NCBI GenBank assembly: GCA_029858305.1
Contig: JAOUFI010000001.1
Location: 179,031-243,030, forward strand
DNA from: Candidatus Thorarchaeota archaeon
Lineage (GTDB): Archaea; Asgardarchaeota; Thorarchaeia; Thorarchaeales; Thorarchaeaceae
Length of the DNA stretch: 64,000 nt
Reading direction: 5' to 3'
In this document: positions 1 through 64,000 of the stretch, piece by piece
Numbering within the stretch: position 1 is the first letter of the stretch
Layout of the letters: each line of letters starts with the position of its first letter
The notes under the pieces: generated by a model
Seen by the model: the letters and a program-made list of their open reading frames with translations, nothing else
Told to the model about the DNA's origin: nothing
Databases searched by the model: none
Program-made: the position numbers and the translations under genes

Positions 1-192
1 TGGCTAGAAAAAGGAGATTTGATTGGTAGCTTCCTCAGGCCAGCAGAGTATGACCATGTTCACTTCGTTGTATATCTCAACGATGTGTCCATTTGTCCAA
101 GGCTTGTTATGGCAGAGGATGAATATACAGAGATAATGGAATTAATCGAGCTCTTTCATCCAGGAGACGGTTGGCATCTATGTTACCCATGA
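1..192 (+). CDS. 3' end of a gene truncated by the window edge, possible M23-like peptidase domain
   Basis: Open frame WLEKGDLIGSFLRPAEYDHVHFVVYLNDVSICP...CYP*; KGDLIG and HxHF resemble the M23 C-terminal motifs. Confidence 0.45.
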   Translation, partial: WLEKGDLIGSFLRPAEYDHVHFVVYLNDVSICPRLVMAEDEYTEIMELIELFHPGDGWHLCYP

Positions 193-351
193 AACAACAA
201 AGTCGTGAAGACTTATCATAATGCTTCAGGAAAACTCCTACTGATAAAATCAGAAACTCATAGTCGGCATGCTTGAGCTGTGTAAAGACGGTCGCTTCAT
301 CATATGAAACAGATATAGACCACGATGCAATGTAGAAAATAGGTGATTTGA

Positions 352-1026
352 ATGACTGTTACAATTCGATGGTTAGCACATGCAAGTTTTCAAATAAAGA
401 CAGAAACGCAGAATGTCTACATTGATCCATCCACAAAAGACACGGGTCTGAAGAAGGATGATTTCAAACCTGCAGACTTGATATTGGTGACACACGGGCA
501 TAAAGATCATTTTGACAAGGACTTGCTCAAGAAAATCCGTAAGCCTGGAAATCCAGTGATTGCTCCAGGGGCTCTTAAAAAGGAGATGAAAGGTATTGTA
601 ATGTGGGATGTGGGTCCAGGACAATTTATGCAGATGTCTGGTGGATTCCATATTATAGGAACTCAGGCATATAACGTGAAGCGACTTCGACCTAATGGCG
701 AACCGTTTCACCCCAAGGGACTTGGTGCAGGATATATCCTGAAGATTGAGGAAAAGAAAATCTACCATGCTGGAGATACTGACTTAATACCAGAGATGGA
801 ACAATTGAGCACAGCTGGCATAGATGTTGCGCTGCTTCCAGCTGGAGACACATATACAATGGATACTAAAGATGCAGCAGAAGCGGCATTGATGATCAAG
901 CCAAAGGTCGTAATACCGATGCATCTTTGGGATAAGGATCCTACGCCTTTCAAGACAGAAGTTGAGTCAAGGTCATCAATGAAAGTCGTCCTACTTGGAA
1001 AGGGAGAGGAATATACTATAGAATAG
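352..1026 (+). CDS. Metallo-beta-lactamase fold hydrolase (UPF0173-like)
   Basis: THGHKDH, HAGDT and PMH motifs; GGTGA SD upstream. Confidence 0.9.
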   Translation: MTVTIRWLAHASFQIKTETQNVYIDPSTKDTGLKKDDFKPADLILVTHGHKDHFDKDLLKKIRKPGNPVIAPGALKKEMKGIVMWDVGPGQFMQMSGGFHIIGTQAYNVKRLRPNGEPFHPKGLGAGYILKIEEKKIYHAGDTDLIPEMEQLSTAGIDVALLPAGDTYTMDTKDAAEAALMIKPKVVIPMHLWDKDPTPFKTEVESRSSMKVVLLGKGEEYTIE

Positions 1027-1075
1027 ATTATGGAAAACAGGAGACTATCGTCTCCTGTGGCCAATATATTGAATT

Positions 1076-1219
1076 TCAGGGCCAAGACTTTAGTTTCTGA
1101 AGCTCATGTGCTTTGATTTTTGGATCTACCTCAAGTACCTCGACTTTGAGCATCTTGTCACCCTGCCGGTTTTTTTGGACAATGTCGAGTCCTTCGGTTG
1201 TCTGACCAAAGACCGTATG
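1076..1219 (-). pseudogene. Displaced duplicate 3' end of the cyclophilin gene
   Basis: [47 protein letters not shown] is 33/47 identical to the C-terminus of 1899..2387; no N-terminal part. Confidence 0.85.
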
Positions 1220-1719
1220 AGAGTTTATCTCTTCCCAAAAACGTGCACTCTGCACAGAGAATATTTCCTTTTTCGATTCTAAGATGAATGTCTGTTTTTC
1301 CTTTCCTAACGAAAGGTTCTCGCGTTGCTGCTCCTTCAAAAGCAATATTGAGATACGAAAGCAGTAAATCCCTCAGCTGTTCTTCTTTCAATTCAGAATG
1401 GACTTTAGGCGTTTTTTCAAAGCTGTGACCTCCATTTTTTACAAGTTTAACTACTGCTTCAATCGCAATTTTCTTGATTTCAGACTCCTTTTCCTTCTCT
1501 GTCTTTGGATACACAGGTTTGATTTCTTCTCGAACTGTGAGATTAACAAAAGTTTTGTGACCTTTGTTGAAGAGTGCCATTATGGAGCAAATCAGCACTA
1601 TGTCACTCTTTTCAATGGGCTAGAAATATTGTCACCATAATGGCTGCAAAAATACACACGATGACGCCAATGATGCCAATAATATTTCTTTTGTGTTTCA
1701 ATTCTTGTTGCTCCACCAT
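1220..1719 (-). pseudogene. Frameshifted/truncated membrane-anchored PD-(D/E)XK-like nuclease
   Basis: Hydrophobic N-terminus MVEQQELKHKRNIIGIIGVIVCIFAAIMVTIFL in one frame; EEQLRDLLLSYLN...KGKTDIHLRIEKGNILCAECTF in the 1158..1598 frame, broken at the cyclophilin remnant. Confidence 0.5.
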
Positions 1720-1898
1720 CCATATGGATGTGTATTCTCATTGGCAAAGAAGTACTTTAAGCTCTCAGTTCAACGCAACAACTCAAAAATTAATTATTCG
1801 AATATGAAAAAAAGTAAAGCGTATAGAATCATAAATTGAGAAACTTACACTTCATTTTGGAAATTTTCATATCCGTCAAGTTCATTATATTTTTTAGA

Positions 1899-2387
1899 TT
1901 ATCTCCATGATTTCAATTTTTGAAGCTCATGTTTTTCAATCAAAGGGTCCACTTCCAGTACTTCCACCTTAAGCATTCTATCGCCTTGACGGATGCCATT
2001 TACAACTTCCATTCCTTCAATCACCTCTCCGAAGACTGTATGCTTTCCGTCGAGATGTTTAGTGTTTTTCTCATCAAGGACGATAAAGAATTGACTTCCA
2101 CCGGTATCCCTTCCAGCATGAGCCATTGAAAAGGCGCCAACCCTGTGTTTCTGCTTGTGTCCTCGTGTTTCACAAGGAATTGCATATCCAGGTCCACCAG
2201 ATCCTGTACCTGTAGGATCACCACCTTGAATTACAAAATTATCCACAACTCTGTGGAAGGTCAATCCATCATAGTAACCACTCTGAGCAAGTGTGACGAA
2301 ATTTTTGACTGTATTAATTGCATCATCATTCCAGAATTCCGCTAGAATGTTACCACGATTTGTCTGAATTCTAATTCTTGTTGGCAA
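1899..2387 (-). CDS. ppiA: Cyclophilin-type peptidyl-prolyl cis-trans isomerase
   Basis: [47 protein letters not shown]; TTG start. Confidence 0.95.
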
Positions 2388-2538
2388 AGTTCAACACCTT
2401 TCAAGTAAATGTACGACCATAATCGCTTTTCTCAAGCTCATGCTTTTTTGTTCTTAGGTATTATGGAAGCTCTGTTAGAGAATAAGTTTCAGTCCCGCCT
2501 ATTGGCTTATTAGCAAACACGAAGAATTCTGGAAACAG

Positions 2539-3744
2539 ATGACCATCGAAAGAGAATACACCGAAGGCAGGATAACATTCCTGAGCGCAGATGTCGAGCA
2601 CTACAGTGGAAATAAGAAACAAATCACTGCAAGCATACCTGTCTTCTACAACGAAAAGATGAGGCTCAACCGTGATATTTCGGTACTATTTCTCTCTGCG
2701 TACTTGAGAGAAAATAAAATTGAAACAATGTGTGAACCTCTAACCGGCTCTGGTGTCAGAACCCTAAGATATCTGAAAGAGTGTCCAGGAGATTTTACTG
2801 CGAAGCTATTTGATGTGAATCCAAATGCTATAGAAATTGCACGTAAGAATATCAAGTCACTGAACCTTGAAACGAGAGCTCAAGTACTCAAGGGTGATGC
2901 AAAGCTTCTATTGTTGACGGAGTCGAGAGAGAAACGATTTGATTATGTAGATGTAGATCCCTTTGGTACGCCCGCTCCGTATGTTAATGCTGCCATTCAA
3001 TCATTAAACCCAGATGGTGGACTCCTTGCCTTAACTGCAACAGACATGCCAGTACTTTGTGGAGCCTATCAAAAAGTCGCATTAAGGAGGTATGGAGGTT
3101 TCTCGGTCAGAGCTCCATTTGTGCATGAAGTTGCTGTAAGACTTCTTGAGGGATTTGCCTTTCGAGTCGCAGGTCTCAACGATTGTTCCATAACACCTCT
3201 TGCAGTTCTGAGCACAGATCATTATATCAGGACTTGGATAAAAATTGAAGCAGATAGAAAGAAGTCCAATCGTCAGACAGAGAACCTAGGTATAATCAAG
3301 TTCTGTGAGGGGTGCATGCAGACCCAAATAATCCCTCAGCCACAGAAATATGATAACGACACATTCGAGCATGCGATGCACAACTGCAAAGGGTTGATAC
3401 GTATGGCCGGTCCATTATGGATTGGGGATTTGTTCAAAATAAAACAACTAAAAGGAGCGCAGGAAATATTCAATCAGGATGATGCAAGTTATTATCACAA
3501 GCGGGTTCAAAGAATCCTAGAAGAAATGATAGAGGAACATTCACTGATTGAAATACCGTTCATAGATCTTCATGCATTATGCGACTTGCATAATTTCACC
3601 CCACCAAAGAACTCGGATATCATCCAGTATCTCAAAACTATGGGGTATAGTGCAACAAGAACACATTTCAGACCCACAGCAATTAGAACTAATGCCCCGG
3701 TGGCAGAAGTTGTGTCTGCGATAAAGAATCTAATGAAAAGGTGA
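2539..3744 (+). CDS. trm1: tRNA (guanine-26-N2)-dimethyltransferase
   Basis: VFYNEKMRLNRD, GSGVRTLRY, DVDPFGTP, TATD, GPLWIG, RTHF...IRTNAP. Confidence 0.95.
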   Translation: MTIEREYTEGRITFLSADVEHYSGNKKQITASIPVFYNEKMRLNRDISVLFLSAYLRENKIETMCEPLTGSGVRTLRYLKECPGDFTAKLFDVNPNAIEIARKNIKSLNLETRAQVLKGDAKLLLLTESREKRFDYVDVDPFGTPAPYVNAAIQSLNPDGGLLALTATDMPVLCGAYQKVALRRYGGFSVRAPFVHEVAVRLLEGFAFRVAGLNDCSITPLAVLSTDHYIRTWIKIEADRKKSNRQTENLGIIKFCEGCMQTQIIPQPQKYDNDTFEHAMHNCKGLIRMAGPLWIGDLFKIKQLKGAQEIFNQDDASYYHKRVQRILEEMIEEHSLIEIPFIDLHALCDLHNFTPPKNSDIIQYLKTMGYSATRTHFRPTAIRTNAPVAEVVSAIKNLMKR

Positions 3745-3750
3745 GTATGA

Positions 3751-4392
3751 ATGGGAAGACAGTCCGAGGGTGAACGACGTAAGAGAGAGTTCTACTACAG
3801 GGCTGCAAAGAAAGCAGGCTATCGAAGTAGATCAGCTTACAAAATAAAACAAATAGCCAAGAAGCATGGCATATTAAACGGGGTTGATATCGTCCTGGAA
3901 CTATGCAGTTCTCCAGGAGGTTGGACTCAAGTACTTCGCGAATTAAATACGAGTCTACAGATTGTAGCAATAGATTTGGAAGCCATGTCACCTGTTCAAG
4001 GAGTTCATTTCATCCAAGGAAGCATCCTAGATGATGAGATTATTGTCAAAGCTAAAACTCTTACAAGGGGACATTTCGATCTTGTATTATCAGACTGTTC
4101 ACCGAAAGTGTCTGGTCATTGGGAACTTGATGTTGTCAGACAGCTTGAACTAGCTAGTCGTACATTCGAGATAGGACAGCAGGTTCTTGGACCAAATGGA
4201 AAAGCCCTCGCAAAGGTGTTCCAAGGGCAGGGTTTTCAAGAATTTATGGCACAAATCCGTTCAATGTTCCGCACAGTGAAACTAATCAAACCCGATGCAT
4301 CACGCAAAACAAGTGCGGAGATATACCTACTTGCAACTGGACCATTTAGGAAAAAATCTGATGAGAGAAGTATGGAAAAAGACACTAATTAA
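3751..4392 (+). CDS. rlmE: 23S rRNA (uridine-2'-O)-methyltransferase RlmE/FtsJ
   Basis: GYRSRSAYK, PGGWTQ, LSDCSP, KVFQG, KPDASRKTSAEIY. Confidence 0.93.
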   Translation: MGRQSEGERRKREFYYRAAKKAGYRSRSAYKIKQIAKKHGILNGVDIVLELCSSPGGWTQVLRELNTSLQIVAIDLEAMSPVQGVHFIQGSILDDEIIVKAKTLTRGHFDLVLSDCSPKVSGHWELDVVRQLELASRTFEIGQQVLGPNGKALAKVFQGQGFQEFMAQIRSMFRTVKLIKPDASRKTSAEIYLLATGPFRKKSDERSMEKDTN

Positions 4393-4732
4393 TATCAGCG
4401 CCCACCCATTCTTCTAGTTCCCTACAAAGGACTGGAGAGTCTGGCTGTCTTACCCCACATTTTGTGATTCTGAGACAGTGAAAACAGGGACAACCATCCA
4501 TGTCAGTCAGACAACTAGGCTCCGATTCCTCTGTCAGTGCGGTCCTCGTTATGTATCTTTCATTTTCTACTTCTTGTTTCTGCATTATCTTTCCCTCGGA
4601 CATCAGAGCTGTTAGAGCTGACGTGATTTGTTCGAGACTAATGTCGAGTCTTTCTTTAAGGTCCATGATGCTAAGACCAGCCTGATCGGCGGTCTTTAAC
4701 TCGTTCAGTATCTGTTCAGATACGCCGTTCAT
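4385..4732 (-). CDS. RPC34-like / TFE-beta (winged helix plus 4Fe-4S cluster)
   Basis: N-terminal wHTH and C-terminal CPCFHC-x5-C-x10-C...LEEW; lies in the gar1-srp19 cluster as in TACK archaea. Confidence 0.8.
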   Translation of the reverse strand: MNGVSEQILNELKTADQAGLSIMDLKERLDISLEQITSALTALMSEGKIMQKQEVENERYITRTALTEESEPSCLTDMDGCPCFHCLRITKCGVRQPDSPVLCRELEEWVGADIN

Positions 4733-4864
4733 TGAAATGACCTTTTGATTGACATGCGACAACATCAAACAAACTACACAGACCGATATTTAACTATCGG
4801 AAGGGGCTATATATTATCGGCAAATGTCGTATTGAATTTGACAAGGATGTACACAAGCGTACAT

Positions 4865-5101
4865 TCATTTTCTATGTATATAGAGAACCTGTCCGATGAG
4901 TTTCTTGGTATCAGACTCTTTGTTTGGGCGAATTGCAACATATGGGTGTTTGACTGGTCCAAAAACGTCGACAATGATGCCTATCTCTTGCGCCCTCTTA
5001 TCAAATACAATCGATTTGTTGCCTACAGGTGGAACCTTCTCAGTACGTACAATGATTGTTCCGCGATGCGAAATCTGAAGTACTGTTCCGAGCCGTCTCA
5101 A
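4865..5101 (-). CDS. gar1: H/ACA RNP protein Gar1/Naf1
   Basis: IGIIVDVFGPVKHPYVAIRP motif; TTG start. Confidence 0.9.
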   Translation of the reverse strand: MRRLGTVLQISHRGTIIVRTEKVPPVGNKSIVFDKRAQEIGIIVDVFGPVKHPYVAIRPNKESDTKKLIGQVLYIHRK

Positions 5102-5125
5102 TATCTTGTCACCTGTGACTAAATA

Positions 5126-5479
5126 CTACTTTCGGTGTTTTTTCTTTCCCTTCTTCGTGGATTCTACCAATCGCATAGACTCCCGTTTAGCAACAGCTCT
5201 TCGGACACCCTTTGCTAGCATTAGTAGAATTCTCTTCTTCTTGTGACCCTCTTCATTCGTAACTGCAATGTACCCCTTTTTGTCAATCCAATTGCGGGGA
5301 TATCTCTTGTCACGTTCAACCTCATATTCAAATCCTGATGATTCTGCAGCCTCTTCCAGAATATCTATTGTAACATCTGAAGCGGCAAGATTACTTGATA
5401 TCTTTCGACCTTGTAGCCGCGTGTAGTTTTTCTCGAAATATGCTGGCCAGAATATGAGCACCCCATCGCGCTTTCTCAT
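5126..5479 (-). CDS. srp19: Signal recognition particle protein SRP19
   Basis: WPAYF...TRLQGRKI, KRYPRNW...G. Confidence 0.9.
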   Translation of the reverse strand: MRKRDGVLIFWPAYFEKNYTRLQGRKISSNLAASDVTIDILEEAAESSGFEYEVERDKRYPRNWIDKKGYIAVTNEEGHKKKRILLMLAKGVRRAVAKRESMRLVESTKKGKKKHRK

Positions 5480-5632
5480 TCCGTACACACCTATGTTCTG
5501 ATGCTGGTTCTCTTACTATTACACTTTTTATCCTTCCCATGGGTATTGATTCTGATGTTTTTCATCCCAAGAGGGAACTTCTTAAGCATCTGAACACGGT
5601 CGATAAATAACCGAGCACAGGATGCTGATGAG

Positions 5633-6118
5633 TTGCACAGAAAGAGTAAGGATGTATATTTTGCAGAGATTGCCGATCTAGTATCATCTAGAAGTACGTG
5701 CCTTAGGGACCAAGTAGGAGCTGTTGTGGTGAAAGAGTCCCAGATTCTCAGCACTGGATATAACGGTGCTCCAAAAGGACTCCCACACTGTTCGGAGATT
5801 GGATGTTTAAGGGATCAGATGGGCGTAAAATCCGGAGAGCGTCATGAACTGTGTAGGGGACTACATGCAGAACAGAATGCCATTATTCAAGCGGCTTATC
5901 ATGGAACGAGTGTCAGGGGAGCAAAGATGTATTGTACGACAAGACCCTGCAGTATCTGCACAAAGATGATTATCAATGCAGGTATTGTCGAAATCATCTA
6001 TATTGATGGTTATGAGGATGCCTTGGCAACACAACTAGTCAAGGAGTCAGAACTCGTTGTTCGTCAGATTATGATTCCCAGAGTCTATGGCAGAAATGGT
6101 ACAAACATAGCTAAATAA
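5633..6118 (+). CDS. dCMP deaminase / ComEB family
   Basis: [30 protein letters not shown]. Confidence 0.9.
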
Positions 6119-6190
6119 CTCGCAAAAGCCATTTGTCGGGAAAGCTTAAAGAGTGACTAGGTCCCAGATTTAGTTCTAGGTGCACAGTAC

Positions 6191-7105
6191 ATGGTTGAAC
6201 TCCGAAATTTAATCAGCATACTTGACCTAGAGAAGAAACAGATTGATCATATTCTTGATAATGCGGCTAAAATGGAAGCTGTGGCAGTAAAAAGAAGCAA
6301 AGATTTAGATTCCAAGATTATGGCAACACTGTTTTTTGAACCATCAACACGAACTCGTCTTTCATTTGAAAGCGCAATGTTGCGACTTGGTGGAAGTGTG
6401 CTTGGATTTGCAGAGGCTGGAACCTCAAGTGCAGGTGGTAAAGGGGAAACACTTGCTGATACTATTCGTACTGTTGAAAGATACGCTGATGTAATCGTGA
6501 TGCGTCACCCATTAGATGGTTCTGCTAGGGTTGCAGCAGAGTTCTCCAACATTCCTGTTATCAATGCGGGAAGTGGTTCGGAGGAACACCCAACACAGGC
6601 GCTTTTAGACCTCTACTCTATAAAGAAACTCAAGGGAAAGCTTGATGGAATATCAATTTCCCTCTGTGGGGATTTGAAGTATGGCAGAACTGTTCATTCT
6701 CTTGGAATGGGACTTACACACTATGATGTCACCATCAAACTCGCAGCTCCGCAGTCGTTACGAATGAAACCTGCAGTGATTGAACAGATGAAAAAAGCAG
6801 GCGTGAGCGTGATTGAAGTAGAGAGTATTGAAGAAGCAGTCAAGGATACTGATGTCATCTATATGACCCGCATTCAGAAAGAACGATTTCCAGATCCTAG
6901 AGAATACGACAAGGTGAGTGGCAAGTTTAGTATCACTGCACAAGATGTCAAATTGATGCGAGATGATGCAATTATTTTGCATCCCCTCCCAAGAGTGGAC
7001 GAATTAAGCGCGGAAGTGGATAGTTTCCCACAAGCCAAATATTTCGACCAAGTCTACAACGGGGTCATTGTCCGCATGGCCATATTAAAGATGATTCTTG
7101 GCTAG
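6191..7105 (+). CDS. pyrB: Aspartate carbamoyltransferase catalytic subunit
   Basis: FFEPSTRTRLSF, HPTQAL, HPLPR. Confidence 0.97.
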   Translation: MVELRNLISILDLEKKQIDHILDNAAKMEAVAVKRSKDLDSKIMATLFFEPSTRTRLSFESAMLRLGGSVLGFAEAGTSSAGGKGETLADTIRTVERYADVIVMRHPLDGSARVAAEFSNIPVINAGSGSEEHPTQALLDLYSIKKLKGKLDGISISLCGDLKYGRTVHSLGMGLTHYDVTIKLAAPQSLRMKPAVIEQMKKAGVSVIEVESIEEAVKDTDVIYMTRIQKERFPDPREYDKVSGKFSITAQDVKLMRDDAIILHPLPRVDELSAEVDSFPQAKYFDQVYNGVIVRMAILKMILG

Positions 7106-7827
7106 ATAGGTTCGAGGCTCCTAAGCTCTCGTATCAGAATATCCAGCGAGCCAAGCTTACTGACTGCAAGCGGTATCCGCATCTGCTCAGATAGTTCAAG
7201 TGCCAGACGATCTACCTCTCCAACGCCATGTAGAATGACCAGCGCTGGTTTAAACTCTTGAGATTTTATAGCAATCATCGGAGCTCGACCAGTATTTACA
7301 TTTGTAAACAGCAAACACCGTTCAGTTGTAGCACCAAAGAGCTTTAGAAACGCATCACTGTTGAGCTCCTTCACAGCACGTTCTACATCAACCAATGTAT
7401 AGCCGTAGAGCTGTCGATCCAGGTACTTCTCTCCAGCGACGATTGTACACTTCAACTGCTTACAGAAATTTTTCGAACTGAAAGGAGTTGAAAAATCACT
7501 CATGGCCAGCACAATATTGAGATCAACAAGACTCACGTCCATCAACCTTACAAAAGCTGCAACGGTGTGACCACCATTACGCTCATCAAGACTTAGGAGT
7601 GCCATCACAAAACGTCGTATCGTTGAGGTACCAGGAGACTTCCGTCTTCCGGATTCATAATCGCTAATCACACTAGGGCTGATGCCGAGAAATTCTGCAA
7701 GAATGATTTGAGGAAGTCGAAACCGCTCACGCCAGACTCGCATTGCCTGGCCAGGACTTTCTGATAATGCTATCTCACCTGCTATTCGTCTTGCAAGCCG
7801 GTCTCTGACTGATGACTGATACGACAT
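7102..7827 (-). CDS. Archaeal XRE-type HTH transcriptional regulator (COG1709-like)
   Basis: IAGEIALSESPG, SPSVISDYESGRRKSPG, TGRAPMIAI. Confidence 0.85.
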   Translation of the reverse strand: MSYQSSVRDRLARRIAGEIALSESPGQAMRVWRERFRLPQIILAEFLGISPSVISDYESGRRKSPGTSTIRRFVMALLSLDERNGGHTVAAFVRLMDVSLVDLNIVLAMSDFSTPFSSKNFCKQLKCTIVAGEKYLDRQLYGYTLVDVERAVKELNSDAFLKLFGATTERCLLFTNVNTGRAPMIAIKSQEFKPALVILHGVGEVDRLALELSEQMRIPLAVSKLGSLDILIRELRSLEPI

Positions 7828-7916
7828 TATGCGATGTTTGGAGCAGTGGGAACATAAGCATTTCGACTATTGACGATGTATAGAAGGTGCCTTTCCTAGG
7901 GTGATTAGCTATGTTT

Positions 7917-8105
7917 CTAGGATACCACTACTCTGAAAGAGACACAGCCATTCGGACATTCCTCAACACAGTTACCACATTCTTTGCAATATTGCACATG
8001 TGCGATAGTTGGTTTTTCGTCTATTTTCTCGTAAACCCCATAGCGGCATGTCTTTACGCATGTCCCGCAACCATCGCAGCAGTCATACTCAATTTTGGTA
8101 GGAAT
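7917..8105 (-). CDS. 2[4Fe-4S] ferredoxin (62 aa, apparent ATT start; not in ORF track)
   Basis: (M)PTKIEYDCCDGCGTCVKTCRYGVYEKIDEKPTIAHVQYCKECGNCVEECPNGCVSFRVVVS*; two CxxCxxCxxxC motifs; GGTGA SD 6 nt upstream. Confidence 0.9.
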   Translation of the reverse strand: MPTKIEYDCCDGCGTCVKTCRYGVYEKIDEKPTIAHVQYCKECGNCVEECPNGCVSFRVVVS

Positions 8106-8261
8106 GTCAATTCACCGTGTTTGTCTTATTCAGTGTAAGTTTTGTTATTTAACGACTTAAGACATATAGGAAATGGACATACAGAATGGCTTCAAACTGA
8201 TTGCCTTTCAGCTCATTCCTACTGAAAGAGTCATCAAGATGTACAATGATACGAAAAGAAG

Positions 8262-8402
8262 TGGTGGGCCGGCCCGGATTTGAACCGGGGATCCCTTGGA
8301 TTCTTGCGGGCTTGGGCAATGCCAAGCGGCGACCCAAACCAAGAATCATTTTTGGCAACCGGTCACGAGTGACGGATTGTAGCCAAGCTAGACCACCGAC
8401 CC
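8262..8402 (-). tRNA. tRNA-Pro(TGG) with two introns (D-loop 8350..8380, canonical 37/38 8301..8332)
   Basis: GGGTCGG/CCGGCCC acceptor stem, CTTGG-TTTGGGT-CCAAG anticodon arm after splicing, TTCAAAT T-loop, encoded CCA; BHB central helices TTGG/CCAA and TTTG/CAAG. Confidence 0.9.
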
Positions 8403-8450
8403 TTGCATTCTAGCTTCCTCTCAATTCGAGTTATAAGAATATCTCTGGAT

Positions 8451-10145
8451 TCAAGGACAGATTCCAATGATGACTCCTTGATATGGCGCAAGATGAAGTT
8501 TGGATTCGTTGAGTGTGTCTGTATCACTTATGGTCGAGAATAGTAGTTTAGGATTCTTCCCAATTTCACTTACGTAACTTGGTTTTTTAGAGAAATTCAA
8601 CCAAATTTGTACTACTTGTTCATCGTATATTCGTTGGTAAGAGAGGAAGTTACCAAATAGAGATGGAGGTAATAGATTCAGTGATCCTGAATGAAGAGCT
8701 GGGGTTTCTTTACGGAGTTTCAGGAGAGCCTTGTAACAGTTCAATAGGGAATCTGGATTAGACTCTTCTGAGTCTACATTGATTGTTTCATATCCAAGAC
8801 TTACTGGGAGCCAGGAGATTGATTTGTCAGAACAAAAACCTGCATTTGGTGATGAAGTCCATTGCATTGGAGTTCTGCAATCATCACGATTCAGAGAGAT
8901 TGAACCACTTCGTGTTAGTAGATTAACAATAAATTGAGGAAGCCAGCTATACTTCAGAGCTACAGGATCTTGTGCGTTTCTTAAAGGGATTCTATGATTT
9001 GACATTCCAACCTCTTCACCATAATAGATGAAGGGAACTCCTCTTGCTGTTAGTTGCAACATCACGTTGATTTTTGCCTTGTTCACGTCATTCCCTAATT
9101 TACTAATACGACGCATTTGATCGTGGTTAGAGAATACCCAGGTCGGAGAGTAGGGCTCTATAAAGTATTGTTCATATCTACTGATTAAGTTACGAAACGT
9201 GTTTGCATCAAATCTTGCATTGAGAGATTGGAAGAGGAATGTCAAATGAAGTCCATTGGTCTTGATATCATCTATTTTTTCGCCACAATACCTCTTGAGC
9301 GTTTCAAGTGATGCTGCTATTTCGCCAACCAAGAACCTTTCGGGATCTGAATATTCATCCATCACACTTCGAAGTTCTTTCGCAAAGGCAAAATTGTCAG
9401 GATGATTGACAGTGTATAACTTATTCTGGAAGAAACTTTTGTCATGCTCCTCGGAAGGAAAGAATGTTAAGGCAAATGGATTATTTTGAAGACTCTCATC
9501 TTCAAACACCGTATTGATGATATCTAAACGAAACCCATCGACGCCCTTATCCAACCAAAAGCGAAGAGTATCAAACATCTCTTGCTTCACTTCAGTATTG
9601 CGATAGTTTAGATCTGGTTGAAAGGGAAGAAACTGAGCCCAGTACCATTGGTCAGTCTGTTCATCATAGTGCCATCCTGAACCTCCTACAATCGATTTCC
9701 AGTTGTTTGGAGGTTTCTTACCTCTTGGCTTTTGGCCATCACGCCAAATGTACCAATTGCGCTTCGGATTATCCATACTCGACCGTGATTGCAGGAACCA
9801 AGGGTGTTGATTGCTAGTATGATTGAGAACCATATCAAAAACCACATACATGTCGCGATTGTGAATTTCCTGTATGAGCCTTTCACAGTCACTCATGGTT
9901 CCATACTCAGAAGCAATACTTCTGTAGTCACTGACATCATACCCATGATCTGCTTGAGGACTCGAAAAGAATGGTGAGAACCAGATTGTTCCAACTCCCA
10001 AATCCTGTAGATAGTCTAGTTTTGAAATGATTCCTGGAATATCTCCAATTCCGTTGTTTGTACTATCCTTGAAACTTCGTGGATAAATCTGATATACTGT
10101 GGTCGTCTTCCACCAAGGTAGGAATTTAATAGAAGATGTCACCAC
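8451..10145 (-). CDS. GH13 alpha-glucosidase / oligo-1,6-glucosidase
   Basis: YQIYPRSF, DMVLNHTS, GFRLDII, SNHD, RDDCRTPMQW. Confidence 0.93.
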   Translation of the reverse strand: MVTSSIKFLPWWKTTTVYQIYPRSFKDSTNNGIGDIPGIISKLDYLQDLGVGTIWFSPFFSSPQADHGYDVSDYRSIASEYGTMSDCERLIQEIHNRDMYVVFDMVLNHTSNQHPWFLQSRSSMDNPKRNWYIWRDGQKPRGKKPPNNWKSIVGGSGWHYDEQTDQWYWAQFLPFQPDLNYRNTEVKQEMFDTLRFWLDKGVDGFRLDIINTVFEDESLQNNPFALTFFPSEEHDKSFFQNKLYTVNHPDNFAFAKELRSVMDEYSDPERFLVGEIAASLETLKRYCGEKIDDIKTNGLHLTFLFQSLNARFDANTFRNLISRYEQYFIEPYSPTWVFSNHDQMRRISKLGNDVNKAKINVMLQLTARGVPFIYYGEEVGMSNHRIPLRNAQDPVALKYSWLPQFIVNLLTRSGSISLNRDDCRTPMQWTSSPNAGFCSDKSISWLPVSLGYETINVDSEESNPDSLLNCYKALLKLRKETPALHSGSLNLLPPSLFGNFLSYQRIYDEQVVQIWLNFSKKPSYVSEIGKNPKLLFSTISDTDTLNESKLHLAPYQGVIIGICP

Positions 10146-10270
10146 GGAAGATACCTCATATGATTTAAATTACAACTGCCTCATTTCTCTTCTTATTTCG
10201 TTATTGATTAGCAGCACACCCAAGCATGAATAAGGTCATAATGGATATACAATTGTTGAAGGTGAGTAAC

Positions 10271-10513
10271 ATGAGCTTGCTAGGACCAGATGATTTCGAC
10301 CTTGATGAAAAAGGAAGAAAAAAGAAACTTGCACATGATCTCTCTCCGGATGTAGCTAAAGAGATTGAAAAATGGCTTGAGAAAATCGATACTCCTCTCG
10401 CATTTGAGAAAATTGCGGAACTGATAGGACCGGAAGAGGCTAAGAGGCTGATTGGAGAGCGTACAAGACACGGGAGAAGAATAAAACCGGGAGACCCTTG
10501 GGCTCTAGAATGA
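10271..10513 (+). CDS. Hypothetical small charged protein
   Basis: GGTGAG SD before ATG 10271; protein-like composition, no recognised motif. Confidence 0.6.
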   Translation: MSLLGPDDFDLDEKGRKKKLAHDLSPDVAKEIEKWLEKIDTPLAFEKIAELIGPEEAKRLIGERTRHGRRIKPGDPWALE

Positions 10514-10646
10514 AAGGAGAATAATATGACACGTGATTGATGATACAAAGTATGGGAGAACACCTCGCACTTATATCAGGGTGACTAATATAGAGAGAGG
10601 AACAATTAGGCAGAGCCACACAAGTGTAGTAGATTCACCGATATGA

Positions 10647-10925
10647 TCAATCTTTCTTGTTTTCCCAGAAGACTTTGGCCTCTTCTTCAAGCTTGTCGAG
10701 ACGATCATAATAATCAGGAAATTCATTGAGGTGAGCAAACGCAATCTTTCCTGTCGTTAGAGAATCATCATTCGTAACATTGGTAACTCTGTTGCGTTTA
10801 CCATGCTCGAGTTCAACATCCATCCCCTTTCTAAGTTGCTCAACATCAAATCTATCCCATTTTATACCGAGCTTTTCACCTATAATTTTGGCTTCTGCTA
10901 TTGTGAAGGATTTCTTTGAAGGCAT
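10647..10925 (-). CDS. DUF5661-family protein
   Basis: GMDVELEHG...TGKIAFAHLNEFPDYYDRL. Confidence 0.8.
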   Translation of the reverse strand: MPSKKSFTIAEAKIIGEKLGIKWDRFDVEQLRKGMDVELEHGKRNRVTNVTNDDSLTTGKIAFAHLNEFPDYYDRLDKLEEEAKVFWENKKD

Positions 10926-10995
10926 ACACGAATCGCGTACAAACTGGGCTTTAGCATTTTGGAGTAAGAATATCATAGGAAATGTGAAGAAAAAG

Positions 10996-11017
10996 TGGAT
11001 TCCCAGGCGAGATTTGA
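10996..11017 (-). repeat. Degenerate direct repeat of tRNA-Thr 3' end (att-like)
   Basis: TCAAATCTCGCCTGGGAATCCA vs spliced tRNA-Thr TCAAATCTCGCCTGGGGCTCCA (20/22). Confidence 0.8.
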
Positions 11018-11118
11018 TAGGAGGACTTTCGCGTTCTAATATAATTTCTTGCGTTGTGCGAAATCAGCAATAAGCAGCAATCAGGTTTCGGAACTATTGA
11101 TTAAAAGAGGAAAGAAGA

Positions 11119-11433
11119 ATGAGAACGAATTTAAAAATCACAGTTGTGAAAACATTCACTCCTGAGGATGTATTTGGTCCAAATCACGGTATTACAAGAA
11201 ATGGTCAACCATTTATTCCATGTGATCATAAGGAGGGCGAAGAGTTTATTGTAAACAATCAATATGAGAAACCAGAGGGATTCTGTGAGCGAGCTTGGCA
11301 GGATCTCTATTCAACAATAATGGTCTATTATCATGGTGGGGACTATAGATTTCCCTCGCCTGGAGCAACATACCAGCCATGCGGGGACGGAGTAAACCCT
11401 GTTGTCTTCAAGATAGAGAAGCTGGAAGATTGA
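11119..11433 (+). CDS. TIGR04076-family protein
   Basis: KITVVK...PC...EGEEF...PEGFCERAW...CGDGVNPVVFKIEK. Confidence 0.85.
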   Translation: MRTNLKITVVKTFTPEDVFGPNHGITRNGQPFIPCDHKEGEEFIVNNQYEKPEGFCERAWQDLYSTIMVYYHGGDYRFPSPGATYQPCGDGVNPVVFKIEKLED

Positions 11434-11439
11434 AAGAAG

Positions 11440-11547
11440 TGGAGCCCCAGGCGAGATTTGTTCCACGTTGAGAGAATCTCAGCGTGTTTGAACTCGCGGC
11501 CTCCTCCTTACCAAGGAGGCGATCTAACCGGTCTAAGCTACTGGGGC
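11440..11547 (-). tRNA. tRNA-Thr(GGT) with a 30-nt T-loop intron (58/59; 11458..11487)
   Basis: GCCCCAG/CTGGGGC acceptor, CCTCC-TTGGTAA-GGAGG arm, BHB GTTC-AAA...GAAC-AAA, CCA encoded. Confidence 0.92.
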
Positions 11548-11637
11548 TTTTCTATGACATCCACAAAAAGAGGTGTCATTCGGATTTCGCTTGAGGAGTA
11601 GAGATAAAGATTTCGTCTATGTCAAATTTGGAAAATA

Positions 11638-12252
11638 CTAACGCCACTGAATCTTGGCTAGAAGCGGTGTCAGCGCCCGAGTGGCCTTGGCTCCCTTGAA
11701 TCTAGCTATTGCAGTGAGAGGCACTTCTGAATCCAAGCCCAGCTGCATAAGACTCGGGCAATCGAACAGACCAGATATATCCAAAGAGACCAGTTCGTTC
11801 TTAGTAAGGGTCAGGTTCCGTAGTTTCTTACATTTTTTAAGAGCTGAGAGATCTATACTCTCAAGTTTATTTTCATAGAGGTGGAGAGCTTTCAAACTCT
11901 TGCAACCTCCAAGGGGAGTAAGATCAAGAGTTCTGAGATTATTGAATGAGAGATCCAAATGCATCAGGTTGGTGCATCCTTCCAAAGGGGAGAGGTCAAT
12001 GACTTCGAGCTCATTGCTCCCGAGGTTGAGTTCTAGTAGATTGCCATTGCCGTGAAGGACTGAGAGGTCAAGGCTTTGAATCTCATTTCCGGAGAGTGTC
12101 AATACTTCAAGATTTGGAAATTGGGCAAGTGGAGTGAGATCAATTGAGCCGATTCTCTTATCGCCGAGATTGATTGATGTTGTGTTTGAGTCAAACCGTT
12201 CTACTACTTTTCCACCTTTCTTTGTTTCACTCCAGATGGTGATTTCTTCCAT
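11638..12252 (-). CDS. Leucine-rich repeat protein
   Basis: About six 22-aa LxxLxLxxNxLxxLDLxPL repeats. Confidence 0.9.
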   Translation of the reverse strand: MEEITIWSETKKGGKVVERFDSNTTSINLGDKRIGSIDLTPLAQFPNLEVLTLSGNEIQSLDLSVLHGNGNLLELNLGSNELEVIDLSPLEGCTNLMHLDLSFNNLRTLDLTPLGGCKSLKALHLYENKLESIDLSALKKCKKLRNLTLTKNELVSLDISGLFDCPSLMQLGLDSEVPLTAIARFKGAKATRALTPLLAKIQWR

Positions 12253-12418
12253 TTATGATACATCCATGTATCCTGCGCACCCGCTGCTTAATAATTTGGT
12301 AGGGTCTGAAACACAAGGATTTTCAAAAATTCTAGAGGATTATATTGATATTGTTGATTCAAGTCTGATTTTGTTGCGGCGGTATTGAAGAATCGACTCA
12401 ATGCCAAGGTGGTTGAAA

Positions 12419-13372
12419 ATGCATCATAGTGTGAATCAAGGATCGCTTGAGATTGTCAAAGAGATTCTTGATAGGAAAAACGAACTCATCTGTAGTGTGA
12501 AGGAGATGAAATCAGGAACAACGCTCATCGATGCAGGTATCCAGTGCAAAGGGAGCGTGGAACTTGGTAGACTTATCGGAGAAACTTGCCTTGGCGGATT
12601 GGGGGTGGTCAGAATAACGAGGATGATTATTGGTGATTTGGACTTACCTGCAGTCATAGTCAGTGTGGAACGTCCAAAGATTGGAACGCTTGCGTCGCAA
12701 TATGCTGGCTGGAGCATAAGAATAGGTGGAAATTATGCTCTGGGTTCAGGTCCAGCTAGAGCCTTGGCGAGAGTGGAAAAGAGCCTTTACGAAGAAATAG
12801 GCTATCAAGATACATCAAAAAAGAGCGTGATTATACTCGAAACTAGAGAGATGCCTACTGAAGAGGTGGTAGAGCACATTGCAAAAAAATGCGGAATTAC
12901 TTCATCCAATCTGTATTGTATCGTAGTACCAACCGCGAGCATAGCTGGTTCAGTTCAAATATCCTCTAGAATAGTTGGAGTAGGACTTCACAAGCTTCGA
13001 CATATTGGATTTGACCTAGAAAGAATAAGAAGAGGTCATGGGGTGGCTCCAATTGCACCGGTGGAAAAGCACGATAATAAGGCGATGGGAGTTACCAATG
13101 ATTGCATACGCTACGGCGGGAGAACCTTTTATCATATAAGCACAGATAGTGATGATTTGCAAGATATTGTAGAGAGAGTTCCAGCATCCACTTCAACCCA
13201 TTACGAACAATCCTTCAATGACTTGTTCAAGAATGCCAGCTTTGATTTCTATAAATTAGACCCACTAATCTTCGGTCCTGCCGAGGTTACATTTAATCAC
13301 ATCGAGAGTGGAAAAATATACCAGGCCGGAGGAGTGAATCCCGACATTCTTCGACACTCTTTTGGCATATGA
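12419..13372 (+). CDS. mch: Methenyltetrahydromethanopterin cyclohydrolase homologue
   Basis: ASQYAGW, GSGPARAL, PTASIAGSVQIS, TND, FDFYKLDP-IFGPAEV. Confidence 0.88.
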   Translation: MHHSVNQGSLEIVKEILDRKNELICSVKEMKSGTTLIDAGIQCKGSVELGRLIGETCLGGLGVVRITRMIIGDLDLPAVIVSVERPKIGTLASQYAGWSIRIGGNYALGSGPARALARVEKSLYEEIGYQDTSKKSVIILETREMPTEEVVEHIAKKCGITSSNLYCIVVPTASIAGSVQISSRIVGVGLHKLRHIGFDLERIRRGHGVAPIAPVEKHDNKAMGVTNDCIRYGGRTFYHISTDSDDLQDIVERVPASTSTHYEQSFNDLFKNASFDFYKLDPLIFGPAEVTFNHIESGKIYQAGGVNPDILRHSFGI

Positions 13373-13381
13373 ATTGGAACA

Positions 13382-14902
13382 CTACGTAACATCCATCTTC
13401 TCAACCTCTTCACTCTCTTTCTTATCTGCCTCAATTACAACTTCAGCCACTGGAATAGGATTCTTGAAAGCTTCTCGTATCATCATTGTTGCTGCAAGGG
13501 AGATGATTGCACAGAGTAGTAGAGTCAGTGTAAACCCTCCAGACTGAGGGAGCAACCAACCAAAGAAAGCAATGAGAGGCATTGAAACCACCATTACTAG
13601 AGTGGGCTGTAAGGAATACATTGAGTTTCGAATTCGATTAGGTACTACATCAAGCATGACTCTCTGGGTGAGAATATCTGCTATTGCACCAAACATATTC
13701 AGAGCAACGAAGAGTATGAAAATGAGTGCCACGGGAATAATTGTCTGAACAGGGATTTCTATCAAAGGCAGACTCGTAAATGGAATGAAGACGCTAATGA
13801 ATTCTGTAGTTTCTGGATCAGCCCCGGGAAAAATATACACAATCGCAGCAAGAACAAGATAGAAGATGACACCAGTAAACTGAAGCAGCCTAAATCGCGG
13901 AATCCATTTCTTCGGATCGAACCGTTTTGCGATTACACCACTTCTCTCGTTTGCAAGAGCCTGTGGTAGAAAGACAAGTGTACGAAATGCAGAAACTGCT
14001 ACCATTGTGACAAGATAGCTGAAGTAGAGCGGGAATAAAATCAGGTTCCACCAAACTGGTCCTGTGCTCCACAACACCACACCACCAAGAATTAGATAGG
14101 TGACAAATCGACTTGACCACAGAAACCTGAACCCGTCTTTAAGCAGAGACCCATACTCTGCAATAGTTGGACGTTTTTCTTGCTCCTTCCGGACTCCAGG
14201 CAGGTCTCTGATTAATCTGAACACTACTAATGCAAGAAGAATAGCAAAAACTGCTTGGAGATTGAAGACCCACTGTTCACCATAGAACCATGCAAGCCAT
14301 GAACCAGGAAGGAGAACAAGTGTTGATGATACCTGCCAGACCATGCCCATCCGACCCCAAAACACGCCGTACATCTTTCGGTCCTTATCCTGAGGCATTG
14401 CTACTCTATAGTTGTTATCAAACCAAGCATTGAACGCGCCACTCTCCTGTGAGGATCCTAGACCAAACAGGAAATAGATTATCACATAGAGGTAGAAAGG
14501 CGCAGGTGTATCTTTGACAATCTGAGCAGAGAGCCAGAACGCTGCGGCATAGCATAGAAGAGCTGAGGATATCACATATCTTTGCCCAATCCAATCACCT
14601 AACACGCCTGTAGGATAATCAAGGACAGTCTGCACTGCCATTTGAATGACAACAAGGATTCCAACAAGCGTGAGCCCGGCAAAGTAGTCACCATTACCAA
14701 GAGACTCTGCAATGAAGATCATCCAGAATGTGGTGCTTATTTGAAAGCTTGCTGCAAAGGAGGGAAGTAAGACTGATAGAATCTTCACTAATCGAGCAGC
14801 ATCGGATGTGGCTCCTTCTAGACCAAACATGCGAGCGTATCGGCTTGATACTATCTCAGGTTGTTCAATCTCAGATTCTACAGTCATAGGCATCGTCAGC
14901 AC
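13382..14902 (-). CDS. MFS transporter
   Basis: DYPTGVLGDWIGQR motif A, SGAFNAW, about 12 hydrophobic segments. Confidence 0.88.
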   Translation of the reverse strand: MLTMPMTVESEIEQPEIVSSRYARMFGLEGATSDAARLVKILSVLLPSFAASFQISTTFWMIFIAESLGNGDYFAGLTLVGILVVIQMAVQTVLDYPTGVLGDWIGQRYVISSALLCYAAAFWLSAQIVKDTPAPFYLYVIIYFLFGLGSSQESGAFNAWFDNNYRVAMPQDKDRKMYGVFWGRMGMVWQVSSTLVLLPGSWLAWFYGEQWVFNLQAVFAILLALVVFRLIRDLPGVRKEQEKRPTIAEYGSLLKDGFRFLWSSRFVTYLILGGVVLWSTGPVWWNLILFPLYFSYLVTMVAVSAFRTLVFLPQALANERSGVIAKRFDPKKWIPRFRLLQFTGVIFYLVLAAIVYIFPGADPETTEFISVFIPFTSLPLIEIPVQTIIPVALIFILFVALNMFGAIADILTQRVMLDVVPNRIRNSMYSLQPTLVMVVSMPLIAFFGWLLPQSGGFTLTLLLCAIISLAATMMIREAFKNPIPVAEVVIEADKKESEEVEKMDVT

Positions 14903-14983
14903 TTATTCCATATATGGCTTAATACTTGGGCAGTAAACAAGTCTTTTATCAAGTAATCTCTCAACAATCAAGAGCGGTGCAAT

Positions 14984-15265
14984 ATGACAAGAATCACTGT
15001 TCGTTTTCGGGGACCCATTGCAGGACGCATCACAGGGGGTGGTGTGGAGGTTGAGCTTCAAAAAAGCACTACCATAGGTGAACTACTAAACCAAGTGATG
15101 AAGCAAGTACCATACCTCCAAACTATATGGAACAGTCCTACTGAGATTGACCGAGACTCTATGATACTGTGTAATGAAGTAGATATAGGAATAGGAGGCG
15201 GGCTCAGTTCAATAGTAAATGATGGAGATGTCCTTACCATTTTGCCTCTTGTTCATGGCGGTTAG
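14984..15265 (+). CDS. MoaD/SAMP/Urm1-like ubiquitin-fold sulfur carrier
   Basis: beta-grasp pattern, DGDVLTILPLVHGG C-terminal diglycine. Confidence 0.88.
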   Translation: MTRITVRFRGPIAGRITGGGVEVELQKSTTIGELLNQVMKQVPYLQTIWNSPTEIDRDSMILCNEVDIGIGGGLSSIVNDGDVLTILPLVHGG

Positions 15266-15786
15266 ATGAACCTCTCGCCTGCATGAATTGCTTCAGTGTT
15301 GACTTTAAGAGCCTTCGGAGGAACAAATTCAACGAGTGTCTTTTCCAGAACATCAATCGGGAACAAATCTGCCTTCTTTACAAGAGCTCCGAGCATTACC
15401 ATGTTTGCCACGAGCCGAAGACCAAGTTCATCAGCAGATCTCATGGCGGGAATCTCTATGACCTCAAACCCTTCTATTTTGTTGGTTTTCACTAAATCTG
15501 GATCAGCAAGAACAATACTTCCCTTCTTTGCACCACCAATGTAGAGATCTAGAGCCTTCTGAGACATGGCAACAAAGTAGTCAGATTGGCGTACCTTTGG
15601 ATAATGAATCGGTTGATCACTAATTATTACTTCGCTTTTTGCAGCTGTTCCACGGGCTTCAGGACCGTAACTTTGGCTCTGCACAGCCTTGAGATTTCCA
15701 TAGACAACAGCTGCATGCCCGAGAATTACACCTGCAAGGACCACTCCCATTCCTCCGGTGCCAGCAATCCGAATCTCTGTTCTCAT
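15262..15786 (-). CDS. korC: 2-oxoacid:ferredoxin oxidoreductase gamma subunit
   Basis: IAGTGGMGVV, QSYGPEARG, NMVMLGA. Confidence 0.9.
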   Translation of the reverse strand: MRTEIRIAGTGGMGVVLAGVILGHAAVVYGNLKAVQSQSYGPEARGTAAKSEVIISDQPIHYPKVRQSDYFVAMSQKALDLYIGGAKKGSIVLADPDLVKTNKIEGFEVIEIPAMRSADELGLRLVANMVMLGALVKKADLFPIDVLEKTLVEFVPPKALKVNTEAIHAGERFI

Positions 15787-15792
15787 CGGAGC

Positions 15793-16623
15793 CTATTCCT
15801 CCAGATTTGCATAGATTGCTCTCATTGAGTCAATGAACTCTATCTCATCTCGGTCTGCAAAAACTCCAAGGTCGATACCATCTCTTGTTGGAATTTTTAG
15901 GTCAACAGGAGCGTCTTTCTTACGTACAGGATATTTCTTGAACCAAGCAATCATTTCTTCAGGAGTACTAGTGCCAGTCTTCCGACCATAAGATGTTGGG
16001 CATTGTGAGATGATTTCAACAAAGGTGAATCCTTTTTTCTCAAGTGCTGTTCTGATTGCACGTGCTGCTTGAACGGGATGAGCTGTCGTCCATCTGGCAA
16101 CATAATTAGCTCCAGCCGCAGCAACCAGACGCGAGATGTCGAATGGACGCTCCGGATTGCCGTAAGGAGATGTGCTAGTCCGGTCTCCTGTGAAGGTTGT
16201 AGGACCCACTTGGCCCCCTGTCATACCATAGATGTAGTTGTTCACGCAAATCACAGTCATATCGATGTTCCGTCGGGCAGCATGGATGAGGTGATTTCCA
16301 CCGATAGCAGCCAAGTCGCCATCCCCGCTAATCACGACCACTTTGAGTTCTGGATTAGCCAGCTTCAATCCTGTGGCAAACGCAATAGCTCTTCCATGAG
16401 TTGTGTGAAGTGTATCTGCTTTGAAATAGGGTGATGTGATCCAAGAACTGCAACCAATTCCTGAAACAAATGTAAACTTGCTAAGATCCTCATGACCTAA
16501 ATCTTTCACTGCTTTAATGAAAGAGTTGGTGACCTCTCCAGCTCCGCACCCGCTACAAAAAGTACTTGGCAGGCTCTCTTGACGTAAGTACTGCAGCGCA
16601 AAGTGTTTTGAAGTTGATGTCAA
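15793..16623 (-). CDS. korB: 2-oxoacid:ferredoxin oxidoreductase beta subunit
   Basis: FCSGCG, SGIGC, HGRA, GDGD...N TPP motif, YGMTGGQ, QCPT. Confidence 0.93.
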   Translation of the reverse strand: MTSTSKHFALQYLRQESLPSTFCSGCGAGEVTNSFIKAVKDLGHEDLSKFTFVSGIGCSSWITSPYFKADTLHTTHGRAIAFATGLKLANPELKVVVISGDGDLAAIGGNHLIHAARRNIDMTVICVNNYIYGMTGGQVGPTTFTGDRTSTSPYGNPERPFDISRLVAAAGANYVARWTTAHPVQAARAIRTALEKKGFTFVEIISQCPTSYGRKTGTSTPEEMIAWFKKYPVRKKDAPVDLKIPTRDGIDLGVFADRDEIEFIDSMRAIYANLEE

Positions 16624-16730
16624 CACATTCACCTATGTCCACTGAGATAGCGGCCTGCAGAGCCTAATAATCCATTCTCTATAGACCTTAGCTATCTCGC
16701 GCGATCATGAGTGTCCGATTCTTTCTAATT

Positions 16731-17417
16731 TCAAAAAACTGCTGTTAGTTGTGGGGCTTCTTCCGCTTTGATCTTTCTTTCCCTATGATACCAAGGATTA
16801 GTCAGCGCTAATGCACCTACGACCATGGAAATAGTGAGAAGAACGTCAGGGATGTAGAAAAAGGGAGTAGAGATGAGCGGGACTCGCATAACTTGGCTGG
16901 CCATTCCAAACAAGACAGAGATGATCATTAGATCACTTCTTACCTCTCTTAGACGTCCGGTTCTCCATGTTACTACGAAAGTGAACACCATCATGATGCC
17001 AAGGCCTATAATCACGGGAATGGTCATTATCATAACGAATTGCTCAGTGACTCCAAAGAGTGCAATTGACACCCAATAAATCAGAAGTATGTACACGAGA
17101 CGATTATGATATTTCTGAATCGAAGGAGCCCATATTTGAAGGAGTGCTCCTAGAACTGGAACTGTTGCACCACTGATGATGACTGATCGAAGACGGAAGA
17201 GCTCCATTGATGGCGCAAGTACTCCGAGATTCGGAAGGGTCAGTATAATCATGTTGAGCGTCTGACTCACAAAAGATATCGCGAAGACTAGAGGCAAGTC
17301 TGTAAGAAGGCGTACTTCTTGGCGATACCATTGCCTTCCAAGATATACACTGATTACTCCAGAGAATAAAATCGTCGCAATACTTGAAACTAATACTAAT
17401 TCAGCGCCTGCTTGCAT
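16731..17417 (-). CDS. Multi-pass membrane protein (6-7 TM), unknown function
   Basis: Alternating hydrophobic segments; directly downstream of CPBP gene. Confidence 0.75.
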   Translation of the reverse strand: MQAGAELVLVSSIATILFSGVISVYLGRQWYRQEVRLLTDLPLVFAISFVSQTLNMIILTLPNLGVLAPSMELFRLRSVIISGATVPVLGALLQIWAPSIQKYHNRLVYILLIYWVSIALFGVTEQFVMIMTIPVIIGLGIMMVFTFVVTWRTGRLREVRSDLMIISVLFGMASQVMRVPLISTPFFYIPDVLLTISMVVGALALTNPWYHRERKIKAEEAPQLTAVF

Positions 17418-17420
17418 TTT

Positions 17421-18380
17421 CTATACCTCATTATTCATTCTATTAACTGAAATACCATCTTCTGTTTCCGCTATGTTCACATGACCAATTAGTTTCTGCC
17501 AACGGTCGGTTACCTGTTCAATCTTGTATTTCCAAAGGAATAATCCCAGTGGGACAAAAATAAGGAAGAACATCAGTAATGTAGTGATCATTAATTCGCC
17601 ATTTGAAAAGGCCAAGTCTGGACCTTGAATCACTGGTTCTGGACCAATCTTGAAGTTCTCGCTGGAAAAATTGATGATCGTGTGAATTGTTATTGGGCCA
17701 ATCAGAGAACTTGCAGAACTAAACCGCTCATAATAGATACCAAAGAACATCCCAAGCAGCATTGTAAAGAACACCATAGAAGCTACTTGACCAAGAACAT
17801 CTGTGCCACCATTGATAATTGGCCATCCAGCATGCCAGAAACCGAAGATGGTGGCAGATAGCACGATTGAAGCAATTGGAGCCATTCTTGTCTTGAATGC
17901 GTTTAGGAGAAGACCGCGGAACAAGGTTTCTTCAAGAAAGGCGTTTGTCAAGAAGAAGAGGAATGTGTACCCAAGAAGTTCCTGATTCAGAATGTGGAGT
18001 TCCAGGGGGTAGGTCGAGTCAAGGAAGAGTGCGTATACAATCGACCCACCAAAATCGATACCAACAGCGAATATTATCCCTATTAGAAGACCCACAACAA
18101 ATTGGGATTGTATTCTATCTCGAGATAGACCAAGCACTGACTCGATTTCTGTTGGACGATATTTCAAGAAGATAATTAAGATTATCAAAAACGGGAACAA
18201 TTTTGAAGGGAAAATATTCACCCAAGTGTCCCCAAGACCCAATACAAATTGATCAATAATTCTCCAGATAACTGCTATTAGTAGCATTATTCCACCTAAT
18301 TTGATAAGGCCGATTGATGCAGAAGGTGATACTTCCTGTTTGGTTGGTTCAATTAGTTCTTGGGTCTGTGTTGTTGCCAT
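17421..18380 (-). CDS. CPBP (CAAX/Rce1-like) intramembrane protease
   Basis: EETLFRG, FGFWH, HTIIN motifs. Confidence 0.9.
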   Translation of the reverse strand: MATTQTQELIEPTKQEVSPSASIGLIKLGGIMLLIAVIWRIIDQFVLGLGDTWVNIFPSKLFPFLIILIIFLKYRPTEIESVLGLSRDRIQSQFVVGLLIGIIFAVGIDFGGSIVYALFLDSTYPLELHILNQELLGYTFLFFLTNAFLEETLFRGLLLNAFKTRMAPIASIVLSATIFGFWHAGWPIINGGTDVLGQVASMVFFTMLLGMFFGIYYERFSSASSLIGPITIHTIINFSSENFKIGPEPVIQGPDLAFSNGELMITTLLMFFLIFVPLGLFLWKYKIEQVTDRWQKLIGHVNIAETEDGISVNRMNNEV

Positions 18381-18590
18381 TAAAAAGACCTCTACACTTC
18401 AATGGGTCTACATGTCATGATTGTCCATACAATTTAAGCACCGATATACTCGACCTCCAAATGATACGCATTCATTCGTCATACTAGATTGTTCTCTTGT
18501 GTTTTGGCGGATTCAGACTCTATCAGCAATTTTAAAACAGCAAACCCGCAGCCCTCAATTCCAAAGCTACTGCTTTAGTGGTGAAACTGA

Positions 18591-19025
18591 ATGTCAGATG
18601 TCGCAGCTATGAGAGCCTTCAACCGTGAATTAGCAGCGGTTGTCGGTGCAACAATTGAAGTAACAACAAAGGAAGGTAAGACCTACCAAGGAACTCTGAA
18701 AGGTATTGATCAAACTACTCTAAGCATCGTCTTGTCTGATGTTGCTGTTGTAGGTGGTGGAGCTAATATCCCAAAACTCTTCATCTATGGAAGTAGTATC
18801 AGTGCATTCTCTGTAGCGCAGAAAGAGATTAGTCTAGAAGGTCTTGCCAAGGAACTTGAGAAGACATTCCCACCAGGTGGTGTGAATTTCTATCCTGAGA
18901 CTGGCGTGATCGTTGTCATGAACAAGATCAGAATTACACCAGAGGGTGTGGATGGATCAGGACCTCTGTATGAACGTGTAGCAGCTATTGCTGATGAATG
19001 GTTAAAAGAACATGGTCTTGCATGA
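18591..19025 (+). CDS. Sm/Lsm protein with C-terminal extension (SmAP3-like)
   Basis: Sm1 pattern VTTKEGKTYQGTLKGID...IVLSD, FIYGSSI, plus about 70-aa extra domain. Confidence 0.8.
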   Translation: MSDVAAMRAFNRELAAVVGATIEVTTKEGKTYQGTLKGIDQTTLSIVLSDVAVVGGGANIPKLFIYGSSISAFSVAQKEISLEGLAKELEKTFPPGGVNFYPETGVIVVMNKIRITPEGVDGSGPLYERVAAIADEWLKEHGLA

Positions 19026-19137
19026 ATAAGAATCATGAACAGAAACTGAAATGGAAGAAATCTCAAGTCATATCTAGGCCAAACTAGGTATAATGCTGCG
19101 ACGGCGGATTGTCTGGAGTCATTCACCAAAATATGAA

Positions 19138-20394
19138 TTACAAGAGCTTTCGTAGACCGAGCTCTTCAAGATCCTTCTTTTTAACCTCTTCACTGTGCTT
19201 ACGCCCAGAGAGCGTACGCTCAAGGGGTTTTAGACGGTCTTCCCATGTTGCACGAGCAGATTCTGGGACCTTGCCAAATGCCTTTGTTCTTGCTTGAGTG
19301 GATCCCAGAGTTTCTTTTTTAGATCCAATGATCCCATACTCAGCAAGACGTTTTGTTGCTACAGAGATTCCGGATTCTTCTTTCGACCGTGGAAGTAGTT
19401 GAGGGCTTTTCACTCCTGTAAGAATAAGCATAACACGCAAAACACCACCTAGTCGAGGATCAACGCGGGCACCCCAAATGACATTGGCATCCAGACTCAT
19501 CTTTTCAGAGACCAGTTCACCAACTTTGTTGGCTTCTGCAAGACTCATGTCAGGGCCACCTGTGATATGTATCAGTGCTCCGGTAGCTCCATTCCACTCT
19601 ACTTCAAGCAATGGACTATTCAGAGCATTCTTGATTGCTTCATGAGATCGATCGGGTCCTGTAGCCTCTCCGAGACCAACAAGAGCGACCCCGCCATTAC
19701 AGATTATCGAACGAACATCAGCATAGTCCAAATTAATCAGACTGGGCATAGTGATGGTTTCAGTGATTCCCTTTACCATGTTTGCAAGGACCTCATCACC
19801 GACACCAAATGCTTCCTCTAGGGGAAGATCGGGAACAAGTTCCATTAACTTCTGATTGTCAATTACAACTGCAGTATCAACATTCTCCTGTAGACGCGCA
19901 AGACCAGCTTTGGCCTTATCTATTCGAGTTCTCTCGAGACTGAAAGGCATTGTCACAACGCCCACTACGATGGCATCATTGTTCTTAGCAATCTCTGCAA
20001 CAACAGGGGCGCTTCCTGTACCTGTACCACCACCTAAGCCTGCAGCAATGAAGACCAAGTCCGCATCACGAAGCAATTCTGTCAATTGTCCAGCAGACTC
20101 CTCTGCTGCAGCCTTTCCAACATGGGGATAACCCCCAGCTCCTAATCCACGGGTAATCCTCTCGCCAATGAGGAGCTTTCTATGGGCTGTTGTGACAGCT
20201 AGGTGTTGTCGGTCTGTGTTAATTGCTATACACTCTGCACCCTGCACTCCTATGGTCATGAGACGTTTTATTGTGTTATTTCCAGCGCCTCCACAACCCA
20301 CAACAACGATTCGTGCCTGCCCTACATCTCGTGTTGTTGAGGATCCTCGCTCGATACGACTGTGTTCACGTGCAGAATCAATGAACGACTTCAT
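19138..20394 (-). CDS. ftsZ: Cell division protein FtsZ (FtsZ2-like context)
   Basis: [24 protein letters not shown]7 loop. Confidence 0.97.
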
Positions 20395-20576
20395 TCTCCA
20401 ACAACCTCACTAATCTTCTCCTTTTGGAACATATTTTGGTCCCAGAGTTCTCGTTTCAGGAGGTCACGGATGGCAATTCGGATTGCCTCTGATCGATTAG
20501 GATAGAGACCATTGTCAACCAATTGCCGGATATCATCAAGAATTCTTTCGGGCAAGTGCACTGCTATAAGTCGCAT
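20391..20576 (-). CDS. cdrS: Ribbon-helix-helix regulator CdrS-like
   Basis: MRLIAVHLP...[22 protein letters not shown]; stop overlaps ftsZ start. Confidence 0.88.
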
Positions 20577-20700
20577 ATCGAGTCCTCTATGCAAGTGAGG
20601 AACTAGTGGGATATGGATATGTGTAATACTCACATACGGATAATATCTTGAAAATAAAATAAAGGAAGAAGAGAAGAGTATCCTCTTCTCTAGTCTATGC

Positions 20701-21423
20701 TTACTTAGTCTTACGACCAGTTCTTCTGGCTGCGATGTTACCCACCTTACGACCAGGTGGTGCATGTCTACTGACTGTGGATGGTCTGCCTGGAGACTGG
20801 TGAGAACCACCACCGTGAGGATGGGAACATGCATTCATTGCAGCACCACGAACCACTGGCCATTTTCGAGCCTTCCCGCGTATGGAGTGCCATACTGTCC
20901 CTGCCTTCAAGAACGGTTTTTCAGAACGGCCGCCTCCAGCAACAATGCCAATAGTTGCCCTACATCTTGGACTAAAGGATTTATGAGTTCCACTTGGAAG
21001 TCGAACTATAGCCTTTGTCTTGTCAATTGCTATAATCGTCGCAGCAAGACCAGATGCTTTGACATACTTGCCACCATCACCAGGACTGCCTTCGATATTG
21101 TATACTGGGGTACCTTCAGGGATGTACTCAAGCATCAGAGTGTTGCCATTTTCTAAACGTGCATTCTCACCACACTCTATTGTCTGGCCAACTTGTGCTC
21201 CCTCTGGTGCCACTATATAGTGAATCTTAGTTTCACCTTCATATCTCACTGCAGCAAGAGGTGCGCCTCTTCCAGATTCGTGGTGGAGATTGACAATTGT
21301 TCCCGCATAGGTCTTATCAGGTGCCCATTTAGGATGTCGAGCAGGTGCAATTTTCTTGTGGCTCGGAGACCTCCACTGAGTAGTGCCTCTACCTTTTCGC
21401 TGTACAAGTATACGTCTACCCAT
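20701..21423 (-). CDS. rpl2: 50S ribosomal protein uL2
   Basis: MGRRILVQRKGRG, VRGAAMNACSHPHGGG, PPGRKVG. Confidence 0.97.
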   Translation of the reverse strand: MGRRILVQRKGRGTTQWRSPSHKKIAPARHPKWAPDKTYAGTIVNLHHESGRGAPLAAVRYEGETKIHYIVAPEGAQVGQTIECGENARLENGNTLMLEYIPEGTPVYNIEGSPGDGGKYVKASGLAATIIAIDKTKAIVRLPSGTHKSFSPRCRATIGIVAGGGRSEKPFLKAGTVWHSIRGKARKWPVVRGAAMNACSHPHGGGSHQSPGRPSTVSRHAPPGRKVGNIAARRTGRKTK

Positions 21424-21435
21424 TCACAAGCCTCC

Positions 21436-21699
21436 TTAGAAGATCCCGAGGTTGGTCGCAACCTCTGCGGCACTGTACTCTGGTGCCAATTTCACAAATG
21501 CCTTCTTTTTCCCATCAGGCATTATGAGTGTGTTTACTTTCTCCACAACAACATCGTAGAGGGATTCTACAGCCCACCGAATGGTGTTCTTGTTTGCTTT
21601 GCGTTCTACATAGAATATTAGCTTGTTTTCCTGATCAACAGCCTCAAGACTGGCTTCTGTCACTACTGGTTGGATAATCACTTCATTTGGATCTCTCAT
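21436..21699 (-). CDS. rpl23: 50S ribosomal protein uL23
   Basis: PVVTE, KVNTLI...KKAFVKL. Confidence 0.95.
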   Translation of the reverse strand: MRDPNEVIIQPVVTEASLEAVDQENKLIFYVERKANKNTIRWAVESLYDVVVEKVNTLIMPDGKKKAFVKLAPEYSAAEVATNLGIF

Positions 21700-21710
21700 G
21701 ATATTTCACC

Positions 21711-22502
21711 TCAGAAGAACAGATTCTCCTTTCCAAGCCTGTCTATGGCTGAAGTTGTCCAGACCACTAGGCGACCAGCATGTGTTCCAGGAGCCAAGAG
21801 CTCCGCATTCAGACCATGGACTTCAGTAATGTCCACGCCAGGAAGATTCCTTGCAGCTGCACCAATTCCCGAGTCGTTGCCAACAACTATCAGTATTGAT
21901 TTGGGAGTCTTCATCTTTCTACCGCGCATCTTTCCCTTGCCAGCTCTGACATTTCGACCATTGCTAGCTCTCTCAAGATCATCACCAAGGCCTAAAGCAG
22001 TCAATGTTTCGTAGGCTTCCTTGGTTGTAGCAATTGATTCAAGCTTACTACTTACTACGAGTGGGATTATGGGAACTTTGTCTATGTTGTGACCTCTTTT
22101 CTTCACAAATTGAGCGTTTGCCGTAGCAGCTATTGCTGAACGGATAGCTAGTCGATTCTCTTTGATATTCACTCGCTCAATGAGCACTTTTCGTGCTTCA
22201 GGAGGGTGTGCCACTCGACCGCCTACCGTACCAGGAGCAAAACCTGCTTTATTGGCTGCACTCGTTCCACTACCCTTGATTCTTGGCATTCTTGACTTGC
22301 CATGACCAGTCTGCCAACTCTTAGCTGTGTTACGCTTGCCTGCTAATTCATCAACACCATGTGGTTGAAATCTACGTGACTGAACAGCTAGCACAGCCCG
22401 CTTAATCACATCCGGACGATATGGAGTGTCAAAATGGGGTGGTAGCTCGATGGTTTCTTTACTGGGTTTTCCAGTTAATGTGTACGTCTTTATGTTTGCC
22501 AT
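21711..22502 (-). CDS. rpl4: 50S ribosomal protein uL4
   Basis: RPDVIKRAV, GGRVAHPP, RAGKGKMRGR, LAPGTHAGRL; GGAGGA SD. Confidence 0.96.
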   Translation of the reverse strand: MANIKTYTLTGKPSKETIELPPHFDTPYRPDVIKRAVLAVQSRRFQPHGVDELAGKRNTAKSWQTGHGKSRMPRIKGSGTSAANKAGFAPGTVGGRVAHPPEARKVLIERVNIKENRLAIRSAIAATANAQFVKKRGHNIDKVPIIPLVVSSKLESIATTKEAYETLTALGLGDDLERASNGRNVRAGKGKMRGRKMKTPKSILIVVGNDSGIGAAARNLPGVDITEVHGLNAELLAPGTHAGRLVVWTTSAIDRLGKENLFF

Positions 22503-22515
22503 AGATGTCATCCTC

Positions 22516-23526
22516 CTACTGCTTCGATGATGTGCTGATGTAGCTCACCTGCATTGGACCTTCTTTTTGACCCATCTTTGGACGCATGGCGAGCCGGATT
22601 CGTACTGGCCGTTTTATTGTACCAGGAACTGATCCATGAAGCATTATGTAATCACCACGAATGACACCGTAGTTCACAAATCCGCTAGAGGGCGTGATTT
22701 CTTCTCCACGTTCACCCATCTTGAGAATTCTGTTATTGTAACTTGTCCGAGTGTGGAAACCCGTCTGACCAGGTCTAGGAACGGTGTATCTGATACTAGA
22801 TGGAGTCCAAGGACCAATACAACCAATTCCACGTTTTGTCTTTCTGGATTTGTGTTGGAGAATTCTAACTCCCCAGCGGCGGACCGGACCCTGAAATCCA
22901 TGACCCTTGGTCACTGCAATCGTATCAACGAGGATTCCCTCATCTAGGATGTCTGCTACACGGAGATCGGTGCCAAGAATACTCTTGGCGTACTCAAAGG
23001 CTGTTCTGATATCTCCGCCTGTACCTATTTTGTATTCCACTACATCAGGCTTCTTTTTCGATAGTCCCGCAAGTCGTGGCTGAGTATGGATTAACATCCG
23101 AATCTCGGCAAACGAGTCGAGCTTTGACTCAAACTCTGCCATCTTGGTATCATGGTCATAGTCTTTTGGCAGTGGCAATGTCTTTCGAAGGTCTTCTGAC
23201 AAATTACTCGCAAGAACCTCTATTACAAGCCTGAGACCATAGGGAGTAGCCTCATAACCGCGAATTGAGAATGGCCTAATCGGAGGTGTATCAATCACTG
23301 TGACCGGCATGACAGTTTCCTGTCCGTTGAATGGACTGTCAGGGTTGTTTATTGTAACAACCGCATGGGTCATACCAGCTTTATATCCGATGAAACCAAG
23401 TAGTTTTGCAGCCGAGTCGTTATACTCAGGCCAGTTCTTGATACGGGGCACGAATTTAGAAGCCTTGCCTCGTGGCAAGTATGCTAGACTGCCACGCCTT
23501 GGTGCTTCTTTCTTTCTGTGTGCCAA
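22516..23526 (-). CDS. rpl3: 50S ribosomal protein uL3
   Basis: PRRGSLAYLPR, GYKAGMTH, TKGHGFQGPV; TTG start at 23526. Confidence 0.96.
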   Translation of the reverse strand: MAHRKKEAPRRGSLAYLPRGKASKFVPRIKNWPEYNDSAAKLLGFIGYKAGMTHAVVTINNPDSPFNGQETVMPVTVIDTPPIRPFSIRGYEATPYGLRLVIEVLASNLSEDLRKTLPLPKDYDHDTKMAEFESKLDSFAEIRMLIHTQPRLAGLSKKKPDVVEYKIGTGGDIRTAFEYAKSILGTDLRVADILDEGILVDTIAVTKGHGFQGPVRRWGVRILQHKSRKTKRGIGCIGPWTPSSIRYTVPRPGQTGFHTRTSYNNRILKMGERGEEITPSSGFVNYGVIRGDYIMLHGSVPGTIKRPVRIRLAMRPKMGQKEGPMQVSYISTSSKQ

Positions 23527-23663
23527 TTTTAACACCACAATAATATCCGTATCGAATGGCCGGTAAACTAGGCTATTCGTACTACAACGGACCCGCCAAG
23601 GGGGGATTGTTTTTAAAACTTGCCTACTGACCAAGTACCAATTCGGGGTACTGAAGAAATTAG

Positions 23664-26030
23664 CTAGAATCGATTCTGCTCAGTTCTAGCAAGGATTTCG
23701 TTTTGCAGATCCTTACCTATGTTAACAAAATAGTCCGAGTATCCAGCAACTCGAACAATAAGGTTCTGATAATTTTCTGGATGAGTCTGAGCATCTCGCA
23801 AGGTTTCAGCTTTTACAACATTGAACTGAATATGGTGACCACCTAATTTGAAGTACGTAAGGACTAAATCCGCAAGCTTTCGGCGCCCCTCTTTGTCTGC
23901 GAGAACATCAGGCATAAACTTCTGATTTAGAAGGGTACCTCCGGTTTTAGAATGGTCAATCTTGGCGACAGATTTGATTACAGCAGTAGGCCCACTCTTA
24001 TCAGCTCCATGACTAGGAGATATCCCGTCAGATAAAGGACCACCAGCTTTTCTACCATCAGGAGTTGCACCTGTTACCTGTCCAAAGTAGATGTGTACAG
24101 TGGTTGGAAGAAGATTAACGCGATATTCTCCACCCTTTGTATTTGGACGGCCATCGATTGAGTCAAAATATACCTGAAAGACTGATTGAGCTATCGCATC
24201 TGCATAGTCATCATCATTTCCATACTTTGGCGTCTTGTTCAACAACGTCATTCTCAAAGCATCATTTTCTTCAAAATCAGTCCTCATCGCTTCAAGCAAC
24301 TCTGCCATGGTGTACTTCTTTTTATCGAAGACATGATATTTGATTGCAGAGAGCGAATCTGTGATAGTCCCCATGCCAACGCCCTGAATGTAGGTTGAAT
24401 TGTATCGAGGACCACCATCATGGTAGTTTCTACCCTTCATAATGCAATCATCAAAAAGAAGGGACATGAAAGGCGCAGGCATATATTCTGCGTAGAGTCG
24501 TTCGATTATATTATTGCCTTTGATTTTGACATCAATAAAGTATCGTAGTTGCTTCTTATAGGCTGTGAATAGTTCTTCAAATGACGTGAACTCTGTTACA
24601 TTTCCTGTTTCTATTCCGACTCTCTTCCCTGTTCGAGGATCGACACCGTTGTTGAGGGTTATTTCTAGTATTTTTGGCCAGTTACAGTATCCTGTCAGGA
24701 TACAGCTCTCTTTTCCAAAAGCGCTGATTGTGACACAACCACTTGGTCCTCCAACCCTTGCGTCCTCGATTGACTTTCCCGCTCGAAGAAACTCTTTGAT
24801 TATCACATCTGTGTTGAACAGAGAGGGTTGACCGAACCCTTCCTTCACCACATCAATTGCGCTCATCAAGAAACTATCAGGATTCTCCGTACTCATCTGA
24901 ATACATATACTCGGTTGTATCAACCGCATCTCATTGCAGACCTCAAGAATGAGATAAGAAAGATCGTTGACAGCATCCGTACCGTCAGATTTCAGGCCCC
25001 CAGTATTAATCAGAGAGAAGTCTTGGTATGTACCACTCTGCTGTTCAGTGATTTCGACTTTTGGTGGAGCTGGCTGATTATTGAACTTGATCCAGAAACA
25101 CTGCAAAAGCTCTTTTGAGAACTCCTTTGTAAGGGTTCCATTACTGATATCTCTCTGATAGAAGGGGTAGAGGTTCAGGTCCAAGCGACCAGGATTGAAA
25201 CTATCCCAGACATTGAGTTCTATAATTACGCCAAGGTGAATAAACCAGTATGCCTGTAAAGCCTCCCAGAAATTACGTGGGGGCTTGGCTGGAACGTGAG
25301 CGCATATCTCTGCAATTTGATCTAGTTCTTTCTTCCGGACAGGATTGGTCTCCGACTCGGCAAGTTCCCTCGCTTTGTCAGCATGACGCTGTGCAAAGGA
25401 AATCATCGCTTCTGCTGCAATCTGCATTGCCTTGAGCTCTTGCTCCTTTGCGTATGCCTTGTCATCATCATAATAATCTAATTTGGAGAGAGCTTGTTGG
25501 ATGTCATCAATGAAATCGAGAAGTCCACGACGATAGATTTTGTCATCAAGAATTGCGTGTCCGGGAGCTCTTTGTTCCATAAACTCAGTAAATACGCCAG
25601 CCTCAAAGGCGGCCATCCATTGATCTGACATTACACTGAAAACACGTTCACGTATTGTCCTACCAGTCCAATAGGGAATAATCTCATCACGATAGGTGCT
25701 GAGGGCTTCATCGCTGACCAAGAAAGGTGTGCGTTCTCGTGAATTAGCAATCTTGAGGTCATTAAGAGAATGACAACAGAGTTCAGGGTATGTTGGTGTG
25801 GCCTGTGGTGCGGACCCACGTTCACCAACGATTAACTCTCCATCATTGATGATGATTGTCTTATTTTCCAGAATATACTTGAATGCCGTTGCCCTAGCTA
25901 CTGGATTTGATACTGTATCTGCCCCGCCATTCTGATAGAAATCAGTCAGGAGTTCAGCGCGTTCAGTGCAGATATAGGGTTTAGTACGAACACTCTGCTC
26001 TCGTAATTTCTGAACGCGTTCTGTCAACAT
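23664..26030 (-). CDS. Glycyl radical enzyme, HypD (4-hydroxyproline dehydratase)-like clade with variant active site
   Basis: RVAGYS glycyl loop; FTEFMEQRAPGH, WDSFNPGRLD, TYQDF, LPTTVH match HypD; Cys loop SGCVT. Confidence 0.9.
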   Translation of the reverse strand: MLTERVQKLREQSVRTKPYICTERAELLTDFYQNGGADTVSNPVARATAFKYILENKTIIINDGELIVGERGSAPQATPTYPELCCHSLNDLKIANSRERTPFLVSDEALSTYRDEIIPYWTGRTIRERVFSVMSDQWMAAFEAGVFTEFMEQRAPGHAILDDKIYRRGLLDFIDDIQQALSKLDYYDDDKAYAKEQELKAMQIAAEAMISFAQRHADKARELAESETNPVRKKELDQIAEICAHVPAKPPRNFWEALQAYWFIHLGVIIELNVWDSFNPGRLDLNLYPFYQRDISNGTLTKEFSKELLQCFWIKFNNQPAPPKVEITEQQSGTYQDFSLINTGGLKSDGTDAVNDLSYLILEVCNEMRLIQPSICIQMSTENPDSFLMSAIDVVKEGFGQPSLFNTDVIIKEFLRAGKSIEDARVGGPSGCVTISAFGKESCILTGYCNWPKILEITLNNGVDPRTGKRVGIETGNVTEFTSFEELFTAYKKQLRYFIDVKIKGNNIIERLYAEYMPAPFMSLLFDDCIMKGRNYHDGGPRYNSTYIQGVGMGTITDSLSAIKYHVFDKKKYTMAELLEAMRTDFEENDALRMTLLNKTPKYGNDDDYADAIAQSVFQVYFDSIDGRPNTKGGEYRVNLLPTTVHIYFGQVTGATPDGRKAGGPLSDGISPSHGADKSGPTAVIKSVAKIDHSKTGGTLLNQKFMPDVLADKEGRRKLADLVLTYFKLGGHHIQFNVVKAETLRDAQTHPENYQNLIVRVAGYSDYFVNIGKDLQNEILARTEQNRF

Positions 26031-26117
26031 AGTGTGAACCTCGCTGAATCTCCACAAACGTATCGAGTTTGATAGATACCTCATCATGTGTCTAAAAAGG
26101 TCACGTATAAGGAATGG

Positions 26118-26975
26118 TTAATCGTAGAACCCCTGTCTTGCTATCACCTTTCCTACTGAATTGTTCAAAAGACCAAGACTGACTATGAGAGCCTCTTCAA
26201 GCCGTACTGTTTCGGATCCTTGATCATCTATTGTGTTTATCCAAAAATCAATTTGACGTTTGATATCATCTCTCTGTACATCGCAAAGCTCCAAGATGCC
26301 CCTATTGGGGTCCCCAAACACAGCCAAGACTGAGCCTGTGCTGGACACTGTTGATATCAAATCTTTCTCCAACTGAAAGAAAGGGGGCGCTTTTCTAGAG
26401 AAGCCAATTCGGGTCATATTTCTAGACCGCTCCAGTAGCTCTAGTAGGGTTCCGGTTCGGCTTGCTTCAAATCCCCAATAGACTGGAGCTTCTAGTCGGT
26501 CTATGATGGATAAAGAGAGAGTCGGAGATACAGCTTCAACTTTGAATAAGGTAGGGTCACGTTCACTCAGCAACGTTGGAAAATCGATGAGATTATCGAA
26601 TCCTAAATCAATCTTGCCAGGACGAACTTGAATTCCCCACCTCACTGTACCAGCAGTTAACTCTGATATTTTTGATAGAAGGGGGTGACTACGGGTTCGT
26701 AAGGGTGGAAGAAGTCCTGCATATTGAAGGGAGGGCGACTGGGGAAAGATTCTCCTTCTAAGATATTGGGGTGTGTCCATAAACCGTAGAATCTTCACGA
26801 GAAGATCAGCATCCCTTTTTTGCGTAGCACGGAGTTTTTCTGTGCTATAGACAAACACCTCTTCTACTCGGAATATTGCAAGTGTTCGAGCGATTTGACC
26901 GACCTTTACCGTCTTCTGTCGTAGATCGGTGCAGTCAATCAATGAGGTGTCAGGAAGTGCTACCTTGAGGGTCAT
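26118..26975 (-). CDS. SPOUT-family RNA methyltransferase (COG2106-like)
   Basis: GQIARTLAIFRV, TPQYLRR, GLLPPLRT-H, QGSETVRLEEAL. Confidence 0.88.
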   Translation of the reverse strand: MTLKVALPDTSLIDCTDLRQKTVKVGQIARTLAIFRVEEVFVYSTEKLRATQKRDADLLVKILRFMDTPQYLRRRIFPQSPSLQYAGLLPPLRTRSHPLLSKISELTAGTVRWGIQVRPGKIDLGFDNLIDFPTLLSERDPTLFKVEAVSPTLSLSIIDRLEAPVYWGFEASRTGTLLELLERSRNMTRIGFSRKAPPFFQLEKDLISTVSSTGSVLAVFGDPNRGILELCDVQRDDIKRQIDFWINTIDDQGSETVRLEEALIVSLGLLNNSVGKVIARQGFYD

Positions 26976-26987
26976 AGTAAAGTTCTC

Positions 26988-27425
26988 CTACAAATCTAAA
27001 GTAAACCAGAGTGTTGTTCGGTCTGTGCCTTCAAGAATCTTCATGTCAGCATAGGTCATGGCCTTGACCTCGGTTCGTGCAATGTGTCGATTAAAATCAA
27101 TGCTTTCACCAAATGCTCTCCCCTTAAGGGAAAAACCTGTTAATTTCTGAGAAATATCAATGATTTCAAACCGTGAGAAGAATTGATTGTTGATATCAAT
27201 AAGAGAGATGAGGGTTCCAATCCATTCCACAAGAAGCTCTTCAAGATCAATGCCTTGTACAGATACTTCAACAGATTCTAACGAGGCGACCGTGGTCGTA
27301 TCAAGTATTACTTCGAATGTCGCTTTTGCGGCCTCTTCAAATGCATCCTTTATTGTCGGAGCCCAGCACTCGATAGTGATGTCAGCTGTGTGCTCGTGGA
27401 ATCTGAATCCTCTTTCCAATTGCAT
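26988..27425 (-). CDS. Archease
   Basis: EHTADI, EVKAMTY, C-terminal LDL. Confidence 0.93.
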   Translation of the reverse strand: MQLERGFRFHEHTADITIECWAPTIKDAFEEAAKATFEVILDTTTVASLESVEVSVQGIDLEELLVEWIGTLISLIDINNQFFSRFEIIDISQKLTGFSLKGRAFGESIDFNRHIARTEVKAMTYADMKILEGTDRTTLWFTLDL

Positions 27426-27486
27426 AGTCTCCAATGGCACCCACGACAAGAAGCTTAAAAGGCATTTCCAACGGTGGAAACCCTAT

Positions 27487-27602
27487 GCCGAGGTAGCCAA
27501 GCCCGGACCACGGCGCCGGTCTTGAAAACCGGTGTGTTCGCACCCACGAGTTCAAAAAATGTCACAATTTGTGATATCGAGCATATCTCGTCCTCGGCGC
27601 CA
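27487..27602 (+). tRNA. tRNA-Ser(TGA) with a 29-nt T-loop intron (58/59; 27556..27584)
   Basis: GCCGAGG/CCTCGGC acceptor, CCGGT-CTTGAAA-ACCGG arm, long variable arm, G73-CCA, BHB GTTC-AAA...GAGC-ATA. Confidence 0.92.
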
Positions 27603-27690
27603 TCTCCATTTTGCTGATTGATGTTCCGTCGCACTGTAAATTCTACATGTGGTGATAATTCACAGAGAGAGTTGGACAAATGTCCATGAG

Positions 27691-28143
27691 CTAGGCTGTC
27701 CCCTTGCCGAAGAGCTTCATTCCTGAAATTGCTGACGCGAGCACAATCATAGCAATCATCATGATATATGCCATGTATGGGATGTTGAAACCGAGTACAG
27801 GAAAAGTCTGAACAAGTTCTGTAACGCAGATAACGACTGAACTGATCGTGGCGAGCACCCACCCTTGTTTTGAACTCCTCCAGAAGATCAAGTAGACCAT
27901 GTATAGAATGAATATCTCTACAATCAGGACAGCAAGCCCCATCGTCCGGAGGTGCTCTGAAATCAAGTATGCTAATTGAGGATACATACTGACTAACTCT
28001 TCCCATGTTAGCTCGCTGTATGCGAGATCATCGAGAAACAACGAGCCCATGATGAAATATGACAAGTAGATAGCGATGTGAATTATGACTGTGAATACCC
28101 AGAAGAAAATGGCAACCTTACTTGAGATTGTTGATCGATCCAT
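27691..28143 (-). CDS. Four-TM membrane protein (cargo between tRNA-Ser and its att-like copy)
   Basis: Four hydrophobic segments; AAGGTG SD. Confidence 0.75.
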   Translation of the reverse strand: MDRSTISSKVAIFFWVFTVIIHIAIYLSYFIMGSLFLDDLAYSELTWEELVSMYPQLAYLISEHLRTMGLAVLIVEIFILYMVYLIFWRSSKQGWVLATISSVVICVTELVQTFPVLGFNIPYMAYIMMIAMIVLASAISGMKLFGKGTA

Positions 28144-28230
28144 GGTTTGACACCTTCCGTTTGCAGTCAGACAGAAATCATACTCCGATATTTAATATGT
28201 GATGTTTATGAAGGGTGAAGTCCTACTCCC

Positions 28231-28252
28231 TCAAATCTAACCCTCGGCGCCA
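28231..28252 (+). repeat. Degenerate direct repeat of tRNA-Ser 3' end (att-like)
   Basis: TCAAATCTAACCCTCGGCGCCA vs spliced tRNA-Ser TCAAATCTCGTCCTCGGCGCCA (19/22). Confidence 0.78.
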
Positions 28253-28322
28253 CATAATTTTGCCGCAATAGTAGACAATAATCCCAATCTTATTCAACAA
28301 TCTATGAGTCGGTGTATATCAG

Positions 28323-29099
28323 ATGGACATACCAGTGAACTCTTGGTTCAATGCAATTTCCCTTCGGCATTCACAGAGAAAATACTCTGGAGAAAAACCA
28401 GATGAAAATGTGGTGAATAGGCTTGATACTGCATGCAGTAGTTTTCATCCTTTCGCTGGTGCAAGAGCCGTGCTTGTGAGAGAACCTGGCGATGATGTGT
28501 TCAAGGGAATCGTTGGTTCATATTTCAAAGTATCAGATGCGCCATATTACATGGCATTCATTGGCGATATGACAACACCTAATGTACAAGAGGTAGCAGG
28601 ATACATAGGCGAAGGAGTCATCCTCGAGGCGACGGCTCTGGGGCTTAATACATGCTGGGTTGGAGGTTTCATTAACCGTGATGCTGTATTGAAACAAATC
28701 GATATGCAAGACAATGAGCGAGTTCTAGCTATCACACCTATTGGCTACTCGAAGGCTGATTCTGACCGAGTGGGTTTATCCAGCAAGAATCATAAACGAA
28801 AGGATTTGAATAAGCTTATCGTGAATGGAGACCTAGAGGAGAGTAGTTGGAGTAGAACTGCCCTTGAGGCTGCTAGGTTAGCACCTTCAGCAGCCAATAG
28901 ACAACCATGGAGATTCGCAATCAAGGAGGACTCAATTGTTGTTTCGGTTATAAGCAAAAGACGAGAATTTGGTGTTTCAAGAAGGCTTGATTGTGGTATT
29001 GCCATGCTTCACCTTGAGTTGGGTGCACTTTCAACGGGTGCCAGCGGGATGTGGAAGTTCCTTGAGCCTCCCAATGTTGCATCATACAGAACTAACTAA
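28323..29099 (+). CDS. Nitroreductase family protein (tandem domain)
   Basis: RHSQRKY, GLNTCWVGG, ARLAPSAANRQPW, DCGIAMLH. Confidence 0.9.
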   Translation: MDIPVNSWFNAISLRHSQRKYSGEKPDENVVNRLDTACSSFHPFAGARAVLVREPGDDVFKGIVGSYFKVSDAPYYMAFIGDMTTPNVQEVAGYIGEGVILEATALGLNTCWVGGFINRDAVLKQIDMQDNERVLAITPIGYSKADSDRVGLSSKNHKRKDLNKLIVNGDLEESSWSRTALEAARLAPSAANRQPWRFAIKEDSIVVSVISKRREFGVSRRLDCGIAMLHLELGALSTGASGMWKFLEPPNVASYRTN

Positions 29100-29144
29100 A
29101 TCGCAGAACTAGCTTTGGAAATTCACTTCTAAGGGACATGATTT

Positions 29145-29606
29145 CTAGTTCTCTTTGAGGAAGACTATACTCACAGTTCCTTCTATCGAACCAAGGGGTG
29201 TGCTTGTTACATCATTGCCTAGTTCGTCAACTACATACCACTTAGAATCTTGATCTTTGTCTTTGAATGGCCATGTCTTATGCAGGACTTCTTTTAGAGG
29301 AGTAGTCTCATTCCCACGAATGAAATAGTCCTTGCTCGAATCTGCACTTTTCACAGTACGAACAATTTCACCACTATAGCCTATTGACCATCGGGCATAC
29401 CTTGGTATCTTTGAAACAAGATAGGCTGTAGATATAGTAAATGTAATAATAGAGAGCCAAAACACCCACGTATACTGAGTGTAGGAAATAACGATGATTC
29501 CGTATGGAGAAATATAGCCAAACTGTACAAGAAGTAGAAATAAACTGCAGAGAATCCAAATAGACAATGCCAGAGGATCAACCTTCCATTTTTCCATGAA
29601 GCTCAC
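29145..29606 (-). CDS. Two-TM membrane protein with soluble C-terminal domain
   Basis: Two hydrophobic helices then about 80-aa alpha/beta domain. Confidence 0.7.
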   Translation of the reverse strand: MSFMEKWKVDPLALSIWILCSLFLLLVQFGYISPYGIIVISYTQYTWVFWLSIITFTISTAYLVSKIPRYARWSIGYSGEIVRTVKSADSSKDYFIRGNETTPLKEVLHKTWPFKDKDQDSKWYVVDELGNDVTSTPLGSIEGTVSIVFLKEN

Positions 29607-29714
29607 ATCTCCGCTAGTTGGTTCAGTGTTTAGCTCATATGAAAGGCTATAGCACTTGTTAAAATTTGAATATATGCTTCAGATTCAGTAACCACTTTTT
29701 CGGAAAGCAGTCAT

Positions 29715-31316
29715 TTAGAGAGATTTGGCAAGATATGGTCCTTTATCAGTGAAACCAAGTTCACGGTAGTATTCTTTGACACCAATTCCACTATTGACTA
29801 GAATCTGTTTGACATCAAACTCTGCACGGCCAATTTTCTCTGCGTTGCCAATCAACTTTTCACCGAGCCCAAGATGCTGCCAAGCATCCTCATCTCTCTG
29901 ACCGATATCAACAACAGGACCGTACACATGTAGTTCACGAATGATGAGGGAAGAGATGTCGATTATTTCCGGTCTGTATGCATCGATGCTTGGATATCGA
30001 AGTCGGATGAATCCAAAGAGTACATCCAAGTCAGGTTCTTCGAATGAGAGAAATATCTCCGTTCCATCAGATGCCTCATAGTCACGTCGAACAAGTTGGA
30101 TATCCTTGGGATTGACTTGTTCATCAGATCTCATCTGAAAATGACCAATCTCTCTAAATCGAATAGTGGGATTTCTCAATCCCTCTTTTTTCATTCTCTG
30201 ATGTACTAACTCTCTAAGGTTTCCTTGATTCAGACCAGCTTCTATCTGGTGAATAGGAATATCTCTCTGCATTCTCTGAATTCGTACATACTCGGGCATG
30301 TTACTGACCGCAGTAGATACTACGGAAACAACCTGTTCGTTTGTGTAAGGAGTGTACTCCCCAGCCTGCCACCACTCATACAACTTTGTGTTTTTCACAA
30401 CGATGGTAGGATATATCTTGAGCATATCTGGGCGAAATCTGGAATCTGAGAAGAGCTGGTTGAAGACCTGTATGTCATCATCAGGTGTAGCTCCTGGAAG
30501 ACCCGGCATCATATGGTAGCACACTTTGAGGCCACTATCACGTAGAAGCTTCGTAGCATTGACTGTTGCATCTACACTATGACCTCTCTGAACGTGTTCA
30601 AGTATATCATCAGAGAGCGTCTGGACACCAAGTTCCACTCTAGTTGCACCCATTTCAAGTATTTTATCGATGCTCTCTCGGGTCACCCAATCAGGGCGTG
30701 TTTCAAAGGTCAAGCCAACATTGCGAACCTCCGCGGTTTCGTTCAGTTTGATTGATTCTTGGAGAGTAGAACTGGTCATACCATTCATCGCATCAAGACA
30801 GCCTTTAACAAAGAATTTCTGATAGTCGTCAGGCTTGGAACACCAATCTCCACCCATCACTATCAGCTCAACCTTGTTTATGCTATGACCAATTGTCTTG
30901 AGTTGGTGTAGACGACTCTCTACTTGCCTATAGGGATCAAACTCGTTCTGAATGCCTCTCATTGTCGCCGGCTCATATCCAGTATAGCTCTGTGGAACAC
31001 CAAGATCAGGGCCCCCTGGGCAATAGGCGCACTTCCCATGAGGACATTCATGAGGTCGGGTCATCGCAGCTACGACTGCAACTCCTGAAACAGTACGTAC
31101 AGGACGTTTCTGGAGAAACTGACGAAGAATATCATTTTCTTCTGGAATAGTGACTTCTAAGATGTCGGCATTAGAAGGGGTTGTTTCGCAATGGTACTTC
31201 GCACATACTTTATTCTTGATTTTGTTGACCGTTCTACGACTAAGAGGCTCACTAGAGTTGAGCAGAGCCTCTACTATCTCTCTGCGAACTGTGTATTCAT
31301 CGTAAGGAGTGGTCAT
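29715..31316 (-). CDS. elp3: tRNA uridine(34) acetyltransferase Elp3
   Basis: SGVAVVA, CPHGKCAYCPGG, ETRPD, RELHVYG, WQHLGLG. Confidence 0.96.
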   Translation of the reverse strand: MTTPYDEYTVRREIVEALLNSSEPLSRRTVNKIKNKVCAKYHCETTPSNADILEVTIPEENDILRQFLQKRPVRTVSGVAVVAAMTRPHECPHGKCAYCPGGPDLGVPQSYTGYEPATMRGIQNEFDPYRQVESRLHQLKTIGHSINKVELIVMGGDWCSKPDDYQKFFVKGCLDAMNGMTSSTLQESIKLNETAEVRNVGLTFETRPDWVTRESIDKILEMGATRVELGVQTLSDDILEHVQRGHSVDATVNATKLLRDSGLKVCYHMMPGLPGATPDDDIQVFNQLFSDSRFRPDMLKIYPTIVVKNTKLYEWWQAGEYTPYTNEQVVSVVSTAVSNMPEYVRIQRMQRDIPIHQIEAGLNQGNLRELVHQRMKKEGLRNPTIRFREIGHFQMRSDEQVNPKDIQLVRRDYEASDGTEIFLSFEEPDLDVLFGFIRLRYPSIDAYRPEIIDISSLIIRELHVYGPVVDIGQRDEDAWQHLGLGEKLIGNAEKIGRAEFDVKQILVNSGIGVKEYYRELGFTDKGPYLAKSL

Positions 31317-31388
31317 GACAATAACGAGCTAACCAATTTCGAATTAATAGAATGCGGTTTGACCTTGAATTCTAAAACAGTGAGCAAT

Positions 31389-31970
31389 CTATTTCTCTGG
31401 AGGTGCAAATGAAATCAAATTATCATTACTGATATCCTGACTAGCTGTATTTTCAGTTGAATCGGGCAGCTTGCCGACAAGGACTGTTTCAAGGCCAAAC
31501 CTTCTACAGGCGTCCTCTAGTGTGGATATAGCTACTCTTGTCCAACCAGTGATATCAATCTCTCCAGGAATAGCCACTTCTCGTACCATTATGCTGAACG
31601 GTTTTACATGCTCAGCAGTGAGTATCTTTGCAACTATAGATAACACAATCTTCCTTTCTTCATTCAGAGCGTGAGCATAGGCCAGTATTAGCCTATCAAC
31701 TGCATCATGACTGCCAATGGCAGACAGCGTGACTAGACCGGTGAGCCAATTCTCATAGTCGTGAGAGTTAAGAAGTTGCTCACAATAGTCCATGAGATTT
31801 GGATCTTTTCTTCGAGCAAGTTCCAATAGAGCAGGTCTGCGAAGGAGAATGTGTACACAATCATCGTTGACCAAATCCCACAGCCGGGCACTATCGACAT
31901 CTACATACATTGGGGTGTAGTCTTCGACCTGAGATGGACTCGATAGAAGCCGAAGCTGTGGGAGGGTCAT
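31389..31970 (-). CDS. Hypothetical protein, possible HEAT-like helical repeat
   Basis: Helical pattern TLSAIGSHDAVDRLI; no firm family. Confidence 0.6.
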   Translation of the reverse strand: MTLPQLRLLSSPSQVEDYTPMYVDVDSARLWDLVNDDCVHILLRRPALLELARRKDPNLMDYCEQLLNSHDYENWLTGLVTLSAIGSHDAVDRLILAYAHALNEERKIVLSIVAKILTAEHVKPFSIMVREVAIPGEIDITGWTRVAISTLEDACRRFGLETVLVGKLPDSTENTASQDISNDNLISFAPPEK

Positions 31971-32109
31971 GAAATGCGGTATCGACCAAGGCTATTAAGG
32001 TCGTCATACATTTTTGATTGAAAGTGTATCAGTCATTCCTTGCTAGGTCAATTGGATACCTTTTTATGATGACAATTCGAAACCACAGTACTGACAAGGT
32101 GAAATATCG

Positions 32110-32271
32110 ATGCCTGGTTCACATGGTTCATTAACAAAAGCCGGAAAAGTCCGCGAGTCTACACCAAAAGTAAAGGGTCGCGAGAGGCATACACCAATTC
32201 CTCGATTGCGTAATAAGAGGAATTACAAAAGGCGATTTATTCAAGGACAGACGATTGGAGTCCGTAAGTAA
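32110..32271 (+). CDS. rps30e: 30S ribosomal protein eS30 (not in ORF track)
   Basis: MPGSHGSLTKAGKVRESTPKV...RNYKRRF; AGGTGA SD. Confidence 0.95.
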   Translation: MPGSHGSLTKAGKVRESTPKVKGRERHTPIPRLRNKRNYKRRFIQGQTIGVRK

Positions 32272-32303
32272 ATCCTGAATCTAATGAACTCCTAGATGGA
32301 GAT

Positions 32304-33125
32304 TCAAAACTTCTTCTTCGAGCCTACCTGATCTCGATAGTATTTCCCAAAATCTGAGAGTTTCTCTAGTTGTTTTCCTGTAAATACTGGTCCGTCTAAA
32401 CAGACGAGATCTCCGGTGGGATCCATCGCGCATGTACCGCAAAGACCACACCCACACTTCATGAATCGCTCTAGGGAAGCCTGAAATCCAATACCGGCTT
32501 TCATAGCTATCTTTTGTAATCCAGCCATCATCATTTCTGGACCACATGTATAGAGCGTATCGAACTGCGTAACATCCACAAGTTCAGTCACACCTTCGGT
32601 TGCTAAGCCTCGATATCCTGAACTCCCGTCATCGGTGGTTGTTATTAGTGTGAGAGCCTTGCTATTCAATTCATAGAATTCTCTATAAAATATCAGATCA
32701 TCCTTCGTCTTTGCAGCAATGAGTAGAGTGATGCCTGCACCCGCTTCAAGAAGTCTATAGACAAGAGGACGTAATGGTGCCATTCCGACTCCCCCACCAA
32801 CGACGAGGGCATTATTGCACTTTATGTCGAAGGGTTTCCCAAAAGGCCCTCTTACACCTATCCAGTCACCAGGAGCTTTAGAGATTAATGCCTGTGTGGC
32901 TTCACCTATGTTCAAGACCGTAATACCGACCCTCGAAGGTGCCCAGTTTGAAATACTCATCGGAACTTCATCGATTCCGGGAACCCATACCATTAGGAAT
33001 TGACCTGCACTGAAACTCAAAGGGTGCATCATATCAAAATAGAGTGTCCGGCATTTTTTGGATTCGGAGATGACTTCTGATATCCTGACTGAAGCAAACC
33101 GCCCCAATAGCTCATCAGTTCTCAT
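32304..33125 (-). CDS. pyrK: Dihydroorotate dehydrogenase electron transfer subunit
   Basis: GQFLMVW, RGPFG, GGGVGMAPL, CGP, CGCGLCGTC...CLDGPVF. Confidence 0.93.
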   Translation of the reverse strand: MRTDELLGRFASVRISEVISESKKCRTLYFDMMHPLSFSAGQFLMVWVPGIDEVPMSISNWAPSRVGITVLNIGEATQALISKAPGDWIGVRGPFGKPFDIKCNNALVVGGGVGMAPLRPLVYRLLEAGAGITLLIAAKTKDDLIFYREFYELNSKALTLITTTDDGSSGYRGLATEGVTELVDVTQFDTLYTCGPEMMMAGLQKIAMKAGIGFQASLERFMKCGCGLCGTCAMDPTGDLVCLDGPVFTGKQLEKLSDFGKYYRDQVGSKKKF

Positions 33126-33126
33126 G

Positions 33127-34047
33127 TTAAGATTTCACTCCCGCTCCAATAATGTCATCCACACTATTCAGACCCGACTCCTCTATGTATCGGCTCACAC
33201 CATTCTTGATCTTGGAGAAGACATCTATATCATTCATTACAGCGGTGCCAATCTGAATCGCACGCGCGCCAGCAAGATGCATTTCGACAGCATCTTCCCA
33301 TGAAGACACACCACCAACCCCGATTATAGGAATTGAGAGAGTTTTATACAAATCATAGACACACCTGACAGCTATTGGGAATATTGAGGGACCAGAGAGC
33401 CCCCCAACCATATTTCCGAGAATGGGCTGCTGCTGATGGATATCAATCCTCATTCCCCTAACTGTGTTTATAGCTACGATGGCATCTGCCCCTGCTTCCT
33501 GCGCGGCTTTACCAACTGAAACATAGTCAGATGCATTAGGAGTCAACTTTGCAAAGACAGGAACATCAGCTATTTCTTTTGCAGATTTCACATACTTGTA
33601 TGTAAGGTCAGGGCTGTGGGAGATTTGGCTAATTTCCGCATGAGGACAGGAAAGATTGAGTTCGATAGCGGACGGTTTCATCTTCACTGCCTTTTCCACA
33701 ATATGTGCAATCTCTTTCGGTGTATTGCCAAAGACGCTCATAATCACTGGAATCTTTGCTTTATTCAGCAGTTTCATCTCATCTTCAAAAGCATCTATAC
33801 CTGGATTCGTCAGTCCTATTGCATTTAACAGACCACCATGACTCGCTGTAAGTACAGGACCAGCATGACCTTTTCTGGGGCTAGAACCAAGAGATTTAGT
33901 GACGACTGCGTCTGCCCCAGCATGCACTGCTCTAATCATTGTTGATGCAGCAACGCCTAATATGCCTGAAGCAAGCCAATAGCCGTGAATTTTCAACGTT
34001 TCACCACAGATGTTGAGGATATCGTTCGGTAATAAGCTAGTTGGCAA
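33127..34047 (-). CDS. pyrD: Dihydroorotate dehydrogenase catalytic subunit (class 1B)
   Basis: NAIGLTNPG, ELNLSCPH, KLTPN, GGLSG, GVGGV. Confidence 0.95.
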   Translation of the reverse strand: MPTSLLPNDILNICGETLKIHGYWLASGILGVAASTMIRAVHAGADAVVTKSLGSSPRKGHAGPVLTASHGGLLNAIGLTNPGIDAFEDEMKLLNKAKIPVIMSVFGNTPKEIAHIVEKAVKMKPSAIELNLSCPHAEISQISHSPDLTYKYVKSAKEIADVPVFAKLTPNASDYVSVGKAAQEAGADAIVAINTVRGMRIDIHQQQPILGNMVGGLSGPSIFPIAVRCVYDLYKTLSIPIIGVGGVSSWEDAVEMHLAGARAIQIGTAVMNDIDVFSKIKNGVSRYIEESGLNSVDDIIGAGVKS

Positions 34048-34102
34048 AGCTTATCCGGTAAATAATCATTCAAGCAACAAACCTGTTAAGGATGGATTAA
34101 TC

Positions 34103-35371
34103 ATGCCAGTATATCTCACACTCTCAGCCTTTGGTGCATTTGTGCTTAATGAACAGAATGAAGTAATTGCCAGACATGTTATCTATCCTGATGAACAACT
34201 TGCTGTTTCAAACCTACTGGCAATCAGTAAGGGTGAAAAGACGGATGCAATTGAGTCGATGGCATCAGAAATCATCAAGCTAGGTACAAATGAAGTCTTT
34301 GTTGAGGATCAGATGCTTGCACGTTCTTTATCGCAGGTTGAAGGTATTATCGTGAGTGTATCTGACGATGGCACGACAAAATGGTTCAGAGAGAATTTAG
34401 GAGAATACCTCAGTCAGCTAGGCATTGTCAAGTCTCAAGAAGAAATCTCATCCTTCAGATATAATGTGGCTATTCGGCTATCAAAGGCGAAACTAAGTGC
34501 TGCAAGTGCAGAGAAGGACCTGCTTGTAAAGAATGCAATTGATGCCATAGATGAGGTGGACAAGGCAATAAACATCCTCGTGATGCGAGCTCGGGAATGG
34601 TATTCTTTTCATCATCCTACACTGAGCGAACTCATTCAAGACCAAGATCAGTTTGCGCAGATACTCAAATTCTGTTGTGGAAAGGATAAGATGACCAAAG
34701 CATGCCTAGAGAAGATTGGACTTCCAGAATCCACCATTGAACAGATATTGAAAGCAGTAATCGGCGATATTGGACCGGATATGAAAGAAGATGATCTTAC
34801 AATAATTCAAAACCTTGCACAGACTATAGATGGGCTTTATAATACTCGAAAAGAACTTGAGGCCTATGTCACCACGGTCATGGGAAAGATATCACCAAAC
34901 ATGACCGCACTGGTAGGTCCACTCATTGGTGCGCGACTAATTAGTCTTGCCGGATCGCTCAAGGAGTTAGCTAGAAAACCTTCAAGCACTATCCAAGTTT
35001 ATGGTGCTGAGAAAGCACTTTTCAGGAGTTTGAAGACAGGAGCGGATCCACCAAAACATGGAATCATATACCGTGTGACTGAAATCAATAGCGCGCCGTA
35101 TTGGCAGAGAGGGAAAATAGCAAGGGCATTAGCAGGAAAATTATCGATTGCTTCTCGTATTGATGCGTATGCAGAAAGAGATGTCGGAGATAGTCTTAGA
35201 GAGGCCTTCCTTTTCAGAGTGGAGGAAATTCGAAAACAGAATCCAGAGGCACCAGTCAAACAAGTAAAACCACCAAAGCCAGAAGAAAAGCGAAAACAAC
35301 CGCAGAGGGGGCGTGACAAGGGAAAGAAACGAGATCGAAGAAACAAAAGGGAACAAGGAGGACGAAGATAA
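34103..35371 (+). CDS. nop5: C/D box RNP protein Nop5
   Basis: REWYS, GARLISLAGSL, STIQVYGAEKALF, PKHG, RGKIARALA; basic tail. Confidence 0.95.
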   Translation: MPVYLTLSAFGAFVLNEQNEVIARHVIYPDEQLAVSNLLAISKGEKTDAIESMASEIIKLGTNEVFVEDQMLARSLSQVEGIIVSVSDDGTTKWFRENLGEYLSQLGIVKSQEEISSFRYNVAIRLSKAKLSAASAEKDLLVKNAIDAIDEVDKAINILVMRAREWYSFHHPTLSELIQDQDQFAQILKFCCGKDKMTKACLEKIGLPESTIEQILKAVIGDIGPDMKEDDLTIIQNLAQTIDGLYNTRKELEAYVTTVMGKISPNMTALVGPLIGARLISLAGSLKELARKPSSTIQVYGAEKALFRSLKTGADPPKHGIIYRVTEINSAPYWQRGKIARALAGKLSIASRIDAYAERDVGDSLREAFLFRVEEIRKQNPEAPVKQVKPPKPEEKRKQPQRGRDKGKKRDRRNKREQGGRR

Positions 35372-36069
35372 TGGCAACTGTAAATCCACACAAATTTGCT
35401 GGAGTGTATACATCGATAGATGGAGAACACAGTTCTTTATCCACGAAGTCACTGATTCCTGGAATTAGCGTCTATGGTGAGAAGTTGGTCAAGGTCGGGC
35501 TAGAAGAGTATCGGATTTGGTCGCCTCGAAGATCAAAACTTGCAGCAGCAATTAGAAAGGGTCTAACAGAGATGCCTATTCAACCAGGTTCTAAGGTTCT
35601 TTATCTTGGAGCCGCTTCAGGTACAACAGTGAGCCATTGTTCAGACATCGTAGGACAGGATGGTGTGATTTACGCTGTAGAGTTTGCACATAGAAGTGCA
35701 AGAGACTTAGTCCAACTTGCAGCAGCTAGGAGCAATGTGATTCCCATCATTGAGGACGCAAGACATCCCACACGTTATGCTCCGCTCGTATCCGGGACAA
35801 TAGAAGTAATCTATCAAGATGTGGCGCAACCTAATCAAGCTGATATTCTCATTGAGAACTTGAAGACATTCTGCTCTTTTGGAGCTTGGGGAATGATTGC
35901 CATTAAGGCAAGAAGCATTGATTCTACAACGAGTCTTGATAAGGTCTACAATAAAGAGATTTCAGAGCTTGTGAACAGAGGAGTAGAGATTGTTGACAAC
36001 ATCGATCTAGAACCACTAGAGAAAGATCATCGATTCATTGTTTGTCGTGTCACGGAGGATATGATTTGA
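35371..36069 (+). CDS. flpA: Fibrillarin rRNA 2'-O-methyltransferase
   Basis: RSKLAAAI, LYLGAASGTTVSH, DVAQPNQ, KARSID. Confidence 0.96.
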   Translation: MATVNPHKFAGVYTSIDGEHSSLSTKSLIPGISVYGEKLVKVGLEEYRIWSPRRSKLAAAIRKGLTEMPIQPGSKVLYLGAASGTTVSHCSDIVGQDGVIYAVEFAHRSARDLVQLAAARSNVIPIIEDARHPTRYAPLVSGTIEVIYQDVAQPNQADILIENLKTFCSFGAWGMIAIKARSIDSTTSLDKVYNKEISELVNRGVEIVDNIDLEPLEKDHRFIVCRVTEDMI

Positions 36070-36533
36070 GTCCATCGATAGATAAACTGATTGAACATGA
36101 AATTGACACATTAAACGAACATCTACCTGAAACAAGAATTACTCTGCAGGAACTGAGCAAGTCGGGCAAACCATTTTTTATCACACGGTCAGGAGAGAAA
36201 TCAATTTTTAGGGTAGAGGAGATTGAGTGGCTTCTAGAACAAGTACCAGATCGATTCCATGATAGCATACGACTACCAATCGTAATTCTGAGGCGGCTCG
36301 ATCACGGTCTCGGCATTTATACAGTTGCTGGAAACAAGACAGAACTCTTCATGATTCATAAAATTCTAGGATATGTTGACCTAGAATGGGAGAAATTTGC
36401 CTCGTGGAAACCCATCGAGCAGCTAGCAAGACCACAAGTGCAATTTCTTAGAAAGAAGATGCCTTCAACATCCTGTATTGGAATAGTACATGCAACACGA
36501 GAAAAATCAAAAAACGATGTGACATATGATTGA
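36066..36533 (+). CDS. DUF61/UPF0216 family protein
   Basis: LNEHLP...TLQEL...IRLPIVI; conserved position after flpA. Confidence 0.75.
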   Translation: MSPSIDKLIEHEIDTLNEHLPETRITLQELSKSGKPFFITRSGEKSIFRVEEIEWLLEQVPDRFHDSIRLPIVILRRLDHGLGIYTVAGNKTELFMIHKILGYVDLEWEKFASWKPIEQLARPQVQFLRKKMPSTSCIGIVHATREKSKNDVTYD

Positions 36534-36593
36534 AAATAGATTGTTTTCACTATTAGATAATCTGAAAAGGGTTTATCATCGAAGAGATATTGG

Positions 36594-37556
36594 TTGAAGA
36601 AATTGACCAAAGCCAGAACCGAACTAACTCAGGAGATCATTAAGCAGTTAGATGAGGCTGGGTTTAGTCTTTCAACCCAATGTGATGTGAGACCAAGCTG
36701 TTTTGATATGGTAGCTCGAAAAGAGGACCGTCTTCTACTAGTTAAAGTATTATCGAACATCGATGCCTTAACGAAGGAAGATGCAGAAGCATTACAACTG
36801 GTTGCAAACTTCTTCAGTGCTACTCCGCTGATAGTTGGCTATAAGACGAGAAAGGGAGAACTTGACGAGGGCGTTGTTTACAAGAGACACGGTGTATCAA
36901 CTATTGCACCACTAAGTTTCCAAGGTATGATAGCCGAGGAACGGATGCCCAGGGAGTTTGCACAGAGGGGTGGTAGACTTGTGGCTATCGATGGCGTCAA
37001 ACTCAGAAAGGCAAGATTAGAGCGCAGAATGACCACAGGAGATCTTGCTGATTGCGTTCAGGTTTCTGCAAGAGCTGTTCTTGCATATGAAAAGGATGAG
37101 ATGGATATCAGTATTGAAACTGCGGAACGTCTAGAAGAGGTGCTCGAAACAGACCTAATGATTCCGATTGATCTCCTCCGAGAAAAGGAAGAAAAGATGA
37201 TTATGCAGCAGGGGGCACCATTAGATTTTCTGGAACAGCGTGTGAATGAGTTCTTTGCACGACTTGGGATGAAAGTGCTCTGGACCAATCGAGCACCGTT
37301 CCATGTTGCAGCTAAGGAAACTGGCCCACCTCTGATATCTGGTGTTGGGTCAATAAAGAGCTGGAGTCTGAAAAAACGCATGGAGATACTCAAGAGTGTA
37401 TCAAAAGTTTCAGAATCCGATGCGGTCATCTTTGTAGAAGAAGGTCAAATCGAAGAAAAAGTATCAGACCTCCCAGTCATCCGCCAGCTTGAACTCGATT
37501 CCATTGAAAAGCCGCAGGAACTCAAGAAGATTATAGCGGAACGATCAAGTGAGTAG
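36594..37556 (+). CDS. Archaeal HTH transcriptional regulator (COG1395-like)
   Basis: SCFDMVAR, KVLSNID, GVVYKRHG, central XRE HTH. Confidence 0.85.
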   Translation: MKKLTKARTELTQEIIKQLDEAGFSLSTQCDVRPSCFDMVARKEDRLLLVKVLSNIDALTKEDAEALQLVANFFSATPLIVGYKTRKGELDEGVVYKRHGVSTIAPLSFQGMIAEERMPREFAQRGGRLVAIDGVKLRKARLERRMTTGDLADCVQVSARAVLAYEKDEMDISIETAERLEEVLETDLMIPIDLLREKEEKMIMQQGAPLDFLEQRVNEFFARLGMKVLWTNRAPFHVAAKETGPPLISGVGSIKSWSLKKRMEILKSVSKVSESDAVIFVEEGQIEEKVSDLPVIRQLELDSIEKPQELKKIIAERSSE

Positions 37557-37567
37557 AATGCTCGGGA

Positions 37568-38233
37568 TTAGTCGAGTCTTGTCTGCTCTGCTTCGTTTCT
37601 GATTTTTCTCACAGTATCCCAACTGTGACGAATAATAGAGGGCAGCTTCTGCTTACTTTCGATTAATCTCTTCACAAATTCGATTGTCTTTGGGTCAGAG
37701 GGGTAGCCTGAGCCAAAATCTCCAAATCTACGATGCAATCGATTAATTGCTTGATCACGCTGAACTTTAGCGATGATAGATGCAGCTGATACAATGGGAT
37801 ATTTCGAGTCAGCCTTATGTTCGGAAATTATGTTTGCACCTTTCGATGTGAGTCCACTCAACTCACCAATCCTCTCTCCGAAACGGCTAGCTTTTACGTC
37901 CGCCGCATCTAAGTAGATTTTTTGAGGATTCAGTGATGTCACAACTTCTACAAACTCCATGACTTCAATCTCATTCATGGTCATTCGTTTCCGTAGTTTA
38001 TCGATTTCAGAAGCCGCTATAGATCTAGTGACAATCCTATCGGCGATTGATTCAATCTTTGTTCCTAACTTTTCGCGGCGTTGCGGTGTAAGCAACTTGG
38101 AGTCTCGTATCCCGATGTGCTCCAGCTCCTCCAGTGTAGAAGGGGTGACAAGAACGCCACAGATTATCATAGGGCCAATTAAAGGGCCGCGTCCAGCTTC
38201 ATCTACTCCTGCAATTCCATGGAGTTTTGGCAT
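37568..38233 (-). CDS. rnhB: Ribonuclease HII
   Basis: GVDEAGRGP, DSK, SAASIIAKV, GSGYPSDP. Confidence 0.96.
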   Translation of the reverse strand: MPKLHGIAGVDEAGRGPLIGPMIICGVLVTPSTLEELEHIGIRDSKLLTPQRREKLGTKIESIADRIVTRSIAASEIDKLRKRMTMNEIEVMEFVEVVTSLNPQKIYLDAADVKASRFGERIGELSGLTSKGANIISEHKADSKYPIVSAASIIAKVQRDQAINRLHRRFGDFGSGYPSDPKTIEFVKRLIESKQKLPSIIRHSWDTVRKIRNEAEQTRLD

Positions 38234-38398
38234 AACGTACTAGACGTATTGCGGACTTATTATCATCGCGGATGTTGGCGCATTGAAATGAAACTAAATC
38301 GAAAATCAGATTTTTCGATTAAACCTGACGGTAAAAGGAGTTTTAGAGAATATTTGCTATGAATTATGGACCAAGCAGTTTCACACAATGCTCAAACA

Positions 38399-40498
38399 TC
38401 ATTTTATCTTCAAACCTGTGTGATGCGCTCGAAAGATGAATGACTTGGCCCACAAATCAATGGTTTTCTCGATTGGAGATCCAACTCCATGACCCGCTTG
38501 GCTCTCGGTATAAAGAATTAGAGGTCCATCATCTAGCATCTCATCCGTTGTACTCTGAAGCTTTGCAGTCATCTTGAATGCATGCATTGGATCAACTCTG
38601 CTATCGCCCAAGGCTGTGTACAGCAGAGTCGGAGGATATTTTACATCTCTGACATGATGATAGGGACTATAGGGATATATCCATTCAAACTCCTCTTTGA
38701 CTTCTGGGTCCCCGTACTCTGGAGACCAAGTCTTTGCCACCTGAAAACGGGTATATCTAATCATATCGAGCAAAGGTACATGACATGATACAGCTCCAAA
38801 GAGTTCAGGTCTTTGAACCAACGCAGCTCCTACCAAAAGACCTCCGTTGCTTCCACCATAGATTGCGATAGTGTCACGACTGCCAATTCTATTTTCGATG
38901 AGCCATTCGGCGGCTCCAATGAAGTCATCAAAGACGTTTTGTTTGTTCTCACGGTTTCCTGCCCGGTGCCACTTTTGTCCGTACTCCCCACCACCCCTGA
39001 GATGTGCGATTGCTACTATACCCCCTTGTTCAATCCAAGTAACATAGTTTTGAGAGAATACTGGAGTGTTTGATAAACCAAATCCACCATATCCAGTCAG
39101 TGTGACTGGAGTCTTCACTGAAATCTTAGTACTTTTGTTCGATAGGATAAACATTGAAACTTTCGTGCCATCCTTAGACTTGTACCATACCTGTTTTGAT
39201 TGGAAAAGTGTAGGATCTAAATCAAGATTTGGCTTGTAGAAAAGGCTAGACTCACCAGATTTGTAAGAGTAGTACGAAGCTGGATAGAAGTAGCTACCAA
39301 GGTTATAGTAGAATCTGTCTGCTTCAGGAGAGGTAGAAAGTTGATAGAGTGTTACATGGGAGTTGAAACTGACATTGTCTATAAGTTTGCCAGACTCTAA
39401 ATCATGAACTTTCAAAGAACTAGAGGCGTTCTTTTCCTCTATTACAGCAAGTTGGTTATTATGAATAACGAACCTACCGTGGTCAGCAGTAAAAATAACG
39501 CCTTCGGTTTCTTTTACTACTGTTTTACTTTCAGGTATCTTTCTATCTTCAGAGAATCTCGATAAATCGTATCTTAGAATCTGACCGTTTGGAGCACCGT
39601 GTTGCGTTAGTACATATAGATGATTACCATTCACCTCAGATATACTTGAAACCGAATCACTCGTGATTACTGGAACGAATGTCAATGAGCTGGGGTCATC
39701 TGGATTCACGTGAGCAATATGGATATCTGAACTGATGAATCGATAACTACAGATTGTCAATAGTGTGCAATCCTCGTTGATTGAGAGAAGTGGATGTTCA
39801 GTCTTTAATCTCCCTGAGCCAAACACCTTCACGTCATTCTTGTAATCATCGCCAAGCTTGTGATAATAGACGTGGTGATAGTAGTTCTCATCCTCTGGTG
39901 AAACAGTTCCAGGTAATGGGTATCTACTGTAGTAGAAACCTATGTTTTTTACCCAGGCGATTTCACACCATTTAGTTTGCGGTATCTTCTCAGTGAGATT
40001 TTTTTTCTTCTCAACATCTATCACATGTAGAACGCTCATCTCTGTGCCCCCTTCTGATGTTCCGTATGCCACTAAGCTTCCATCGCTGCTTGCACTAAAC
40101 CAATCAATCGAGATGAGCGCATCTTTGGACTCTTTAAGGGGATCAAAGAGTACTGTCTTCTTTCCTTTCTCCCCATCTTGATAGCAAAGGGACGGTTGGT
40201 TTTTTCCGGCTTCCCTGAAGAAATAGAAGAATCTGGGGCCATTCTTCGTTGTTACAACCTTTAAGGTGGCGTCTTGAATGTAATCGTATAGAAACAGGTC
40301 ATGCATTCGTTTCTTGATAATCGCTCCACCAGAATATCCATCAAGGATTTTGGTGGAAAACTTGTTCTGTTCTTCCACCCACTCTAGCACCTCACTTGAA
40401 GACGCATCTTCAAGCCAACGATACGGATCTTCAATCTTGATACCATGTATCTCTTCTACAATTTTCTCTTTCCGGGATACTGGATATTTTTGTCCCAT
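38399..40498 (-). CDS. Prolyl oligopeptidase (S9A)
   Basis: DPYRWLED, GYGGF, RGGGEYG, GGSNGG, DSRVDP, GHG. Confidence 0.95.
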   Translation of the reverse strand: MGQKYPVSRKEKIVEEIHGIKIEDPYRWLEDASSSEVLEWVEEQNKFSTKILDGYSGGAIIKKRMHDLFLYDYIQDATLKVVTTKNGPRFFYFFREAGKNQPSLCYQDGEKGKKTVLFDPLKESKDALISIDWFSASSDGSLVAYGTSEGGTEMSVLHVIDVEKKKNLTEKIPQTKWCEIAWVKNIGFYYSRYPLPGTVSPEDENYYHHVYYHKLGDDYKNDVKVFGSGRLKTEHPLLSINEDCTLLTICSYRFISSDIHIAHVNPDDPSSLTFVPVITSDSVSSISEVNGNHLYVLTQHGAPNGQILRYDLSRFSEDRKIPESKTVVKETEGVIFTADHGRFVIHNNQLAVIEEKNASSSLKVHDLESGKLIDNVSFNSHVTLYQLSTSPEADRFYYNLGSYFYPASYYSYKSGESSLFYKPNLDLDPTLFQSKQVWYKSKDGTKVSMFILSNKSTKISVKTPVTLTGYGGFGLSNTPVFSQNYVTWIEQGGIVAIAHLRGGGEYGQKWHRAGNRENKQNVFDDFIGAAEWLIENRIGSRDTIAIYGGSNGGLLVGAALVQRPELFGAVSCHVPLLDMIRYTRFQVAKTWSPEYGDPEVKEEFEWIYPYSPYHHVRDVKYPPTLLYTALGDSRVDPMHAFKMTAKLQSTTDEMLDDGPLILYTESQAGHGVGSPIEKTIDLWAKSFIFRAHHTGLKIK

Positions 40499-40561
40499 GT
40501 TCTACTCCCTCAAATTACAGAGTCTGTCAATATTCTTGAAAATATGTGCTTTTTGGAAAAA

Positions 40562-40699
40562 TGGTGGGGACGGTGGGATTTGAACCCACGATCGACGAGT
40601 TACGCCAAGACGACGGTCGTTTATTGACCCCGCTCATTTCCGGTGCGAATTGCACCCAGATCTGGAGCCCGTCGCCTTACCGGTCTAGGCCACGTCCCC
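40562..40699 (-). tRNA. tRNA-Trp(CCA) with 61-nt canonical intron (40601..40661)
   Basis: GGGGACG/CGTCCCC acceptor, ACGGG-CTCCAGA-CTCGT after splicing, TTCAAAT, CCA. Confidence 0.92.
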
Positions 40700-41035
40700 G
40701 AGGTCGAAAGGCACCACTGATGTGCAAGTTAAGAAGTTTTCGTCAGTTTTTGCATCTAAGATTATCATAATATTATTGATTCCTTAATACACGGATTTGA
40801 AGCACATACGTATTGGTGTTGCTAAATAAAGTAAACATAAAACAGCTAACAATATTCTGCTAATTTACCAACTTTTTGTAATTTTTCGGTTAATTCTTTG
40901 CAATTATCCGTGTATTTGCATAAGCGAATTGGTTAGGGATTTCCGTATGAGTGATGTACAAATGAAACCCTGTGAACCTAGCTTACCAGAACCATGGATG
41001 TTTTGATTCCAGTCCTTCGGTGTTAGTAATGAAAT

Positions 41036-41086
41036 CATCGTCCCAAGAATGGGACGATGCTGCACTATTTCTCATTTTTTCTCTTT
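41036..41086 (+). terminator. Perfect 10-bp hairpin followed by T-rich tract
   Basis: CATCGTCCCA-AGAA-TGGGACGATG then CTATTTCTCATTTTTTCTCTTT. Confidence 0.5.
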
Positions 41087-41197
41087 AATTATCAAGATTA
41101 AGGTTTACCTACTTTTCTGATCTGTAAGACGGAAAGAGGATAACTCTAAAATGGATTTCAGAGAATTAAATCAGGAATTCGATAGAGGATTCTCTTT

Positions 41198-43219
41198 ATG
41201 ACAAATTCTAACGCCCTTCCAGTGACGGTTTGGTTAACACCTGAAGAATCCGAAATAGGTATTCTTTCGTTTAATCGAGAGGATTTAGTGGTAAAGTTAG
41301 AATCGGGGAGAATCATTCGTGGAAAAGATTCTGCTAGAGTTCTTTTTGAATTGCAAAATATGATTGTTTTTGATGGTGATGGCAAAAGCTCAACAATTTC
41401 AATTGAGGAAAAATACAAAATTCGGTTGGCACCGGATTTGATTATTGAACGCCCGTATGTCAGTCATGGAGGACAATTTATCGAAGACATTTTTCCACCA
41501 TCAACATCAGGATTCTATGGGCGCTTCCAAGCAGGAAAAGGAACAGCTCTATATTTTATTAATAGAATACAGGATAGTAATAGGTTTCTACTCTCGGTAA
41601 CTAATTCTTCTGCTAAGAGAATCTATGAAACTCAATTCATTCAACGGTACGAGGCAGAAGCGCTTTCTTTAGTTGATGACATTAAGATTTTAGAGTGCAT
41701 TTATGCAAAATCAGTGATTGCAAAAGAAAAACCCAGACATGAAATTCTGGGCGTTTTGGATGAACCAGCCCCATCATGGAAAGAGCTATCTAAGATTATT
41801 GGAGAGGTTTCTATCCCGAATCTCCGGTTAGGGAATAGTATGAGAGATACAATATCTCAGCTTGTTCCCGCTTCTTTCCCAAATGAAGTTAGAGAAGAAC
41901 TTATGGCATTCCTTGCATACGTCGTGAAAAGCAAGATTCCAATGGAAGATCCTCTTATTTATTCATTCAAATTTTCTTCAATACCAATAATGGAGAATCT
42001 CTTGAATGGACATCTAATGTATCTAATAGACAGGATAAATTGGCCACCTTATGCAAAACTGATGATATTGGCGGCAAGAGGCCAGCTTGAATCTCCAAAA
42101 AGAGCCATTTCTGATGCAATTATGAATACACCATGGCTCCTTTTTAACCAGAAATGCATGGAGCTTCGTCCAAGCTGGCTAGACATTGCAGTGGATTCAG
42201 TAATAAGCCTGAATAAATCAGGTCATGTTGTACTTGGTTTGCCAACCACAAAAAGTGCTGCTAGAAGATCAAGATCATCCTGGAAGAAAAGGTTTGCTGA
42301 ACTTTCGTATGGACTAAGGATACGAGGGCAGATTGATTCTTCAATACTAGGCTTAATCGAGCTCGTCTATCTGGGTGCAGCCTATCGATGGCCGCATCGG
42401 CATATGAAATTCATTTCACGTTTAGGGGCAATTAGTGATAACTCTCCTCACCTGCAGGTAATGATAATGCCTCCATCAGCAGCCGAACGTGTAAAAAGAG
42501 CTATCCCCAATATGTTATCTGTAGGGTGGTCAAAAAGGACTTCAAACTTTGATTTATTTGATAATCAATCGAAGAAATGGATGGTCCCTATAGGCAGAAT
42601 TACTGATTCCTTGGATGAAAGAAGTTCAATTAAGAAACTAATTAATGAATTTCGTAAAGAAGATATTCCTGATTCATATTTGATTTCAAAAGAAGAAACC
42701 AGGGTAGCAGACTTTATAGCTGAAGGAATTGAATCTTTTTATTTTGAAATTCCTGAATTCCTAAGTAATTTTAAAATAAACAAAAATTCGGCTAGTGCAA
42801 TCATTACAAATCTTGTGAATCGAAAAATATTACAACTGTCATACGATTTGTCTGATCCAAACTTAATTTCGCTAGCAACAATTATTCAAGGAAATAGTGA
42901 TGTTGTAACTTCTCTTGTTTCAGCATTTCTCAAACATACGCCATCATCACATGCAAGATTGAACGAAAAAAGCGATAATGCAGTTATTCTCTCTAGATTT
43001 CCAGAAGAATCAATTTACCTAATTGTATCTCAATTGACACAGCTAGGCCCTGAGAGGGAAGTAAATATTCGTTGTATGAGACCCATAACATTTCAAAGAT
43101 ATACCTCGAATCTCTATCAACGTCTTCTTAGAGAGGATGGAACTTGGGATGATGATGTAAGTGCATTCCTTTCTCAGGCTAGATCCAAGAGAAGAGAGCT
43201 GTCAGAGAGTAAAATGTAG
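41198..43219 (+). CDS. Large hypothetical protein (673 aa), AT-rich
   Basis: Long uninterrupted ORF; no recognised catalytic motif. Confidence 0.8.
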   Translation: MTNSNALPVTVWLTPEESEIGILSFNREDLVVKLESGRIIRGKDSARVLFELQNMIVFDGDGKSSTISIEEKYKIRLAPDLIIERPYVSHGGQFIEDIFPPSTSGFYGRFQAGKGTALYFINRIQDSNRFLLSVTNSSAKRIYETQFIQRYEAEALSLVDDIKILECIYAKSVIAKEKPRHEILGVLDEPAPSWKELSKIIGEVSIPNLRLGNSMRDTISQLVPASFPNEVREELMAFLAYVVKSKIPMEDPLIYSFKFSSIPIMENLLNGHLMYLIDRINWPPYAKLMILAARGQLESPKRAISDAIMNTPWLLFNQKCMELRPSWLDIAVDSVISLNKSGHVVLGLPTTKSAARRSRSSWKKRFAELSYGLRIRGQIDSSILGLIELVYLGAAYRWPHRHMKFISRLGAISDNSPHLQVMIMPPSAAERVKRAIPNMLSVGWSKRTSNFDLFDNQSKKWMVPIGRITDSLDERSSIKKLINEFRKEDIPDSYLISKEETRVADFIAEGIESFYFEIPEFLSNFKINKNSASAIITNLVNRKILQLSYDLSDPNLISLATIIQGNSDVVTSLVSAFLKHTPSSHARLNEKSDNAVILSRFPEESIYLIVSQLTQLGPEREVNIRCMRPITFQRYTSNLYQRLLREDGTWDDDVSAFLSQARSKRRELSESKM

Positions 43220-43229
43220 AAGATGAAAT

Positions 43230-43868
43230 ATGAAAATGAAAAGAAAGGTGTATTATAATCTGGTATTTCTGGTCACTATGGTAATTTTGTCACTAGTATC
43301 AATCACGGGAGAACCTTCTGGAACCTATCAGCCATCTTCAGTTTTGATGTACCAGCTAACTCAGTCTACTGGCACCGAATTTGACATGACTCTAATGCCT
43401 GGTTTTGCAGACCTGATTCCCGGTACTGAACCTGTGAATTTGATACTCGAACTACGAGTGGGAGTAAGTGATCCAGATGGAGTCAGTAAAGTCATTGGAA
43501 GCTACAAGAATAATTCGATTAGTGAATGGACAAATGTAACTATGAGTCTGGATGACAGCACTAGTAATCCTGATGATTACGTTGCTTGGCCTCATAATTA
43601 TACAATGACTGAACCATCCTTTGTTGTCATCTGGGATATCAAGTTCTATGCGAATGATAGTCTAAATAATTGGAATGTTTCAAGTGTACATCAGCTGTCA
43701 ATATGCAGACAGACTTCGACTTCTATAACCACCACATCTATGATAACTTCTACAACCACAACCAACTCTACTACAACCGATTCACTCATAGTTCCATTTG
43801 TAATTGTGGCGATTTCTGTTCTCATCATCATACCAGTATTATATATCATATCTCAACGAAGAATCTAA
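43230..43868 (+). CDS. Surface-anchored protein (signal peptide, Ig-like domain, Thr-rich linker, C-terminal TM)
   Basis: N-terminal hydrophobic signal, VSDPDGV...FYANDSLNNWN, TTTT linker, TM anchor, several NxS/T sites. Confidence 0.8.
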   Translation: MKMKRKVYYNLVFLVTMVILSLVSITGEPSGTYQPSSVLMYQLTQSTGTEFDMTLMPGFADLIPGTEPVNLILELRVGVSDPDGVSKVIGSYKNNSISEWTNVTMSLDDSTSNPDDYVAWPHNYTMTEPSFVVIWDIKFYANDSLNNWNVSSVHQLSICRQTSTSITTTSMITSTTTTNSTTTDSLIVPFVIVAISVLIIIPVLYIISQRRI

Positions 43869-43925
43869 ACGAAGAAAGATGTCAGAGAGTAATGCTTAAA
43901 ACCAAACATAGAAACACAACGACTT

Positions 43926-44044
43926 GATGGCGGCCATAGTCCTGAGGGTCTACCTGAACTCGGCCGAACTCAGAAGTCAAGCCTCAGAACGTCGTGTGGA
44001 AATGTGCATTGCGCGAGCGTGCGACAAGCCCACGAGCTGCCACA
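43926..44044 (+). rRNA. rrf: 5S rRNA (stand-alone)
   Basis: TGGCGGCCATAG...CCGAACTCAGAAGTCAAGCC...GCTGCCA terminal helix; TATA-like CTTAAAA about 25 nt upstream, T-tract downstream. Confidence 0.88.
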
Positions 44045-44115
44045 TTTTCCTTCTCATGACATCTTCTAAAATGACTAGATAGAAGCCATTAAAAGACTAA
44101 CACAAGAAGACGGAT

Positions 44116-45243
44116 TTGATTCACATGCAGCTAGGTGGAACAAACGAATACAGTTGGATTATCAATATAGCATTCTTCGCCTTCATCATGCTATTCAGTC
44201 TTTATGGAGCCAAATTCCAAATGTGGCAGTGGCTGAAACAGATAGAGATGGGCTTGAGCGAGATGAAACGAATGTTTGTGGAGTCGCGACAGACTGCTAT
44301 TGATACATTCAAAGACTATGGAAAGTCAGAGGAAGATATCGCTAAAGATTTGGACAGGTGGATGGACTACTTCACAATAATGCCTGTGGACTTGGACCCT
44401 GCAGGTATACTCAAAAGACTTGATCACTTGCTTGATGAACGAAGGGACCGATTCCAAGAGTTTGTTGCAGACCTAGCCCCAGAATCAAACGTCAGTATAA
44501 ATCAGAATCTGGAGAACACACTTGAAGTCACGCAAGTTCTTGGTTTGATTTACAGGGTCGTCAGGCACTTCTATATTCTTGGAAAGAAGACTGGTAGCCA
44601 AATTATGATTATGCAGATTCAGATGCAGATGCCTGACTTACTCAGACTTGCAAAGGCATACTACGACGCTCTCGGAGCTTTCTCAGAGGGTAAACCCATT
44701 GGTGATGGGATTGGCCCATTGGTCGTCACCAAGTTTGCAAGATCTTACGGAGCCACACCAGAAAGTTACATTCAGGAGATTTCACGTGAAGTAGGATACT
44801 ATGTTGTGGAGTCTGAAGGTCGAACAGTTTACGCACTCAGAGCAACAGGACCAGGTGGAACAGTAGGTAAACCAGGTTTTGGTGTGAAGAAACTTGTCGA
44901 ACAGAACAAGAATAAGATTGCACGAATCATCACCATTGATGCCGCATTGAAGTTCGAGGGTGAAGAACTAGGTAGGGTATCTGAAGGTACAGGCGCAGCA
45001 ATTGGCGATCCAGGACCAGAGAAACATGCTATAGAACAGACCGCAACAGAACATGGTATAGGCATAGAAGCCATTGTGGTAAAAGAAGATGAGGCAGCAG
45101 CTGTGGGTATCATGGACAAGAAGATTCTTGATGCTATTCCTGAGGTGCTGGAACGAATAAAGGAGTCAATCGTAAAGAGAACGAAACCAGGAGATAGTAT
45201 TATTCTAGCTGGAATTGGGAACACGATTGGAATTGGTCTATGA
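44116..45243 (+). CDS. DUF1512 family protein
   Basis: PVDLDPAGI, PIGDGIGPLV, GPGGTVGKPG, IDAALKFEGE, GIGNTIGIG. Confidence 0.85.
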   Translation: MIHMQLGGTNEYSWIINIAFFAFIMLFSLYGAKFQMWQWLKQIEMGLSEMKRMFVESRQTAIDTFKDYGKSEEDIAKDLDRWMDYFTIMPVDLDPAGILKRLDHLLDERRDRFQEFVADLAPESNVSINQNLENTLEVTQVLGLIYRVVRHFYILGKKTGSQIMIMQIQMQMPDLLRLAKAYYDALGAFSEGKPIGDGIGPLVVTKFARSYGATPESYIQEISREVGYYVVESEGRTVYALRATGPGGTVGKPGFGVKKLVEQNKNKIARIITIDAALKFEGEELGRVSEGTGAAIGDPGPEKHAIEQTATEHGIGIEAIVVKEDEAAAVGIMDKKILDAIPEVLERIKESIVKRTKPGDSIILAGIGNTIGIGL

Positions 45244-45253
45244 GGTGAAATGA

Positions 45254-45613
45254 ATGGGAATAGTATCAAAAATACTTGGTCTCGCCTTAGCTGGAATGGG
45301 TTTTGTAGTCCTCTTCTATGGAATGAGTACCACTGATGCCCTGTCGTTCCTTTGGTCATTCATGGGTCTCATCATCATGTCTCTTGGATTCGCCTTAATC
45401 ACTGGAGGGAAACAAGCTGAGAAGAAACCTCCACCTCCAACAGTCACAGAGATTCGCTGTAGTAGCTGTGATTTCAAAGAGATACGTGATTTCAAGAAAG
45501 GCGATTATGTCTTGATGCCTGTTGAGGAAACGTGTCCAAAGTGTCAGAGCTCAATGACTATTGAGGGCGTCTACATTGTAAGGGAAGAACCAGAAGTTAA
45601 ATACAATGTCTAG
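45254..45613 (+). CDS. Membrane protein with C-terminal zinc ribbon
   Basis: Two TM helices, CSSC...RDFKKGDYV...CPKC. Confidence 0.8.
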   Translation: MGIVSKILGLALAGMGFVVLFYGMSTTDALSFLWSFMGLIIMSLGFALITGGKQAEKKPPPPTVTEIRCSSCDFKEIRDFKKGDYVLMPVEETCPKCQSSMTIEGVYIVREEPEVKYNV

Positions 45614-46509
45614 GGTTTCTTCGTCAGAATCACAGGACCCTCTTCAGAGATGAAGATTGTGTGTTCGGCCTGACTAACTGGCCGGCCTTTCTTCTCTATT
45701 TGAAGAGGTAGCCCTCGAATGGCTTTTGCTCGGATGAGTGCTCTAATCTCATCGACAATATCTACTTCCTTATCAGAGGACCCGATCCATCTCGATGCAA
45801 ACGGCAGAGGTCCATATTTTTCTCGAAGGTACACTCTTAGCTTCTCTGTTGTGCCTGAAATTGGTGTATCCAAACCAGTATTAGCAAAAATGTAGACATA
45901 CTCACTATCAACTACAGTGCCAATCCCACTAGTCGCAAATGGTTCAATAGCATAATACTCTCCAACTTCGACCTTGGATGCTCCGCGAACTTTAGTATTT
46001 GGAACTTGTTTTCCTCCGTGAAGTTGATATCGCCTAATAGAATGGCCTGTAAGGTTAGAAATTGGTCGAAGACCATATGCTTTAACGACAGTCTCAATCT
46101 TCGCTCCTACATCTCCTAAAGATGCGCCTGGCTTCATCATAACAAGGGCTTCTTCGAGGGCATCTTCTGTAGCCGCAATGAATCCTTCAAGTGTTCCATC
46201 AATATCAACAGTCAGTGCAGTGTCAGTGATGTAGCCATCTATATGCACACCAATATCTAACTTGACGAGCCCAAATTCTGGTATCTCACTACGGTCACCT
46301 TTGGGGGATGTAGAATGTGCTACGATATGGTTGACTGAAACATTACACGGAAATGCAGGAGTGCCACCATATTCCCGTATCTTCTTTTCCGCAGTTGTAC
46401 AGATTTTTATTATTCTCGCCTTTGGTTCAATCATCTCACTGATTTCTTTGAGAACCCGTGCAGCAATCTCTCCGGAACGGACTGCGGATGGATGAGGATT
46501 GGTGACCAT
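45610..46509 (-). CDS. map: Type II methionine aminopeptidase, copy 2
   Basis: AFPCNVS, KLDIG, DTA, GH...LHGG, AIEPF, QAEHT. Confidence 0.93.
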   Translation of the reverse strand: MVTNPHPSAVRSGEIAARVLKEISEMIEPKARIIKICTTAEKKIREYGGTPAFPCNVSVNHIVAHSTSPKGDRSEIPEFGLVKLDIGVHIDGYITDTALTVDIDGTLEGFIAATEDALEEALVMMKPGASLGDVGAKIETVVKAYGLRPISNLTGHSIRRYQLHGGKQVPNTKVRGASKVEVGEYYAIEPFATSGIGTVVDSEYVYIFANTGLDTPISGTTEKLRVYLREKYGPLPFASRWIGSSDKEVDIVDEIRALIRAKAIRGLPLQIEKKGRPVSQAEHTIFISEEGPVILTKKP

Positions 46510-46564
46510 GATACCACCGTACATAGACGAAATCAACAACCACTCTTAAGCGGTTCCATGCCCG

Positions 46565-47482
46565 CTATAGAATTTCATCGTTCCTTCGTGTCGATACTAT
46601 TGCACTCTCTTCTCCAACAAATATACTATGTTCGAACTGTGAAACCATACCATCCTTGCCCTCAAGCAGGACCGGATATCCATGAATGGCACCAGCTCGT
46701 TGCAGTGTTTTGAGAGCAATATCTACATCTATCTCTCCAACTTTACCAAACAACCAGCGAGAAGCCCATGGTAGAGATTTGAACAACTGGCGAGATGTAT
46801 TACGAACTCTGAGTGCGGAGTGGTCGAGTTTTTTCCTATTCTTAAAATCATTCGAGAAGATATACGCAGTCTGCCCGCTCTTGATTGTCCCATTCCCGTT
46901 TGTGGCAAATGGCTCAATTGCATAAGTTTCACCCGGATTCATTGTGGGAGATATCTTTTGCCCAATATTTGGTACATTCTTCCCCGCATGAAGTATCCAT
47001 TGTTTAAGCTGATGCCCCGACAACTGGTGAACTGGCTTGAGTCCATGTTTCTTTATCGTGCGTTCGATTGCTTCGCCCACCTCTCCCACACGAACGCCTG
47101 GACGGACTGTTTCAATAGCAGATTCCAGGGCATTCTTCGCCGCAGCAATATATGTTTCATGGGATCCATCTAAGTCAATAGTGAGTGCGGTATCAGAAAT
47201 ATAGCCATTAACATGAGCTCCAATGTCCACTTTTACAAGACCCGTATCAGGAAATACCTTTGAATCAGCATGGGGACTTGTGTAATGTGCAGCCTGATTA
47301 TTGATAGATACATTACAGGGGAAAGCAATACCTGTGGCGCCAAACTCAAGTATCTTCTCTTCAGCAAGTCTACATATCTTCAGGATTTTTACTCCAGGTC
47401 GGACTTCGTTCTCCACAAGACTGAGAACCCGTCCTGCGATTTTTCCAGCCTTCAAGAAATCGGGATGGGGTGTTGCAGTCAC
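46565..47482 (-). CDS. map: Type II methionine aminopeptidase, copy 1
   Basis: AFPCNVS, AAHY, KVDIG, DTA, GH...LHAG, AIEPF, QFEHS. Confidence 0.93.
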   Translation of the reverse strand: MTATPHPDFLKAGKIAGRVLSLVENEVRPGVKILKICRLAEEKILEFGATGIAFPCNVSINNQAAHYTSPHADSKVFPDTGLVKVDIGAHVNGYISDTALTIDLDGSHETYIAAAKNALESAIETVRPGVRVGEVGEAIERTIKKHGLKPVHQLSGHQLKQWILHAGKNVPNIGQKISPTMNPGETYAIEPFATNGNGTIKSGQTAYIFSNDFKNRKKLDHSALRVRNTSRQLFKSLPWASRWLFGKVGEIDVDIALKTLQRAGAIHGYPVLLEGKDGMVSQFEHSIFVGEESAIVSTRRNDEIL

Positions 47483-47534
47483 AGTTAATCACTTACACTA
47501 TCAGCAGCGTGATGGCGTATTTAAACTTCAGATT

Positions 47535-47818
47535 AGGAGAAAGGTGTCGGCACCTGTATCCCTACACACTAACTCCCAGCATCACGGCTTCAGAAATGCA
47601 TCTGGCTCCGCTGAGCTGTCTCGGGCGGGGAATGATGATGCCGACCAGCCTGTCAATGTACGAGACCAGGGTGACCCGCAGTTCATCTAAAGGACAATCA
47701 TCCCCATCATGCGAGTCCGTTATGGCTCGTCCTTTCGGTTCTTGACAGGCGATTGTTCAAGAGAATAAGACCTCTTGAACATATAGTTCAGTGTACGAGG
47801 AGTTATTAGCATTCCCAC
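47535..47818 (-). ncRNA. Candidate unclassified structured non-coding RNA
   Basis: No credible ORF; TATA-like CTTTAAC at 47845-47839; at least six 7-10 bp helices, with G-U pairs favouring the minus strand. Confidence 0.55.
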
Positions 47819-48200
47819 TTGGCGCGAAATCGTCACATGTTAAAGCATCAATATTCAATTATCACTCAAGTTTTATGGTGGTAACGACATCTTCAAATAC
47901 GCTGGGGAAGCAGCTCAGCTTGTACAGTACCGCTGCAGTTAATCAGCCGTACTTTGCAAATCATCATATCACATAATCATTAGCGCCACGTATCCCCCGA
48001 CAGTGTTCAAAGTTGAGATGAACGGGAGAGCTCGCGCAAGTCTTAGGACTATTATCATTCACAGGATCATCACATCACGGTTATCATATCACACTCCAGA
48101 CATGGAATAGAATGAAAGTCGAGGTAAACTGAATCCAAGCATAGGTATGAGGCATAGGCCTAGGAAGTAGAAAGACGCAGGCATATTCCAACTTGGTCGA

Positions 48201-49550
48201 TTGGCGAGGGCACGTGGTAGTACAGCACAGGAGACGTGCATTAAAATAGGAACAGATTTCGACCAAAGTACAGCCAAATATGTAATCAGAGCAAGAATTG
48301 AGATAGATGGCGTGGTCGACAAACCGGATGTTGTAGGAGCTGTCTTCGGGCAGACAGAAGGATTACTCGGAGAAGATCTTGACCTACGAGAGCTTCAGCG
48401 AACTGGTCGAATAGGAAGAATTCAGATTGCTATTAGAACACAGGGTGGTAACAGTACAGGTGAGATTGTAATCCCTGTATCACTCAATAAGACCGCCACT
48501 GCAATACTTGCAGCTGCTTTAGAAACAGTAGACAGAGTTGGACCATGTACGGCCAAAGTGATTTTGGAGAAGCTTGAAGACATTCGGGGCGCGAAAAGAC
48601 GAAAGGTTGTAAGCAGAGCGATTAGCATTTTAAAGGGCTGGGAGGAAGACATTTCTCCAGGCACTGAGGAAATTACGACTGCGGTCACCAAGGGTCGCAA
48701 GATTTCCGTGTCTAAATATGGTCCTGATGGATTACCCGCAGGTCCAGATTTAACAGGTAGCTCAGAAATCATTATCGTTGAAGGTCGTGCGGACGTCATC
48801 AACCTCATGAAATGTGGAATAATGAATACAGTCGCAGTAGAAGGAACCCATGTTCCAAAAACAATAATCGACCTCACAAAGAAGAGGGGGAAGAAAGTAA
48901 CAGCTTTTCTTGATGGGGATAGAGGTGGAGACCTCATTTTGAGAGAACTTATGCAAGTTGCTAATGTTCATTATATTGCTCGAGCACCCGAAGGAAAGGA
49001 AGTTGAGGAACTTACCAAGCGTGAAGTGATGAAAGCGCTTCAGACACAGATACCTGCGGAGCAAGCATTATCCCTCGTTCAAGATAGAAAAACGGCAATA
49101 AAAGCTAAGAAACACGAAACTAAGAAGACCATTTCATCTAGGTCTGCAGGAGCAAAAGCGCGTAGAGAACCAAAAAAGGTCGAAGACATTCCTCCAAGAC
49201 GTGAAAGACCCCCCGAACCCATTAGTAGACCTGCAATATCTCGGAGAGCGCCTGTATCTGTTGATGAAGCATATGTATCCAAGATTAAAAGTATCAAAGA
49301 AGCCTTCAAGGCAGTCCTATTCAACGCAAATAAGGAAGTCATAGTTGAGTGTGGCGTGGCAGAGTTAGCTAAGAAACTTGAAGAAGAAGATACAGTTCCT
49401 GCAGTGGTTTTCGATGGGGTAATAACGCAACGTCTAGTGGACATTGCTGCTAAAAAGCAAACAACGCTCCTCATTGGAGCAGCAGTTGCAGACATTGAAA
49501 ACAAGCCCAACGGTCTACTGATCGTCACTTTTGATGATTTAGGTCAATAA
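48201..49550 (+). CDS. dnaG: Archaeal DnaG (exosome-associated, TOPRIM)
   Basis: KPDVVGAVFGQTEGLLG, VEGRADV, DGDRGG, FDGVITQRL; exact start uncertain. Confidence 0.95.
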   Translation: MARARGSTAQETCIKIGTDFDQSTAKYVIRARIEIDGVVDKPDVVGAVFGQTEGLLGEDLDLRELQRTGRIGRIQIAIRTQGGNSTGEIVIPVSLNKTATAILAAALETVDRVGPCTAKVILEKLEDIRGAKRRKVVSRAISILKGWEEDISPGTEEITTAVTKGRKISVSKYGPDGLPAGPDLTGSSEIIIVEGRADVINLMKCGIMNTVAVEGTHVPKTIIDLTKKRGKKVTAFLDGDRGGDLILRELMQVANVHYIARAPEGKEVEELTKREVMKALQTQIPAEQALSLVQDRKTAIKAKKHETKKTISSRSAGAKARREPKKVEDIPPRRERPPEPISRPAISRRAPVSVDEAYVSKIKSIKEAFKAVLFNANKEVIVECGVAELAKKLEEEDTVPAVVFDGVITQRLVDIAAKKQTTLLIGAAVADIENKPNGLLIVTFDDLGQ

Positions 49551-49755
49551 TCAAAAGATGGAAACTGTGTAATAAACGAGAACGGCTCAGGTAGATTCGA
49601 GTCGCAACCTAACAGCTGATAGTGAGCTTGTATACTATCAAGCTGTAGAAGGCGAAGCTTGGGTCCAGACCTTGCAGATTTTTACTCTAGTAATACTCAC
49701 AATTATCTCATTGAGACTGAGATTCATTCATGGAGCATTTGTGAGGCTCTGAAAT

Positions 49756-51189
49756 TTGACATCGATTTTAGATGGGCTGGAAACAACTGCACAGGTAACG
49801 ACGCCTAAGAATCCATTTCAGAGGATTATAGGTCAAGAACATGCTGTTTCTATTGTACAGTCTGCCGTAAAGCAGAGACGACATGTTCTCCTGTGTGGAG
49901 TCCCAGGAATAGGAAAGTCAATGCTTGCAAAAGCAGCTTACACGCTTCTCAGTCCACCAAAGCAAGAGATACGCCTCAGAAGGAATAAATCCCAACCAGA
50001 TAGGCCAATAGTCGTAATATCTAAACATGAAAACGGGCCAGAAAATCAGAGTGTTGAGGATAGATCTAGCTTTTCCTTCTATTTATCACCAGATAGACTC
50101 CCAATTGATATTTCCATTAAGATGGGATATAGATGCCCAAAGTGCGGAGAGATATCTTCGCCTGCAGACCCATCATGCTTAGATTGTGGAGCGACTAAAC
50201 GATGTGACTGGTTGGGGAGTGATTCCTATCACGCTCTTTTCAGGATACTAGATGTTGGGAGTGAGCCCGCTCTTCGGACGGTGACTAGCCTAGAGGAAAT
50301 TGCTGGTGTTTCATATCATACAATGTATGAACAGTCAAATAACAATGAGATTTCTGTGACACGGAGAAGAGTAGAGGAGGGTGTAAACACCGAACAAGAG
50401 CAAATCACTGATGCTGAAAGAGTTTTAGTCGCAAAGGATTCGTGCAGGTTCATCAGAGTCAGTGGCGCTAGTCATGTTGAACTCTTAGGCGATGTCAAGC
50501 ACGATCCTTATGGTAGTGCAGAATCACTAGGTATGGCTGCTCATTTACGCGTGATTCCAGGAGCTATTCATGAAGCCCATGAAGGGATTCTCTACATTGA
50601 CGAAGTTTCAGCTCTCGGGCCACACCAGAGTCACTTGTTAACTGCCATGCAGGATCGTATCTATCCAATATCAGGACATAACCCTCTAAGTTCTGGAGCT
50701 GCTGTACGAGTGGATAATGTGCCGTGTGAGTTCATTCTCTTTGCGTCATGTAATCCCGAGAACATTGGTGCCATTTTGCCAGCCTTGAGATCCAGAATCC
50801 GTGGATATGGATATGAAATAATGTTGATGTCATGGATGAAGAAGAATAATGAGAACATCAACAATGTTGTCAGATTCATTTCACAGACAGTTGAAGAGGA
50901 TGGAAAAATACCGCATCTTACAGTCAATTCCATTGAAGAAGTAATTTCTGTTGCTGAAAAGATGGCAATCCATTATGATGGACAGAGAAACGCACTCACA
51001 CTACGCCTTCGTGAACTTGGGGGCCTCATAAGAATAGCAGGAGACCTAGCTGTTCAAGATTCAGCTCAATTGGTACAACCTGAACACGTTAAAAAAGCAG
51101 AAGTGTTGAGCAGAGGTATAGATTTAGAAAACCTGCATTCATACTCCTATGGAGTCCCAGAGGCAGCGAGCAGAGACTATTTCTTCTAA
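49756..51189 (+). CDS. LonB-type AAA+ ATPase lacking protease domain, with Zn-ribbon insert
   Basis: IIGQEHAV, GVPGIGKS, LLGDVKHDP, PGAIHEAHEGILYIDE, ALRSRIRGYGYE, LTLRLRELGGLIR; CPKC-x10-CLDC; stops right after AAA lid. Confidence 0.88.
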   Translation: MTSILDGLETTAQVTTPKNPFQRIIGQEHAVSIVQSAVKQRRHVLLCGVPGIGKSMLAKAAYTLLSPPKQEIRLRRNKSQPDRPIVVISKHENGPENQSVEDRSSFSFYLSPDRLPIDISIKMGYRCPKCGEISSPADPSCLDCGATKRCDWLGSDSYHALFRILDVGSEPALRTVTSLEEIAGVSYHTMYEQSNNNEISVTRRRVEEGVNTEQEQITDAERVLVAKDSCRFIRVSGASHVELLGDVKHDPYGSAESLGMAAHLRVIPGAIHEAHEGILYIDEVSALGPHQSHLLTAMQDRIYPISGHNPLSSGAAVRVDNVPCEFILFASCNPENIGAILPALRSRIRGYGYEIMLMSWMKKNNENINNVVRFISQTVEEDGKIPHLTVNSIEEVISVAEKMAIHYDGQRNALTLRLRELGGLIRIAGDLAVQDSAQLVQPEHVKKAEVLSRGIDLENLHSYSYGVPEAASRDYFF

Positions 51190-51216
51190 CAGCGGAACCG
51201 GTCGTGTGGTGACGTA

Positions 51217-52305
51217 TTGAAGATTCTGAAACGCATTCTCAAAGAAGGGACAATTGTACTCAAGATAGAAACTCTAGATGACCTCTGGCACTTGTACAAC
51301 ACAGTTGGTTCTGGAGACATCGTAATATCAAGGACTGTTCGTCGGGTCAGAGTGGGGGATGAGGATAGTAGAAAACAGGAAAGCGTTAGAAAGCCTATGA
51401 CGCTAAAGCTTCGTGTTGAGGACGTGGCATTCCACACATTTTCAAATCGTGTTAGAATCAAAGGGCAGATATTGGAAGGGCCAAGTGACCTCGTGAGCAT
51501 AGGGTCGTATCATACTATCAATATCGAACTTGGCGATACACTGACAATAGTAAAGGACCACTGGCCAAAATATGTCTTAGATAGACTTGAAGAGGCCACA
51601 AAGGACCAGTTACGCTCTGTCTGTCTCATTGTGACCATCGAGGATGGGGATGCAGAACTTTTTCTTGCTGCAGACTATGGGATAAAGGAGGCTGTACGAG
51701 TACGATCAAATCTCTCTCGTAAGAGAGGTGATCAAAAGACATACGACTCAACGATGAATGATTTCTTTATTGATGTGACCTTGGCAATCCGCTCTCAGTT
51801 AGAGCAAGGTCAGATTGGGCTCATAGTCATAGCAGGGCCTGGATTTGTGAAAGACCATCTTAGGGAACACCTCAGTAGAGCAGGGATTAAGGACTTGCCC
51901 CCTGTGGTTGTCGAGGGTACTAATTCAATAGGCATTCCTGGAGCAAAAGAGATTCTCTTTAGAGGAGTTATCGGAAAGGTCATTGTTGAGCTGAAGGTTG
52001 AAACAGAAACCAAATTGGTGGAAGAACTTGTCACGCATATATCAAAGGATGATGGTCTCGGAGCATATGGTCAAGATGAGGTGACCAAAGCTGTCCAATA
52101 TGGGGCTGTTCAGGACCTTCTAATAACAGATAAAAAACTCAGAGAAGGTTCTGACGATGTCAGACGGCAGATGGATAATCTCATTCGAAACACAGAGAAG
52201 ACGAAAGGAGCTGTTCACATCGTATCAACAGACCATCCCACAGGAGAACAGCTCCACAGACTGGGCGGAATAGCTGCGATTCTTCGCTTTCGAATAATTG
52301 AGTAG
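51217..52305 (+). CDS. pelA: mRNA surveillance protein pelota
   Basis: DDLWHLYN, GSYHT, AGPGFVK, AYG, LGGIAAILRF. Confidence 0.95.
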   Translation: MKILKRILKEGTIVLKIETLDDLWHLYNTVGSGDIVISRTVRRVRVGDEDSRKQESVRKPMTLKLRVEDVAFHTFSNRVRIKGQILEGPSDLVSIGSYHTINIELGDTLTIVKDHWPKYVLDRLEEATKDQLRSVCLIVTIEDGDAELFLAADYGIKEAVRVRSNLSRKRGDQKTYDSTMNDFFIDVTLAIRSQLEQGQIGLIVIAGPGFVKDHLREHLSRAGIKDLPPVVVEGTNSIGIPGAKEILFRGVIGKVIVELKVETETKLVEELVTHISKDDGLGAYGQDEVTKAVQYGAVQDLLITDKKLREGSDDVRRQMDNLIRNTEKTKGAVHIVSTDHPTGEQLHRLGGIAAILRFRIIE

Positions 52306-53427
52306 CTAGATGGGATCGAACATAGTCTGAAGACGATCCCACGATGGATACTCATATGAGATGCCAATCTCAAGATTCCTAAAATCCTCAAGGTATGCCT
52401 TAATCTCATCGACATACTCTTCAAGAATTCCAGGAGCTAACTCGATTCGCATGCGTGTAGTATCGATATTTAGAAGGTTTTCAGGGAGCCCAAATTCATT
52501 TCTGAGAATATCGTAAATGTGATTTAACTGTCGTGCGTTCAGACTAGATCCATGTGGTGCTCGAATGATACCTAGTATCAATAGAGGATCAATATCATCT
52601 CGCTCCTCAAATTCGCGTATTGTCTGTTGGAGTCTCCTTTCAAGTCGGTTTCTCATCTGGACAGCGTCCTTGTATCTTGCAGAACAAAAATGAACGGTGA
52701 GTCGTTCTAGGTTCGTTGAAGCCCAATTCAGGAATTCCTTTGCTGTTTCAGCACTCCCCTTGACACTGGCACTTGCCATATCTGTTAGCCGCATACCCTG
52801 AGCTAACAGACTTTGAAAATTGGTTTCGCTTGCCTCAAGCTCATTGACATTGAGAAAAGAAACCCCAAGTTCTTCAGCGCGAAGTGCGATTTGTTTTAAT
52901 GAGTCCACTTTTTCAGGGATAGCAGGAACTTCCAATCCCACCTCTATACCTAGTTTTATTGCATGTTCGATTCCAGTCCAGTCATTCCCCTGAGGATGAA
53001 AGCGAATCTCATCAAGTCCTGCCTCTTTAAGTCGTTCGAGATCTTCTTGACTGACAGTGGTTTTACTAGTATAGAGATGAATATGAAAATCAGACCCGAA
53101 TTTGGACTTCAATAGATGAATATATTCTAATGTCCGCTCCATTACGCAGAGAGGATCGCCGCCACTTATTCCGGCACCCTCACCCCTAACTGCATCGACT
53201 TCGAATAGAATATCGGTGTCTGAAGAAACAGGGACTTCATCAGCAAAAACAAGATCATTACCTGCTTTTTCCTGTGAGAGTGGACAGTAGTAACAAGAAC
53301 TATCACACAGGCCAGTCACAAAGAGGACCATTTTCGAGCCTTTTGCACAGAGCTGACAGCCACGTGGGAGTCTTCCAAGAAGATACGAATCACCTTGAAG
53401 CTGCTTGATTTCACGGACCATTTTCAC
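52306..53427 (-). CDS. Radical SAM protein (COG2108-like)
   Basis: LPRGCQLC...KMVLFVTGLCDSSCYYCP, GGDP, GLDEIRFH. Confidence 0.9.
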   Translation of the reverse strand: MKMVREIKQLQGDSYLLGRLPRGCQLCAKGSKMVLFVTGLCDSSCYYCPLSQEKAGNDLVFADEVPVSSDTDILFEVDAVRGEGAGISGGDPLCVMERTLEYIHLLKSKFGSDFHIHLYTSKTTVSQEDLERLKEAGLDEIRFHPQGNDWTGIEHAIKLGIEVGLEVPAIPEKVDSLKQIALRAEELGVSFLNVNELEASETNFQSLLAQGMRLTDMASASVKGSAETAKEFLNWASTNLERLTVHFCSARYKDAVQMRNRLERRLQQTIREFEERDDIDPLLILGIIRAPHGSSLNARQLNHIYDILRNEFGLPENLLNIDTTRMRIELAPGILEEYVDEIKAYLEDFRNLEIGISYEYPSWDRLQTMFDPI

Positions 53428-54137
53428 CGTCTCCTTCCTTCACGACGTTCAATTGTACGGCGAAGCGCGGGATCACTATCCTGAAGCTGTTTTGCAACCT
53501 CTTCAAAACTTTCTGATTCAGTCAGGGGACGATTGAGATAGACGCCCGTTCGACCCACATTATCACGGCGTGTTAATACACGTACTCTTTCTTTTGCAAT
53601 ATCAACACTGACTTTGAGCTTCTTAGCAACTTCATGCTCGTGACCAATTACACCGTATTCTGTGTGACCTGTTGGACTGGGTTCAACCAACACCAGTCTC
53701 TTATCCACACCAGGAACTCTCATCCCCGCCTCCAATCCCTTCAGATTCAGAACTCCGCCCCAGTGATAGAACTCTTCCTCCCTTGGTCTAAGCTTGAATA
53801 TGGGAAAACTAACTACAACATTGTCTTCCAAATACAGATGACCTTTCAGAACCATTGAAGGTGTTGCTTGTACAAGCTCTCGATGAAGAAATTTACCAAG
53901 AGCTAGTTCAAGCTTATAACTAGACATGGGTTGGTGAATAATAATGTCTATGTCGGATGATTCTGATACGTCACCACGAGCAATTGAACCATGTACAAAT
54001 GGTTGAATAGCAACAGATGATTCTATTCTGTGAATGACTTTGATGGCATGTGACCTTAACCGGTCCAGAAGATTCCAGTGAGCTTGGTCATAGGTCACTG
54101 TTCTAACATCGTGCAGTACCTCTGGTCGTTTAGCCAT
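53424..54137 (-). CDS. Minimal nucleotidyltransferase (COG2413-like)
   Basis: HGSIARGDV...SDID, RVPGVDKRL, GRTG. Confidence 0.85.
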   Translation of the reverse strand: MAKRPEVLHDVRTVTYDQAHWNLLDRLRSHAIKVIHRIESSVAIQPFVHGSIARGDVSESSDIDIIIHQPMSSYKLELALGKFLHRELVQATPSMVLKGHLYLEDNVVVSFPIFKLRPREEEFYHWGGVLNLKGLEAGMRVPGVDKRLVLVEPSPTGHTEYGVIGHEHEVAKKLKVSVDIAKERVRVLTRRDNVGRTGVYLNRPLTESESFEEVAKQLQDSDPALRRTIERREGRRR

Positions 54138-54146
54138 CCTAGGTTA

Positions 54147-55070
54147 TCACCTGATATTATTCAGCATCTCGCAGGCCTTACATATTCTTGTTGGGGAAGG
54201 ATTGTTGCATTTCTCACATGAAAGGAATTGCCACTCTGCAGGAATATTCCTGAAAGCAGAAACCATTGCCTCAGATGACCGTAGAACTGCTAGTAATGTA
54301 CCAGGACGTCTATACTCCATTTCATTAAGAAAATGTCTCACATCATTACGGTAGGCATCCTCAGCATAAGGACATGGTACATCATGATATGGAATCTCAA
54401 GATGGTGCGAATAGGCAACAATATCGCGCTCTGTTAATTCAGCCAAAGGTTTTACACGAGGAACAAAGCCCTGCATAGTCTGCTCTCGGGGAATATTCGT
54501 TCTCGCAATTCGGGCACTGTCACCCCTCAATAGATTCATGAGAACGGTCTGTGCCTCGTCATCTAAATTGTGGCCTGTCGCGATGACATTGGCTCCGATT
54601 TCCTGTGCTGCGATATTTAACGCTCTTCTTCGAAGGACACCGCAGTACGAGCAAGCTCCCACAGAGTTAGTTGGTTTTCGTTTTATTATTTCATCGAGAG
54701 AATAATCGAACAGTTTCTTAAAGGAGAACACTTCAAGATTAAGATCTAATGTTTGGGAGAGTTCTTGAGCTGATTCGAGCGCTTTGTCACGATATCCAAG
54801 AATTCCTTCGTCAACTGTGACAGGAATTATCTCAGACTTCATAAAGGCGCTCTCAATCTTATGGAGCACATGTAGAAGAACTGCGCTATCCTTTCCCCCC
54901 GAGATAGCTACTGCAATCCGGTCATCCTCTCTGAACATCTTGTGTTTGTTGATAGTCCTTCGTACGCGATCTTGAGTTGTCTGAATAAGGCATGACCCAC
55001 AGAGCTGTTCAGATGTGTATCTTCGAAGGTATATTGCAGGATTACCACATTTGGAACATCCAACTTGCAT
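54147..55070 (-). CDS. tRNA 2-thiolation protein TtuA/Ncs6 (TIGR00269)
   Basis: SGGKDS PP-loop, CSYCGVLRR, TGHNLDD, CPY, terminal Zn fingers. Confidence 0.92.
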   Translation of the reverse strand: MQVGCSKCGNPAIYLRRYTSEQLCGSCLIQTTQDRVRRTINKHKMFREDDRIAVAISGGKDSAVLLHVLHKIESAFMKSEIIPVTVDEGILGYRDKALESAQELSQTLDLNLEVFSFKKLFDYSLDEIIKRKPTNSVGACSYCGVLRRRALNIAAQEIGANVIATGHNLDDEAQTVLMNLLRGDSARIARTNIPREQTMQGFVPRVKPLAELTERDIVAYSHHLEIPYHDVPCPYAEDAYRNDVRHFLNEMEYRRPGTLLAVLRSSEAMVSAFRNIPAEWQFLSCEKCNNPSPTRICKACEMLNNIR

Positions 55071-55138
55071 GACAACGACTACTCCAAGTCGCCCTAACAC
55101 GCACTGACAAATTAAAGATATTCAAATGAAGAACTGAG

Positions 55139-55561
55139 TCACCCCTTGGTCTTAGACTCGCGAGTTTCTTTGTCCTTGAGATCCTCGATTATTTTTGTAC
55201 GTCGAAGCTGAAGAGATGCTTTTGAGGCTCGGAAGTTGGCTGCCTGAATGATGTCTTCAACTGTCCGATGCCATTCTGCTGGAGAAAGTGACGTATAGAC
55301 CTCTTTGAATGTGTCACTTAGTCGTTCAATTCGAGCGAGACATTCAACGCGGTCCTCGGGAAGCCTCTTCTCATCAAAGTACATGAGTGCATGTCCTTTC
55401 AGTGCTTCCCAATCTATGTCGTTATTAGTTTGAAGAAGTATTCTCAATTTATCAAGTGGGTCCTTCCAAGATTCTGGAATGAACATAGTAAGATAGTCAG
55501 CGAGGGCTTTTCGTGCTCTCTCTCGGACATCTTGTACCGAACTTATCTGATGTGTCATCAT
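55139..55561 (-). CDS. Hypothetical helical protein
   Basis: Charged, helical 140-aa ORF co-oriented with neighbours. Confidence 0.7.
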   Translation of the reverse strand: MMTHQISSVQDVRERARKALADYLTMFIPESWKDPLDKLRILLQTNNDIDWEALKGHALMYFDEKRLPEDRVECLARIERLSDTFKEVYTSLSPAEWHRTVEDIIQAANFRASKASLQLRRTKIIEDLKDKETRESKTKG

Positions 55562-55625
55562 CTGGCATCGAGCAATAGTACAAGTGGCTCCTTTTTAGGT
55601 CCCACACTTTTATCTTTTGATGATT

Positions 55626-56795
55626 TTAGAAGAGTCCTTTACCCAATATAAGGCTAAGAATGATACTTAGCACAACAATTGCTAGTGCCGCGAACCGTAT
55701 GGGGTACATGATATAGCGGATTTTCTTTTCATCAGATATCAAGAGACTAAGACCGTTTGATAGCAGCTTATCTCCGTCAAGGAAGGGAATCGGAAGAAGA
55801 TTGAAGACAGCCAAAGAGATGAGTATGAGGTAACACCAGAAGATTATCTGTTGAAGATGGAATACATATATTGGAGATAAGATGAGGTCCCATCCAGGTT
55901 TTGGTTCCCAATAGTCTGCCCCATATACTCCAAGATACCCACGCGAAGCGTTTAGCTCGCTCGCTGCCAGTATAAGTGTTATATTTTCATCTAATGTATG
56001 AACAGTGACCTCAGACCCAGCAGGAGCTCCATTCATGAAGACACTGACAGCAGACCAGTTCGCAATGATTGTGTCATTCAGGCCAATTATCACATCACCA
56101 ACTTGAAGAGCTTCAGCTGCGGGGCTTCCCTCGCTGAGCTGATAAATATAAGCCCCATTCGGTGGATTGTAAGCAATCGAAGCTACTGAATTAAAGTTGA
56201 TAAGAAGTGCAAGAAACACAAAGCTCCAAATTATGTTAGAATACGATCCTGCAGCAAGCAACCGCATTCGACCCTGTGGGCTTGCCTCTTTCTCGAACGC
56301 CTCTTCATCCGGTTCAACAAAAGCACCAAACAATATCAAAAAACCGAGTAGTCCCGAGCTTTTGATGGGAATGTTATCACGGGATGAGGCAAGGCCATGA
56401 GCGAACTCATGTGTTAGGATTGCTACAGCAAGACCAATCAACATGTACAAGAGAGGAAGACCTGTGATAGTCACGCCGGGGATAATTGGTACGACGCCTC
56501 CTGCTGCAGCAGGTTCTACAAAGAACTTGATGAGGTTCTCACCAAACATCCAGAAAGAAAAGATCATTCCACCAAAGCCAACAACAATACCTATGTTAAA
56601 GAAAATCAACGGGAACTTCTTTCCCATTCGTGTCAGAAAAGCGTTGAGCCGCTGTGTCTTCCACATGAAGAAGAACGGAGTTCCTGCCTCGACACCTTTC
56701 TCTTTAAGACGCTCAACACCCAGGTATTGAGCTACTGCATAGATGGTAAGCCAGAAGAGACCTATCAGTCCGAAAGCAAGTAAAGTACTGTCCAT
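55626..56795 (-). CDS. Site-2 (M50) protease with PDZ domain
   Basis: HEFAH, GAFVEPD, AAGSYSN, SPAAEALQVGDVI, NLLPIPFLDG. Confidence 0.93.
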   Translation of the reverse strand: MDSTLLAFGLIGLFWLTIYAVAQYLGVERLKEKGVEAGTPFFFMWKTQRLNAFLTRMGKKFPLIFFNIGIVVGFGGMIFSFWMFGENLIKFFVEPAAAGGVVPIIPGVTITGLPLLYMLIGLAVAILTHEFAHGLASSRDNIPIKSSGLLGFLILFGAFVEPDEEAFEKEASPQGRMRLLAAGSYSNIIWSFVFLALLINFNSVASIAYNPPNGAYIYQLSEGSPAAEALQVGDVIIGLNDTIIANWSAVSVFMNGAPAGSEVTVHTLDENITLILAASELNASRGYLGVYGADYWEPKPGWDLILSPIYVFHLQQIIFWCYLILISLAVFNLLPIPFLDGDKLLSNGLSLLISDEKKIRYIMYPIRFAALAIVVLSIILSLILGKGLF

Positions 56796-56988
56796 TAAGC
56801 ACTACACGTCCCACTGAGGATTAGCGTAGGAATTATCGAGTACGTTATAATGATTGTGAACGAGGAACATTCGACCGGCTCTGAAATCGAGAGTCGACCC
56901 GACCACAACCCTCATAAAGTGACATCTGTAGCCTAGCGCGGGTGTCCAATAGGGCACACAACATCAATCTAGGTAGGCGATACGATAG

Positions 56989-57372
56989 TTGCCATTTAAA
57001 CTTGTGATTTCAGACCCCGAAACTGGAAAAGCCATCCAGTACGAATTAGATGACGCAAAGACGAATGCCATGGTTGGTAAGCATGTTGGAGAGATAGTAG
57101 AAGGAGATATGTTGGGCCTGCCAGGATACAAGTTGAAAATCACAGGTGGTAGTGATTCAGCAGGATTCCCAATTCGTCCAGATGTACATGGAAGTGGAAA
57201 GAAACGGGTTCTTGTTCGAAGCCCCCCAGGATTTAGACCAGATAGAAAGGGAATGGCAAGGCGGAAAACTGTACGTGGAAAAGAACTTAGTGGGGATATC
57301 TCACAAGTAAACATGCGGGTAGAAGAGAAGGGCGGTACACCTCTCGAAGAACTCGTTATGAAAGCTGCATAA
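56989..57372 (+). CDS. rps6e: 30S ribosomal protein eS6
   Basis: FKLVISDP, ITGGSDSAGFP, RRKTVRG. Confidence 0.96.
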   Translation: MPFKLVISDPETGKAIQYELDDAKTNAMVGKHVGEIVEGDMLGLPGYKLKITGGSDSAGFPIRPDVHGSGKKRVLVRSPPGFRPDRKGMARRKTVRGKELSGDISQVNMRVEEKGGTPLEELVMKAA

Positions 57373-57486
57373 GCAGTGCGTTACATTTCATCAGATTATG
57401 CGATTAGTGTGAACCATATACTTCATATGTACAACAGGAAAGGTGTCACTACGCCCGAATTGGCCAGATTTGGAAGTGAAGACTAG

Positions 57487-58728
57487 GTGACCAGAAAATA
57501 CGCAGGACAATCAGAAGTAAGTATTGGTACATTAGGTCATGTTGACCATGGAAAGACAACGCTAGTTTCCTATATTACTGGAGAGTGGACTGATAGACAC
57601 TCAGATGAGATTAGGCGAGGTATTTCTATCCGACTTGGCTATGCGGCAACCACTCTAATGAAGTGTAAGAGCTGCCCTGAACCTGATATGTACACTACAT
57701 CCCATCTAGCAAAAGATGGCAAATGTAGTAAATGCGGAGGATCACTTGAGGTCTTGCGGGAAATCTCTTTTGTCGATAGCCCGGGTCATGAGTCTTTAAT
57801 GGCAACCTGTCTTAGTGGTGCTAGTCTAATGGACGGTGCAATCCTGGTGATTGCAGCAAATGAACCCTGCCCCATGCCACAGACTGCTGAGCATCTTCAT
57901 GCCTTAGAAATCGTGGGTGTAAAGAATCTCATCATAGTTCAAAACAAGATAGAACTTGTCACAAAAGAACAAGCTAAGAAACACTATCAACAGATAAAGA
58001 ACTTCGTGAAGGGTACAGTCGCTGAATCGGCACCAATTATACCCATTTCTGCGGTCTTTGGAGCTAATATTGATCTACTAATCAAGACAATTGAAGAAGT
58101 TATTCCGACACCTAAGCGTGCTGATGATGCACTTCCAAAGATGTTTGTTGCGCGCTCATTTGATATCAATCGCCCTGGAACATCTCCTGAGGAGATGCAT
58201 GGAGGAGTTGTAGGAGGGTCAGTAGTTCAGGGGAAATTAAAGGTTGGAGATGAGATAGAGATTTCACCCGGTGCAAAGGGCGAGAAAGGCTTCAAACCAA
58301 TCAGAGCCCGGGTTGTCAGTCTCTTATCCGGAAGTGGTAATTCTCTCCAGGAAGCTTACCCCGGTGGACTAATTGGTGTGGGTACTGGCTTAGATCCTGC
58401 ATCAACACGTGCAGATCGCCTTGTTGGTAATGTTATTGGTAAAGTAGGTAAGCTACCAAAGGTCATTGAAAAGCTGATGGTCAAACCAGTTTTGATGCAA
58501 AGGGTAGTGGGTATGGAGAGCCAGAAACAAGTAGAAAATCTCAAACTTAATGAACCGATGATGCTCGTCGTCGGAACAGCCTCCACTGTTGGTGTAATTA
58601 CAAGGTTACACGGAGAAGAGATTGAGCTAGCACTAAAACGTCCTGTTGTGGCTGAAAAGGGGCAACGTATTGCAATTGGTCGTCGTGTTGAGAACAAATG
58701 GCGATTGATTGGATATGCGGAAGTGTAA
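57487..58728 (+). CDS. eif2g: Translation initiation factor 2 gamma subunit
   Basis: GHVDHGKT, RGISIRLGYA, DSPGHE, QNKIE, WRLIGY. Confidence 0.97.
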   Translation: MTRKYAGQSEVSIGTLGHVDHGKTTLVSYITGEWTDRHSDEIRRGISIRLGYAATTLMKCKSCPEPDMYTTSHLAKDGKCSKCGGSLEVLREISFVDSPGHESLMATCLSGASLMDGAILVIAANEPCPMPQTAEHLHALEIVGVKNLIIVQNKIELVTKEQAKKHYQQIKNFVKGTVAESAPIIPISAVFGANIDLLIKTIEEVIPTPKRADDALPKMFVARSFDINRPGTSPEEMHGGVVGGSVVQGKLKVGDEIEISPGAKGEKGFKPIRARVVSLLSGSGNSLQEAYPGGLIGVGTGLDPASTRADRLVGNVIGKVGKLPKVIEKLMVKPVLMQRVVGMESQKQVENLKLNEPMMLVVGTASTVGVITRLHGEEIELALKRPVVAEKGQRIAIGRRVENKWRLIGYAEV

Positions 58729-58731
58729 GTA

Positions 58732-59136
58732 TTGCCTCTGGTTGTTGTACTTGATACCAATATACTGACGGTACCAGCTCAATTCGGAGTGGATATTTTT
58801 TCTGAAGCGGAGAGAATCCTCGAGAGAAATGTTGAGTTTATAGTTCTTGATTCTGTTGTAGTGGAGCTTGAGAGAAACCTCAAAACTGTAACTGGAAAGG
58901 AGGAAAGCTGGTTCAAAATAGCCCTGGACCTTGTTGAGAGATGCAAGGTCGTTAAAACAGTAGATACGCAGCAGAGTGTTCCTGTGGATGAGAGAATCTT
59001 ACAATATGCAAAATCCTCCAAAGGAGTCATTGCTACAAACGATAAAGGGCTCAAAGAACGTGCGATATCACAAGGAACTCCGGTTCTCTACCTCAGGAGC
59101 AAAAAACGACTTCAACTCATTGGATTCACTGCGTGA
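58732..59136 (+). CDS. PIN-domain protein (Fcf1/Utp24-like)
   Basis: LDTN, VVELE, DERI, ATND. Confidence 0.88.
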   Translation: MPLVVVLDTNILTVPAQFGVDIFSEAERILERNVEFIVLDSVVVELERNLKTVTGKEESWFKIALDLVERCKVVKTVDTQQSVPVDERILQYAKSSKGVIATNDKGLKERAISQGTPVLYLRSKKRLQLIGFTA

Positions 59137-59267
59137 GACCGTGTCACAACGTTTTTATGGTTTCCAAAGCGCTGAGCCGCTGAGCCGTCTGATTCAGACC
59201 CTAGGTTATACCAAGAGTCTGAAGTGTTCTGAGAAGAATTGTCCTATCGGGCGAGGAGCGTCTTAAG

Positions 59268-59858
59268 TTGTACAGTATAGTCACAGTAAAGGATGTCGTA
59301 CGTATTCCACCAGCGCAATTCGGATCGCCTATAGATGATGCAGCGATGATTCACTTGCGCAAACAGCATGAGAATGTCCTAGATCGCGATGTAGGCCTGA
59401 TGATTGCAGTGATCGGCATCGATGAGATTGGCCAGGGTCGTTTGATTCCTGGTGATGGAGCAACATACCATGCCGTGACCTATCGAGTACTTGTGTTCAA
59501 GCCGCTCCGAGGAGAACTCGTGGAAGGCAATGTTGTAGAACTGATGGACTTTGGAGCGTTTATTCGAATGGGGCCATTAGACGGTCTATGCCATGTCAGC
59601 CAGATATGCGATGACTTCATTACTCAAGATACAAAGGGAAGTGCACTTCTCGGTAAAGAAACTGGTCGGATGCTCTCTGAGGGAGATTTGGTTCGTGCCA
59701 GAGTTACATCAATCAGTTTCGAGTCCGGCAATAAGTCCGGTAAGCTAGGTCTCACTATGAGACAACCATTCCTTGGTAAGATTGGTCCAGACCAGTCATG
59801 GATTGAGGATGATGTAAAGGCAGCTCGCGGTGAAACAAAGAAGGAAAAGAAGAAGTAA
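59268..59858 (+). CDS. rpoE1: RNA polymerase subunit E' (Rpo7)
   Basis: VRIPP, PGDGA, FGAFIRMGPLDGLCHVSQI, LTMRQPFLGK. Confidence 0.96.
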   Translation: MYSIVTVKDVVRIPPAQFGSPIDDAAMIHLRKQHENVLDRDVGLMIAVIGIDEIGQGRLIPGDGATYHAVTYRVLVFKPLRGELVEGNVVELMDFGAFIRMGPLDGLCHVSQICDDFITQDTKGSALLGKETGRMLSEGDLVRARVTSISFESGNKSGKLGLTMRQPFLGKIGPDQSWIEDDVKAARGETKKEKKK

Positions 59859-59883
59859 CCGGGAGGGAAATGAAATAGCGAAA

Positions 59884-60087
59884 ATGAAAGCATGTAGAGC
59901 TTGTCACTACCTCACAAATGAGAGTATGTGTCCTAATTGTAAGAGTACTAGCCTTTCTACATCATACACAGGAATTGTGGTCATCCTCCCTGGAAAGAGT
60001 CTGCACGATGATCCAAGAAAGGACTCCTATGTCGCCTCACGGCTTAACATTGACAAACCTGGAAAATACGCATTAAAAGTTCGCTAG
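59884..60087 (+). CDS. spt4: Transcription elongation factor Spt4 (RpoE'')
   Basis: KACRAC...CPNC...PGKYALKVR. Confidence 0.93.
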   Translation: MKACRACHYLTNESMCPNCKSTSLSTSYTGIVVILPGKSLHDDPRKDSYVASRLNIDKPGKYALKVR

Positions 60088-60179
60088 GTCTTTTAACTTG
60101 TGTCACTGGTGAAAGCTTTATTAGACAACTCCAAGTCGACTGCCTGACCCCACAACTGATGAGGTCTGATTCTTAGCAA

Positions 60180-60488
60180 GTGATGCCAATGAAAATTGAA
60201 ATTCTTAAGGAAAAGGAAAACAAGCCCCTCGCGCGAAAAGAGATTGAGTTCAGGGTGGATCATACAGGTACGACTACGCCGAGTAGAGCTGATATCCGAG
60301 CTAAAATCATGGCACAATTTAACGCAGACGCTGCAGCAGTTGTGATTAAGAAGCTTGACACAACGTACGGAATCGGTATGACCACGGGTGTCGCAAGAAT
60401 CTATTCAACCCCTGAGCAAATGAACAAAATCGAGCTGGCTCATATTCAAAAGCGCCATGAGCCGAAGAAGAAGGAAGGTGCAGAGTAA
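60180..60488 (+). CDS. rps24e: 30S ribosomal protein eS24
   Basis: [18 protein letters not shown]...ARIY. Confidence 0.93.
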
Positions 60489-60649
60489 TGCCCAAGGCTC
60501 ATACTATGTACAAGGTCGATAAGTCTGGAAAAGTGACATCTAACAAGAGGGCGTGCCCCCGTTGTGAGAAAGGTACCTTCATGGCAGAACATTTCAATCG
60601 ATTCGCCTGTGGGCGCTGTGGATATTCTGAGTTCAAGCGAAAGGAATAG
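60488..60649 (+). CDS. rps27ae: 30S ribosomal protein eS31/S27ae (not in ORF track)
   Basis: [26 protein letters not shown]. Confidence 0.95.
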
Positions 60650-60702
60650 GCACACATCCCTTTACTACATATCAAGTACAACTTCTTCTAGTTGAAACTA
60701 GG

Positions 60703-60960
60703 TTATTCTCCCACTATTGCCATCACCCATCTGATAAAGAGGAGGACTCCAACAATCATTGTCAGAAGGATATCAGCCAAGAATGCCCCAGGTACGGTGA
60801 TCTCTAGGATTGCTGAGAGTATGAGCGCCACTGGAAAGGTCACTATGAATGGAAGAGTGGCAATCGTCAGGGAGACCTCCTCACTAGATACCATCACATT
60901 CACGAGCAGCACAATCCATATGGCATAGATTGCGATAAGGAGGGAAACTTCCAGTAGCAT
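60703..60960 (-). CDS. Small three-TM membrane protein
   Basis: Three hydrophobic segments; GGAG SD. Confidence 0.7.
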   Translation of the reverse strand: MLLEVSLLIAIYAIWIVLLVNVMVSSEEVSLTIATLPFIVTFPVALILSAILEITVPGAFLADILLTMIVGVLLFIRWVMAIVGE

Positions 60961-61089
60961 TGTGTCTGTTCTCCGCGAAAGAGTTCGTATTCCTATGATA
61001 GAACAATGTGTGTATCACAGGAGGAATTAATCAACCATTGATTAGCCAAGCCCCTTTTCAGCTCATATAATGGCCGTTAAACAATTGGT

Positions 61090-61497
61090 CTAGATACTAG
61101 CACCACAATTCTCGCACTTTCGAGTGTCTTCCTCGTTCCTATGACCGCAATAGGGGCAGGAGAGGAGCACAGTCTTCTTCTCTTCGTCAGTGAGTGAGAT
61201 GCTCTTTATTCCCAGGCGTTGCATGGTCTCGACAAGCTCGGTCTCATCCATGTCTGTAATTGGCTTGCCAACCTCGCTCTCGATACTCTCTGCATCATCA
61301 TGCTTGAGCTTCACAGCCTTATCTGTACCTGCTATCATATATAGAAGGGCAGAACCAACGCTGAGGCGCAGCAATCGTCGAGCAACTCGTCTTCCAAGAG
61401 GACGTCGAGCATGAAGAAACGATCTCCTGACACCTCCGTTTCTTCGACCAGGATCTCTTCTTCTACCTCTACCTCTCATTCTTTTGTCACTTCTCAA
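61090..61497 (-). CDS. Arg-rich protein with C-terminal zinc ribbon
   Basis: Basic N-terminus; CPYC-x10-CENC. Confidence 0.75.
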   Translation of the reverse strand: MRSDKRMRGRGRRRDPGRRNGGVRRSFLHARRPLGRRVARRLLRLSVGSALLYMIAGTDKAVKLKHDDAESIESEVGKPITDMDETELVETMQRLGIKSISLTDEEKKTVLLSCPYCGHRNEEDTRKCENCGASI

Positions 61498-61604
61498 GCT
61501 TCATTCTCAAATTATGGTTATAATGCTTCGTGAATGATTCGTACATGACTCCTTAGAAGTCGCTCTATGAATAACTTCGACACGTTTCCACATACTATCT
61601 CGAT

Positions 61605-62204
61605 TCACACTCCAAGCATGATGTCATATTTCGAAGCAACCTCTTTCGCAAGTGATTGCCACGTGTCCTCATCACAGTGGAACAATCTGGGTCGTTTCAA
61701 GTAATCCTCAAGGTAAGACATTGCAGGGAACCAAGAAAGAAATAGAGAAATCCCCAAAAGGAAAATCCAAGAATAAGTCAAAGAATACTCTAGTGGTATA
61801 AGCAAGCCATACAACAACATAACAATAGAGGCCGCAATCAAAGGCGAAAAAAAGATAACAAATCCGCGTATAGTTGGGTATTTAATTTCAGAAGAAAAAA
61901 GAATAGAGTGTCCCTTCGGAATGAGAATGACTGCGGGTACCACCCTGTTCTCTTCACGTCTTGCATCTCGCCCTGCCACTATGACCGCATCACCAATCTC
62001 GACTGGAGGCTTTCCCCTAGAGTAGAGTCCCACAAGACTTCTAACCTTCCCTCTGCTGACATAGAATCCTCTTGTGAGCCTCTCTGGGTCTACAATATCA
62101 ATTGTATCGAATCCTTCAACCGTCGCTTCAAAAGCATACTCAGTCCCATAGTCCTCACAGAACTGTCGGAATTTGGTGAGCAGCTTCTGATCTCCCATCT
62201 CCAC
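61605..62204 (-). CDS. Membrane protein, possible N-terminal OB-like domain
   Basis: EIGDAVIVAG pattern followed by two TM helices. Confidence 0.65.
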   Translation of the reverse strand: MEMGDQKLLTKFRQFCEDYGTEYAFEATVEGFDTIDIVDPERLTRGFYVSRGKVRSLVGLYSRGKPPVEIGDAVIVAGRDARREENRVVPAVILIPKGHSILFSSEIKYPTIRGFVIFFSPLIAASIVMLLYGLLIPLEYSLTYSWIFLLGISLFLSWFPAMSYLEDYLKRPRLFHCDEDTWQSLAKEVASKYDIMLGV

Positions 62205-62339
62205 TCAACACACCTTCTACTCAGAACTAGATAAGCCTGCCTGCACTACTCAGCACCCTCTACTAATAACTTCAAACTTCCAAAACATTAACATTCTTTA
62301 TCGTCAAGTGATATCGAGATAGAACTGCGTGTTCGGGGG

Positions 62340-63632
62340 TTGGCTTCGATTAGAGGCAATCGAAAATTGAATCTCGTTGCTTTGGTATTGATGGGGTGCT
62401 CGCTCTGCATGCCTCTCATTCAGCCTGCCACATCAGATGATATGACACTCAGGATACTCTCATCATCGCTTCCATCACAGGAGTCAGAGATCAAGACTTG
62501 GCACCATGACTGTTCGAACACGTCTGGATTTCAATATGGAGAGTTACCAAGACGTTTTCCCATAGGAATGAGTAGCTATACTGTTGTGAATACAGAGGGA
62601 GTTCTCGAATCTGATGGACAATGTCTTTACACAACAAATATCTCAACTCTTCAGAGTGATTACAGTTGGGTTCATTATGGTCCAACCTTCATATGCGATC
62701 TACCGGATGCATTTCCAGTCGCTGGACTCCGGAACTTCAGTGTCCAAATCGAACTGGTCAATTCGAATCCTGAAGCGCGCGGAGCAGCTGCAATAGGGCT
62801 CTTTGATGATACTCTTAGTCCCATTCTGATTGCAAGCTGTCGAGATATATATCCAGAAACCCAGGGGGATTTGACCTGGAAGTATCATCCAAGAAATTCT
62901 TCATTCTTCTATTATTACCTAGGCAGAGACGACAATAACTATTCGATATTCAATTTTGACTGGAATATGGATTTTGTAAACTCAACTTTGAGCGCAACTT
63001 ATTCACACGGGCAAGGATTATGGGGGAAAATCCCAGCCTATCTTACTCTGAACAGCACAATTGTTATGGAAAATGATGTGGAATGGTATAGGCCAATTAG
63101 GTACCTGGTATTTACTGTTGTAGGACTTTATGGCTACGAATATTTTCCGATTCCATCATTCCGTTTTCATGATATCTATCTTGAGTACGAGATAGGTGGT
63201 ATTATCGATACATCGCCTCCGTCGCTGACCCCTCAGCCTGACAAGGTGTACATTCGAGGCGAAACTGGAAACACCATATCATGGGAGTGCTATGATGACC
63301 ACCCATACAGATACTGGTTGCTTGACAGTCTACATTATTCGTATACTGGTGTGTCTCTTTCAGAGGAAGGTCTCTGGAATAGCTCTCGTTTTGATGTGTC
63401 CATTGATGGACTTAGAGTAGGGACCTATTTCTTCGAATTATGTCTTCAAGACCGAGGCGGGTTTATTGTCACAGATTGGGTCGAGGTGCAGGTCGTTGAA
63501 AATTCACTTCTCCCCACGGTCATCATTGATAGCTTCCTGCTCATTCTTATTCTCTGTATGGTGGCTCTTGTATGTGTTCTTGACCAAAGGGGTAGGAGAA
63601 AGACTGCAAACTTACAAGAGGGCCAGCCATAA
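62340..63632 (+). CDS. Secreted/surface-anchored glycoprotein
   Basis: Signal peptide, many NxS/T sequons, Ig-like repeat (GETGNTISW...DGLRVGTY), C-terminal TM plus basic tail. Confidence 0.8.
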   Translation: MASIRGNRKLNLVALVLMGCSLCMPLIQPATSDDMTLRILSSSLPSQESEIKTWHHDCSNTSGFQYGELPRRFPIGMSSYTVVNTEGVLESDGQCLYTTNISTLQSDYSWVHYGPTFICDLPDAFPVAGLRNFSVQIELVNSNPEARGAAAIGLFDDTLSPILIASCRDIYPETQGDLTWKYHPRNSSFFYYYLGRDDNNYSIFNFDWNMDFVNSTLSATYSHGQGLWGKIPAYLTLNSTIVMENDVEWYRPIRYLVFTVVGLYGYEYFPIPSFRFHDIYLEYEIGGIIDTSPPSLTPQPDKVYIRGETGNTISWECYDDHPYRYWLLDSLHYSYTGVSLSEEGLWNSSRFDVSIDGLRVGTYFFELCLQDRGGFIVTDWVEVQVVENSLLPTVIIDSFLLILILCMVALVCVLDQRGRRKTANLQEGQP

Positions 63633-63756
63633 GACAACCGTGCAGGGGTATTCTGTATGACTGTAGATCAGTTATCCACATTAGTCTAATGACCCAACCT
63701 GAACCAGTCCTACGAATAACTTTAAAACTCACAACCGCTCCCTTCCCTCTAACCAT

Positions 63757-63886
63757 AGCGGGTTGGGGAAGCCAGGCCTATCCCGCGGGGCTCATAGGAG
63801 CCTCGTAGCTCGGAGAAACCCCGAGATCGGTGGTTCATCTTGGCATGATTTCCATGTCAAGGACCAAAATCCACTACCCGCTACCA
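63757..63886 (+). tRNA. Initiator tRNA-Met(CAT) with two introns (37/38 63797..63817; T-loop 57/58 63838..63867)
   Basis: A1-T72 pair, GGG/CCC anticodon stem, BHB GGTT-CAT...GACC-AAA, CCA; TTTAAAA box upstream. Confidence 0.92.
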
Positions 63887-63970
63887 TCTTCTTTTCTTTT
63901 TCATTTGATTAACCAAACAGTTTTGAACAAGCTCAGCCAAGATTTAGCATTCTTTTGGAGGACAGGGAAC

Positions 63971-64000
63971 ATGCCGTCGTTATATGATCCCAAAGCGATA
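63971..64000 (+). CDS. Possible gene start truncated by window edge
   Basis: GGAGG upstream, ATG CCG TCG TTA TAT...; only 10 codons visible. Confidence 0.3.
   Translation, partial: MPSLYDPKAI

Follow-up and report, generated by a model that had tools for sequence, protein, structure and literature searches.

Archaeal tyrosine-integrase elements of the SSV and pNOB8 types leave attL/attR repeats at the 3' ends of tRNA genes. These sites form tandem arrays, have empty counterparts in relatives, and often have a repeat that starts in the T-loop, as do the tRNA genes analyzed here; a T-loop class is recognized among the att sites of tyrosine integrases. Unlike those elements, however, the arrays of the assembly under study, a Thorarchaeota genome (G000), yielded no integrase gene or fragment, nor did the rest of the assembly, and the units are very small.

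It has long been proposed that introns protect tRNA genes against integrating elements. The disruption of tRNA-Thr(GGU) in Caldiarchaeum, as described in PMC3293823, involves the same tRNA species as one of our loci, ties introns to att recombination, and raises possible shielding of attB. In Caldiarchaeum, a 5' fragment forms the repeat, the intron lies at 24/25, and there is a recombinase gene; here, by contrast, an intron-bearing site varies in its cassette content, and intron type is not tied to cassette allele. In Thaumarchaeota, according to a review (PMC8371274), intron-bearing tRNA genes serve as integration sites. Non-canonical bulge-helix-bulge (BHB) tRNA introns are common in Asgard T-arms (preprint 10.64898/2026.10.13.758758), and the G000 introns are nothing unusual beside the BHB-capable T-arm insertions of about 30 nt described there, which are repeatedly gained and lost between close relatives. 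The main text of that preprint reports that mobile-element hallmark genes are not enriched near intron gains and does not seem to treat 3'-end repeat scars.

In bacteria, cis-mobilizable elements (CIMEs) are att-flanked units without a recombinase of their own that lie in tandem at one site, and CALINs are integron cassette arrays that lack the integrase. The tandem, recombinase-less, att-flanked units described here resemble both in architecture only. Integrons differ further in that no attC-like structure or IntI was seen here, and the repeats here consist of tRNA 3' ends rather than palindromic attC sites. Within the genus, one and the same tRNA locus may have or lack a T-loop intron, and the number of cassettes inserted there ranges from none to several, so that these genomes serve as natural experiments on the shielding proposal.

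Intron-less copies of two tRNA 3' ends

The window is the whole 64,000-nt stretch of DNA that was analyzed (Table 1). Default tRNA finders overlooked tRNA-Thr(GGT) and tRNA-Ser(TGA): ARAGORN and Rfam (gathering score) each reported one tRNA in the window, and the Rfam match to tRNA-Thr(GGT) was only partial (23.3 bits). The tRNA catalogue comes from a heuristic finder, with anticodon labels assigned by eye; it comprises 41 genes in G000 (88.9% complete), and CCA, which the finder required along with U8 and G10, is encoded in 41/41.

Table 1. Features of the tRNA-Thr and tRNA-Ser loci and of the other tRNA genes discussed, in window coordinates
Feature	Position	Strand	Basis or remark
tRNA-Pro gene	8262-8402	-	Introns elsewhere, T-loop intact, no downstream copy
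DUF5661 gene	10647-10976	-	Just beyond the Thr copy; Pfam PF18905, E=3.5e-22
Intron-less tRNA-Thr 3'-end copy TCAAATCTCGCCTGGGAATCCA	10996-11017	-	T55 to CCA, attR-like
Single cassette gene, 104 aa, TIGR04076 family	11119-11433	+	Between tRNA-Thr and its 3' copy
tRNA-Thr(GGT) gene, CCA encoded	11440-11547	-	Sequence reading; acceptor and T-arm pairing by heuristic scanner
tRNA-Thr(GGT) exon 2	11440-11457	-	
tRNA-Thr(GGT) intron at 58/59, 30 nt	11458-11487	-	
tRNA-Thr(GGT) exon 1	11488-11547	-	
Archease gene	26988-27449	-	Upstream neighbour of tRNA-Ser; Pfam PF01951, E=4.8e-36
tRNA-Ser(TGA) gene, CCA encoded	27487-27602	+	
tRNA-Ser(TGA) exon 1	27487-27555	+	
tRNA-Ser(TGA) T-loop intron, 29 nt	27556-27584	+	
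tRNA-Ser(TGA) exon 2	27585-27602	+	
Single cassette gene, 150 aa	27691-28143	-	ORF; hydrophobic by sequence
Intron-less tRNA-Ser 3'-end copy TCAAATCTAACCCTCGGCGCCA	28231-28252	+	attR-like
TM1586-type nitroreductase gene	28323-29099	+	Downstream anchor of the tRNA-Ser hot spot; Pfam PF14512, E=5.2e-49
tRNA-Trp(CCA) gene	40562-40699	-	Canonical intron, T-loop intact, no downstream copy
tRNA-iMet(CAT) gene	63757-63886	+	Canonical intron and T-loop intron

As a preliminary description of this DNA had reported, the Thr and Ser genes both carry an intron at 58/59 and are both followed by a copy of their 3' end beginning TCAAAT, and tRNA-Pro and tRNA-Trp have no such copy. For the latter two, the search extended over 5 kb at ≤4 mismatches. 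Each copy lies on the strand of its tRNA, 0.43 to 0.63 kb downstream, with one small gene in between. Both are intron-less, TCAA being joined straight to AT as in the spliced reading. Leftward of the last 18 nt, identity extends over 4 nt when the copy is compared with the spliced tRNA, versus 3 nt (Thr) and 0 nt (Ser) with the unspliced gene, and these sequences support derivation of the copies from an intron-less version of the site. Within those 18 nt, the Thr copy has two mismatches to exon 2, both in the acceptor strand (0.01 matches expected by chance, 100 shuffles), and the Ser copy has three, all in the 3' strand of the T-stem (0 expected). For tRNA-iMet, a downstream copy is not assessable because the contig ends 114 nt past the gene, at 64000; the sole iMet-like copy in the assembly (C100:280-294, 15/15 nt) is on another contig and starts in the T-stem, not at TCAAAT.

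The 58/59 introns of G000 appear to fit the archaeal BHB tRNA intron pattern. G53-T54-T55-C56 would pair with GAAC at the 3' end of the intron, flanked by two 3-nt bulges (for tRNA-Thr, GTTC/AAA/CACG...CGTG/GAAC/AAA as read from the sequence). This arrangement of a 4-bp helix and 3-nt bulges can be read in 6/6 of the introns, in a relaxed form for Ser and iMet, and removal of the introns on paper restores a 7-nt T-loop. MFE folds contain the T-stem and an intron hairpin, and the central 4-bp helix is absent from them. The geometry of the BHB would thus account for the 58/59 position. The introns had been placed exactly on the crossover site; each copy, however, begins 4 nt before the point where the intron sits.

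The tRNA-Ser copy is a displaced tRNA 3' end

The archease gene adjoins tRNA-Ser in 20/20 genomes examined, and the nitroreductase gene lies downstream in 11/20 loci fetched. In two relatives (G023 and G012), the nitroreductase gene directly follows tRNA-Ser with no insert, that is, the site is empty. In a BLAST comparison of G023 with G000, the match begins exactly where the Ser copy of G000 does, and the flanks after the copy or after intact tRNA-Ser can be aligned across eight genomes. Because its flank is homologous to that of intact tRNA-Ser in G023 and G012, the Ser copy is the displaced original 3' end of the tRNA gene together with host flank, an attR-like scar, and the earlier designation of the copies as att-like holds. 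The 150-aa cassette protein was assigned to no family in Pfam and NCBIfam searches; a 77%-identical homologue is encoded in G011 at the end of a contig, where no adjacent tRNA was found.

Homologues of the tRNA-Ser T-loop intron occur in 12/20 genus genomes, and this one intron family persists in relatives with differing proximal cassettes. For example, G014 carries a 637-nt cassette with one 188-aa gene that is absent from G009 and G011, bounded by an 18- to 22-nt repeat starting at the first base of exon 2 (shared sequence from position 59). All three genomes have a homologous, inherited T-loop intron (25-27/30 nt identical by our own count). At least one cassette difference therefore arose with the intron in place, and nothing in the present data supports a shielding effect of the 58/59 intron. 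A tree of archease sequences shows the Ser intron states intermingled: G024, which has no T-loop intron, groups with the intron-bearing G008 and G016 (support 99/96).

Cassettes and introns vary separately at tRNA-Thr

The 104-aa cassette protein belongs to NCBIfam family TIGR04076 (E=2e-16), with no match in a Pfam search. Homologues of its gene follow tRNA-Thr in four relatives, the alleles being 57-66% identical to that of G000. Relative to G007, G000 is 83-93% identical upstream of the tRNA and only 58-70% identical within the cassette; the tRNA-Thr intron is at 58/59 in G000 and at 53/54 in G007, and a 569-nt stretch that includes the DUF5661 gene has no counterpart in G007. An uninterrupted tRNA-Thr site was sought in relatives and not found. 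Across the orthologues, the intron is at 58/59 in 10 genomes and at 53/54 in 5, and 8 have no T-arm intron. Cassette alleles do not track intron type: those of G010 and G007 are 74% identical and those of G022 and G011 80%, and intron position differs within each pair. In G024, tRNA-Thr has no intron, and 45 nt beyond it lies a displaced partial copy with two introns, suggesting that recombination at tRNA-Thr is able to swap intron content.

Insertion scars are common at tRNA 3' ends in G000

Within 5 kb and at ≤4 mismatches, 25 copies of tRNA 3' ends were detected downstream on the same strand. Control placements yielded 5 upstream on the same strand (4 of them from one Arg array), 1 downstream on the opposite strand, and 3 upstream on the opposite strand. 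At ≤3 mismatches, 14/41 tRNA genes have a copy, the proportion being 3/6 for genes with a 58/59 intron, 1/2 for those with one at 53/54, 0/1 for an odd case, and 10/32 for those with an intact T-arm. A start in the T-loop also characterizes 11/17 copies beside tRNAs without a 58/59 intron, which begin 1-6 nt into the loop. The positions of the mismatches point to no particular site of crossover. Decay increases with distance: copies in the Leu-GAG array have 0, 1, and 4 mismatches, and the Ser arrays of G014 (1, 3), G016 (2, 4), and G022 (1, 3) follow the same order from proximal to distal. Together, these data support the copies being ordinary insertion scars at tRNA 3' ends, common in G000 with or without a T-loop intron. 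The stretch is contained in 20 sequencing runs, none recorded as RNA. In Logan contigs from four runs, the only loose ends are one at the 3' end of tRNA-Thr and one within the Ser copy, each in a single contig.

The inserted units measure 0.2-3.5 kb and often hold one gene; cassettes of 0.4-0.7 kb with one intact gene are found at Thr, Ser, Lys (c1), Leu-GAG (c1 and c2), Ala (c1), and Leu-CAG (c1). If the cassettes were what deletion has left of large elements, recent ones, with their perfect repeats, would not be expected to be down to one intact gene already. The genes carried by the cassettes are singletons that show no relation to one another: 39 ORFs gave two similar pairs at E≤1e-3, one weak (24% identity) and one inside a single orphan interval. 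Ordinary metabolic genes occur in some intervals; examples, named by eye, are a FAD-binding protein (G000) and a thiolase (relatives).

Neither in nor near any G000 array did an integrase gene or a fragment of one turn up. The assembly gave 0 matches to PF00589 and PF16795 and only a sub-threshold match to PF00239. PF00589 was detected in only 8/28 genus genomes, mostly on short contigs, and no tRNA-like att was seen near the 20 PF00589 loci fetched (the match and ≤1.5 kb on each side). In the inserts of 14 relatives, no integrase-sized ORF was conspicuous, as judged by eye rather than with a family library.

Intron state and scar presence are unlinked within a locus

A link specific to T-loop introns, as previously suggested, did not emerge: in G000, copies lie beside 3/6 tRNAs with a 58/59 intron versus 11/35 others (p=0.39). 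Across the genus, a scar is present at the Ser locus in 7/10 intron-bearing versus 4/7 intron-less genes, and at the Thr locus in 2/8 with a 58/59 intron versus 4/8 without; Thr copies with ≤1 mismatch accompany 4/8 intron-less tRNAs versus 1/8 with a 58/59 intron. Within one locus, intron state and scar presence are unlinked. When four genomes were pooled, copies were found at 7/17 tRNAs with a 58/59 intron versus 22/120 of the rest (Fisher p=0.052; stratified, OR 3.0, p=0.083). This borderline trend rests largely on two orthologous hot-spot loci, which contribute 5/7 positives. In G000, the best copy per tRNA is more decayed at 58/59 tRNAs (2, 3, and 3 mismatches) than at 11 other tRNAs (0-2 mismatches; Mann-Whitney p=0.007). 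Near-perfect copies also occur at tRNAs with 58/59 introns, with 0 mismatches at tRNA-Thr of G022 and a Leu tRNA of G002, and Ser copies with 1 mismatch lie beside intron-bearing tRNAs in G001, G014, G015, G022, and G010.

Discussion

We consider it probable that two independent, ordinary features of the genus coincide at these loci: insertion hot spots at tRNA 3' ends and T-loop BHB introns. The 3' ends would be hot spots for site-specific insertion of small foreign DNA, presumably by a tyrosine integrase. Each insertion would restore the tRNA and displace the former 3' end, still joined to its original flank, to a downstream position as an attR-like direct repeat. The tRNA-like block would usually extend from the T-loop through CCA and a few bases beyond, like att sites of the T-loop class. 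If new pieces enter beside the tRNA, arrays would grow with the more decayed scars at the distal end. Since positions 59-76 plus about 4 nt are the only sequence that an intron-bearing tRNA shares with an incoming intron-less att, exchange would fall there, 3' of the intron, and the scar would keep the intron-less T-loop half of the incoming element. The copy would therefore appear spliced with no need for later intron gain. Introns and cassettes would turn over independently, and the G014 difference at a tRNA-Ser with an inherited intron indicates that the intron does not close the site. The repeats and their direction, the empty sites, this stepwise cassette difference, and the lack of within-locus association are the observations behind this reading.

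Alternatively, though we think it unlikely, the 3' ends of many tRNA genes in the genus are integron-like capture sites, in line with the integrase-in-trans cassette system that the preliminary description offered as its second option. One-gene cassettes, each ending in an 18- to 24-nt imitation of a tRNA 3' end, would be added singly beside the tRNA by a trans-acting recombinase encoded outside the array, either on unbinned elements or from an unrecognized family, and unrecognizable in most genomes. Exchange would occur in the last ~22 nt, and T-loop introns would neither mark nor block it. The small cassettes with one intact gene, some with perfect repeats, point in this direction, as do the single gene in the 637-nt G014 cassette, the unrelated cassette genes, and the failure to find an integrase in cis. 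However, neither a recombinase nor a circular form was found, repeats that lie between genes would enclose whole genes in any case, and mobile elements are often lost from MAGs. Some intervals hold metabolic genes, and insertion at 14 different tRNAs would call for many specificities or one unusual enzyme.

It is quite unlikely that the intron arrived with the element, as in the model of Sugahara et al. 2012 (PMC3293823), in which attP comprises the intron and exon 2. Crossover just 5' of the intron would displace the host's intron-less 3' end, predicting exactly the observed order of intron-bearing tRNA, cassette, and intron-less copy with host flank. The divergence of G000 and G007 in cassette and intron position below a conserved upstream region agrees with this model, as does the displaced two-intron copy in G024. 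Against it, close cassette alleles accompany different intron positions (G010/G007 and G022/G011), and the Ser locus keeps one intron family while its proximal cassettes differ.

We find it very doubtful that the T-loop intron was gained on the crossover site after integration, blocking entry or locking in cargo, with the copies as fossils of closed att sites. The protective-intron idea is in print (cited in PMC3293823), the copies are intron-less, those at G000 58/59 tRNAs carry 2-3 mismatches versus 0-1 in most others, both empty-site tRNA-Ser genes lack a T-loop intron, and the pooled counts lean the same way. Yet the G014 cassette differs from G009 and G011 at a site where the shared intron was already present, which contradicts the earlier claim that intron gain closes att sites; copies with 0-1 mismatches beside intron-bearing tRNAs in six relatives likewise speak against closed sites. 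Neither the Ser nor the Thr locus shows an association, intact T-loop tRNAs also have copies starting in the T-loop, and the BHB accounts for the intron position. From the preliminary description, att-like scars at tRNA 3' ends thus stand; the specific intron link, the exact crossover, and site closure are not supported.

That the copies are functional split-tRNA 3' halves, or reverse transcripts of mature tRNA stopped at a modified T-loop base, is scarcely credible: the copies do agree with the spliced form and have CCA at their end, with an 18-nt core of positions 59-76, but CCA is genomically encoded throughout, the mismatches would break pairing in the acceptor (Thr) or T-stem (Ser), host flank travels with the copy, and many copies run past position 58, with part of an intron in the Leu-CAA copy and whole introns in that of G024, which indicates duplication at the DNA level.

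A trans-acting capture system behind the inserts would, if true, be new. Given that a third of G000 tRNA genes have small, integrase-less inserts full of orphan genes, tRNA ends are visibly a route by which an Asgard lineage gains genes.

Intron-less copies of tRNA 3' ends follow tRNA-Thr and tRNA-Ser

By reading the sequence and searching it with 18-mers, we confirmed the features on which the preliminary description was built, namely T-loop introns in tRNA-Thr and tRNA-Ser and an intron-less copy of the tRNA 3' end downstream of each gene. Default ARAGORN detected one tRNA in the window, and Rfam at gathering score one tRNA and a 5S rRNA; both missed the intron-bearing tRNAs. Relative to the last 18 nt of its tRNA, the Thr copy carries 2 mismatches (0.01 matches expected from shuffles) and the Ser copy carries 3, all in the T-stem strand (0 expected). 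In both copies TCAA is joined directly to AT..., as in a spliced tRNA, and identity extends 4 nt to the left of the 18-mer relative to the spliced form, versus 3 nt (Thr) and 0 nt (Ser) relative to the unspliced gene. One small gene separates each tRNA from its copy, encoding a 104-aa TIGR04076-family protein at the Thr locus and, at the Ser locus, a hydrophobic protein of 150 aa without a family match in Pfam or NCBIfam. Such inserted DNA, between a tRNA and its copy or between successive copies, is called a cassette here. Archease is a cofactor of RtcB tRNA ligase, and its gene lies beside tRNA-Ser in all 20 genomes compared. For iMet, no overlap joins the end of the window's contig to C100, the contig that carries an iMet-like copy.

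Features discussed (plain coordinates are those of the window; C, contig; L, fetched locus; G000, genome holding the window; G014 and G024, genomes of the same genus)
Feature	Location	Strand	Remarks
tRNA-Thr(GGT)	11440-11547	minus	read from sequence; CCA encoded
tRNA-Thr T-loop insertion, 30 nt	11458-11487	minus	read from sequence
tRNA-Thr 3'-end copy TCAAATCTCGCCTGGGAATCCA	10996-11017	minus (same as tRNA)	426 nt downstream of tRNA
TIGR04076 cassette gene	11119-11433		
tRNA-Ser(TGA)	27487-27602	plus	read from sequence; CCA encoded
tRNA-Ser T-loop insertion, 29 nt	27556-27584	plus	read from sequence
tRNA-Ser 3'-end copy TCAAATCTAACCCTCGGCGCCA	28231-28252	plus	628 nt downstream of tRNA
Archease gene	26988-27449		immediately upstream of intron-bearing tRNA-Ser
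CRISPR repeat family, weak match	9190-9226		24.3 bits, E=8.8; probably chance
tRNA-Arg-like array	G000 C34:45911-49983		four full-length copies spaced 1-1.2 kb plus one 3' fragment; two seem functional (GCG, CCG by eye), two decayed; small hydrophobic ORFs between
tRNA-Tyr repeat	G000 C5:5420-7144		downstream of tRNA-Tyr, 186 nt duplicate the 3' end of a gene found complete beyond the second copy
tRNA-Leu(CAA) copy	G000 C205:153079-153137		
165-nt tRNA with T-loop intron	G014 C22 (L133), 8228-8392 of locus	minus	four copies of last 13-15 nt only, 0.7-2.5 kb downstream, each followed by CTTCTT/CTTTTT
tRNA-Thr(GGT) and partial copy	G024 C314 (L024), about 335-480 of locus		

T-loop insertions as bulge-helix-bulge introns

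Judged by their sequence, the T-loop insertions, at position 58/59, appear to be ordinary bulge-helix-bulge (BHB) introns. The tRNA-Thr gene reads GCGA-GTTC-AAA-CACG...CGTG-GAAC-AAA-TCTCGC, in which the T-stem serves as the outer helix, GTTC paired with GAAC forms a 4-bp central helix, and two 3-nt bulges on opposite strands lead to an inner hairpin; cleavage within the bulges restores TTCAAAT. On inspection the pattern was readable in all six 58/59 introns of G000 (Thr, Ser, Leu-CAG, Val-CAC, Pro, and iMet), with those of Ser and iMet being relaxed variants. MFE folds of these introns contained the T-stem and the hairpin and lacked the central helix. The BHB pattern suggests that position 58/59 is set by RNA geometry, which would also account for the likeness of the intron 3' end to the T-loop.

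Copies across the genome are insertion scars

With a heuristic scanner for acceptor stem and CCA, and with anticodons assigned by eye, we catalogued 41 tRNA genes in the G000 assembly (3.04 Mb, 205 contigs, 88.9% complete). The CCA end is encoded in 41/41; 58/59 introns are present in six tRNAs and 53/54 introns in two, and one tRNA (His) has an odd T-arm. Searches with the 3'-terminal 18 nt of every tRNA (≤4 mismatches, within 5 kb) returned 25 downstream same-strand matches. Control placements returned 5 upstream same-strand matches, of which 4 belong to one tRNA-Arg array, and opposite-strand matches numbering 1 downstream and 3 upstream. At ≤3 mismatches, 14/41 tRNAs had at least one copy, 0.2 to 3.5 kb away, and arrays were present at Lys (3 copies), Arg (3), Tyr (2), Leu-GAG (2), and Leu-CAG (2). 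These copies are insertion scars at tRNA 3' ends. Mismatches of the Leu-GAG copies numbered 0, 1, and 4 with growing distance; by eye, those of imperfect copies were scattered over the whole 18-mer and indicated no crossover point. Williams is said to have distinguished three sublocation classes in 2002.

The introns had been proposed to sit exactly on the crossover. However, 11/17 copies at tRNAs lacking a 58/59 intron also start in the T-loop, 1 to 6 nt in, so the TCAAAT start belongs to the repeat and not to the intron. On C5, the repeated 3' end of a gene after tRNA-Tyr implies that one insertion duplicated flanking DNA together with the tRNA end. The copy downstream of tRNA-Leu(CAA) begins inside the canonical intron, and this repeat thus contains intron sequence.

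T-loop introns and copies are not associated within loci

A link between T-loop introns and copies had also been proposed. Copy frequencies of 58/59-intron and all other tRNAs in G000 gave a Fisher p of 0.39. Within single loci, we found no association either, at tRNA-Ser(TGA) across 20 genus genomes (Fisher p=0.64) or at tRNA-Thr(GGT) across 23 genomes (58/59 intron in 10, 53/54 intron in 5, none in 8; p=0.61 for 58/59 versus no T-arm intron).

tRNAs or genomes with a copy at ≤3 mismatches, by T-arm class (G001, G002, and G014 are other genomes of the genus)
Sample	58/59 (T-loop) intron	53/54 intron	Odd (His)	No T-arm intron	All others	Remarks
G000	3/6	1/2	0/1	10/32	11/35	58/59 tRNAs without copy (n=3): downstream contig only 1.0 kb for Pro, 114 nt for iMet
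G001	1/4				3/26	
G014	2/4				5/32	
G002	1/3				3/27	
Pooled four genomes	7/17				22/120	
tRNA-Ser locus	7/10				4/7 (no T-loop intron)	intron in 12/20 genomes; intron class omits G008, G018 (332 and 30 nt DNA downstream), intron-less class G020 (360 nt)
tRNA-Thr(GGT) locus	2/8 (G000, G022)	1/5		4/8		58/59 class omits G004, G009 (contig ends)

For replication, DNA around all Rfam tRNA matches in G001, G014, and G002 was fetched and scanned as for G000. The pooled trend goes the way of the preliminary description (Fisher p=0.052; stratified odds ratio 3.0, p=0.083). However, two orthologous loci account for 5/7 positives (three from Ser-TGA, two from a Leu tRNA), and both also bear copies in relatives with intact T-loops (G002 for Ser; G014 and G001 for Leu tRNAs). 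Hot-spot loci with a tendency to hold introns are the better reading of this trend, and the sample leaves room for a moderate real enrichment of copies at 58/59-intron tRNAs. More decayed copies at intron-bearing tRNAs would likewise favor the original claim: the best copy per 58/59 tRNA in G000 carried 2, 3, and 3 mismatches, versus 0 to 2 at 11 other tRNAs (Mann-Whitney p=0.007). This pattern was not repeated for Ser in the genus data, where copies with ≤1 mismatch occurred in 5/10 intron-bearing versus 2/7 intron-less genomes. At the Thr locus, fresh copies accompany intron-less genes more often (4/8) than genes with a 58/59 intron (1/8). In G022, a perfect copy goes with a 58/59-intron tRNA-Thr.

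Recombination at intron-bearing tRNA genes

At the Ser locus, the archease gene precedes the tRNA, and 11/20 fetched loci carry a TM1586-type nitroreductase gene downstream. In G023 and G012 the nitroreductase gene directly follows tRNA-Ser, and these are empty sites; elsewhere, where both anchors are present, about 0.5 to 4 kb separate tRNA-Ser from nitroreductase, and the gene content of this gap varies by species. Aligned to the window by BLAST, G023 matches from the first base of the G000 Ser copy onward, and in an 8-genome alignment the DNA after distal Ser copies is homologous to that after the intact tRNA-Ser of G023 and G012. These alignments show the Ser copy to be the displaced original 3' end, as in a classic tRNA 3'-end insertion.

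The T-loop intron of tRNA-Ser is homologous in G014, G011, and G009 (25-27/30 nt identical by our own count). Insertion at this locus proceeds in steps. G009 has the order tRNA-Ser, one cassette, copy, and nitroreductase. In G014, an extra 637-nt unit, containing one 188-aa gene and bounded by an 18- to 22-nt repeat, adjoins tRNA-Ser; the repeat aligns twice to the single G009 tRNA end, its start coinciding with the first base of exon 2. Whether by gain in G014 or loss elsewhere, recombination occurred here at an intron-bearing tRNA-Ser, and this cassette difference in the presence of a shared intron contradicts the proposal that the intron closes the att site. An intron-bearing tRNA shares with an intron-less partner only positions 59 to 76 plus about 4 nt, so the exchange probably fell within this stretch rather than in the T-loop. 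GTTCTA, an imperfect T-loop half, precedes the new G014 copy, in keeping with an origin of the spliced look in the incoming DNA.

Distal Ser copies are more decayed than proximal ones (proximal and distal mismatches 1 and 3 in G014, 2 and 4 in G016, and 1 and 3 in G022). Ser intron states are interspersed in the archease-gene tree, where G024, without a T-loop intron, groups with intron-bearing G008 and G016 (support 99/96). An acetamidase-like cassette shared by G016 and G022 offers no evidence for transfer, being no closer than its flanks (76% versus 69% nt). In G011, the Ser cassette gene has a homologue at the end of a contig, and no tRNA was detected next to it.

At the Thr locus, G000 and the closely related G007 are 83 to 93% identical upstream of the tRNA and 83% where synteny resumes; the T-arm intron differs (58/59 in G000, 53/54 in G007), and the cassette gene is only 58 to 70% identical. 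This contrast is consistent with a replaced block that extends from the T-arm through the distal cassette end. At the protein level, the TIGR04076 cassette gene is 62% and the upstream LRR gene 88% identical between G000 and G007 (locus L002). Cassette identity is 74% between G010 and G007 and 80% between G022 and G011, and intron position differs within each pair; Thr cassette alleles do not track intron type. Within the genome collection, the Thr cassette gene of G000 is closest to one in another Thorarchaeota MAG (80% identical), which has no tRNA-Thr or copy adjacent. In G024, a partial tRNA-Thr copy lies 45 nt downstream of an intron-less tRNA-Thr(GGT); this copy begins in the anticodon loop and contains a canonical and a 53/54 intron. 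An intron-bearing 3' part seems to have been replaced by an intron-less one, and the displaced copy suggests that recombination at tRNA-Thr can swap intron content, here toward loss. Another 3'-end copy lies at +638.

Cassette content and candidate sources

The tyrosine-integrase families PF00589 and PF16795 had no match in G000, and the serine-recombinase family PF00239 had nothing above cut-off. PF00589 is present in 8/28 genus genomes, mostly on short contigs; searches with this family found no tyrosine recombinase in G000 or in 20/28 genus genomes, a XerA-like enzyme going undetected by it. Near the 20 PF00589 matches from the 8 relatives (with up to 1.5 kb on each side), no tRNA-like att was found at ≤2 mismatches in 16 nt, bar one weak iMet-like match. 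Exact 18-mers of the 3' ends had two matches for Thr and one for Ser in IMG/VR, one of them in a phage portal-like gene; none of the three adjoins a recognisable integrase, and by rough estimate their number is about chance. Logan contigs from four runs, in which lack of coverage over a part carries no meaning, gave no trustworthy joint across the Thr or Ser cassette; a lone 677-nt skip was anchored by just 26 nt at one of its ends. The genes in the cassettes, among them a GNAT acetyltransferase and a methyltransferase, are unrelated singletons and mostly have no family match. Perfect repeats bound cassettes in the Leu-GAG, Lys, Tyr, and Ala arrays of G000, and several perfect-repeat cassettes hold a single intact gene. 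Because mobile elements are often lost from MAGs, decayed or unbinned integrase-bearing elements are the simplest source of the cassettes; less probably, they were captured in an integron-like manner by a recombinase supplied in trans.

Relation to known integration at tRNA genes

A link between tRNA introns and att recombination, together with the shielding idea, is already in print in Sugahara et al. (2012, PMC3293823), and two further papers describe intron-bearing tRNA genes as integration sites in Thaumarchaeota (review, PMC8371274) and integration at tRNA genes in Heimdallarchaeia (PMC8813620). A preprint on Asgard tRNA introns (2026, 10.64898/2026.10.13.758758) places T-arm insertions at BHB motifs and reports that mobile-element hallmark genes are not enriched near intron gains; its main text names neither integrase, attachment, nor T-loop, nor Thorarchaeia, 3'-end scars being apparently outside its scope, and the supplements may have Thorarchaeia data. 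Our literature search found no description of such 3'-end scars in Thorarchaeota.

There is no support for a rule by which T-loop introns sit on crossover sites and close them, and one locus contradicts it. The scars themselves add a new example to kinds already known, and they raise the side question of the route by which integrase-less single-gene cassettes enter tRNA ends.

Follow-up and report, generated by a model that had tools for sequence, protein, structure and literature searches.

A HypD-like gene beside a ribosomal protein cluster

The window, the whole 64,000-nucleotide stretch of Thorarchaeotal DNA analysed here, carries on its minus strand a gene for a glycyl radical enzyme (GRE) that is flanked upstream by a putative RNA methyltransferase gene and downstream by the gene of ribosomal protein L3.

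23664..26030, minus strand: GRE open reading frame (P0001), HypD-like, of the Thr-type subfamily described below; 788 aa plus stop
24081..26024, minus strand: PFL-like domain, aa 3–650 (Pfam PF02901, 786.8 bits; codon-derived coordinates)
23724..24032, minus strand: Glycine radical domain, aa 667–769, with RVAGY (Pfam PF01228, 134.5 bits)
23742–23744, minus strand: codon GGA of Gly763, within RVAGY of the Glycine radical domain
26118..26975, minus strand: upstream neighbour, putative RNA methyltransferase (Pfam PF02598, 148.5 bits)
22516..23634, minus strand: downstream neighbour, ribosomal protein L3 (Pfam PF00297), which opens an L3-L4-L23-L2 cluster
38402–40498: prolyl-oligopeptidase-family protein (Pfam)

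The frame runs uninterrupted from ATG (26028–26030) to TAG (23664–23666) and contains the segments EQRAPGH, WDSFNPGRLD, SGTYQDF, LPTT and RVAGY, in agreement with the initial annotation of an intact 788-aa frame with HypD-type segments. Starting from an alternative in-frame ATG at 26087, the product would have 807 aa, yet most homologues have 787–788 aa. The PFL-like barrel and the C-terminal Glycine radical domain, the radical glycine in RVAGY (Gly763, in the pattern RVxG[FWY]), a catalytic Cys432 aligned with Cys434 of C. difficile HypD and a radical-SAM activating enzyme encoded in the same genome together identify a member of the GRE superfamily. Within that superfamily the query scores 1251.4 bits against the HypD equivalog profile (NCBIfam NF043068, cut-off 1100) and aligns along its full length with C. 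difficile HypD (PDB 6VXC/6VXE; residues 4–786, 1029.7 bits against 6vxc), sharing its Gly and Cys radical sites and passing through the Cys loop without gaps. The methyltransferase and L3 genes serve as synteny markers around the GRE gene in family f1, that of the query; no functional link is claimed.

Threonine at the glutamate position of the Cys loop

The catalytic-site codons, all on the minus strand, are located as follows, with C. difficile numbering in brackets.

25554..25559, minus strand: His158 (= His160, conserved), then Ala159 (canonical Thr161; subfamily-defining)
25203..25208, minus strand: Trp275-Asp276 (= Trp277, Asp278), conserved; substrate contact and proposed acid/base
25017..25040, minus strand: Gln331 (canonical Glu333; subfamily-defining), Ser332 (= Ser334), Asp337 (= Asp339), Phe338 (= Phe340)
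24744..24746, minus strand: Pro429 (canonical Ala/Thr431; subfamily-defining)
24735..24737, minus strand: Cys432, codon TGT (= Cys434), thiyl radical site
24729..24731, minus strand: Thr434, codon ACA, at the Glu436 place of the CXE motif in the alignment to 6vxc
24702..24704, minus strand: Cys443, codon TGT, at the place of Tyr445, not Tyr450
24687..24689, minus strand: Tyr448, codon TAC (= Tyr450), the conserved carboxylate-binding Tyr

The Cys loop of the query reads GGPSGCVTISAFGKESCILTG, in which GCVT replaces GCVE. As had been pointed out from the letters, Thr434 stands opposite Glu436, and its codon ACA is two nucleotide changes from GAA. A second replacement, of Tyr450 in GKEAY by Cys, had been proposed through a numbering error: chain numbers in 6vxc run 20 above the native ones (Cys454 = Cys434, Glu456 = Glu436), so that GKEAY contributes Tyr445, and Tyr450 belongs to LTGY. 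It is Tyr445 that is replaced, by Cys443, while Tyr450 is kept as Tyr448. A term search of the main text of Backman 2020 returned no mention of Tyr445.

With the residue roles reported in PMC7077986, the query is identical to C. difficile HypD throughout the hydroxyproline-binding set (Phe152, Arg156, Trp277, Lys326, Ser334, Phe340, Tyr450 and Thr645) and retains the acid/base network of His160, Asp278 and Asp339 as His158, Asp276 and Asp337. Among the residues with a reported part in hydroxyproline binding or catalysis, Glu436 is the only one not conserved. Besides Glu436 to Thr, the differences from C. difficile HypD comprise Thr161 to Ala, Val162 to Ile, Glu333 to Gln, Thr338 to Gln, Thr431 to Pro, Thr437 to Ile, Gly438 to Ser and Tyr445 to Cys, an archaeal host, and a genome in which neither an adjacent activase nor proC was found. 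According to PMC7077986, the E436Q variant of C. difficile HypD has lost its activity, and the role proposed for Glu436 is positioning of the leaving hydroxyl and not that of a base, the acid/base being Asp278. Because Thr434 takes the place of Glu436, we file the protein as a HypD-like subfamily member and not as an isofunctional HypD.

The remaining catalytic residues are kept in the sequences tabulated. Arg156, His160, Asp278, Ser334, Asp339, Phe340, Cys434, Thr645 and Gly765 are invariant in 45 of 45 Asgard Thr-type sequences, and each of the 19 tabulated members from bacteria and other archaea carries the same set except Gly765, together with Phe152, Trp277, Lys326 and Tyr450.

A widespread subfamily alternating between threonine and glutamate

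Judged by sequence, the query belongs to a large, uncharacterised, monophyletic HypD-like subfamily that is widespread in sediment microbes, which bears out the suggestion that CVT might mark a conserved clade. We define the subfamily, in query numbering, by Ala159, Gln331, Pro429, a non-Tyr residue at 443 and Thr or Glu at 434, positions at which the query reads A, Q, P, C and T; in C. difficile numbering the marks are T161A, E333Q, A431P and Y445C. Among 187 sampled members, Ala159 is found in 187, Gln331 and Pro429 in 186 each, and position 443 is Cys in 177, Val in 8 and Thr in 2. Position 436 (query 434) is Thr in 172 and Glu in 15 of the 187; no Ser, Ala, Asp, Gln, Asn or other residue occurs there. 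At least four separate Thr-to-Glu switches have taken place at this position, each requiring two nucleotide changes, and in one switched clade residue 435 is Thr in two members and residue 429 Ala in one, both canonical states. Glu333 and Glu436, two negative charges, are lost together in the subfamily.

Thr434 is more than a chance occurrence: 118 of the 121 closest database proteins keep it and all four Thr codons are used (ACA 20, ACG 9, ACC 9, ACT 4). Carriers of the loop signature GGPSGCVT[IV]S.FGKESC range from Thorarchaeia and related Asgard families through Bathyarchaeia and Theionarchaea to Planctomycetota, Thermotogae, Bipolaricaulota and other phyla; in a GTDB pattern scan, 80 of 80 among the matches listed translate to the full signature, and at least 10 phyla are represented. 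The scan rules out a purely Thorarchaeial CVT clade. The subfamily is under strong purifying selection, with dN/dS of 0.050–0.128 in the 9 of 14 pairs for which dS < 1, and in Asgard genomes of Thr-type background 44 of the 46 loci retain an intact frame. The initial annotation had allowed for CVT being private to this genome and under relaxed selection, and both the phylum count and the dN/dS values contradict this.

All 25 Thr-form genomes checked have a single HypD-level gene and no canonical copy. Two Glu-bearing orthologues, L018 and L019, are 86% and 85% identical to the query, retain the methyltransferase-GRE-L3 order and share the subfamily residues except at position 526; Thr and Glu orthologues thus have a common gene order inside one genus. 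In the tree, where canonical bacterial HypD is represented by P0123 and P0127 only, the canonical HypD proteins of Asgard families f4, f8, f11, f13, f21 and f22 form the sister group of the Thr-type clade. These are 59–63% identical to the query and, unlike it, keep GCVE and Tyr445; an activase of about 270 aa adjoins them at six of the eight loci examined.

Activase and gene neighbourhood

In the query genome (G000, 88.9% complete), one activase was found (TIGR02494, 326.1 bits), on contig C98, where it adjoins another GRE gene and not the HypD-like gene; no second homologue was found in that genome. No activase adjoins the gene at L058, at L054 or in the window, the f1 loci examined. An activase is encoded elsewhere in G000, G336, G362, G340, G370 and G377, and no homologue was found in G368 (77% complete) or G365 (74% complete). 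Outside the Asgard archaea, a radical-SAM activase is adjacent at 16 of 19 subfamily loci. The activase at L049 has the HypD-activase model as its best match, at 386 bits, below the cut-off of 425.

The same 19 non-Asgard loci include three with an M24 Xaa-Pro peptidase beside the subfamily gene, four with an M2/M3-like oligopeptidase nearby, three with OPT, POT or SSF transporters, and one, an Aminicenantes operon, with a Pro_racemase-family gene (hydroxyproline epimerase/dehydratase superfamily, 394 bits). Peptide and proline scavenging, suggested at the outset from a prolyl oligopeptidase in the window, is therefore consistent with these bacterial operons; the prolyl oligopeptidase itself is indeed present in the window, although it lies about 12 kb from the GRE gene amid housekeeping genes. 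A comparison of Thr- and Glu-bearing Thorarchaeial genomes for Pro_racemase gave weak partial matches (23–30 bits) in G000, G362, G340 and G319 and none in G363 and G342. At L049 the neighbour is a homologue of 2,4-diaminopentanoate dehydrogenase (329 bits, below the cut-off of 400); such an Ord-like homologue was found at this locus only, and not in the query genome. A conserved protein of 312–314 aa upstream of the GRE gene in f14 loci matches nothing in Pfam or NCBIfam and does not resemble the L049 dehydrogenase.

proC was not found in the query genome, in any of 85 other f1 genomes or in any of 19 f14 genomes. It is equally missing from f4, f8 and f13, families that carry canonical HypD, and was therefore rejected as a discriminator. 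In metatranscriptome runs X19 and X20, contigs cover the L3 gene and 26043–26262 only, and none covers the GRE body; the query-word shares are small and carry no inference on expression either way.

A probable dehydratase with a rebuilt second shell around the Cys loop

The protein is most likely an active GRE that would still dehydrate a 4-hydroxyproline, the likeliest being free trans-4-hydroxy-L-proline from peptides, to pyrroline-5-carboxylate; we give this reading a probability of about one half. By analogy with C. difficile HypD, the sole activase of the genome, on C98, would place the radical on Gly763, from where it would pass to Cys432, and the Cys432 thiyl would take hydrogen from ring C5. 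Asp276 would then serve both in deprotonating the amine and in protonating the leaving 4-OH, and the hydrogen atom would go back to C4. The second shell of the Cys loop appears rebuilt through Thr161Ala, Glu333Gln, Ala431Pro and Tyr445Cys, and in this background the residue that touches the leaving hydroxyl may not need to be a carboxylate. As such, Glu would be dispensable, with Thr the usual occupant of the Glu436 position and Glu an occasional alternative.

The initial annotation had put forward a different substrate or a different mechanism. New radical chemistry is weakened because no tabulated sequence has lost any of the other residues that contact hydroxyproline or serve as acid/base, because the Thr-form genomes checked have no canonical HypD, because Glu is found in close orthologues with an unchanged gene order, and because the Glu of HypD is proposed to place the departing hydroxyl and not to act as a base; a different substrate stands as the tentative alternative considered below. 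Several observations count against the dehydratase reading. The restriction of the site to Thr or Glu looks like two discrete functional states and not mere tolerance, and a substrate or leaving group of different charge could lie behind the joint loss of Glu333 and Glu436. The inactivity of E436Q counts against it, as does the retention of CXE by the characterised GRE eliminases and isomerases, as stated in a 2026 review (PMC13450708). So do features of the query genome, in which no activase adjoins the gene, the sole activase found lies beside another GRE and proC was not found.

Alternative substrates and reactions

It is possible, and we say so tentatively, that the fold and initiation at C5 are alike and the preferred substrate differs, being a different stereoisomer of hydroxyproline or a 4-substituted proline with a leaving group that would not need, or would be repelled by, a carboxylate; the Thr/Glu position would then be a specificity switch. 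The strict Thr/Glu alternation despite two-nucleotide switches, the recurrence of those switches with canonical residues at 435 and 429 in one clade, the loss of Glu333, Glu436 and the Thr161 and Tyr445 hydroxyls, all beside catalytic or binding residues, the Pro_racemase-family gene of the Aminicenantes operon and the loss of activity in E436Q all point this way. The residues that contact the carboxylate, amine and ring are nevertheless unaltered, and a division of labour would predict canonical HypD beside the Thr form, where none is seen. In addition, Thr and Glu orthologues share one gene order within a genus, and peptidase and peptide-transporter neighbours point to ordinary peptide-derived amino acids. 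A more specific and rather doubtful version would make the alternation a natural two-state switch, in which the Thr form acts on a kind of hydroxyproline outside the range of canonical HypD. This would be another stereoisomer, or a 4-hydroxyproline that derives from glycoproteins of plants or algae and is O-substituted, with a leaving group that has no need of a carboxylate. Lineages would flip back to Glu on returning to free trans-4-hydroxy-L-proline. If this were true, leaving-group chemistry in a radical eliminase would be tuned by a single residue, and a considerable fraction of the HypD annotations from anoxic sediments would be misassigned.

A different class of reaction on a proline-like ring, such as ring opening or isomerisation in place of dehydration, is improbable. 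In its favour, the query lacks the CXE Glu that the characterised eliminases and isomerases retain (PMC13450708). HpyG and HpzG, N-methyl-cis-4-hydroxyproline dehydratases (PDB 8ID1, 8IOF), are likewise GRE eliminases acting on a hydroxyproline ring, though much more distant in sequence (483.3 and 460.6 bits), and are reported to keep CXE, its Glu being bonded to the OH that leaves (PMC13450708). The B12-independent glycerol dehydratase (PDB 1R8W), the second-best solved relative (583.6 bits), has the same fold and radical relay and, unlike the query, lacks the hydroxyproline-binding residues; its loop is GCVE, with Glu described as the catalytic base on a diol (PMC13450708). HplG, a GRE acting on a hydroxyproline isomer (423.6 bits), abstracts hydrogen from C4 and opens the ring, and its product, 2-amino-4-ketopentanoate, is also that of 2,4-diaminopentanoate dehydrogenase (PMC13450708), which the L049 neighbour resembles. 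Yet in this known ring-opener the CXE Glu is present and forms a hydrogen bond with the C4-OH of the substrate, the dehydrogenase-like neighbour occurs at a single locus without a homologue found in the query genome, and the acid/base set of Asp278, His160 and Asp339 is intact. It is very improbable that the Thorarchaeial copy is inactive or decaying and, with no activase of its own, is kept next to the ribosomal operon by chance, as the f1 loci without an adjacent activase, the two incomplete genomes in which none was found and the inactivity of E436Q might suggest, given the dN/dS of 0.05–0.13, the intact Asgard frames, the retention of Gly763 and Cys432 throughout, the activase elsewhere in six genomes and the dedicated activases that accompany bacterial members.

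The dehydratase reading and its alternatives bear on a glutamate thought indispensable, whose role a natural subfamily without it puts to the test. The literature searched gave no activity data for subfamily members. With natural Thr and Glu orthologues, each about 85% identical to the other's lineage, to serve as controls, the assumed Glu requirement is directly testable. Were the Thr-type enzyme an ordinary HypD, Glu would be shown to be a positioning residue and not a catalytic one. The NCBI HMM names Thr-type genes trans-4-hydroxy-L-proline dehydratase, and what is inferred about the anaerobic turnover of hydroxyproline and peptides in sediments, and about Asgard metabolism, therefore rests on a putative function.

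A library of representatives at 50% identity collapses the HypD-level family, Thr-type and canonical together, to a few representatives or fragments, and the subfamily is invisible there. Loops without CXE occur in that library also in unrelated, uncharacterised GREs that are 35–40% identical to the query.

The gene and its Cys loop

The query gene encodes a HypD-like glycyl radical enzyme (GRE), and the intact 788-residue frame claimed for it by the initial annotation is borne out.

ATG 26028–26030 to TAG 23664–23666, minus strand: GRE open frame, 788 aa
Query aa 3–650: PFL-like domain (Pfam, 786.8 bits)
Query aa 667–769: glycine-radical domain (Pfam, 134.5 bits)

Starting from an in-frame ATG further out, at 26087, would lengthen the protein by 19 residues; the majority of close homologues have 787–788 aa. 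The NCBIfam equivalog for trans-4-hydroxy-L-proline dehydratase (HypD) scores 1251.4 bits (cut-off 1100); the runner-up, the PFL2-3 subfamily model, has 698.7 bits, and the best-scoring other named enzyme 593 bits. Among solved structures C. difficile HypD is the best match (6vxc; residues 4–786, 1029.7 bits), ahead of glycerol dehydratase (583.6 bits). Gene and window agree in G+C content (0.436 and 0.434). The genes of the window are archaeal housekeeping genes (FtsZ, an L3-L4-L2 ribosomal cluster, Nop56/58-like, fibrillarin-like, ELP3, aIF2-gamma, DnaG and pelota), and the closest database proteins bear Thorarchaeota names. The window also holds a tandem pair of type II methionyl aminopeptidase genes (45613–46539 and 46568–47482, both minus strand; 283.7 and 294.6 bits) and a methenyl-tetrahydromethanopterin cyclohydrolase gene (mch; 12401–13369, plus strand; 383.9 bits), here in an Asgard genome.

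The Cys loop reads GGPSGCVTISAFGKESCILTG. All segments quoted in the initial annotation are present in the translation, and Thr does stand in place of the CXE Glu. The alignment with 6vxc is gap-free and its PDB chain number is the native number + 20, which places Cys432 opposite Cys434 and Thr434 (ACA) opposite Glu436. The reported replacement of Tyr450 in GKEAY by Cys was mis-numbered, as the GKEAY Tyr is Tyr445 and Tyr450 belongs to LTGY. Tyr450 is retained as Tyr448, and thus Cys443 substitutes for Tyr445, a residue that a term search did not find in the main text of Backman et al. 2020 (PMC7077986). In excerpts of that paper, the carboxylate is held by Ser334, Tyr450 and Thr645, the ring packs against Phe152, Trp277 and Phe340, and Arg156 and Lys326 balance charge; His160, Asp278, Asp339 and Glu436 are essential (H160Q, D278N, D339N and E436Q are inactive), and the Glu is proposed to position the leaving group rather than to act as the base (PMC7077986). 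The query is identical at all of these reported residues except Glu436.

A widespread Thr-type subfamily

The CVT loop is not private to this genome but common to many Asgard, other archaeal and bacterial genomes. Among the query and its best 120 matches in a 5.8-billion-protein collection (73–94% identity), CVT occurs in 118/121 and CVE in 3/121, while the Tyr445 position holds Cys in 118 and Val in three. A search of 400 same-phylum genomes places HypD-level genes in many Asgard families; 67 of 70 loci fetched have usable frames, with the Thr-type loop in sequences of f1 (the query's family), f14 and f32 and the canonical GCVE with Tyr445 in f4, f8, f11, f13, f21 and f22. A degenerate-pattern search for G-G-x-x-G-C-V-T-x3-F-G-K-E in GTDB, with each species represented by one genome, gave at least 119 matching stretches. 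Among the matches listed, all 80 translated loci carry GGPSGCVT[IV][SG].FGKE..LTGY, one with a stop codon elsewhere in its 644-base stretch. Judged by their labels, the sources among the matches listed are archaeal (Thorarchaeota, a Hermodarchaeota-labelled MAG, Theionarchaea, Bathyarchaeota/Bathyarchaeia, Thermoproteota), planctomycetal (Phycisphaerae, Sedimentisphaerales, Pirellulales, Planctomycetaceae) and, among other bacteria, Bipolaricaulota, Thermotogae, Aminicenantes, Zixibacteria, Armatimonadota, Ignavibacteria, Synergistetes and a Nealsonbacteria-labelled MAG. Each of 25 such genomes searched has a single gene matching the query at E ≤ 1e-150 (23 matches span essentially the whole query at 58–72% identity, two are partial), with no canonical HypD alongside.

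Comparison of 45 Thr-background sequences with 24 canonical ones yields 20 discriminating positions. Across 187 subfamily members (from the Asgard loci, from 19 further loci and from among the 120 neighbours of one Phycisphaerales sequence), Ala159 (canonical Thr161) is invariant, Gln331 (canonical Glu333) and Pro429 (canonical Ala/Thr431) each occur in 186, and position 443 is never the Tyr of canonical Tyr445 (Cys 177, Val 8, Thr 2). At position 434, 172 of the 187 carry Thr and the remaining 15 Glu, to the exclusion of any other residue. C. difficile HypD, in contrast, has the canonical state at every subfamily-defining position in the 6vxc alignment. The substitutions lie next to His160, to Ser334 and to the Cys loop, and are predicted to remove the hydrogen-bond partners of the Glu436 carboxylate.

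In a FastTree phylogeny the 45 Asgard Thr-background sequences are monophyletic (SH-like support 0.75) and sister to the canonical Asgard clade (0.993). One Thr-type clade persists after 19 bacterial and other archaeal sequences are added; P0123 and P0127 are the only canonical bacterial HypDs in this enlarged tree, and the placement of the clade relative to them is uncertain. All four Thr codons are used at site 434 (ACA 20, ACG 9, ACC 9, ACT 4), and dN/dS is 0.050–0.128 (Nei-Gojobori) for the 9 of 14 pairs with dS <1, the other five being saturated. These data show that the query enzyme is intact, under selection and shared across many lineages.

Alternation of Thr and Glu at position 434

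On a tree of 211 sequences built with site 434 left out, Fitch parsimony makes the 187-member ingroup ancestrally Thr and requires four Thr-to-Glu changes, giving Glu clades of 6, 3, 5 and 1 sequences. One of these holds the nearest relatives of the query, at loci L018 and L019 (86% and 85% identical), which are nested with supports of 0.93–0.99, retain all tabulated discriminating residues except at position 526, and share the gene order methyltransferase-GRE-L3. One Planctomycete Glu clade includes two members with the canonical Thr at 435, one of them with Ala at 429 (AETSC, PETSC). A pattern scan of JGI metagenome contigs yields 39 stretches that combine Glu with Pro429, most with the Cys443 context and four with Tyr where canonical HypD has Tyr445 (GKENY). 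Of the 120 proteins neighbouring the Phycisphaerales sequence, 111 have Thr and 9 have Glu. A Thr/Glu switch takes two nucleotide changes; Ala, Lys, Asn and Asp, through which it could pass, are absent from site 434 in the 187 members.

Gene context and activases

In the f1 loci examined, the window included, an RNA methyltransferase (archease beyond) lies on one side of the GRE and the ribosomal L3-L4-L23-L2 cluster on the other; no activase adjoins it. The query's genome, at 88.9% completeness, contains three GREs and a single activase; using two other activases as queries revealed no further one.

L015:3736–6108 (contig C24), minus strand: second GRE, 791 aa (736.5 bits with the PFL2-3 subfamily model, above its cut-off)
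L016:7111–9549 (contig C98), plus strand: third GRE, 813 aa, GCLE loop
L016:9552–10526 (contig C98), plus strand: only GRE activase found, directly after the C98 GRE

The C98 GRE, with its CLE loop, has an N-terminal stretch of ~180 residues outside the best matched parts of NCBIfam GRE models; the protein after its activase has a weak PNPOx-like match and no fitting NCBIfam model. The C24 GRE scores below all named-enzyme cut-offs, and its neighbours, an aminotransferase upstream and a KDG/KDGal kinase and KHG/KDPG aldolase downstream, suggest that this uncharacterised radical enzyme acts in the metabolism of sugar acids or amino sugars. Searches of two further f1 genomes with a Thr-type GRE, G368 (a single contig) and G365 (77% and 74% complete), found no activase homologue.

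An activase of ~270 aa adjoins canonical Asgard HypDs in 6 of 8 loci examined. Two genes past the activase of one such HypD, in genome G004, lies a ribonucleotide reductase frame of 1549 aa that contains intein-splicing, LAGLIDADG and HNH domains (L063:11314–15960, minus strand). The Thr-type gene has its own activase in 16 of the 19 bacterial and other archaeal loci, as judged from the nearest 81 of 136 neighbouring ORFs. So does the f32 locus L049, where the upstream gene best matches the HypD-activase model (386 bits, below the 425 cut-off) and an MFS transporter is nearby. Directly downstream of that GRE is a 2,4-diaminopentanoate dehydrogenase homologue (L049:5867–6874, minus strand; 329 bits, cut-off 400).

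Planctomycete loci L222, L223, L224 and L226 go on to an M2/M3-like oligopeptidase, joined in the first three by an OPT or SSF transporter, in L223 and L224 by an M24 Xaa-Pro aminopeptidase, and in L222 by an upstream POT transporter. The Aminicenantes order is GntR-activase-GRE-M24 peptidase-Pro_racemase family, and a Thermotogae locus continues downstream with a cupin-domain gene followed by hydantoinase/oxoprolinase A and B. The f14 loci have, upstream of the GRE, an MFS transporter as well as a conserved protein that fits no family.

L047:2222–3157, L048:2636–3574, L051:5982–6920, L052:4808–5749: 312–314-aa protein of f14, directly upstream of the Thr-type GRE

This protein has no match in Pfam or NCBIfam; stretches of it look hydrophobic, and it may therefore be a membrane protein.

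Canonical proC (TIGR00112) was found in none of the f1 (0/85), f14 (0/19), f8 (0/31), f13 (0/12) and f4 (0/3) genomes, and in 87/135 f22 and 15/22 f11 genomes. The usual P5C reductase is thus missing from many of the Asgard lineages that carry a gene of HypD type.

Predicted reaction

The Thr-type subfamily combines the HypD substrate pocket and acid/base residues with an activase that is usually dedicated to it and, in several of the phyla, with neighbouring genes for breakdown of proline-rich peptides. These features make HypD-like dehydration the most likely activity, and we give about even odds that the query dehydrates a 4-hydroxyproline as HypD does. By analogy, Asp276 would serve as acid/base in the removal of water, and Thr434 would hydrogen-bond the leaving hydroxyl. 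The loss of activity in E436Q of C. difficile HypD counts against plain HypD-like dehydration; together with the strictly two-state site 434 and the paired loss of two carboxylates in the Thr form, it sustains a tentative alternative in which the Thr and Glu forms favour different hydroxyproline species. A different reaction class, in line with the new radical chemistry first proposed for the CVT loop, is improbable, the HypD pocket and acid/base residues being retained. That this intact and selected enzyme is an inactive copy is very improbable.

Within the literature covered, full-text searches found no paper treating Asgard archaea and hydroxyproline dehydratase together and nothing on the Thr variant. 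Papers on Thorarchaeota and glycyl radicals concern, by title, other subjects (hydrocarbon degradation, Hermodarchaeota, Thermoplasmatota), and the Thr variant does not appear in excerpts of the HypD, glycyl radical and sequence similarity network literature (PMC6219649, PMC7077986, PMC13450708). Huang et al. 2018 place archaeal HypDs in their own clade near thermophilic bacterial HypDs. Passages of a 2026 review state that CXE is retained in the eliminases and isomerases covered and that none of the archaeal PFL-like GREs has been functionally characterised (PMC13450708). Several uncharacterised GREs 35–40% identical to the query, P0147, P0220 and P0155 among them, lack the CXE Glu (GCVTM, GCVTP and GCTS loops, for instance), so that non-CXE Cys loops are not rare among unstudied GRE families.

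Follow-up and report, generated by a model that had tools for sequence, protein, structure and literature searches.

The minus strand of the gap between two map genes and dnaG carries a real, conserved and stand-alone structured RNA gene (approximately 47780-47540), and there is good reason for confidence that its product is a box H/ACA guide sRNA, the Thorarchaeota counterpart of HgcG/Pab40 of Pyrococcus abyssi, Pf7, Afu-4 and the Haloferax sR-h45. It is most likely a new, divergent member of this known guide family, and not the ribozyme, pseudoknotted RNA or riboswitch that a first-pass annotation of the DNA had put forward.

The window, by which we mean the whole stretch of 64,000 nucleotides that was analysed, lies on contig C205 of a 3.04-Mb archaeal assembly, and the RNA is located within the 718 nt that separate the map pair from dnaG. 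The genes relevant here are:

46565-47482 and 45610-46539, minus strand: tandem M24 methionine-aminopeptidase genes (map)
48201-49550, plus strand: dnaG, encoding a Toprim-domain protein
4871-5095, minus strand: gene for the H/ACA RNP protein Gar1 (Pfam PF04410, 42.4 bits, above the cut-off)

Nop10, the other of the two H/ACA proteins searched for, is also encoded in the genome (68.4 bits). The Rfam matches obtained over the window were one tRNA and one 5S rRNA; the 5S rRNA gene is free-standing (43926-44045, plus strand), and the tRNA gene (40565-40699, minus strand) is 135 nt long and so presumably contains a long intron. Between 47300 and 48300 nothing meaningful was found with Rfam at E <= 10, and no relevant family matched at cut-off.

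The sequence and every pairing quoted in the first-pass annotation are present in the window, and its description of the region as a stand-alone, non-coding structured RNA on the minus strand was borne out. The minus strand folded with a predicted energy of -103.2 kcal/mol (z = -2.8), which 1 of 200 shuffles matched; for the plus-strand fold z was -1.76. Open reading frames on the plus strand overlap the region. Homologues were assembled into non-redundant alignments of 28 (A1) and then 43 sequences (A2), and for both RNAalifold returned a nested structure. The A2 consensus comprises 89 pairs in 13 helices, with 95.8% of cells paired against 34.5-40.9% in slid controls, and double changes were seen in 42 pairs (231 cells) as opposed to 14-21 pairs (28-43 cells) when the partners were slid; none of 500 shuffles reached the observed values for pairing or double changes. 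Many of the consensus pairs are G-U and therefore fit the minus strand only, as had been claimed. RNase P RNA (157.1 bits, contig C44) and SRP RNA (95 bits, contig C50) were detected elsewhere in the genome and, because their family models match these other contigs, the candidate is neither of them, also in agreement with the original view.

The detailed structure that had been proposed was upheld in part, with three of its seven helices supported by the 43 A2 homologues. The hairpin 47781-47772/47763-47754 is paired in 82.6% of cells with double changes in 8 of 10 pairs, the helix 47750-47742/47656-47648 is 95.9% paired with double changes in six of nine, and the pairing 47645-47639/47552-47546, presented as an alternative, forms part of a 10-bp helix that is 97.4% paired with double changes in seven of its ten pairs. 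Of the remainder, two were rejected, namely 47816-47810/47634-47628, paired at background level (44.5%), and the terminal hairpin AGGUG/CACCU, paired in 36.3% of cells; the others lacked support. The helix 47735-47729/47695-47689 (66.3%) competes with better-supported pairs. The crossing helix 47805-47799/47576-47570 (70.8% paired) pairs only in its invariant UAAC/GUUA part and has no double changes, and the crossing helix 47643-47635/47585-47577 (76.9%, one double change) clashes with both the 10-bp helix and a K-turn, so that the pseudoknot, with crossing helices that are not conserved in A2, lost its support. Moreover, the 5' strands of the 47816-47810 and 47805-47799 pairings fall in the promoter-like motif. 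A new pseudoknotted ribozyme, or a large non-coding RNA of unknown class, might have been expected from the size and strong conservation of the RNA, its invariant internal loops and the failure of any Rfam family to match the window at cut-off, but with the crossing pairings unconserved (one paired in 44.5% of cells, the other with zero double changes) and two of their strands in a promoter-like motif, and with homologues that match an H/ACA family and an anatomy and target that fit a guide RNA, this explanation now appears very improbable. The features of the guide RNA reading, in the order in which the minus strand is read, are:

47821-47828, minus strand: conserved upstream motif UUCGCGCC, kept in most of the 43 A2 sequences
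47802-47816, minus strand: predicted promoter, with a BRE-like GGGAAUG and a TATA-like CUAAUAAC
47754-47781, minus strand: hairpin 1, all that remains of H/ACA motif 1 (the basal helix and an 8-nt loop)
47648-47750, minus strand: domain 2, in which the closing helix 47750-47742/47656-47648 surrounds a mini hairpin (47738-47731) and motif 2
47660-47730, minus strand: H/ACA motif 2, with lower stem ACGAGCC/GGUCUCGU (47730-47724/47667-47660)
47723-47715 and 47675-47668, minus strand: pocket strands of motif 2, AUAACGGAC and GUCACCCU
47703-47692, minus strand: apical hairpin of motif 2, above the upper stem UCGCA/UGCGG and the K-turn-like loop UGAUGG/UUUAGAUGAAC
47657-47659, minus strand: ACA box of motif 2, immediately 3' of the lower stem (ACA in 42/43 sequences, AUA in 1/43)
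47545-47646, minus strand: domain 3, in which the closing helix 47646-47637/47554-47545 surrounds motif 3
47560-47630, minus strand: H/ACA motif 3, with lower stem CCCCGCCC/GUGUAGGG
47622-47616 and 47574-47568, minus strand: 5' guide GAGACAG and 3' guide AGUUAGU of motif 3
47606-47587, minus strand: hairpin capping motif 3, whose upper stem is CUCAGCG/UGCUGGG
47608-47607 and 47583-47582, minus strand: sheared GA pairs of the motif 3 K-turn, which has a 3-nt bulge
47555-47557, minus strand: ACA box of motif 3, 2 nt (AU) past the lower stem, with the 3' strand of the closing helix coming next (ACA in 42/43, AUA in 1/43)
47536-47544, minus strand: pyrimidine-/U-rich tail CCUUUCUCC, the probable termination region; relatives have U-rich tracts after the last helix

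The motif boundaries represent our reading of the consensus structure. According to Muller et al. (2008), the lower stem of an archaeal H/ACA hairpin measures 7 bp or more and the upper stem 5-6 bp, with 5-11 nt in each strand of the internal loop. In motif 2 the lower stem is 7 bp long, the pocket strands measure 9 and 8 nt and the upper stem is 5 bp; motif 3 has a lower stem of eight positions including mismatches, pocket strands of 7 nt each and an upper stem of 5-7 bp. The helices of motif 2 (7-10 of the consensus) are 92-96% paired, the GA/UGA of its K-turn is present in 43/43 sequences and its pocket cores AACGGAC and GUCACC are almost invariant. Domain 3 is the most widely conserved part of the RNA, and motif 3 includes the consensus pairs 290-296/325-331 and 299-304/312-319 (alignment numbering); the GA pairs of the motif 3 K-turn occur in 43/43 sequences, GAGACAG in 36/43 and AGUUAGU in 40/43. 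An apical K-turn, and with it a site for L7Ae predicted from the sequence, is common to motifs 2 and 3 in all 43 homologues. Neither ACA box is terminal; after each, an extra closing helix contributes its 3' strand. Counted by hand, the distance from the base of the upper stem to the ACA is 16 nt in motif 2 and 17 nt in motif 3; the rule reported for Pyrococcus is 14-15 nt between the ANA and the target uridine, and sR-h45 is described as functional when as many as 17 bases precede the ACA box.

Hairpin 1 was interpreted by comparison with the relatives, in 36/43 of which an insert of about 60 nt at this position contains a pocket, a K-turn (CUGA ... AUGAKG) and an ACA, the last of these in 36/36 of the sequences that have the motif. 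Motif 1 is replaced by the plain hairpin in the window sequence and five close relatives, and is also lacking at a further locus (L060). Most relatives have all three motifs in about 295-300 nt, and motif 1 would have been lost in the window species and its closest relatives. A different reduction was seen in G037, the only genome of a second family (loci L033/L068), where motifs 1 and 3 are kept and motif 2 is missing. Other classes of RNA were considered and rejected. For a C/D-box guide, inspection by eye showed that the K-turn strands run on as helices, leaving no free guide beside a D box, and that conservation is lacking in the D-like boxes. The hairpin with an AGC and a bulge was also considered as a group II domain V or a U6-like element, a reading that was dropped because a K-turn accounts better for its GA-GC; no match to an intron family was obtained. 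U3-like and RNase MRP-like readings were unsupported and were abandoned after the match to HgcG.

The ends of the transcript were predicted from motifs and spacing. The sequence CTAATAAC is present in 29/43 homologues, with close variants in the remainder, and lies at a nearly fixed distance from hairpin 1 (21 nt in 32/43 sequences, 22 nt in seven, 23 nt in three and 15 nt in one) across a spacer whose sequence is not conserved. A like motif, AAUGCUUAAAAC, is found 23-27 nt upstream of the 5S rRNA gene of this genome, and others precede several tRNA genes, that of tRNA-Glu being GCAAUCUUAAUAAC. Because of this resemblance and the constant length of the spacer, we place the promoter at 47816-47802 and predict a transcription start near 47780. 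Such a start, close to hairpin 1, would match that reported for the Pyrococcus Pab40 transcript, whose first nucleotide is also that of its first H/ACA motif. The annotation had the RNA begin at GUGGGAAUG with CTTTAAC as TATA box, which is probably wrong as the CTTTAAC box is not conserved; likewise the length of about 285 nt counted from 47818 needs revision, the RNA being shorter at its 5' end. The motif UUCGCGCC is situated outside the predicted RNA, some 5-12 nt before the BRE-like element, and may be the site of a regulator. Contigs assembled from metatranscriptomes of relatives cover 47642-47750 in three of four runs (X1, X2 and X13, from two studies); these contigs amount to 0.06-0.10 of the stretch and are silent on strand, ends and level, and offer a hint that the RNA of relatives is expressed. 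Parts of the stretch that they leave uncovered are uninformative.

The position of the RNA upstream of map, on the same strand, would also be compatible with a riboswitch or leader controlling the map genes. However, in two genomes (G032 and G037) the downstream gene, identified from ORFs and Pfam, is a convergent metallo-beta-lactamase-fold gene instead of map, and the neighbour at the G031 locus (L034) was judged by eye to be of the same kind. In G037 the end of the gene upstream of the RNA encodes an AAA+ lid domain. A promoter-like motif and a U-rich end belong to the RNA itself, and in the interval before map there is a separate TTTAAATA box. There is no constant linkage to map, and therefore what would be expected of a leader is not seen; we regard this possibility as extremely remote, in keeping with the earlier suggestion that the RNA is independent of map.

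The distribution of the RNA was determined at increasing depth. BLAST with 47500-47860 found the region in 24/27 genomes of the genus, in 31/36 of the family and in the one genome that represents the second family, and gave no match in 23 other genomes of the phylum. A pattern derived from the element was present in 42 public contigs (32 labelled Candidatus Thorarchaeota, two Promethearchaeota, seven 'uncultured archaeon' and one 'archaeon'). A covariance model, R1, was made from the 3' domain (domain 3; 106 positions, 33 pairs), and this gave one strong match per genome in 80/87 genomes of the class, including 24/24 of the high-quality genomes and 17/17 genera; the seven genomes of the class that had no match are 52-81% complete. 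Of 151 genomes sampled from the phylum, R1 matched all 28 that belong to the class and, outside it, 45/123 at E <= 1 and 30/123 at E <= 0.001 (counted by hand). The out-of-class matches are weaker, single and full-length, and some families of the phylum gave none (e.g. 0/13 and 0/5 genomes).

The link to a described RNA family came from these distant loci. When 18 out-of-class R1 loci were scanned with Rfam at E <= 0.1, eight matched RF00064 (HgcG) over the whole 276-position model, on the same strand as the R1 match and overlapping it, with scores of 43, 40.7, 33.2, 33.1, 29.2, 28.2, 21 and 19.3 bits (E = 5e-9 and 2.5e-8 for the top two); the other 10 had no RF00064 match at this threshold. 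Within the class, RF00064 matched at the coordinates of the element in two loci, L028 (25 bits, E = 0.003) and L033 (23.8 bits), and gave no match in the other 10 class loci scanned. No locus reached the gathering cut-off of 77 bits, and the organism's own genome, including the window, had no RF00064 match at E <= 10. The family link is consequently transitive, because the scores are below the cut-off and the window sequence itself has no HgcG match. The first-pass annotation had named a match to a known Rfam family as the result that would overturn it; the Rfam check returned nothing relevant for the window itself and sub-cut-off RF00064 matches for the loci of relatives, so that this outcome was reached indirectly, through homologues. 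What HgcG is known for is a series of H/ACA motifs: Pab40, which is HgcG and the counterpart of Pf7, is described as having three motifs that guide the P. abyssi 23S pseudouridines 2588, 1932 and 2016. Three tandem motifs, the last of them predicted to target helix 69, were also found here, in 36 of the 43 sequences. These homologues, together with the K-turns, the ACA boxes and the complementarity to helix 69, fit a guide and took the place of the original proposal of a new ribozyme or riboswitch.

The target of motif 3 was predicted from its pocket, before the site had been viewed, as ACUAACU-UN-CUGUCUC. This literal sequence is absent from the 23S rRNA of the organism, in which CTGTCTC does not occur; the ACUAACU half led to the site, and the pattern was relaxed after the site had been seen to ACUAACU, 2-5 bases and GUCUC. 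The relaxed pattern has a single match in the 23S rRNA, ACUAACU-AUGA-GUCUC at LSU 2037-2052, which is the loop of helix 69, and this is the sole match in the 3.04-Mb genome on both strands; our estimate of the number of such sites expected by chance is about 7e-4 for the rRNA and about 1.5 for the genome. Motif 3 and helix 69 form 7 + 5 Watson-Crick pairs that leave UAUG (or AUGA) unpaired. A simple target scan ranked helix 69 second, after a site with G-U pairs and offsets, and a first strict scan had missed it because a maximum of three unpaired bases was allowed. Motif 3 would then act on the helix 69 loop at LSU U2043 and/or U2045 (E. coli 1915 and 1917). For this comparison we equate H. 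marismortui 1956 with helix 69 position 1915 of E. coli. The helix 69 pseudouridine at P. abyssi 2016 (H. marismortui 1956) is reported to be made by motif 3 of Pab40 and by Afu-4 (PMC2584109), and sR-h45 is described as having a 3' stem-loop that makes both helix 69 pseudouridines and requires four unpaired target bases, 'UVUN'; the papers concerned with the Pab40 and sR-h45 targets are PMC2377435, PMC2584109 and PMC7075261. The unpaired UAUG of the duplex described here fits this reported requirement.

Comparison between genomes provided one further indication of guiding. In the Thorarchaeota genomes G000 and G031 the guide GAGAC is opposite GUCUC in helix 69, and in three other lineages (G039, G043 and G038) the guide GAGAG is opposite CUCUC, the G038 locus reading GAGAA; this is one compensating guide-target change. 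In G062 helix 69 reads UUCUC and the guide is still GAGAC, a change without compensation. At two loci, L123 (G038) and L126 (G037), the 23S gene is interrupted next to UUAAGG after helix 69, which suggests an rRNA intron or insertion. For motif 2, ACCC and AACGG can pair with GGGU and CCGUU around LSU U2713/U2714, the only such site in the rRNA, and we tentatively propose that it acts on this GGGUUUAG stretch of the peptidyl-transferase centre; the spacing of the pairing is irregular, and target scans with motifs 1 and 2 returned several near-equal sites. The equivalent site is described as proposed for motif 2 of Pf7/Afu-4 and as shown for stem-loop 1 of sR-h45.

These irregularities bear on whether the RNA still guides. 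It could instead be an RNA of an H/ACA-derived K-turn RNP that has given up guiding and, for example, chaperones folding or acts as a scaffold while ribosomes are assembled, with the enclosed ACA boxes and longer spacing reflecting the changed function. The clamping of the ACA boxes by extra closing helices, distances of 16-17 nt in place of 14-15, the irregular pairing of motif 2 with its target and the one uncompensated change in helix 69 would all accord with this. It is nevertheless unlikely, as the pocket strands are near-invariant and complementary to the known target of the family, one guide-target change is compensating, and sR-h45 is reported to work with four unpaired target bases and at distances up to 17.

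If, as we favour, the RNA is an H/ACA guide, a BRE/TATA promoter of its own (47816-47802) would drive minus-strand transcription of about 240 nt (approximately 47780 to 47540). Each working motif would be a hairpin made of a lower stem, an internal-loop pocket, an upper stem of 5-7 bp and an apical K-turn for L7Ae, with an ACA box for Cbf5 after it, and on each motif L7Ae, Cbf5, Nop10 and Gar1 would assemble. The strands of the pocket would pair with 23S rRNA on either side of the target uridine, allowing Cbf5 to convert it to pseudouridine; motif 3 would serve helix 69 and motif 2, more tentatively, U2713/U2714.

Between the RNA and dnaG lies a second conserved block of about 220 nt (47874-48091, read as minus strand), found across the family, rich in UGAUGA/GUGAU and ending in an invariant UAUUUGAAGNUGUCG. 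Its fold has 14 consensus pairs only, nine of them with double changes, and no Rfam family matched it; a weak C/D-box-like match to sR11 within it (47942-47984, minus strand, 16.6 bits, E = 2.3) has a D-like box that is not conserved in relatives. The block is absent beside the RNA in G037. It is conceivable, though rather doubtful, that Thorarchaeota and perhaps Asgard archaea have a variant H/ACA architecture, in which motif and ACA are clamped by a covarying closing helix, and that the neighbouring block is a partner or co-transcribed RNA of an undescribed kind. In such an architecture the ACA would lie in an internal loop and not in a free 3' flank, a little like the H box in the hinge of eukaryotic snoRNAs, and the way in which Cbf5 reads the box would change.

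What is new here is mild: the presence of the RNA across Asgard archaea, the closing helices around the ACA boxes and the lineage-specific loss of motifs. Within a literature search of limited scope we found no description of H/ACA sRNAs of Asgard archaea. The result removes a false lead, there being neither a new ribozyme nor a riboswitch at this locus, and adds to annotation a single-copy RNA gene that is present in almost all genomes of the class and is missed by Rfam cut-offs. The seed alignments (A2 and A3) and model R1 extend the HgcG/sR-h45 family across Asgard archaea, and the guide reading predicts pseudouridines of Asgard ribosomes in helix 69 and near the peptidyl-transferase centre.

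Among known systems, the RNA most resembles HgcG/Pab40/Pf7/Afu-4 (RF00064; Thermococcales and Archaeoglobus), with which it shares tandem H/ACA motifs, an apical K-turn or K-loop, an ANA box and a last motif that targets the helix 69 loop of 23S rRNA, here by complementarity; the mini hairpin of domain 2 may be compared with an extra stem-loop that is described for motif 2 of Pab40, where it belongs to the 5' guide strand. It differs in that its kin are too diverged to reach the family cut-off (at best 25 bits within the class), in the extra covarying closing helix around each motif and its ACA, in the 16-17 nt to the ACA and in the reduction of motif 1 to a plain hairpin in the window species. 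Pyrobac-1 (RF01722) matched the motif 3 region of two phylum loci with 36.1 and 34.3 bits (cut-off 40), although it is a single element of 60 nt and has no match on the window. The Haloferax volcanii sR-h45 is, by its description, alike in having two working stem-loops, the 3' one for both helix 69 uridines via UVUN and the 5' one for the GGGUUU site near the peptidyl-transferase centre, and the window RNA would agree with it in both working motifs and in their order; in sR-h45 they are separated by a 56-nt linker, whereas here the motifs are adjacent and preceded by a vestigial 5' hairpin. Finally, the H/ACA snoRNAs snR191 of yeast and U19 of human are reported to guide the equivalent helix 69 pseudouridines (PMC2584109), but these have the eukaryotic hairpin-hinge-hairpin-tail arrangement, with H and ACA boxes and no K-turn, and are likened to the present RNA by function.
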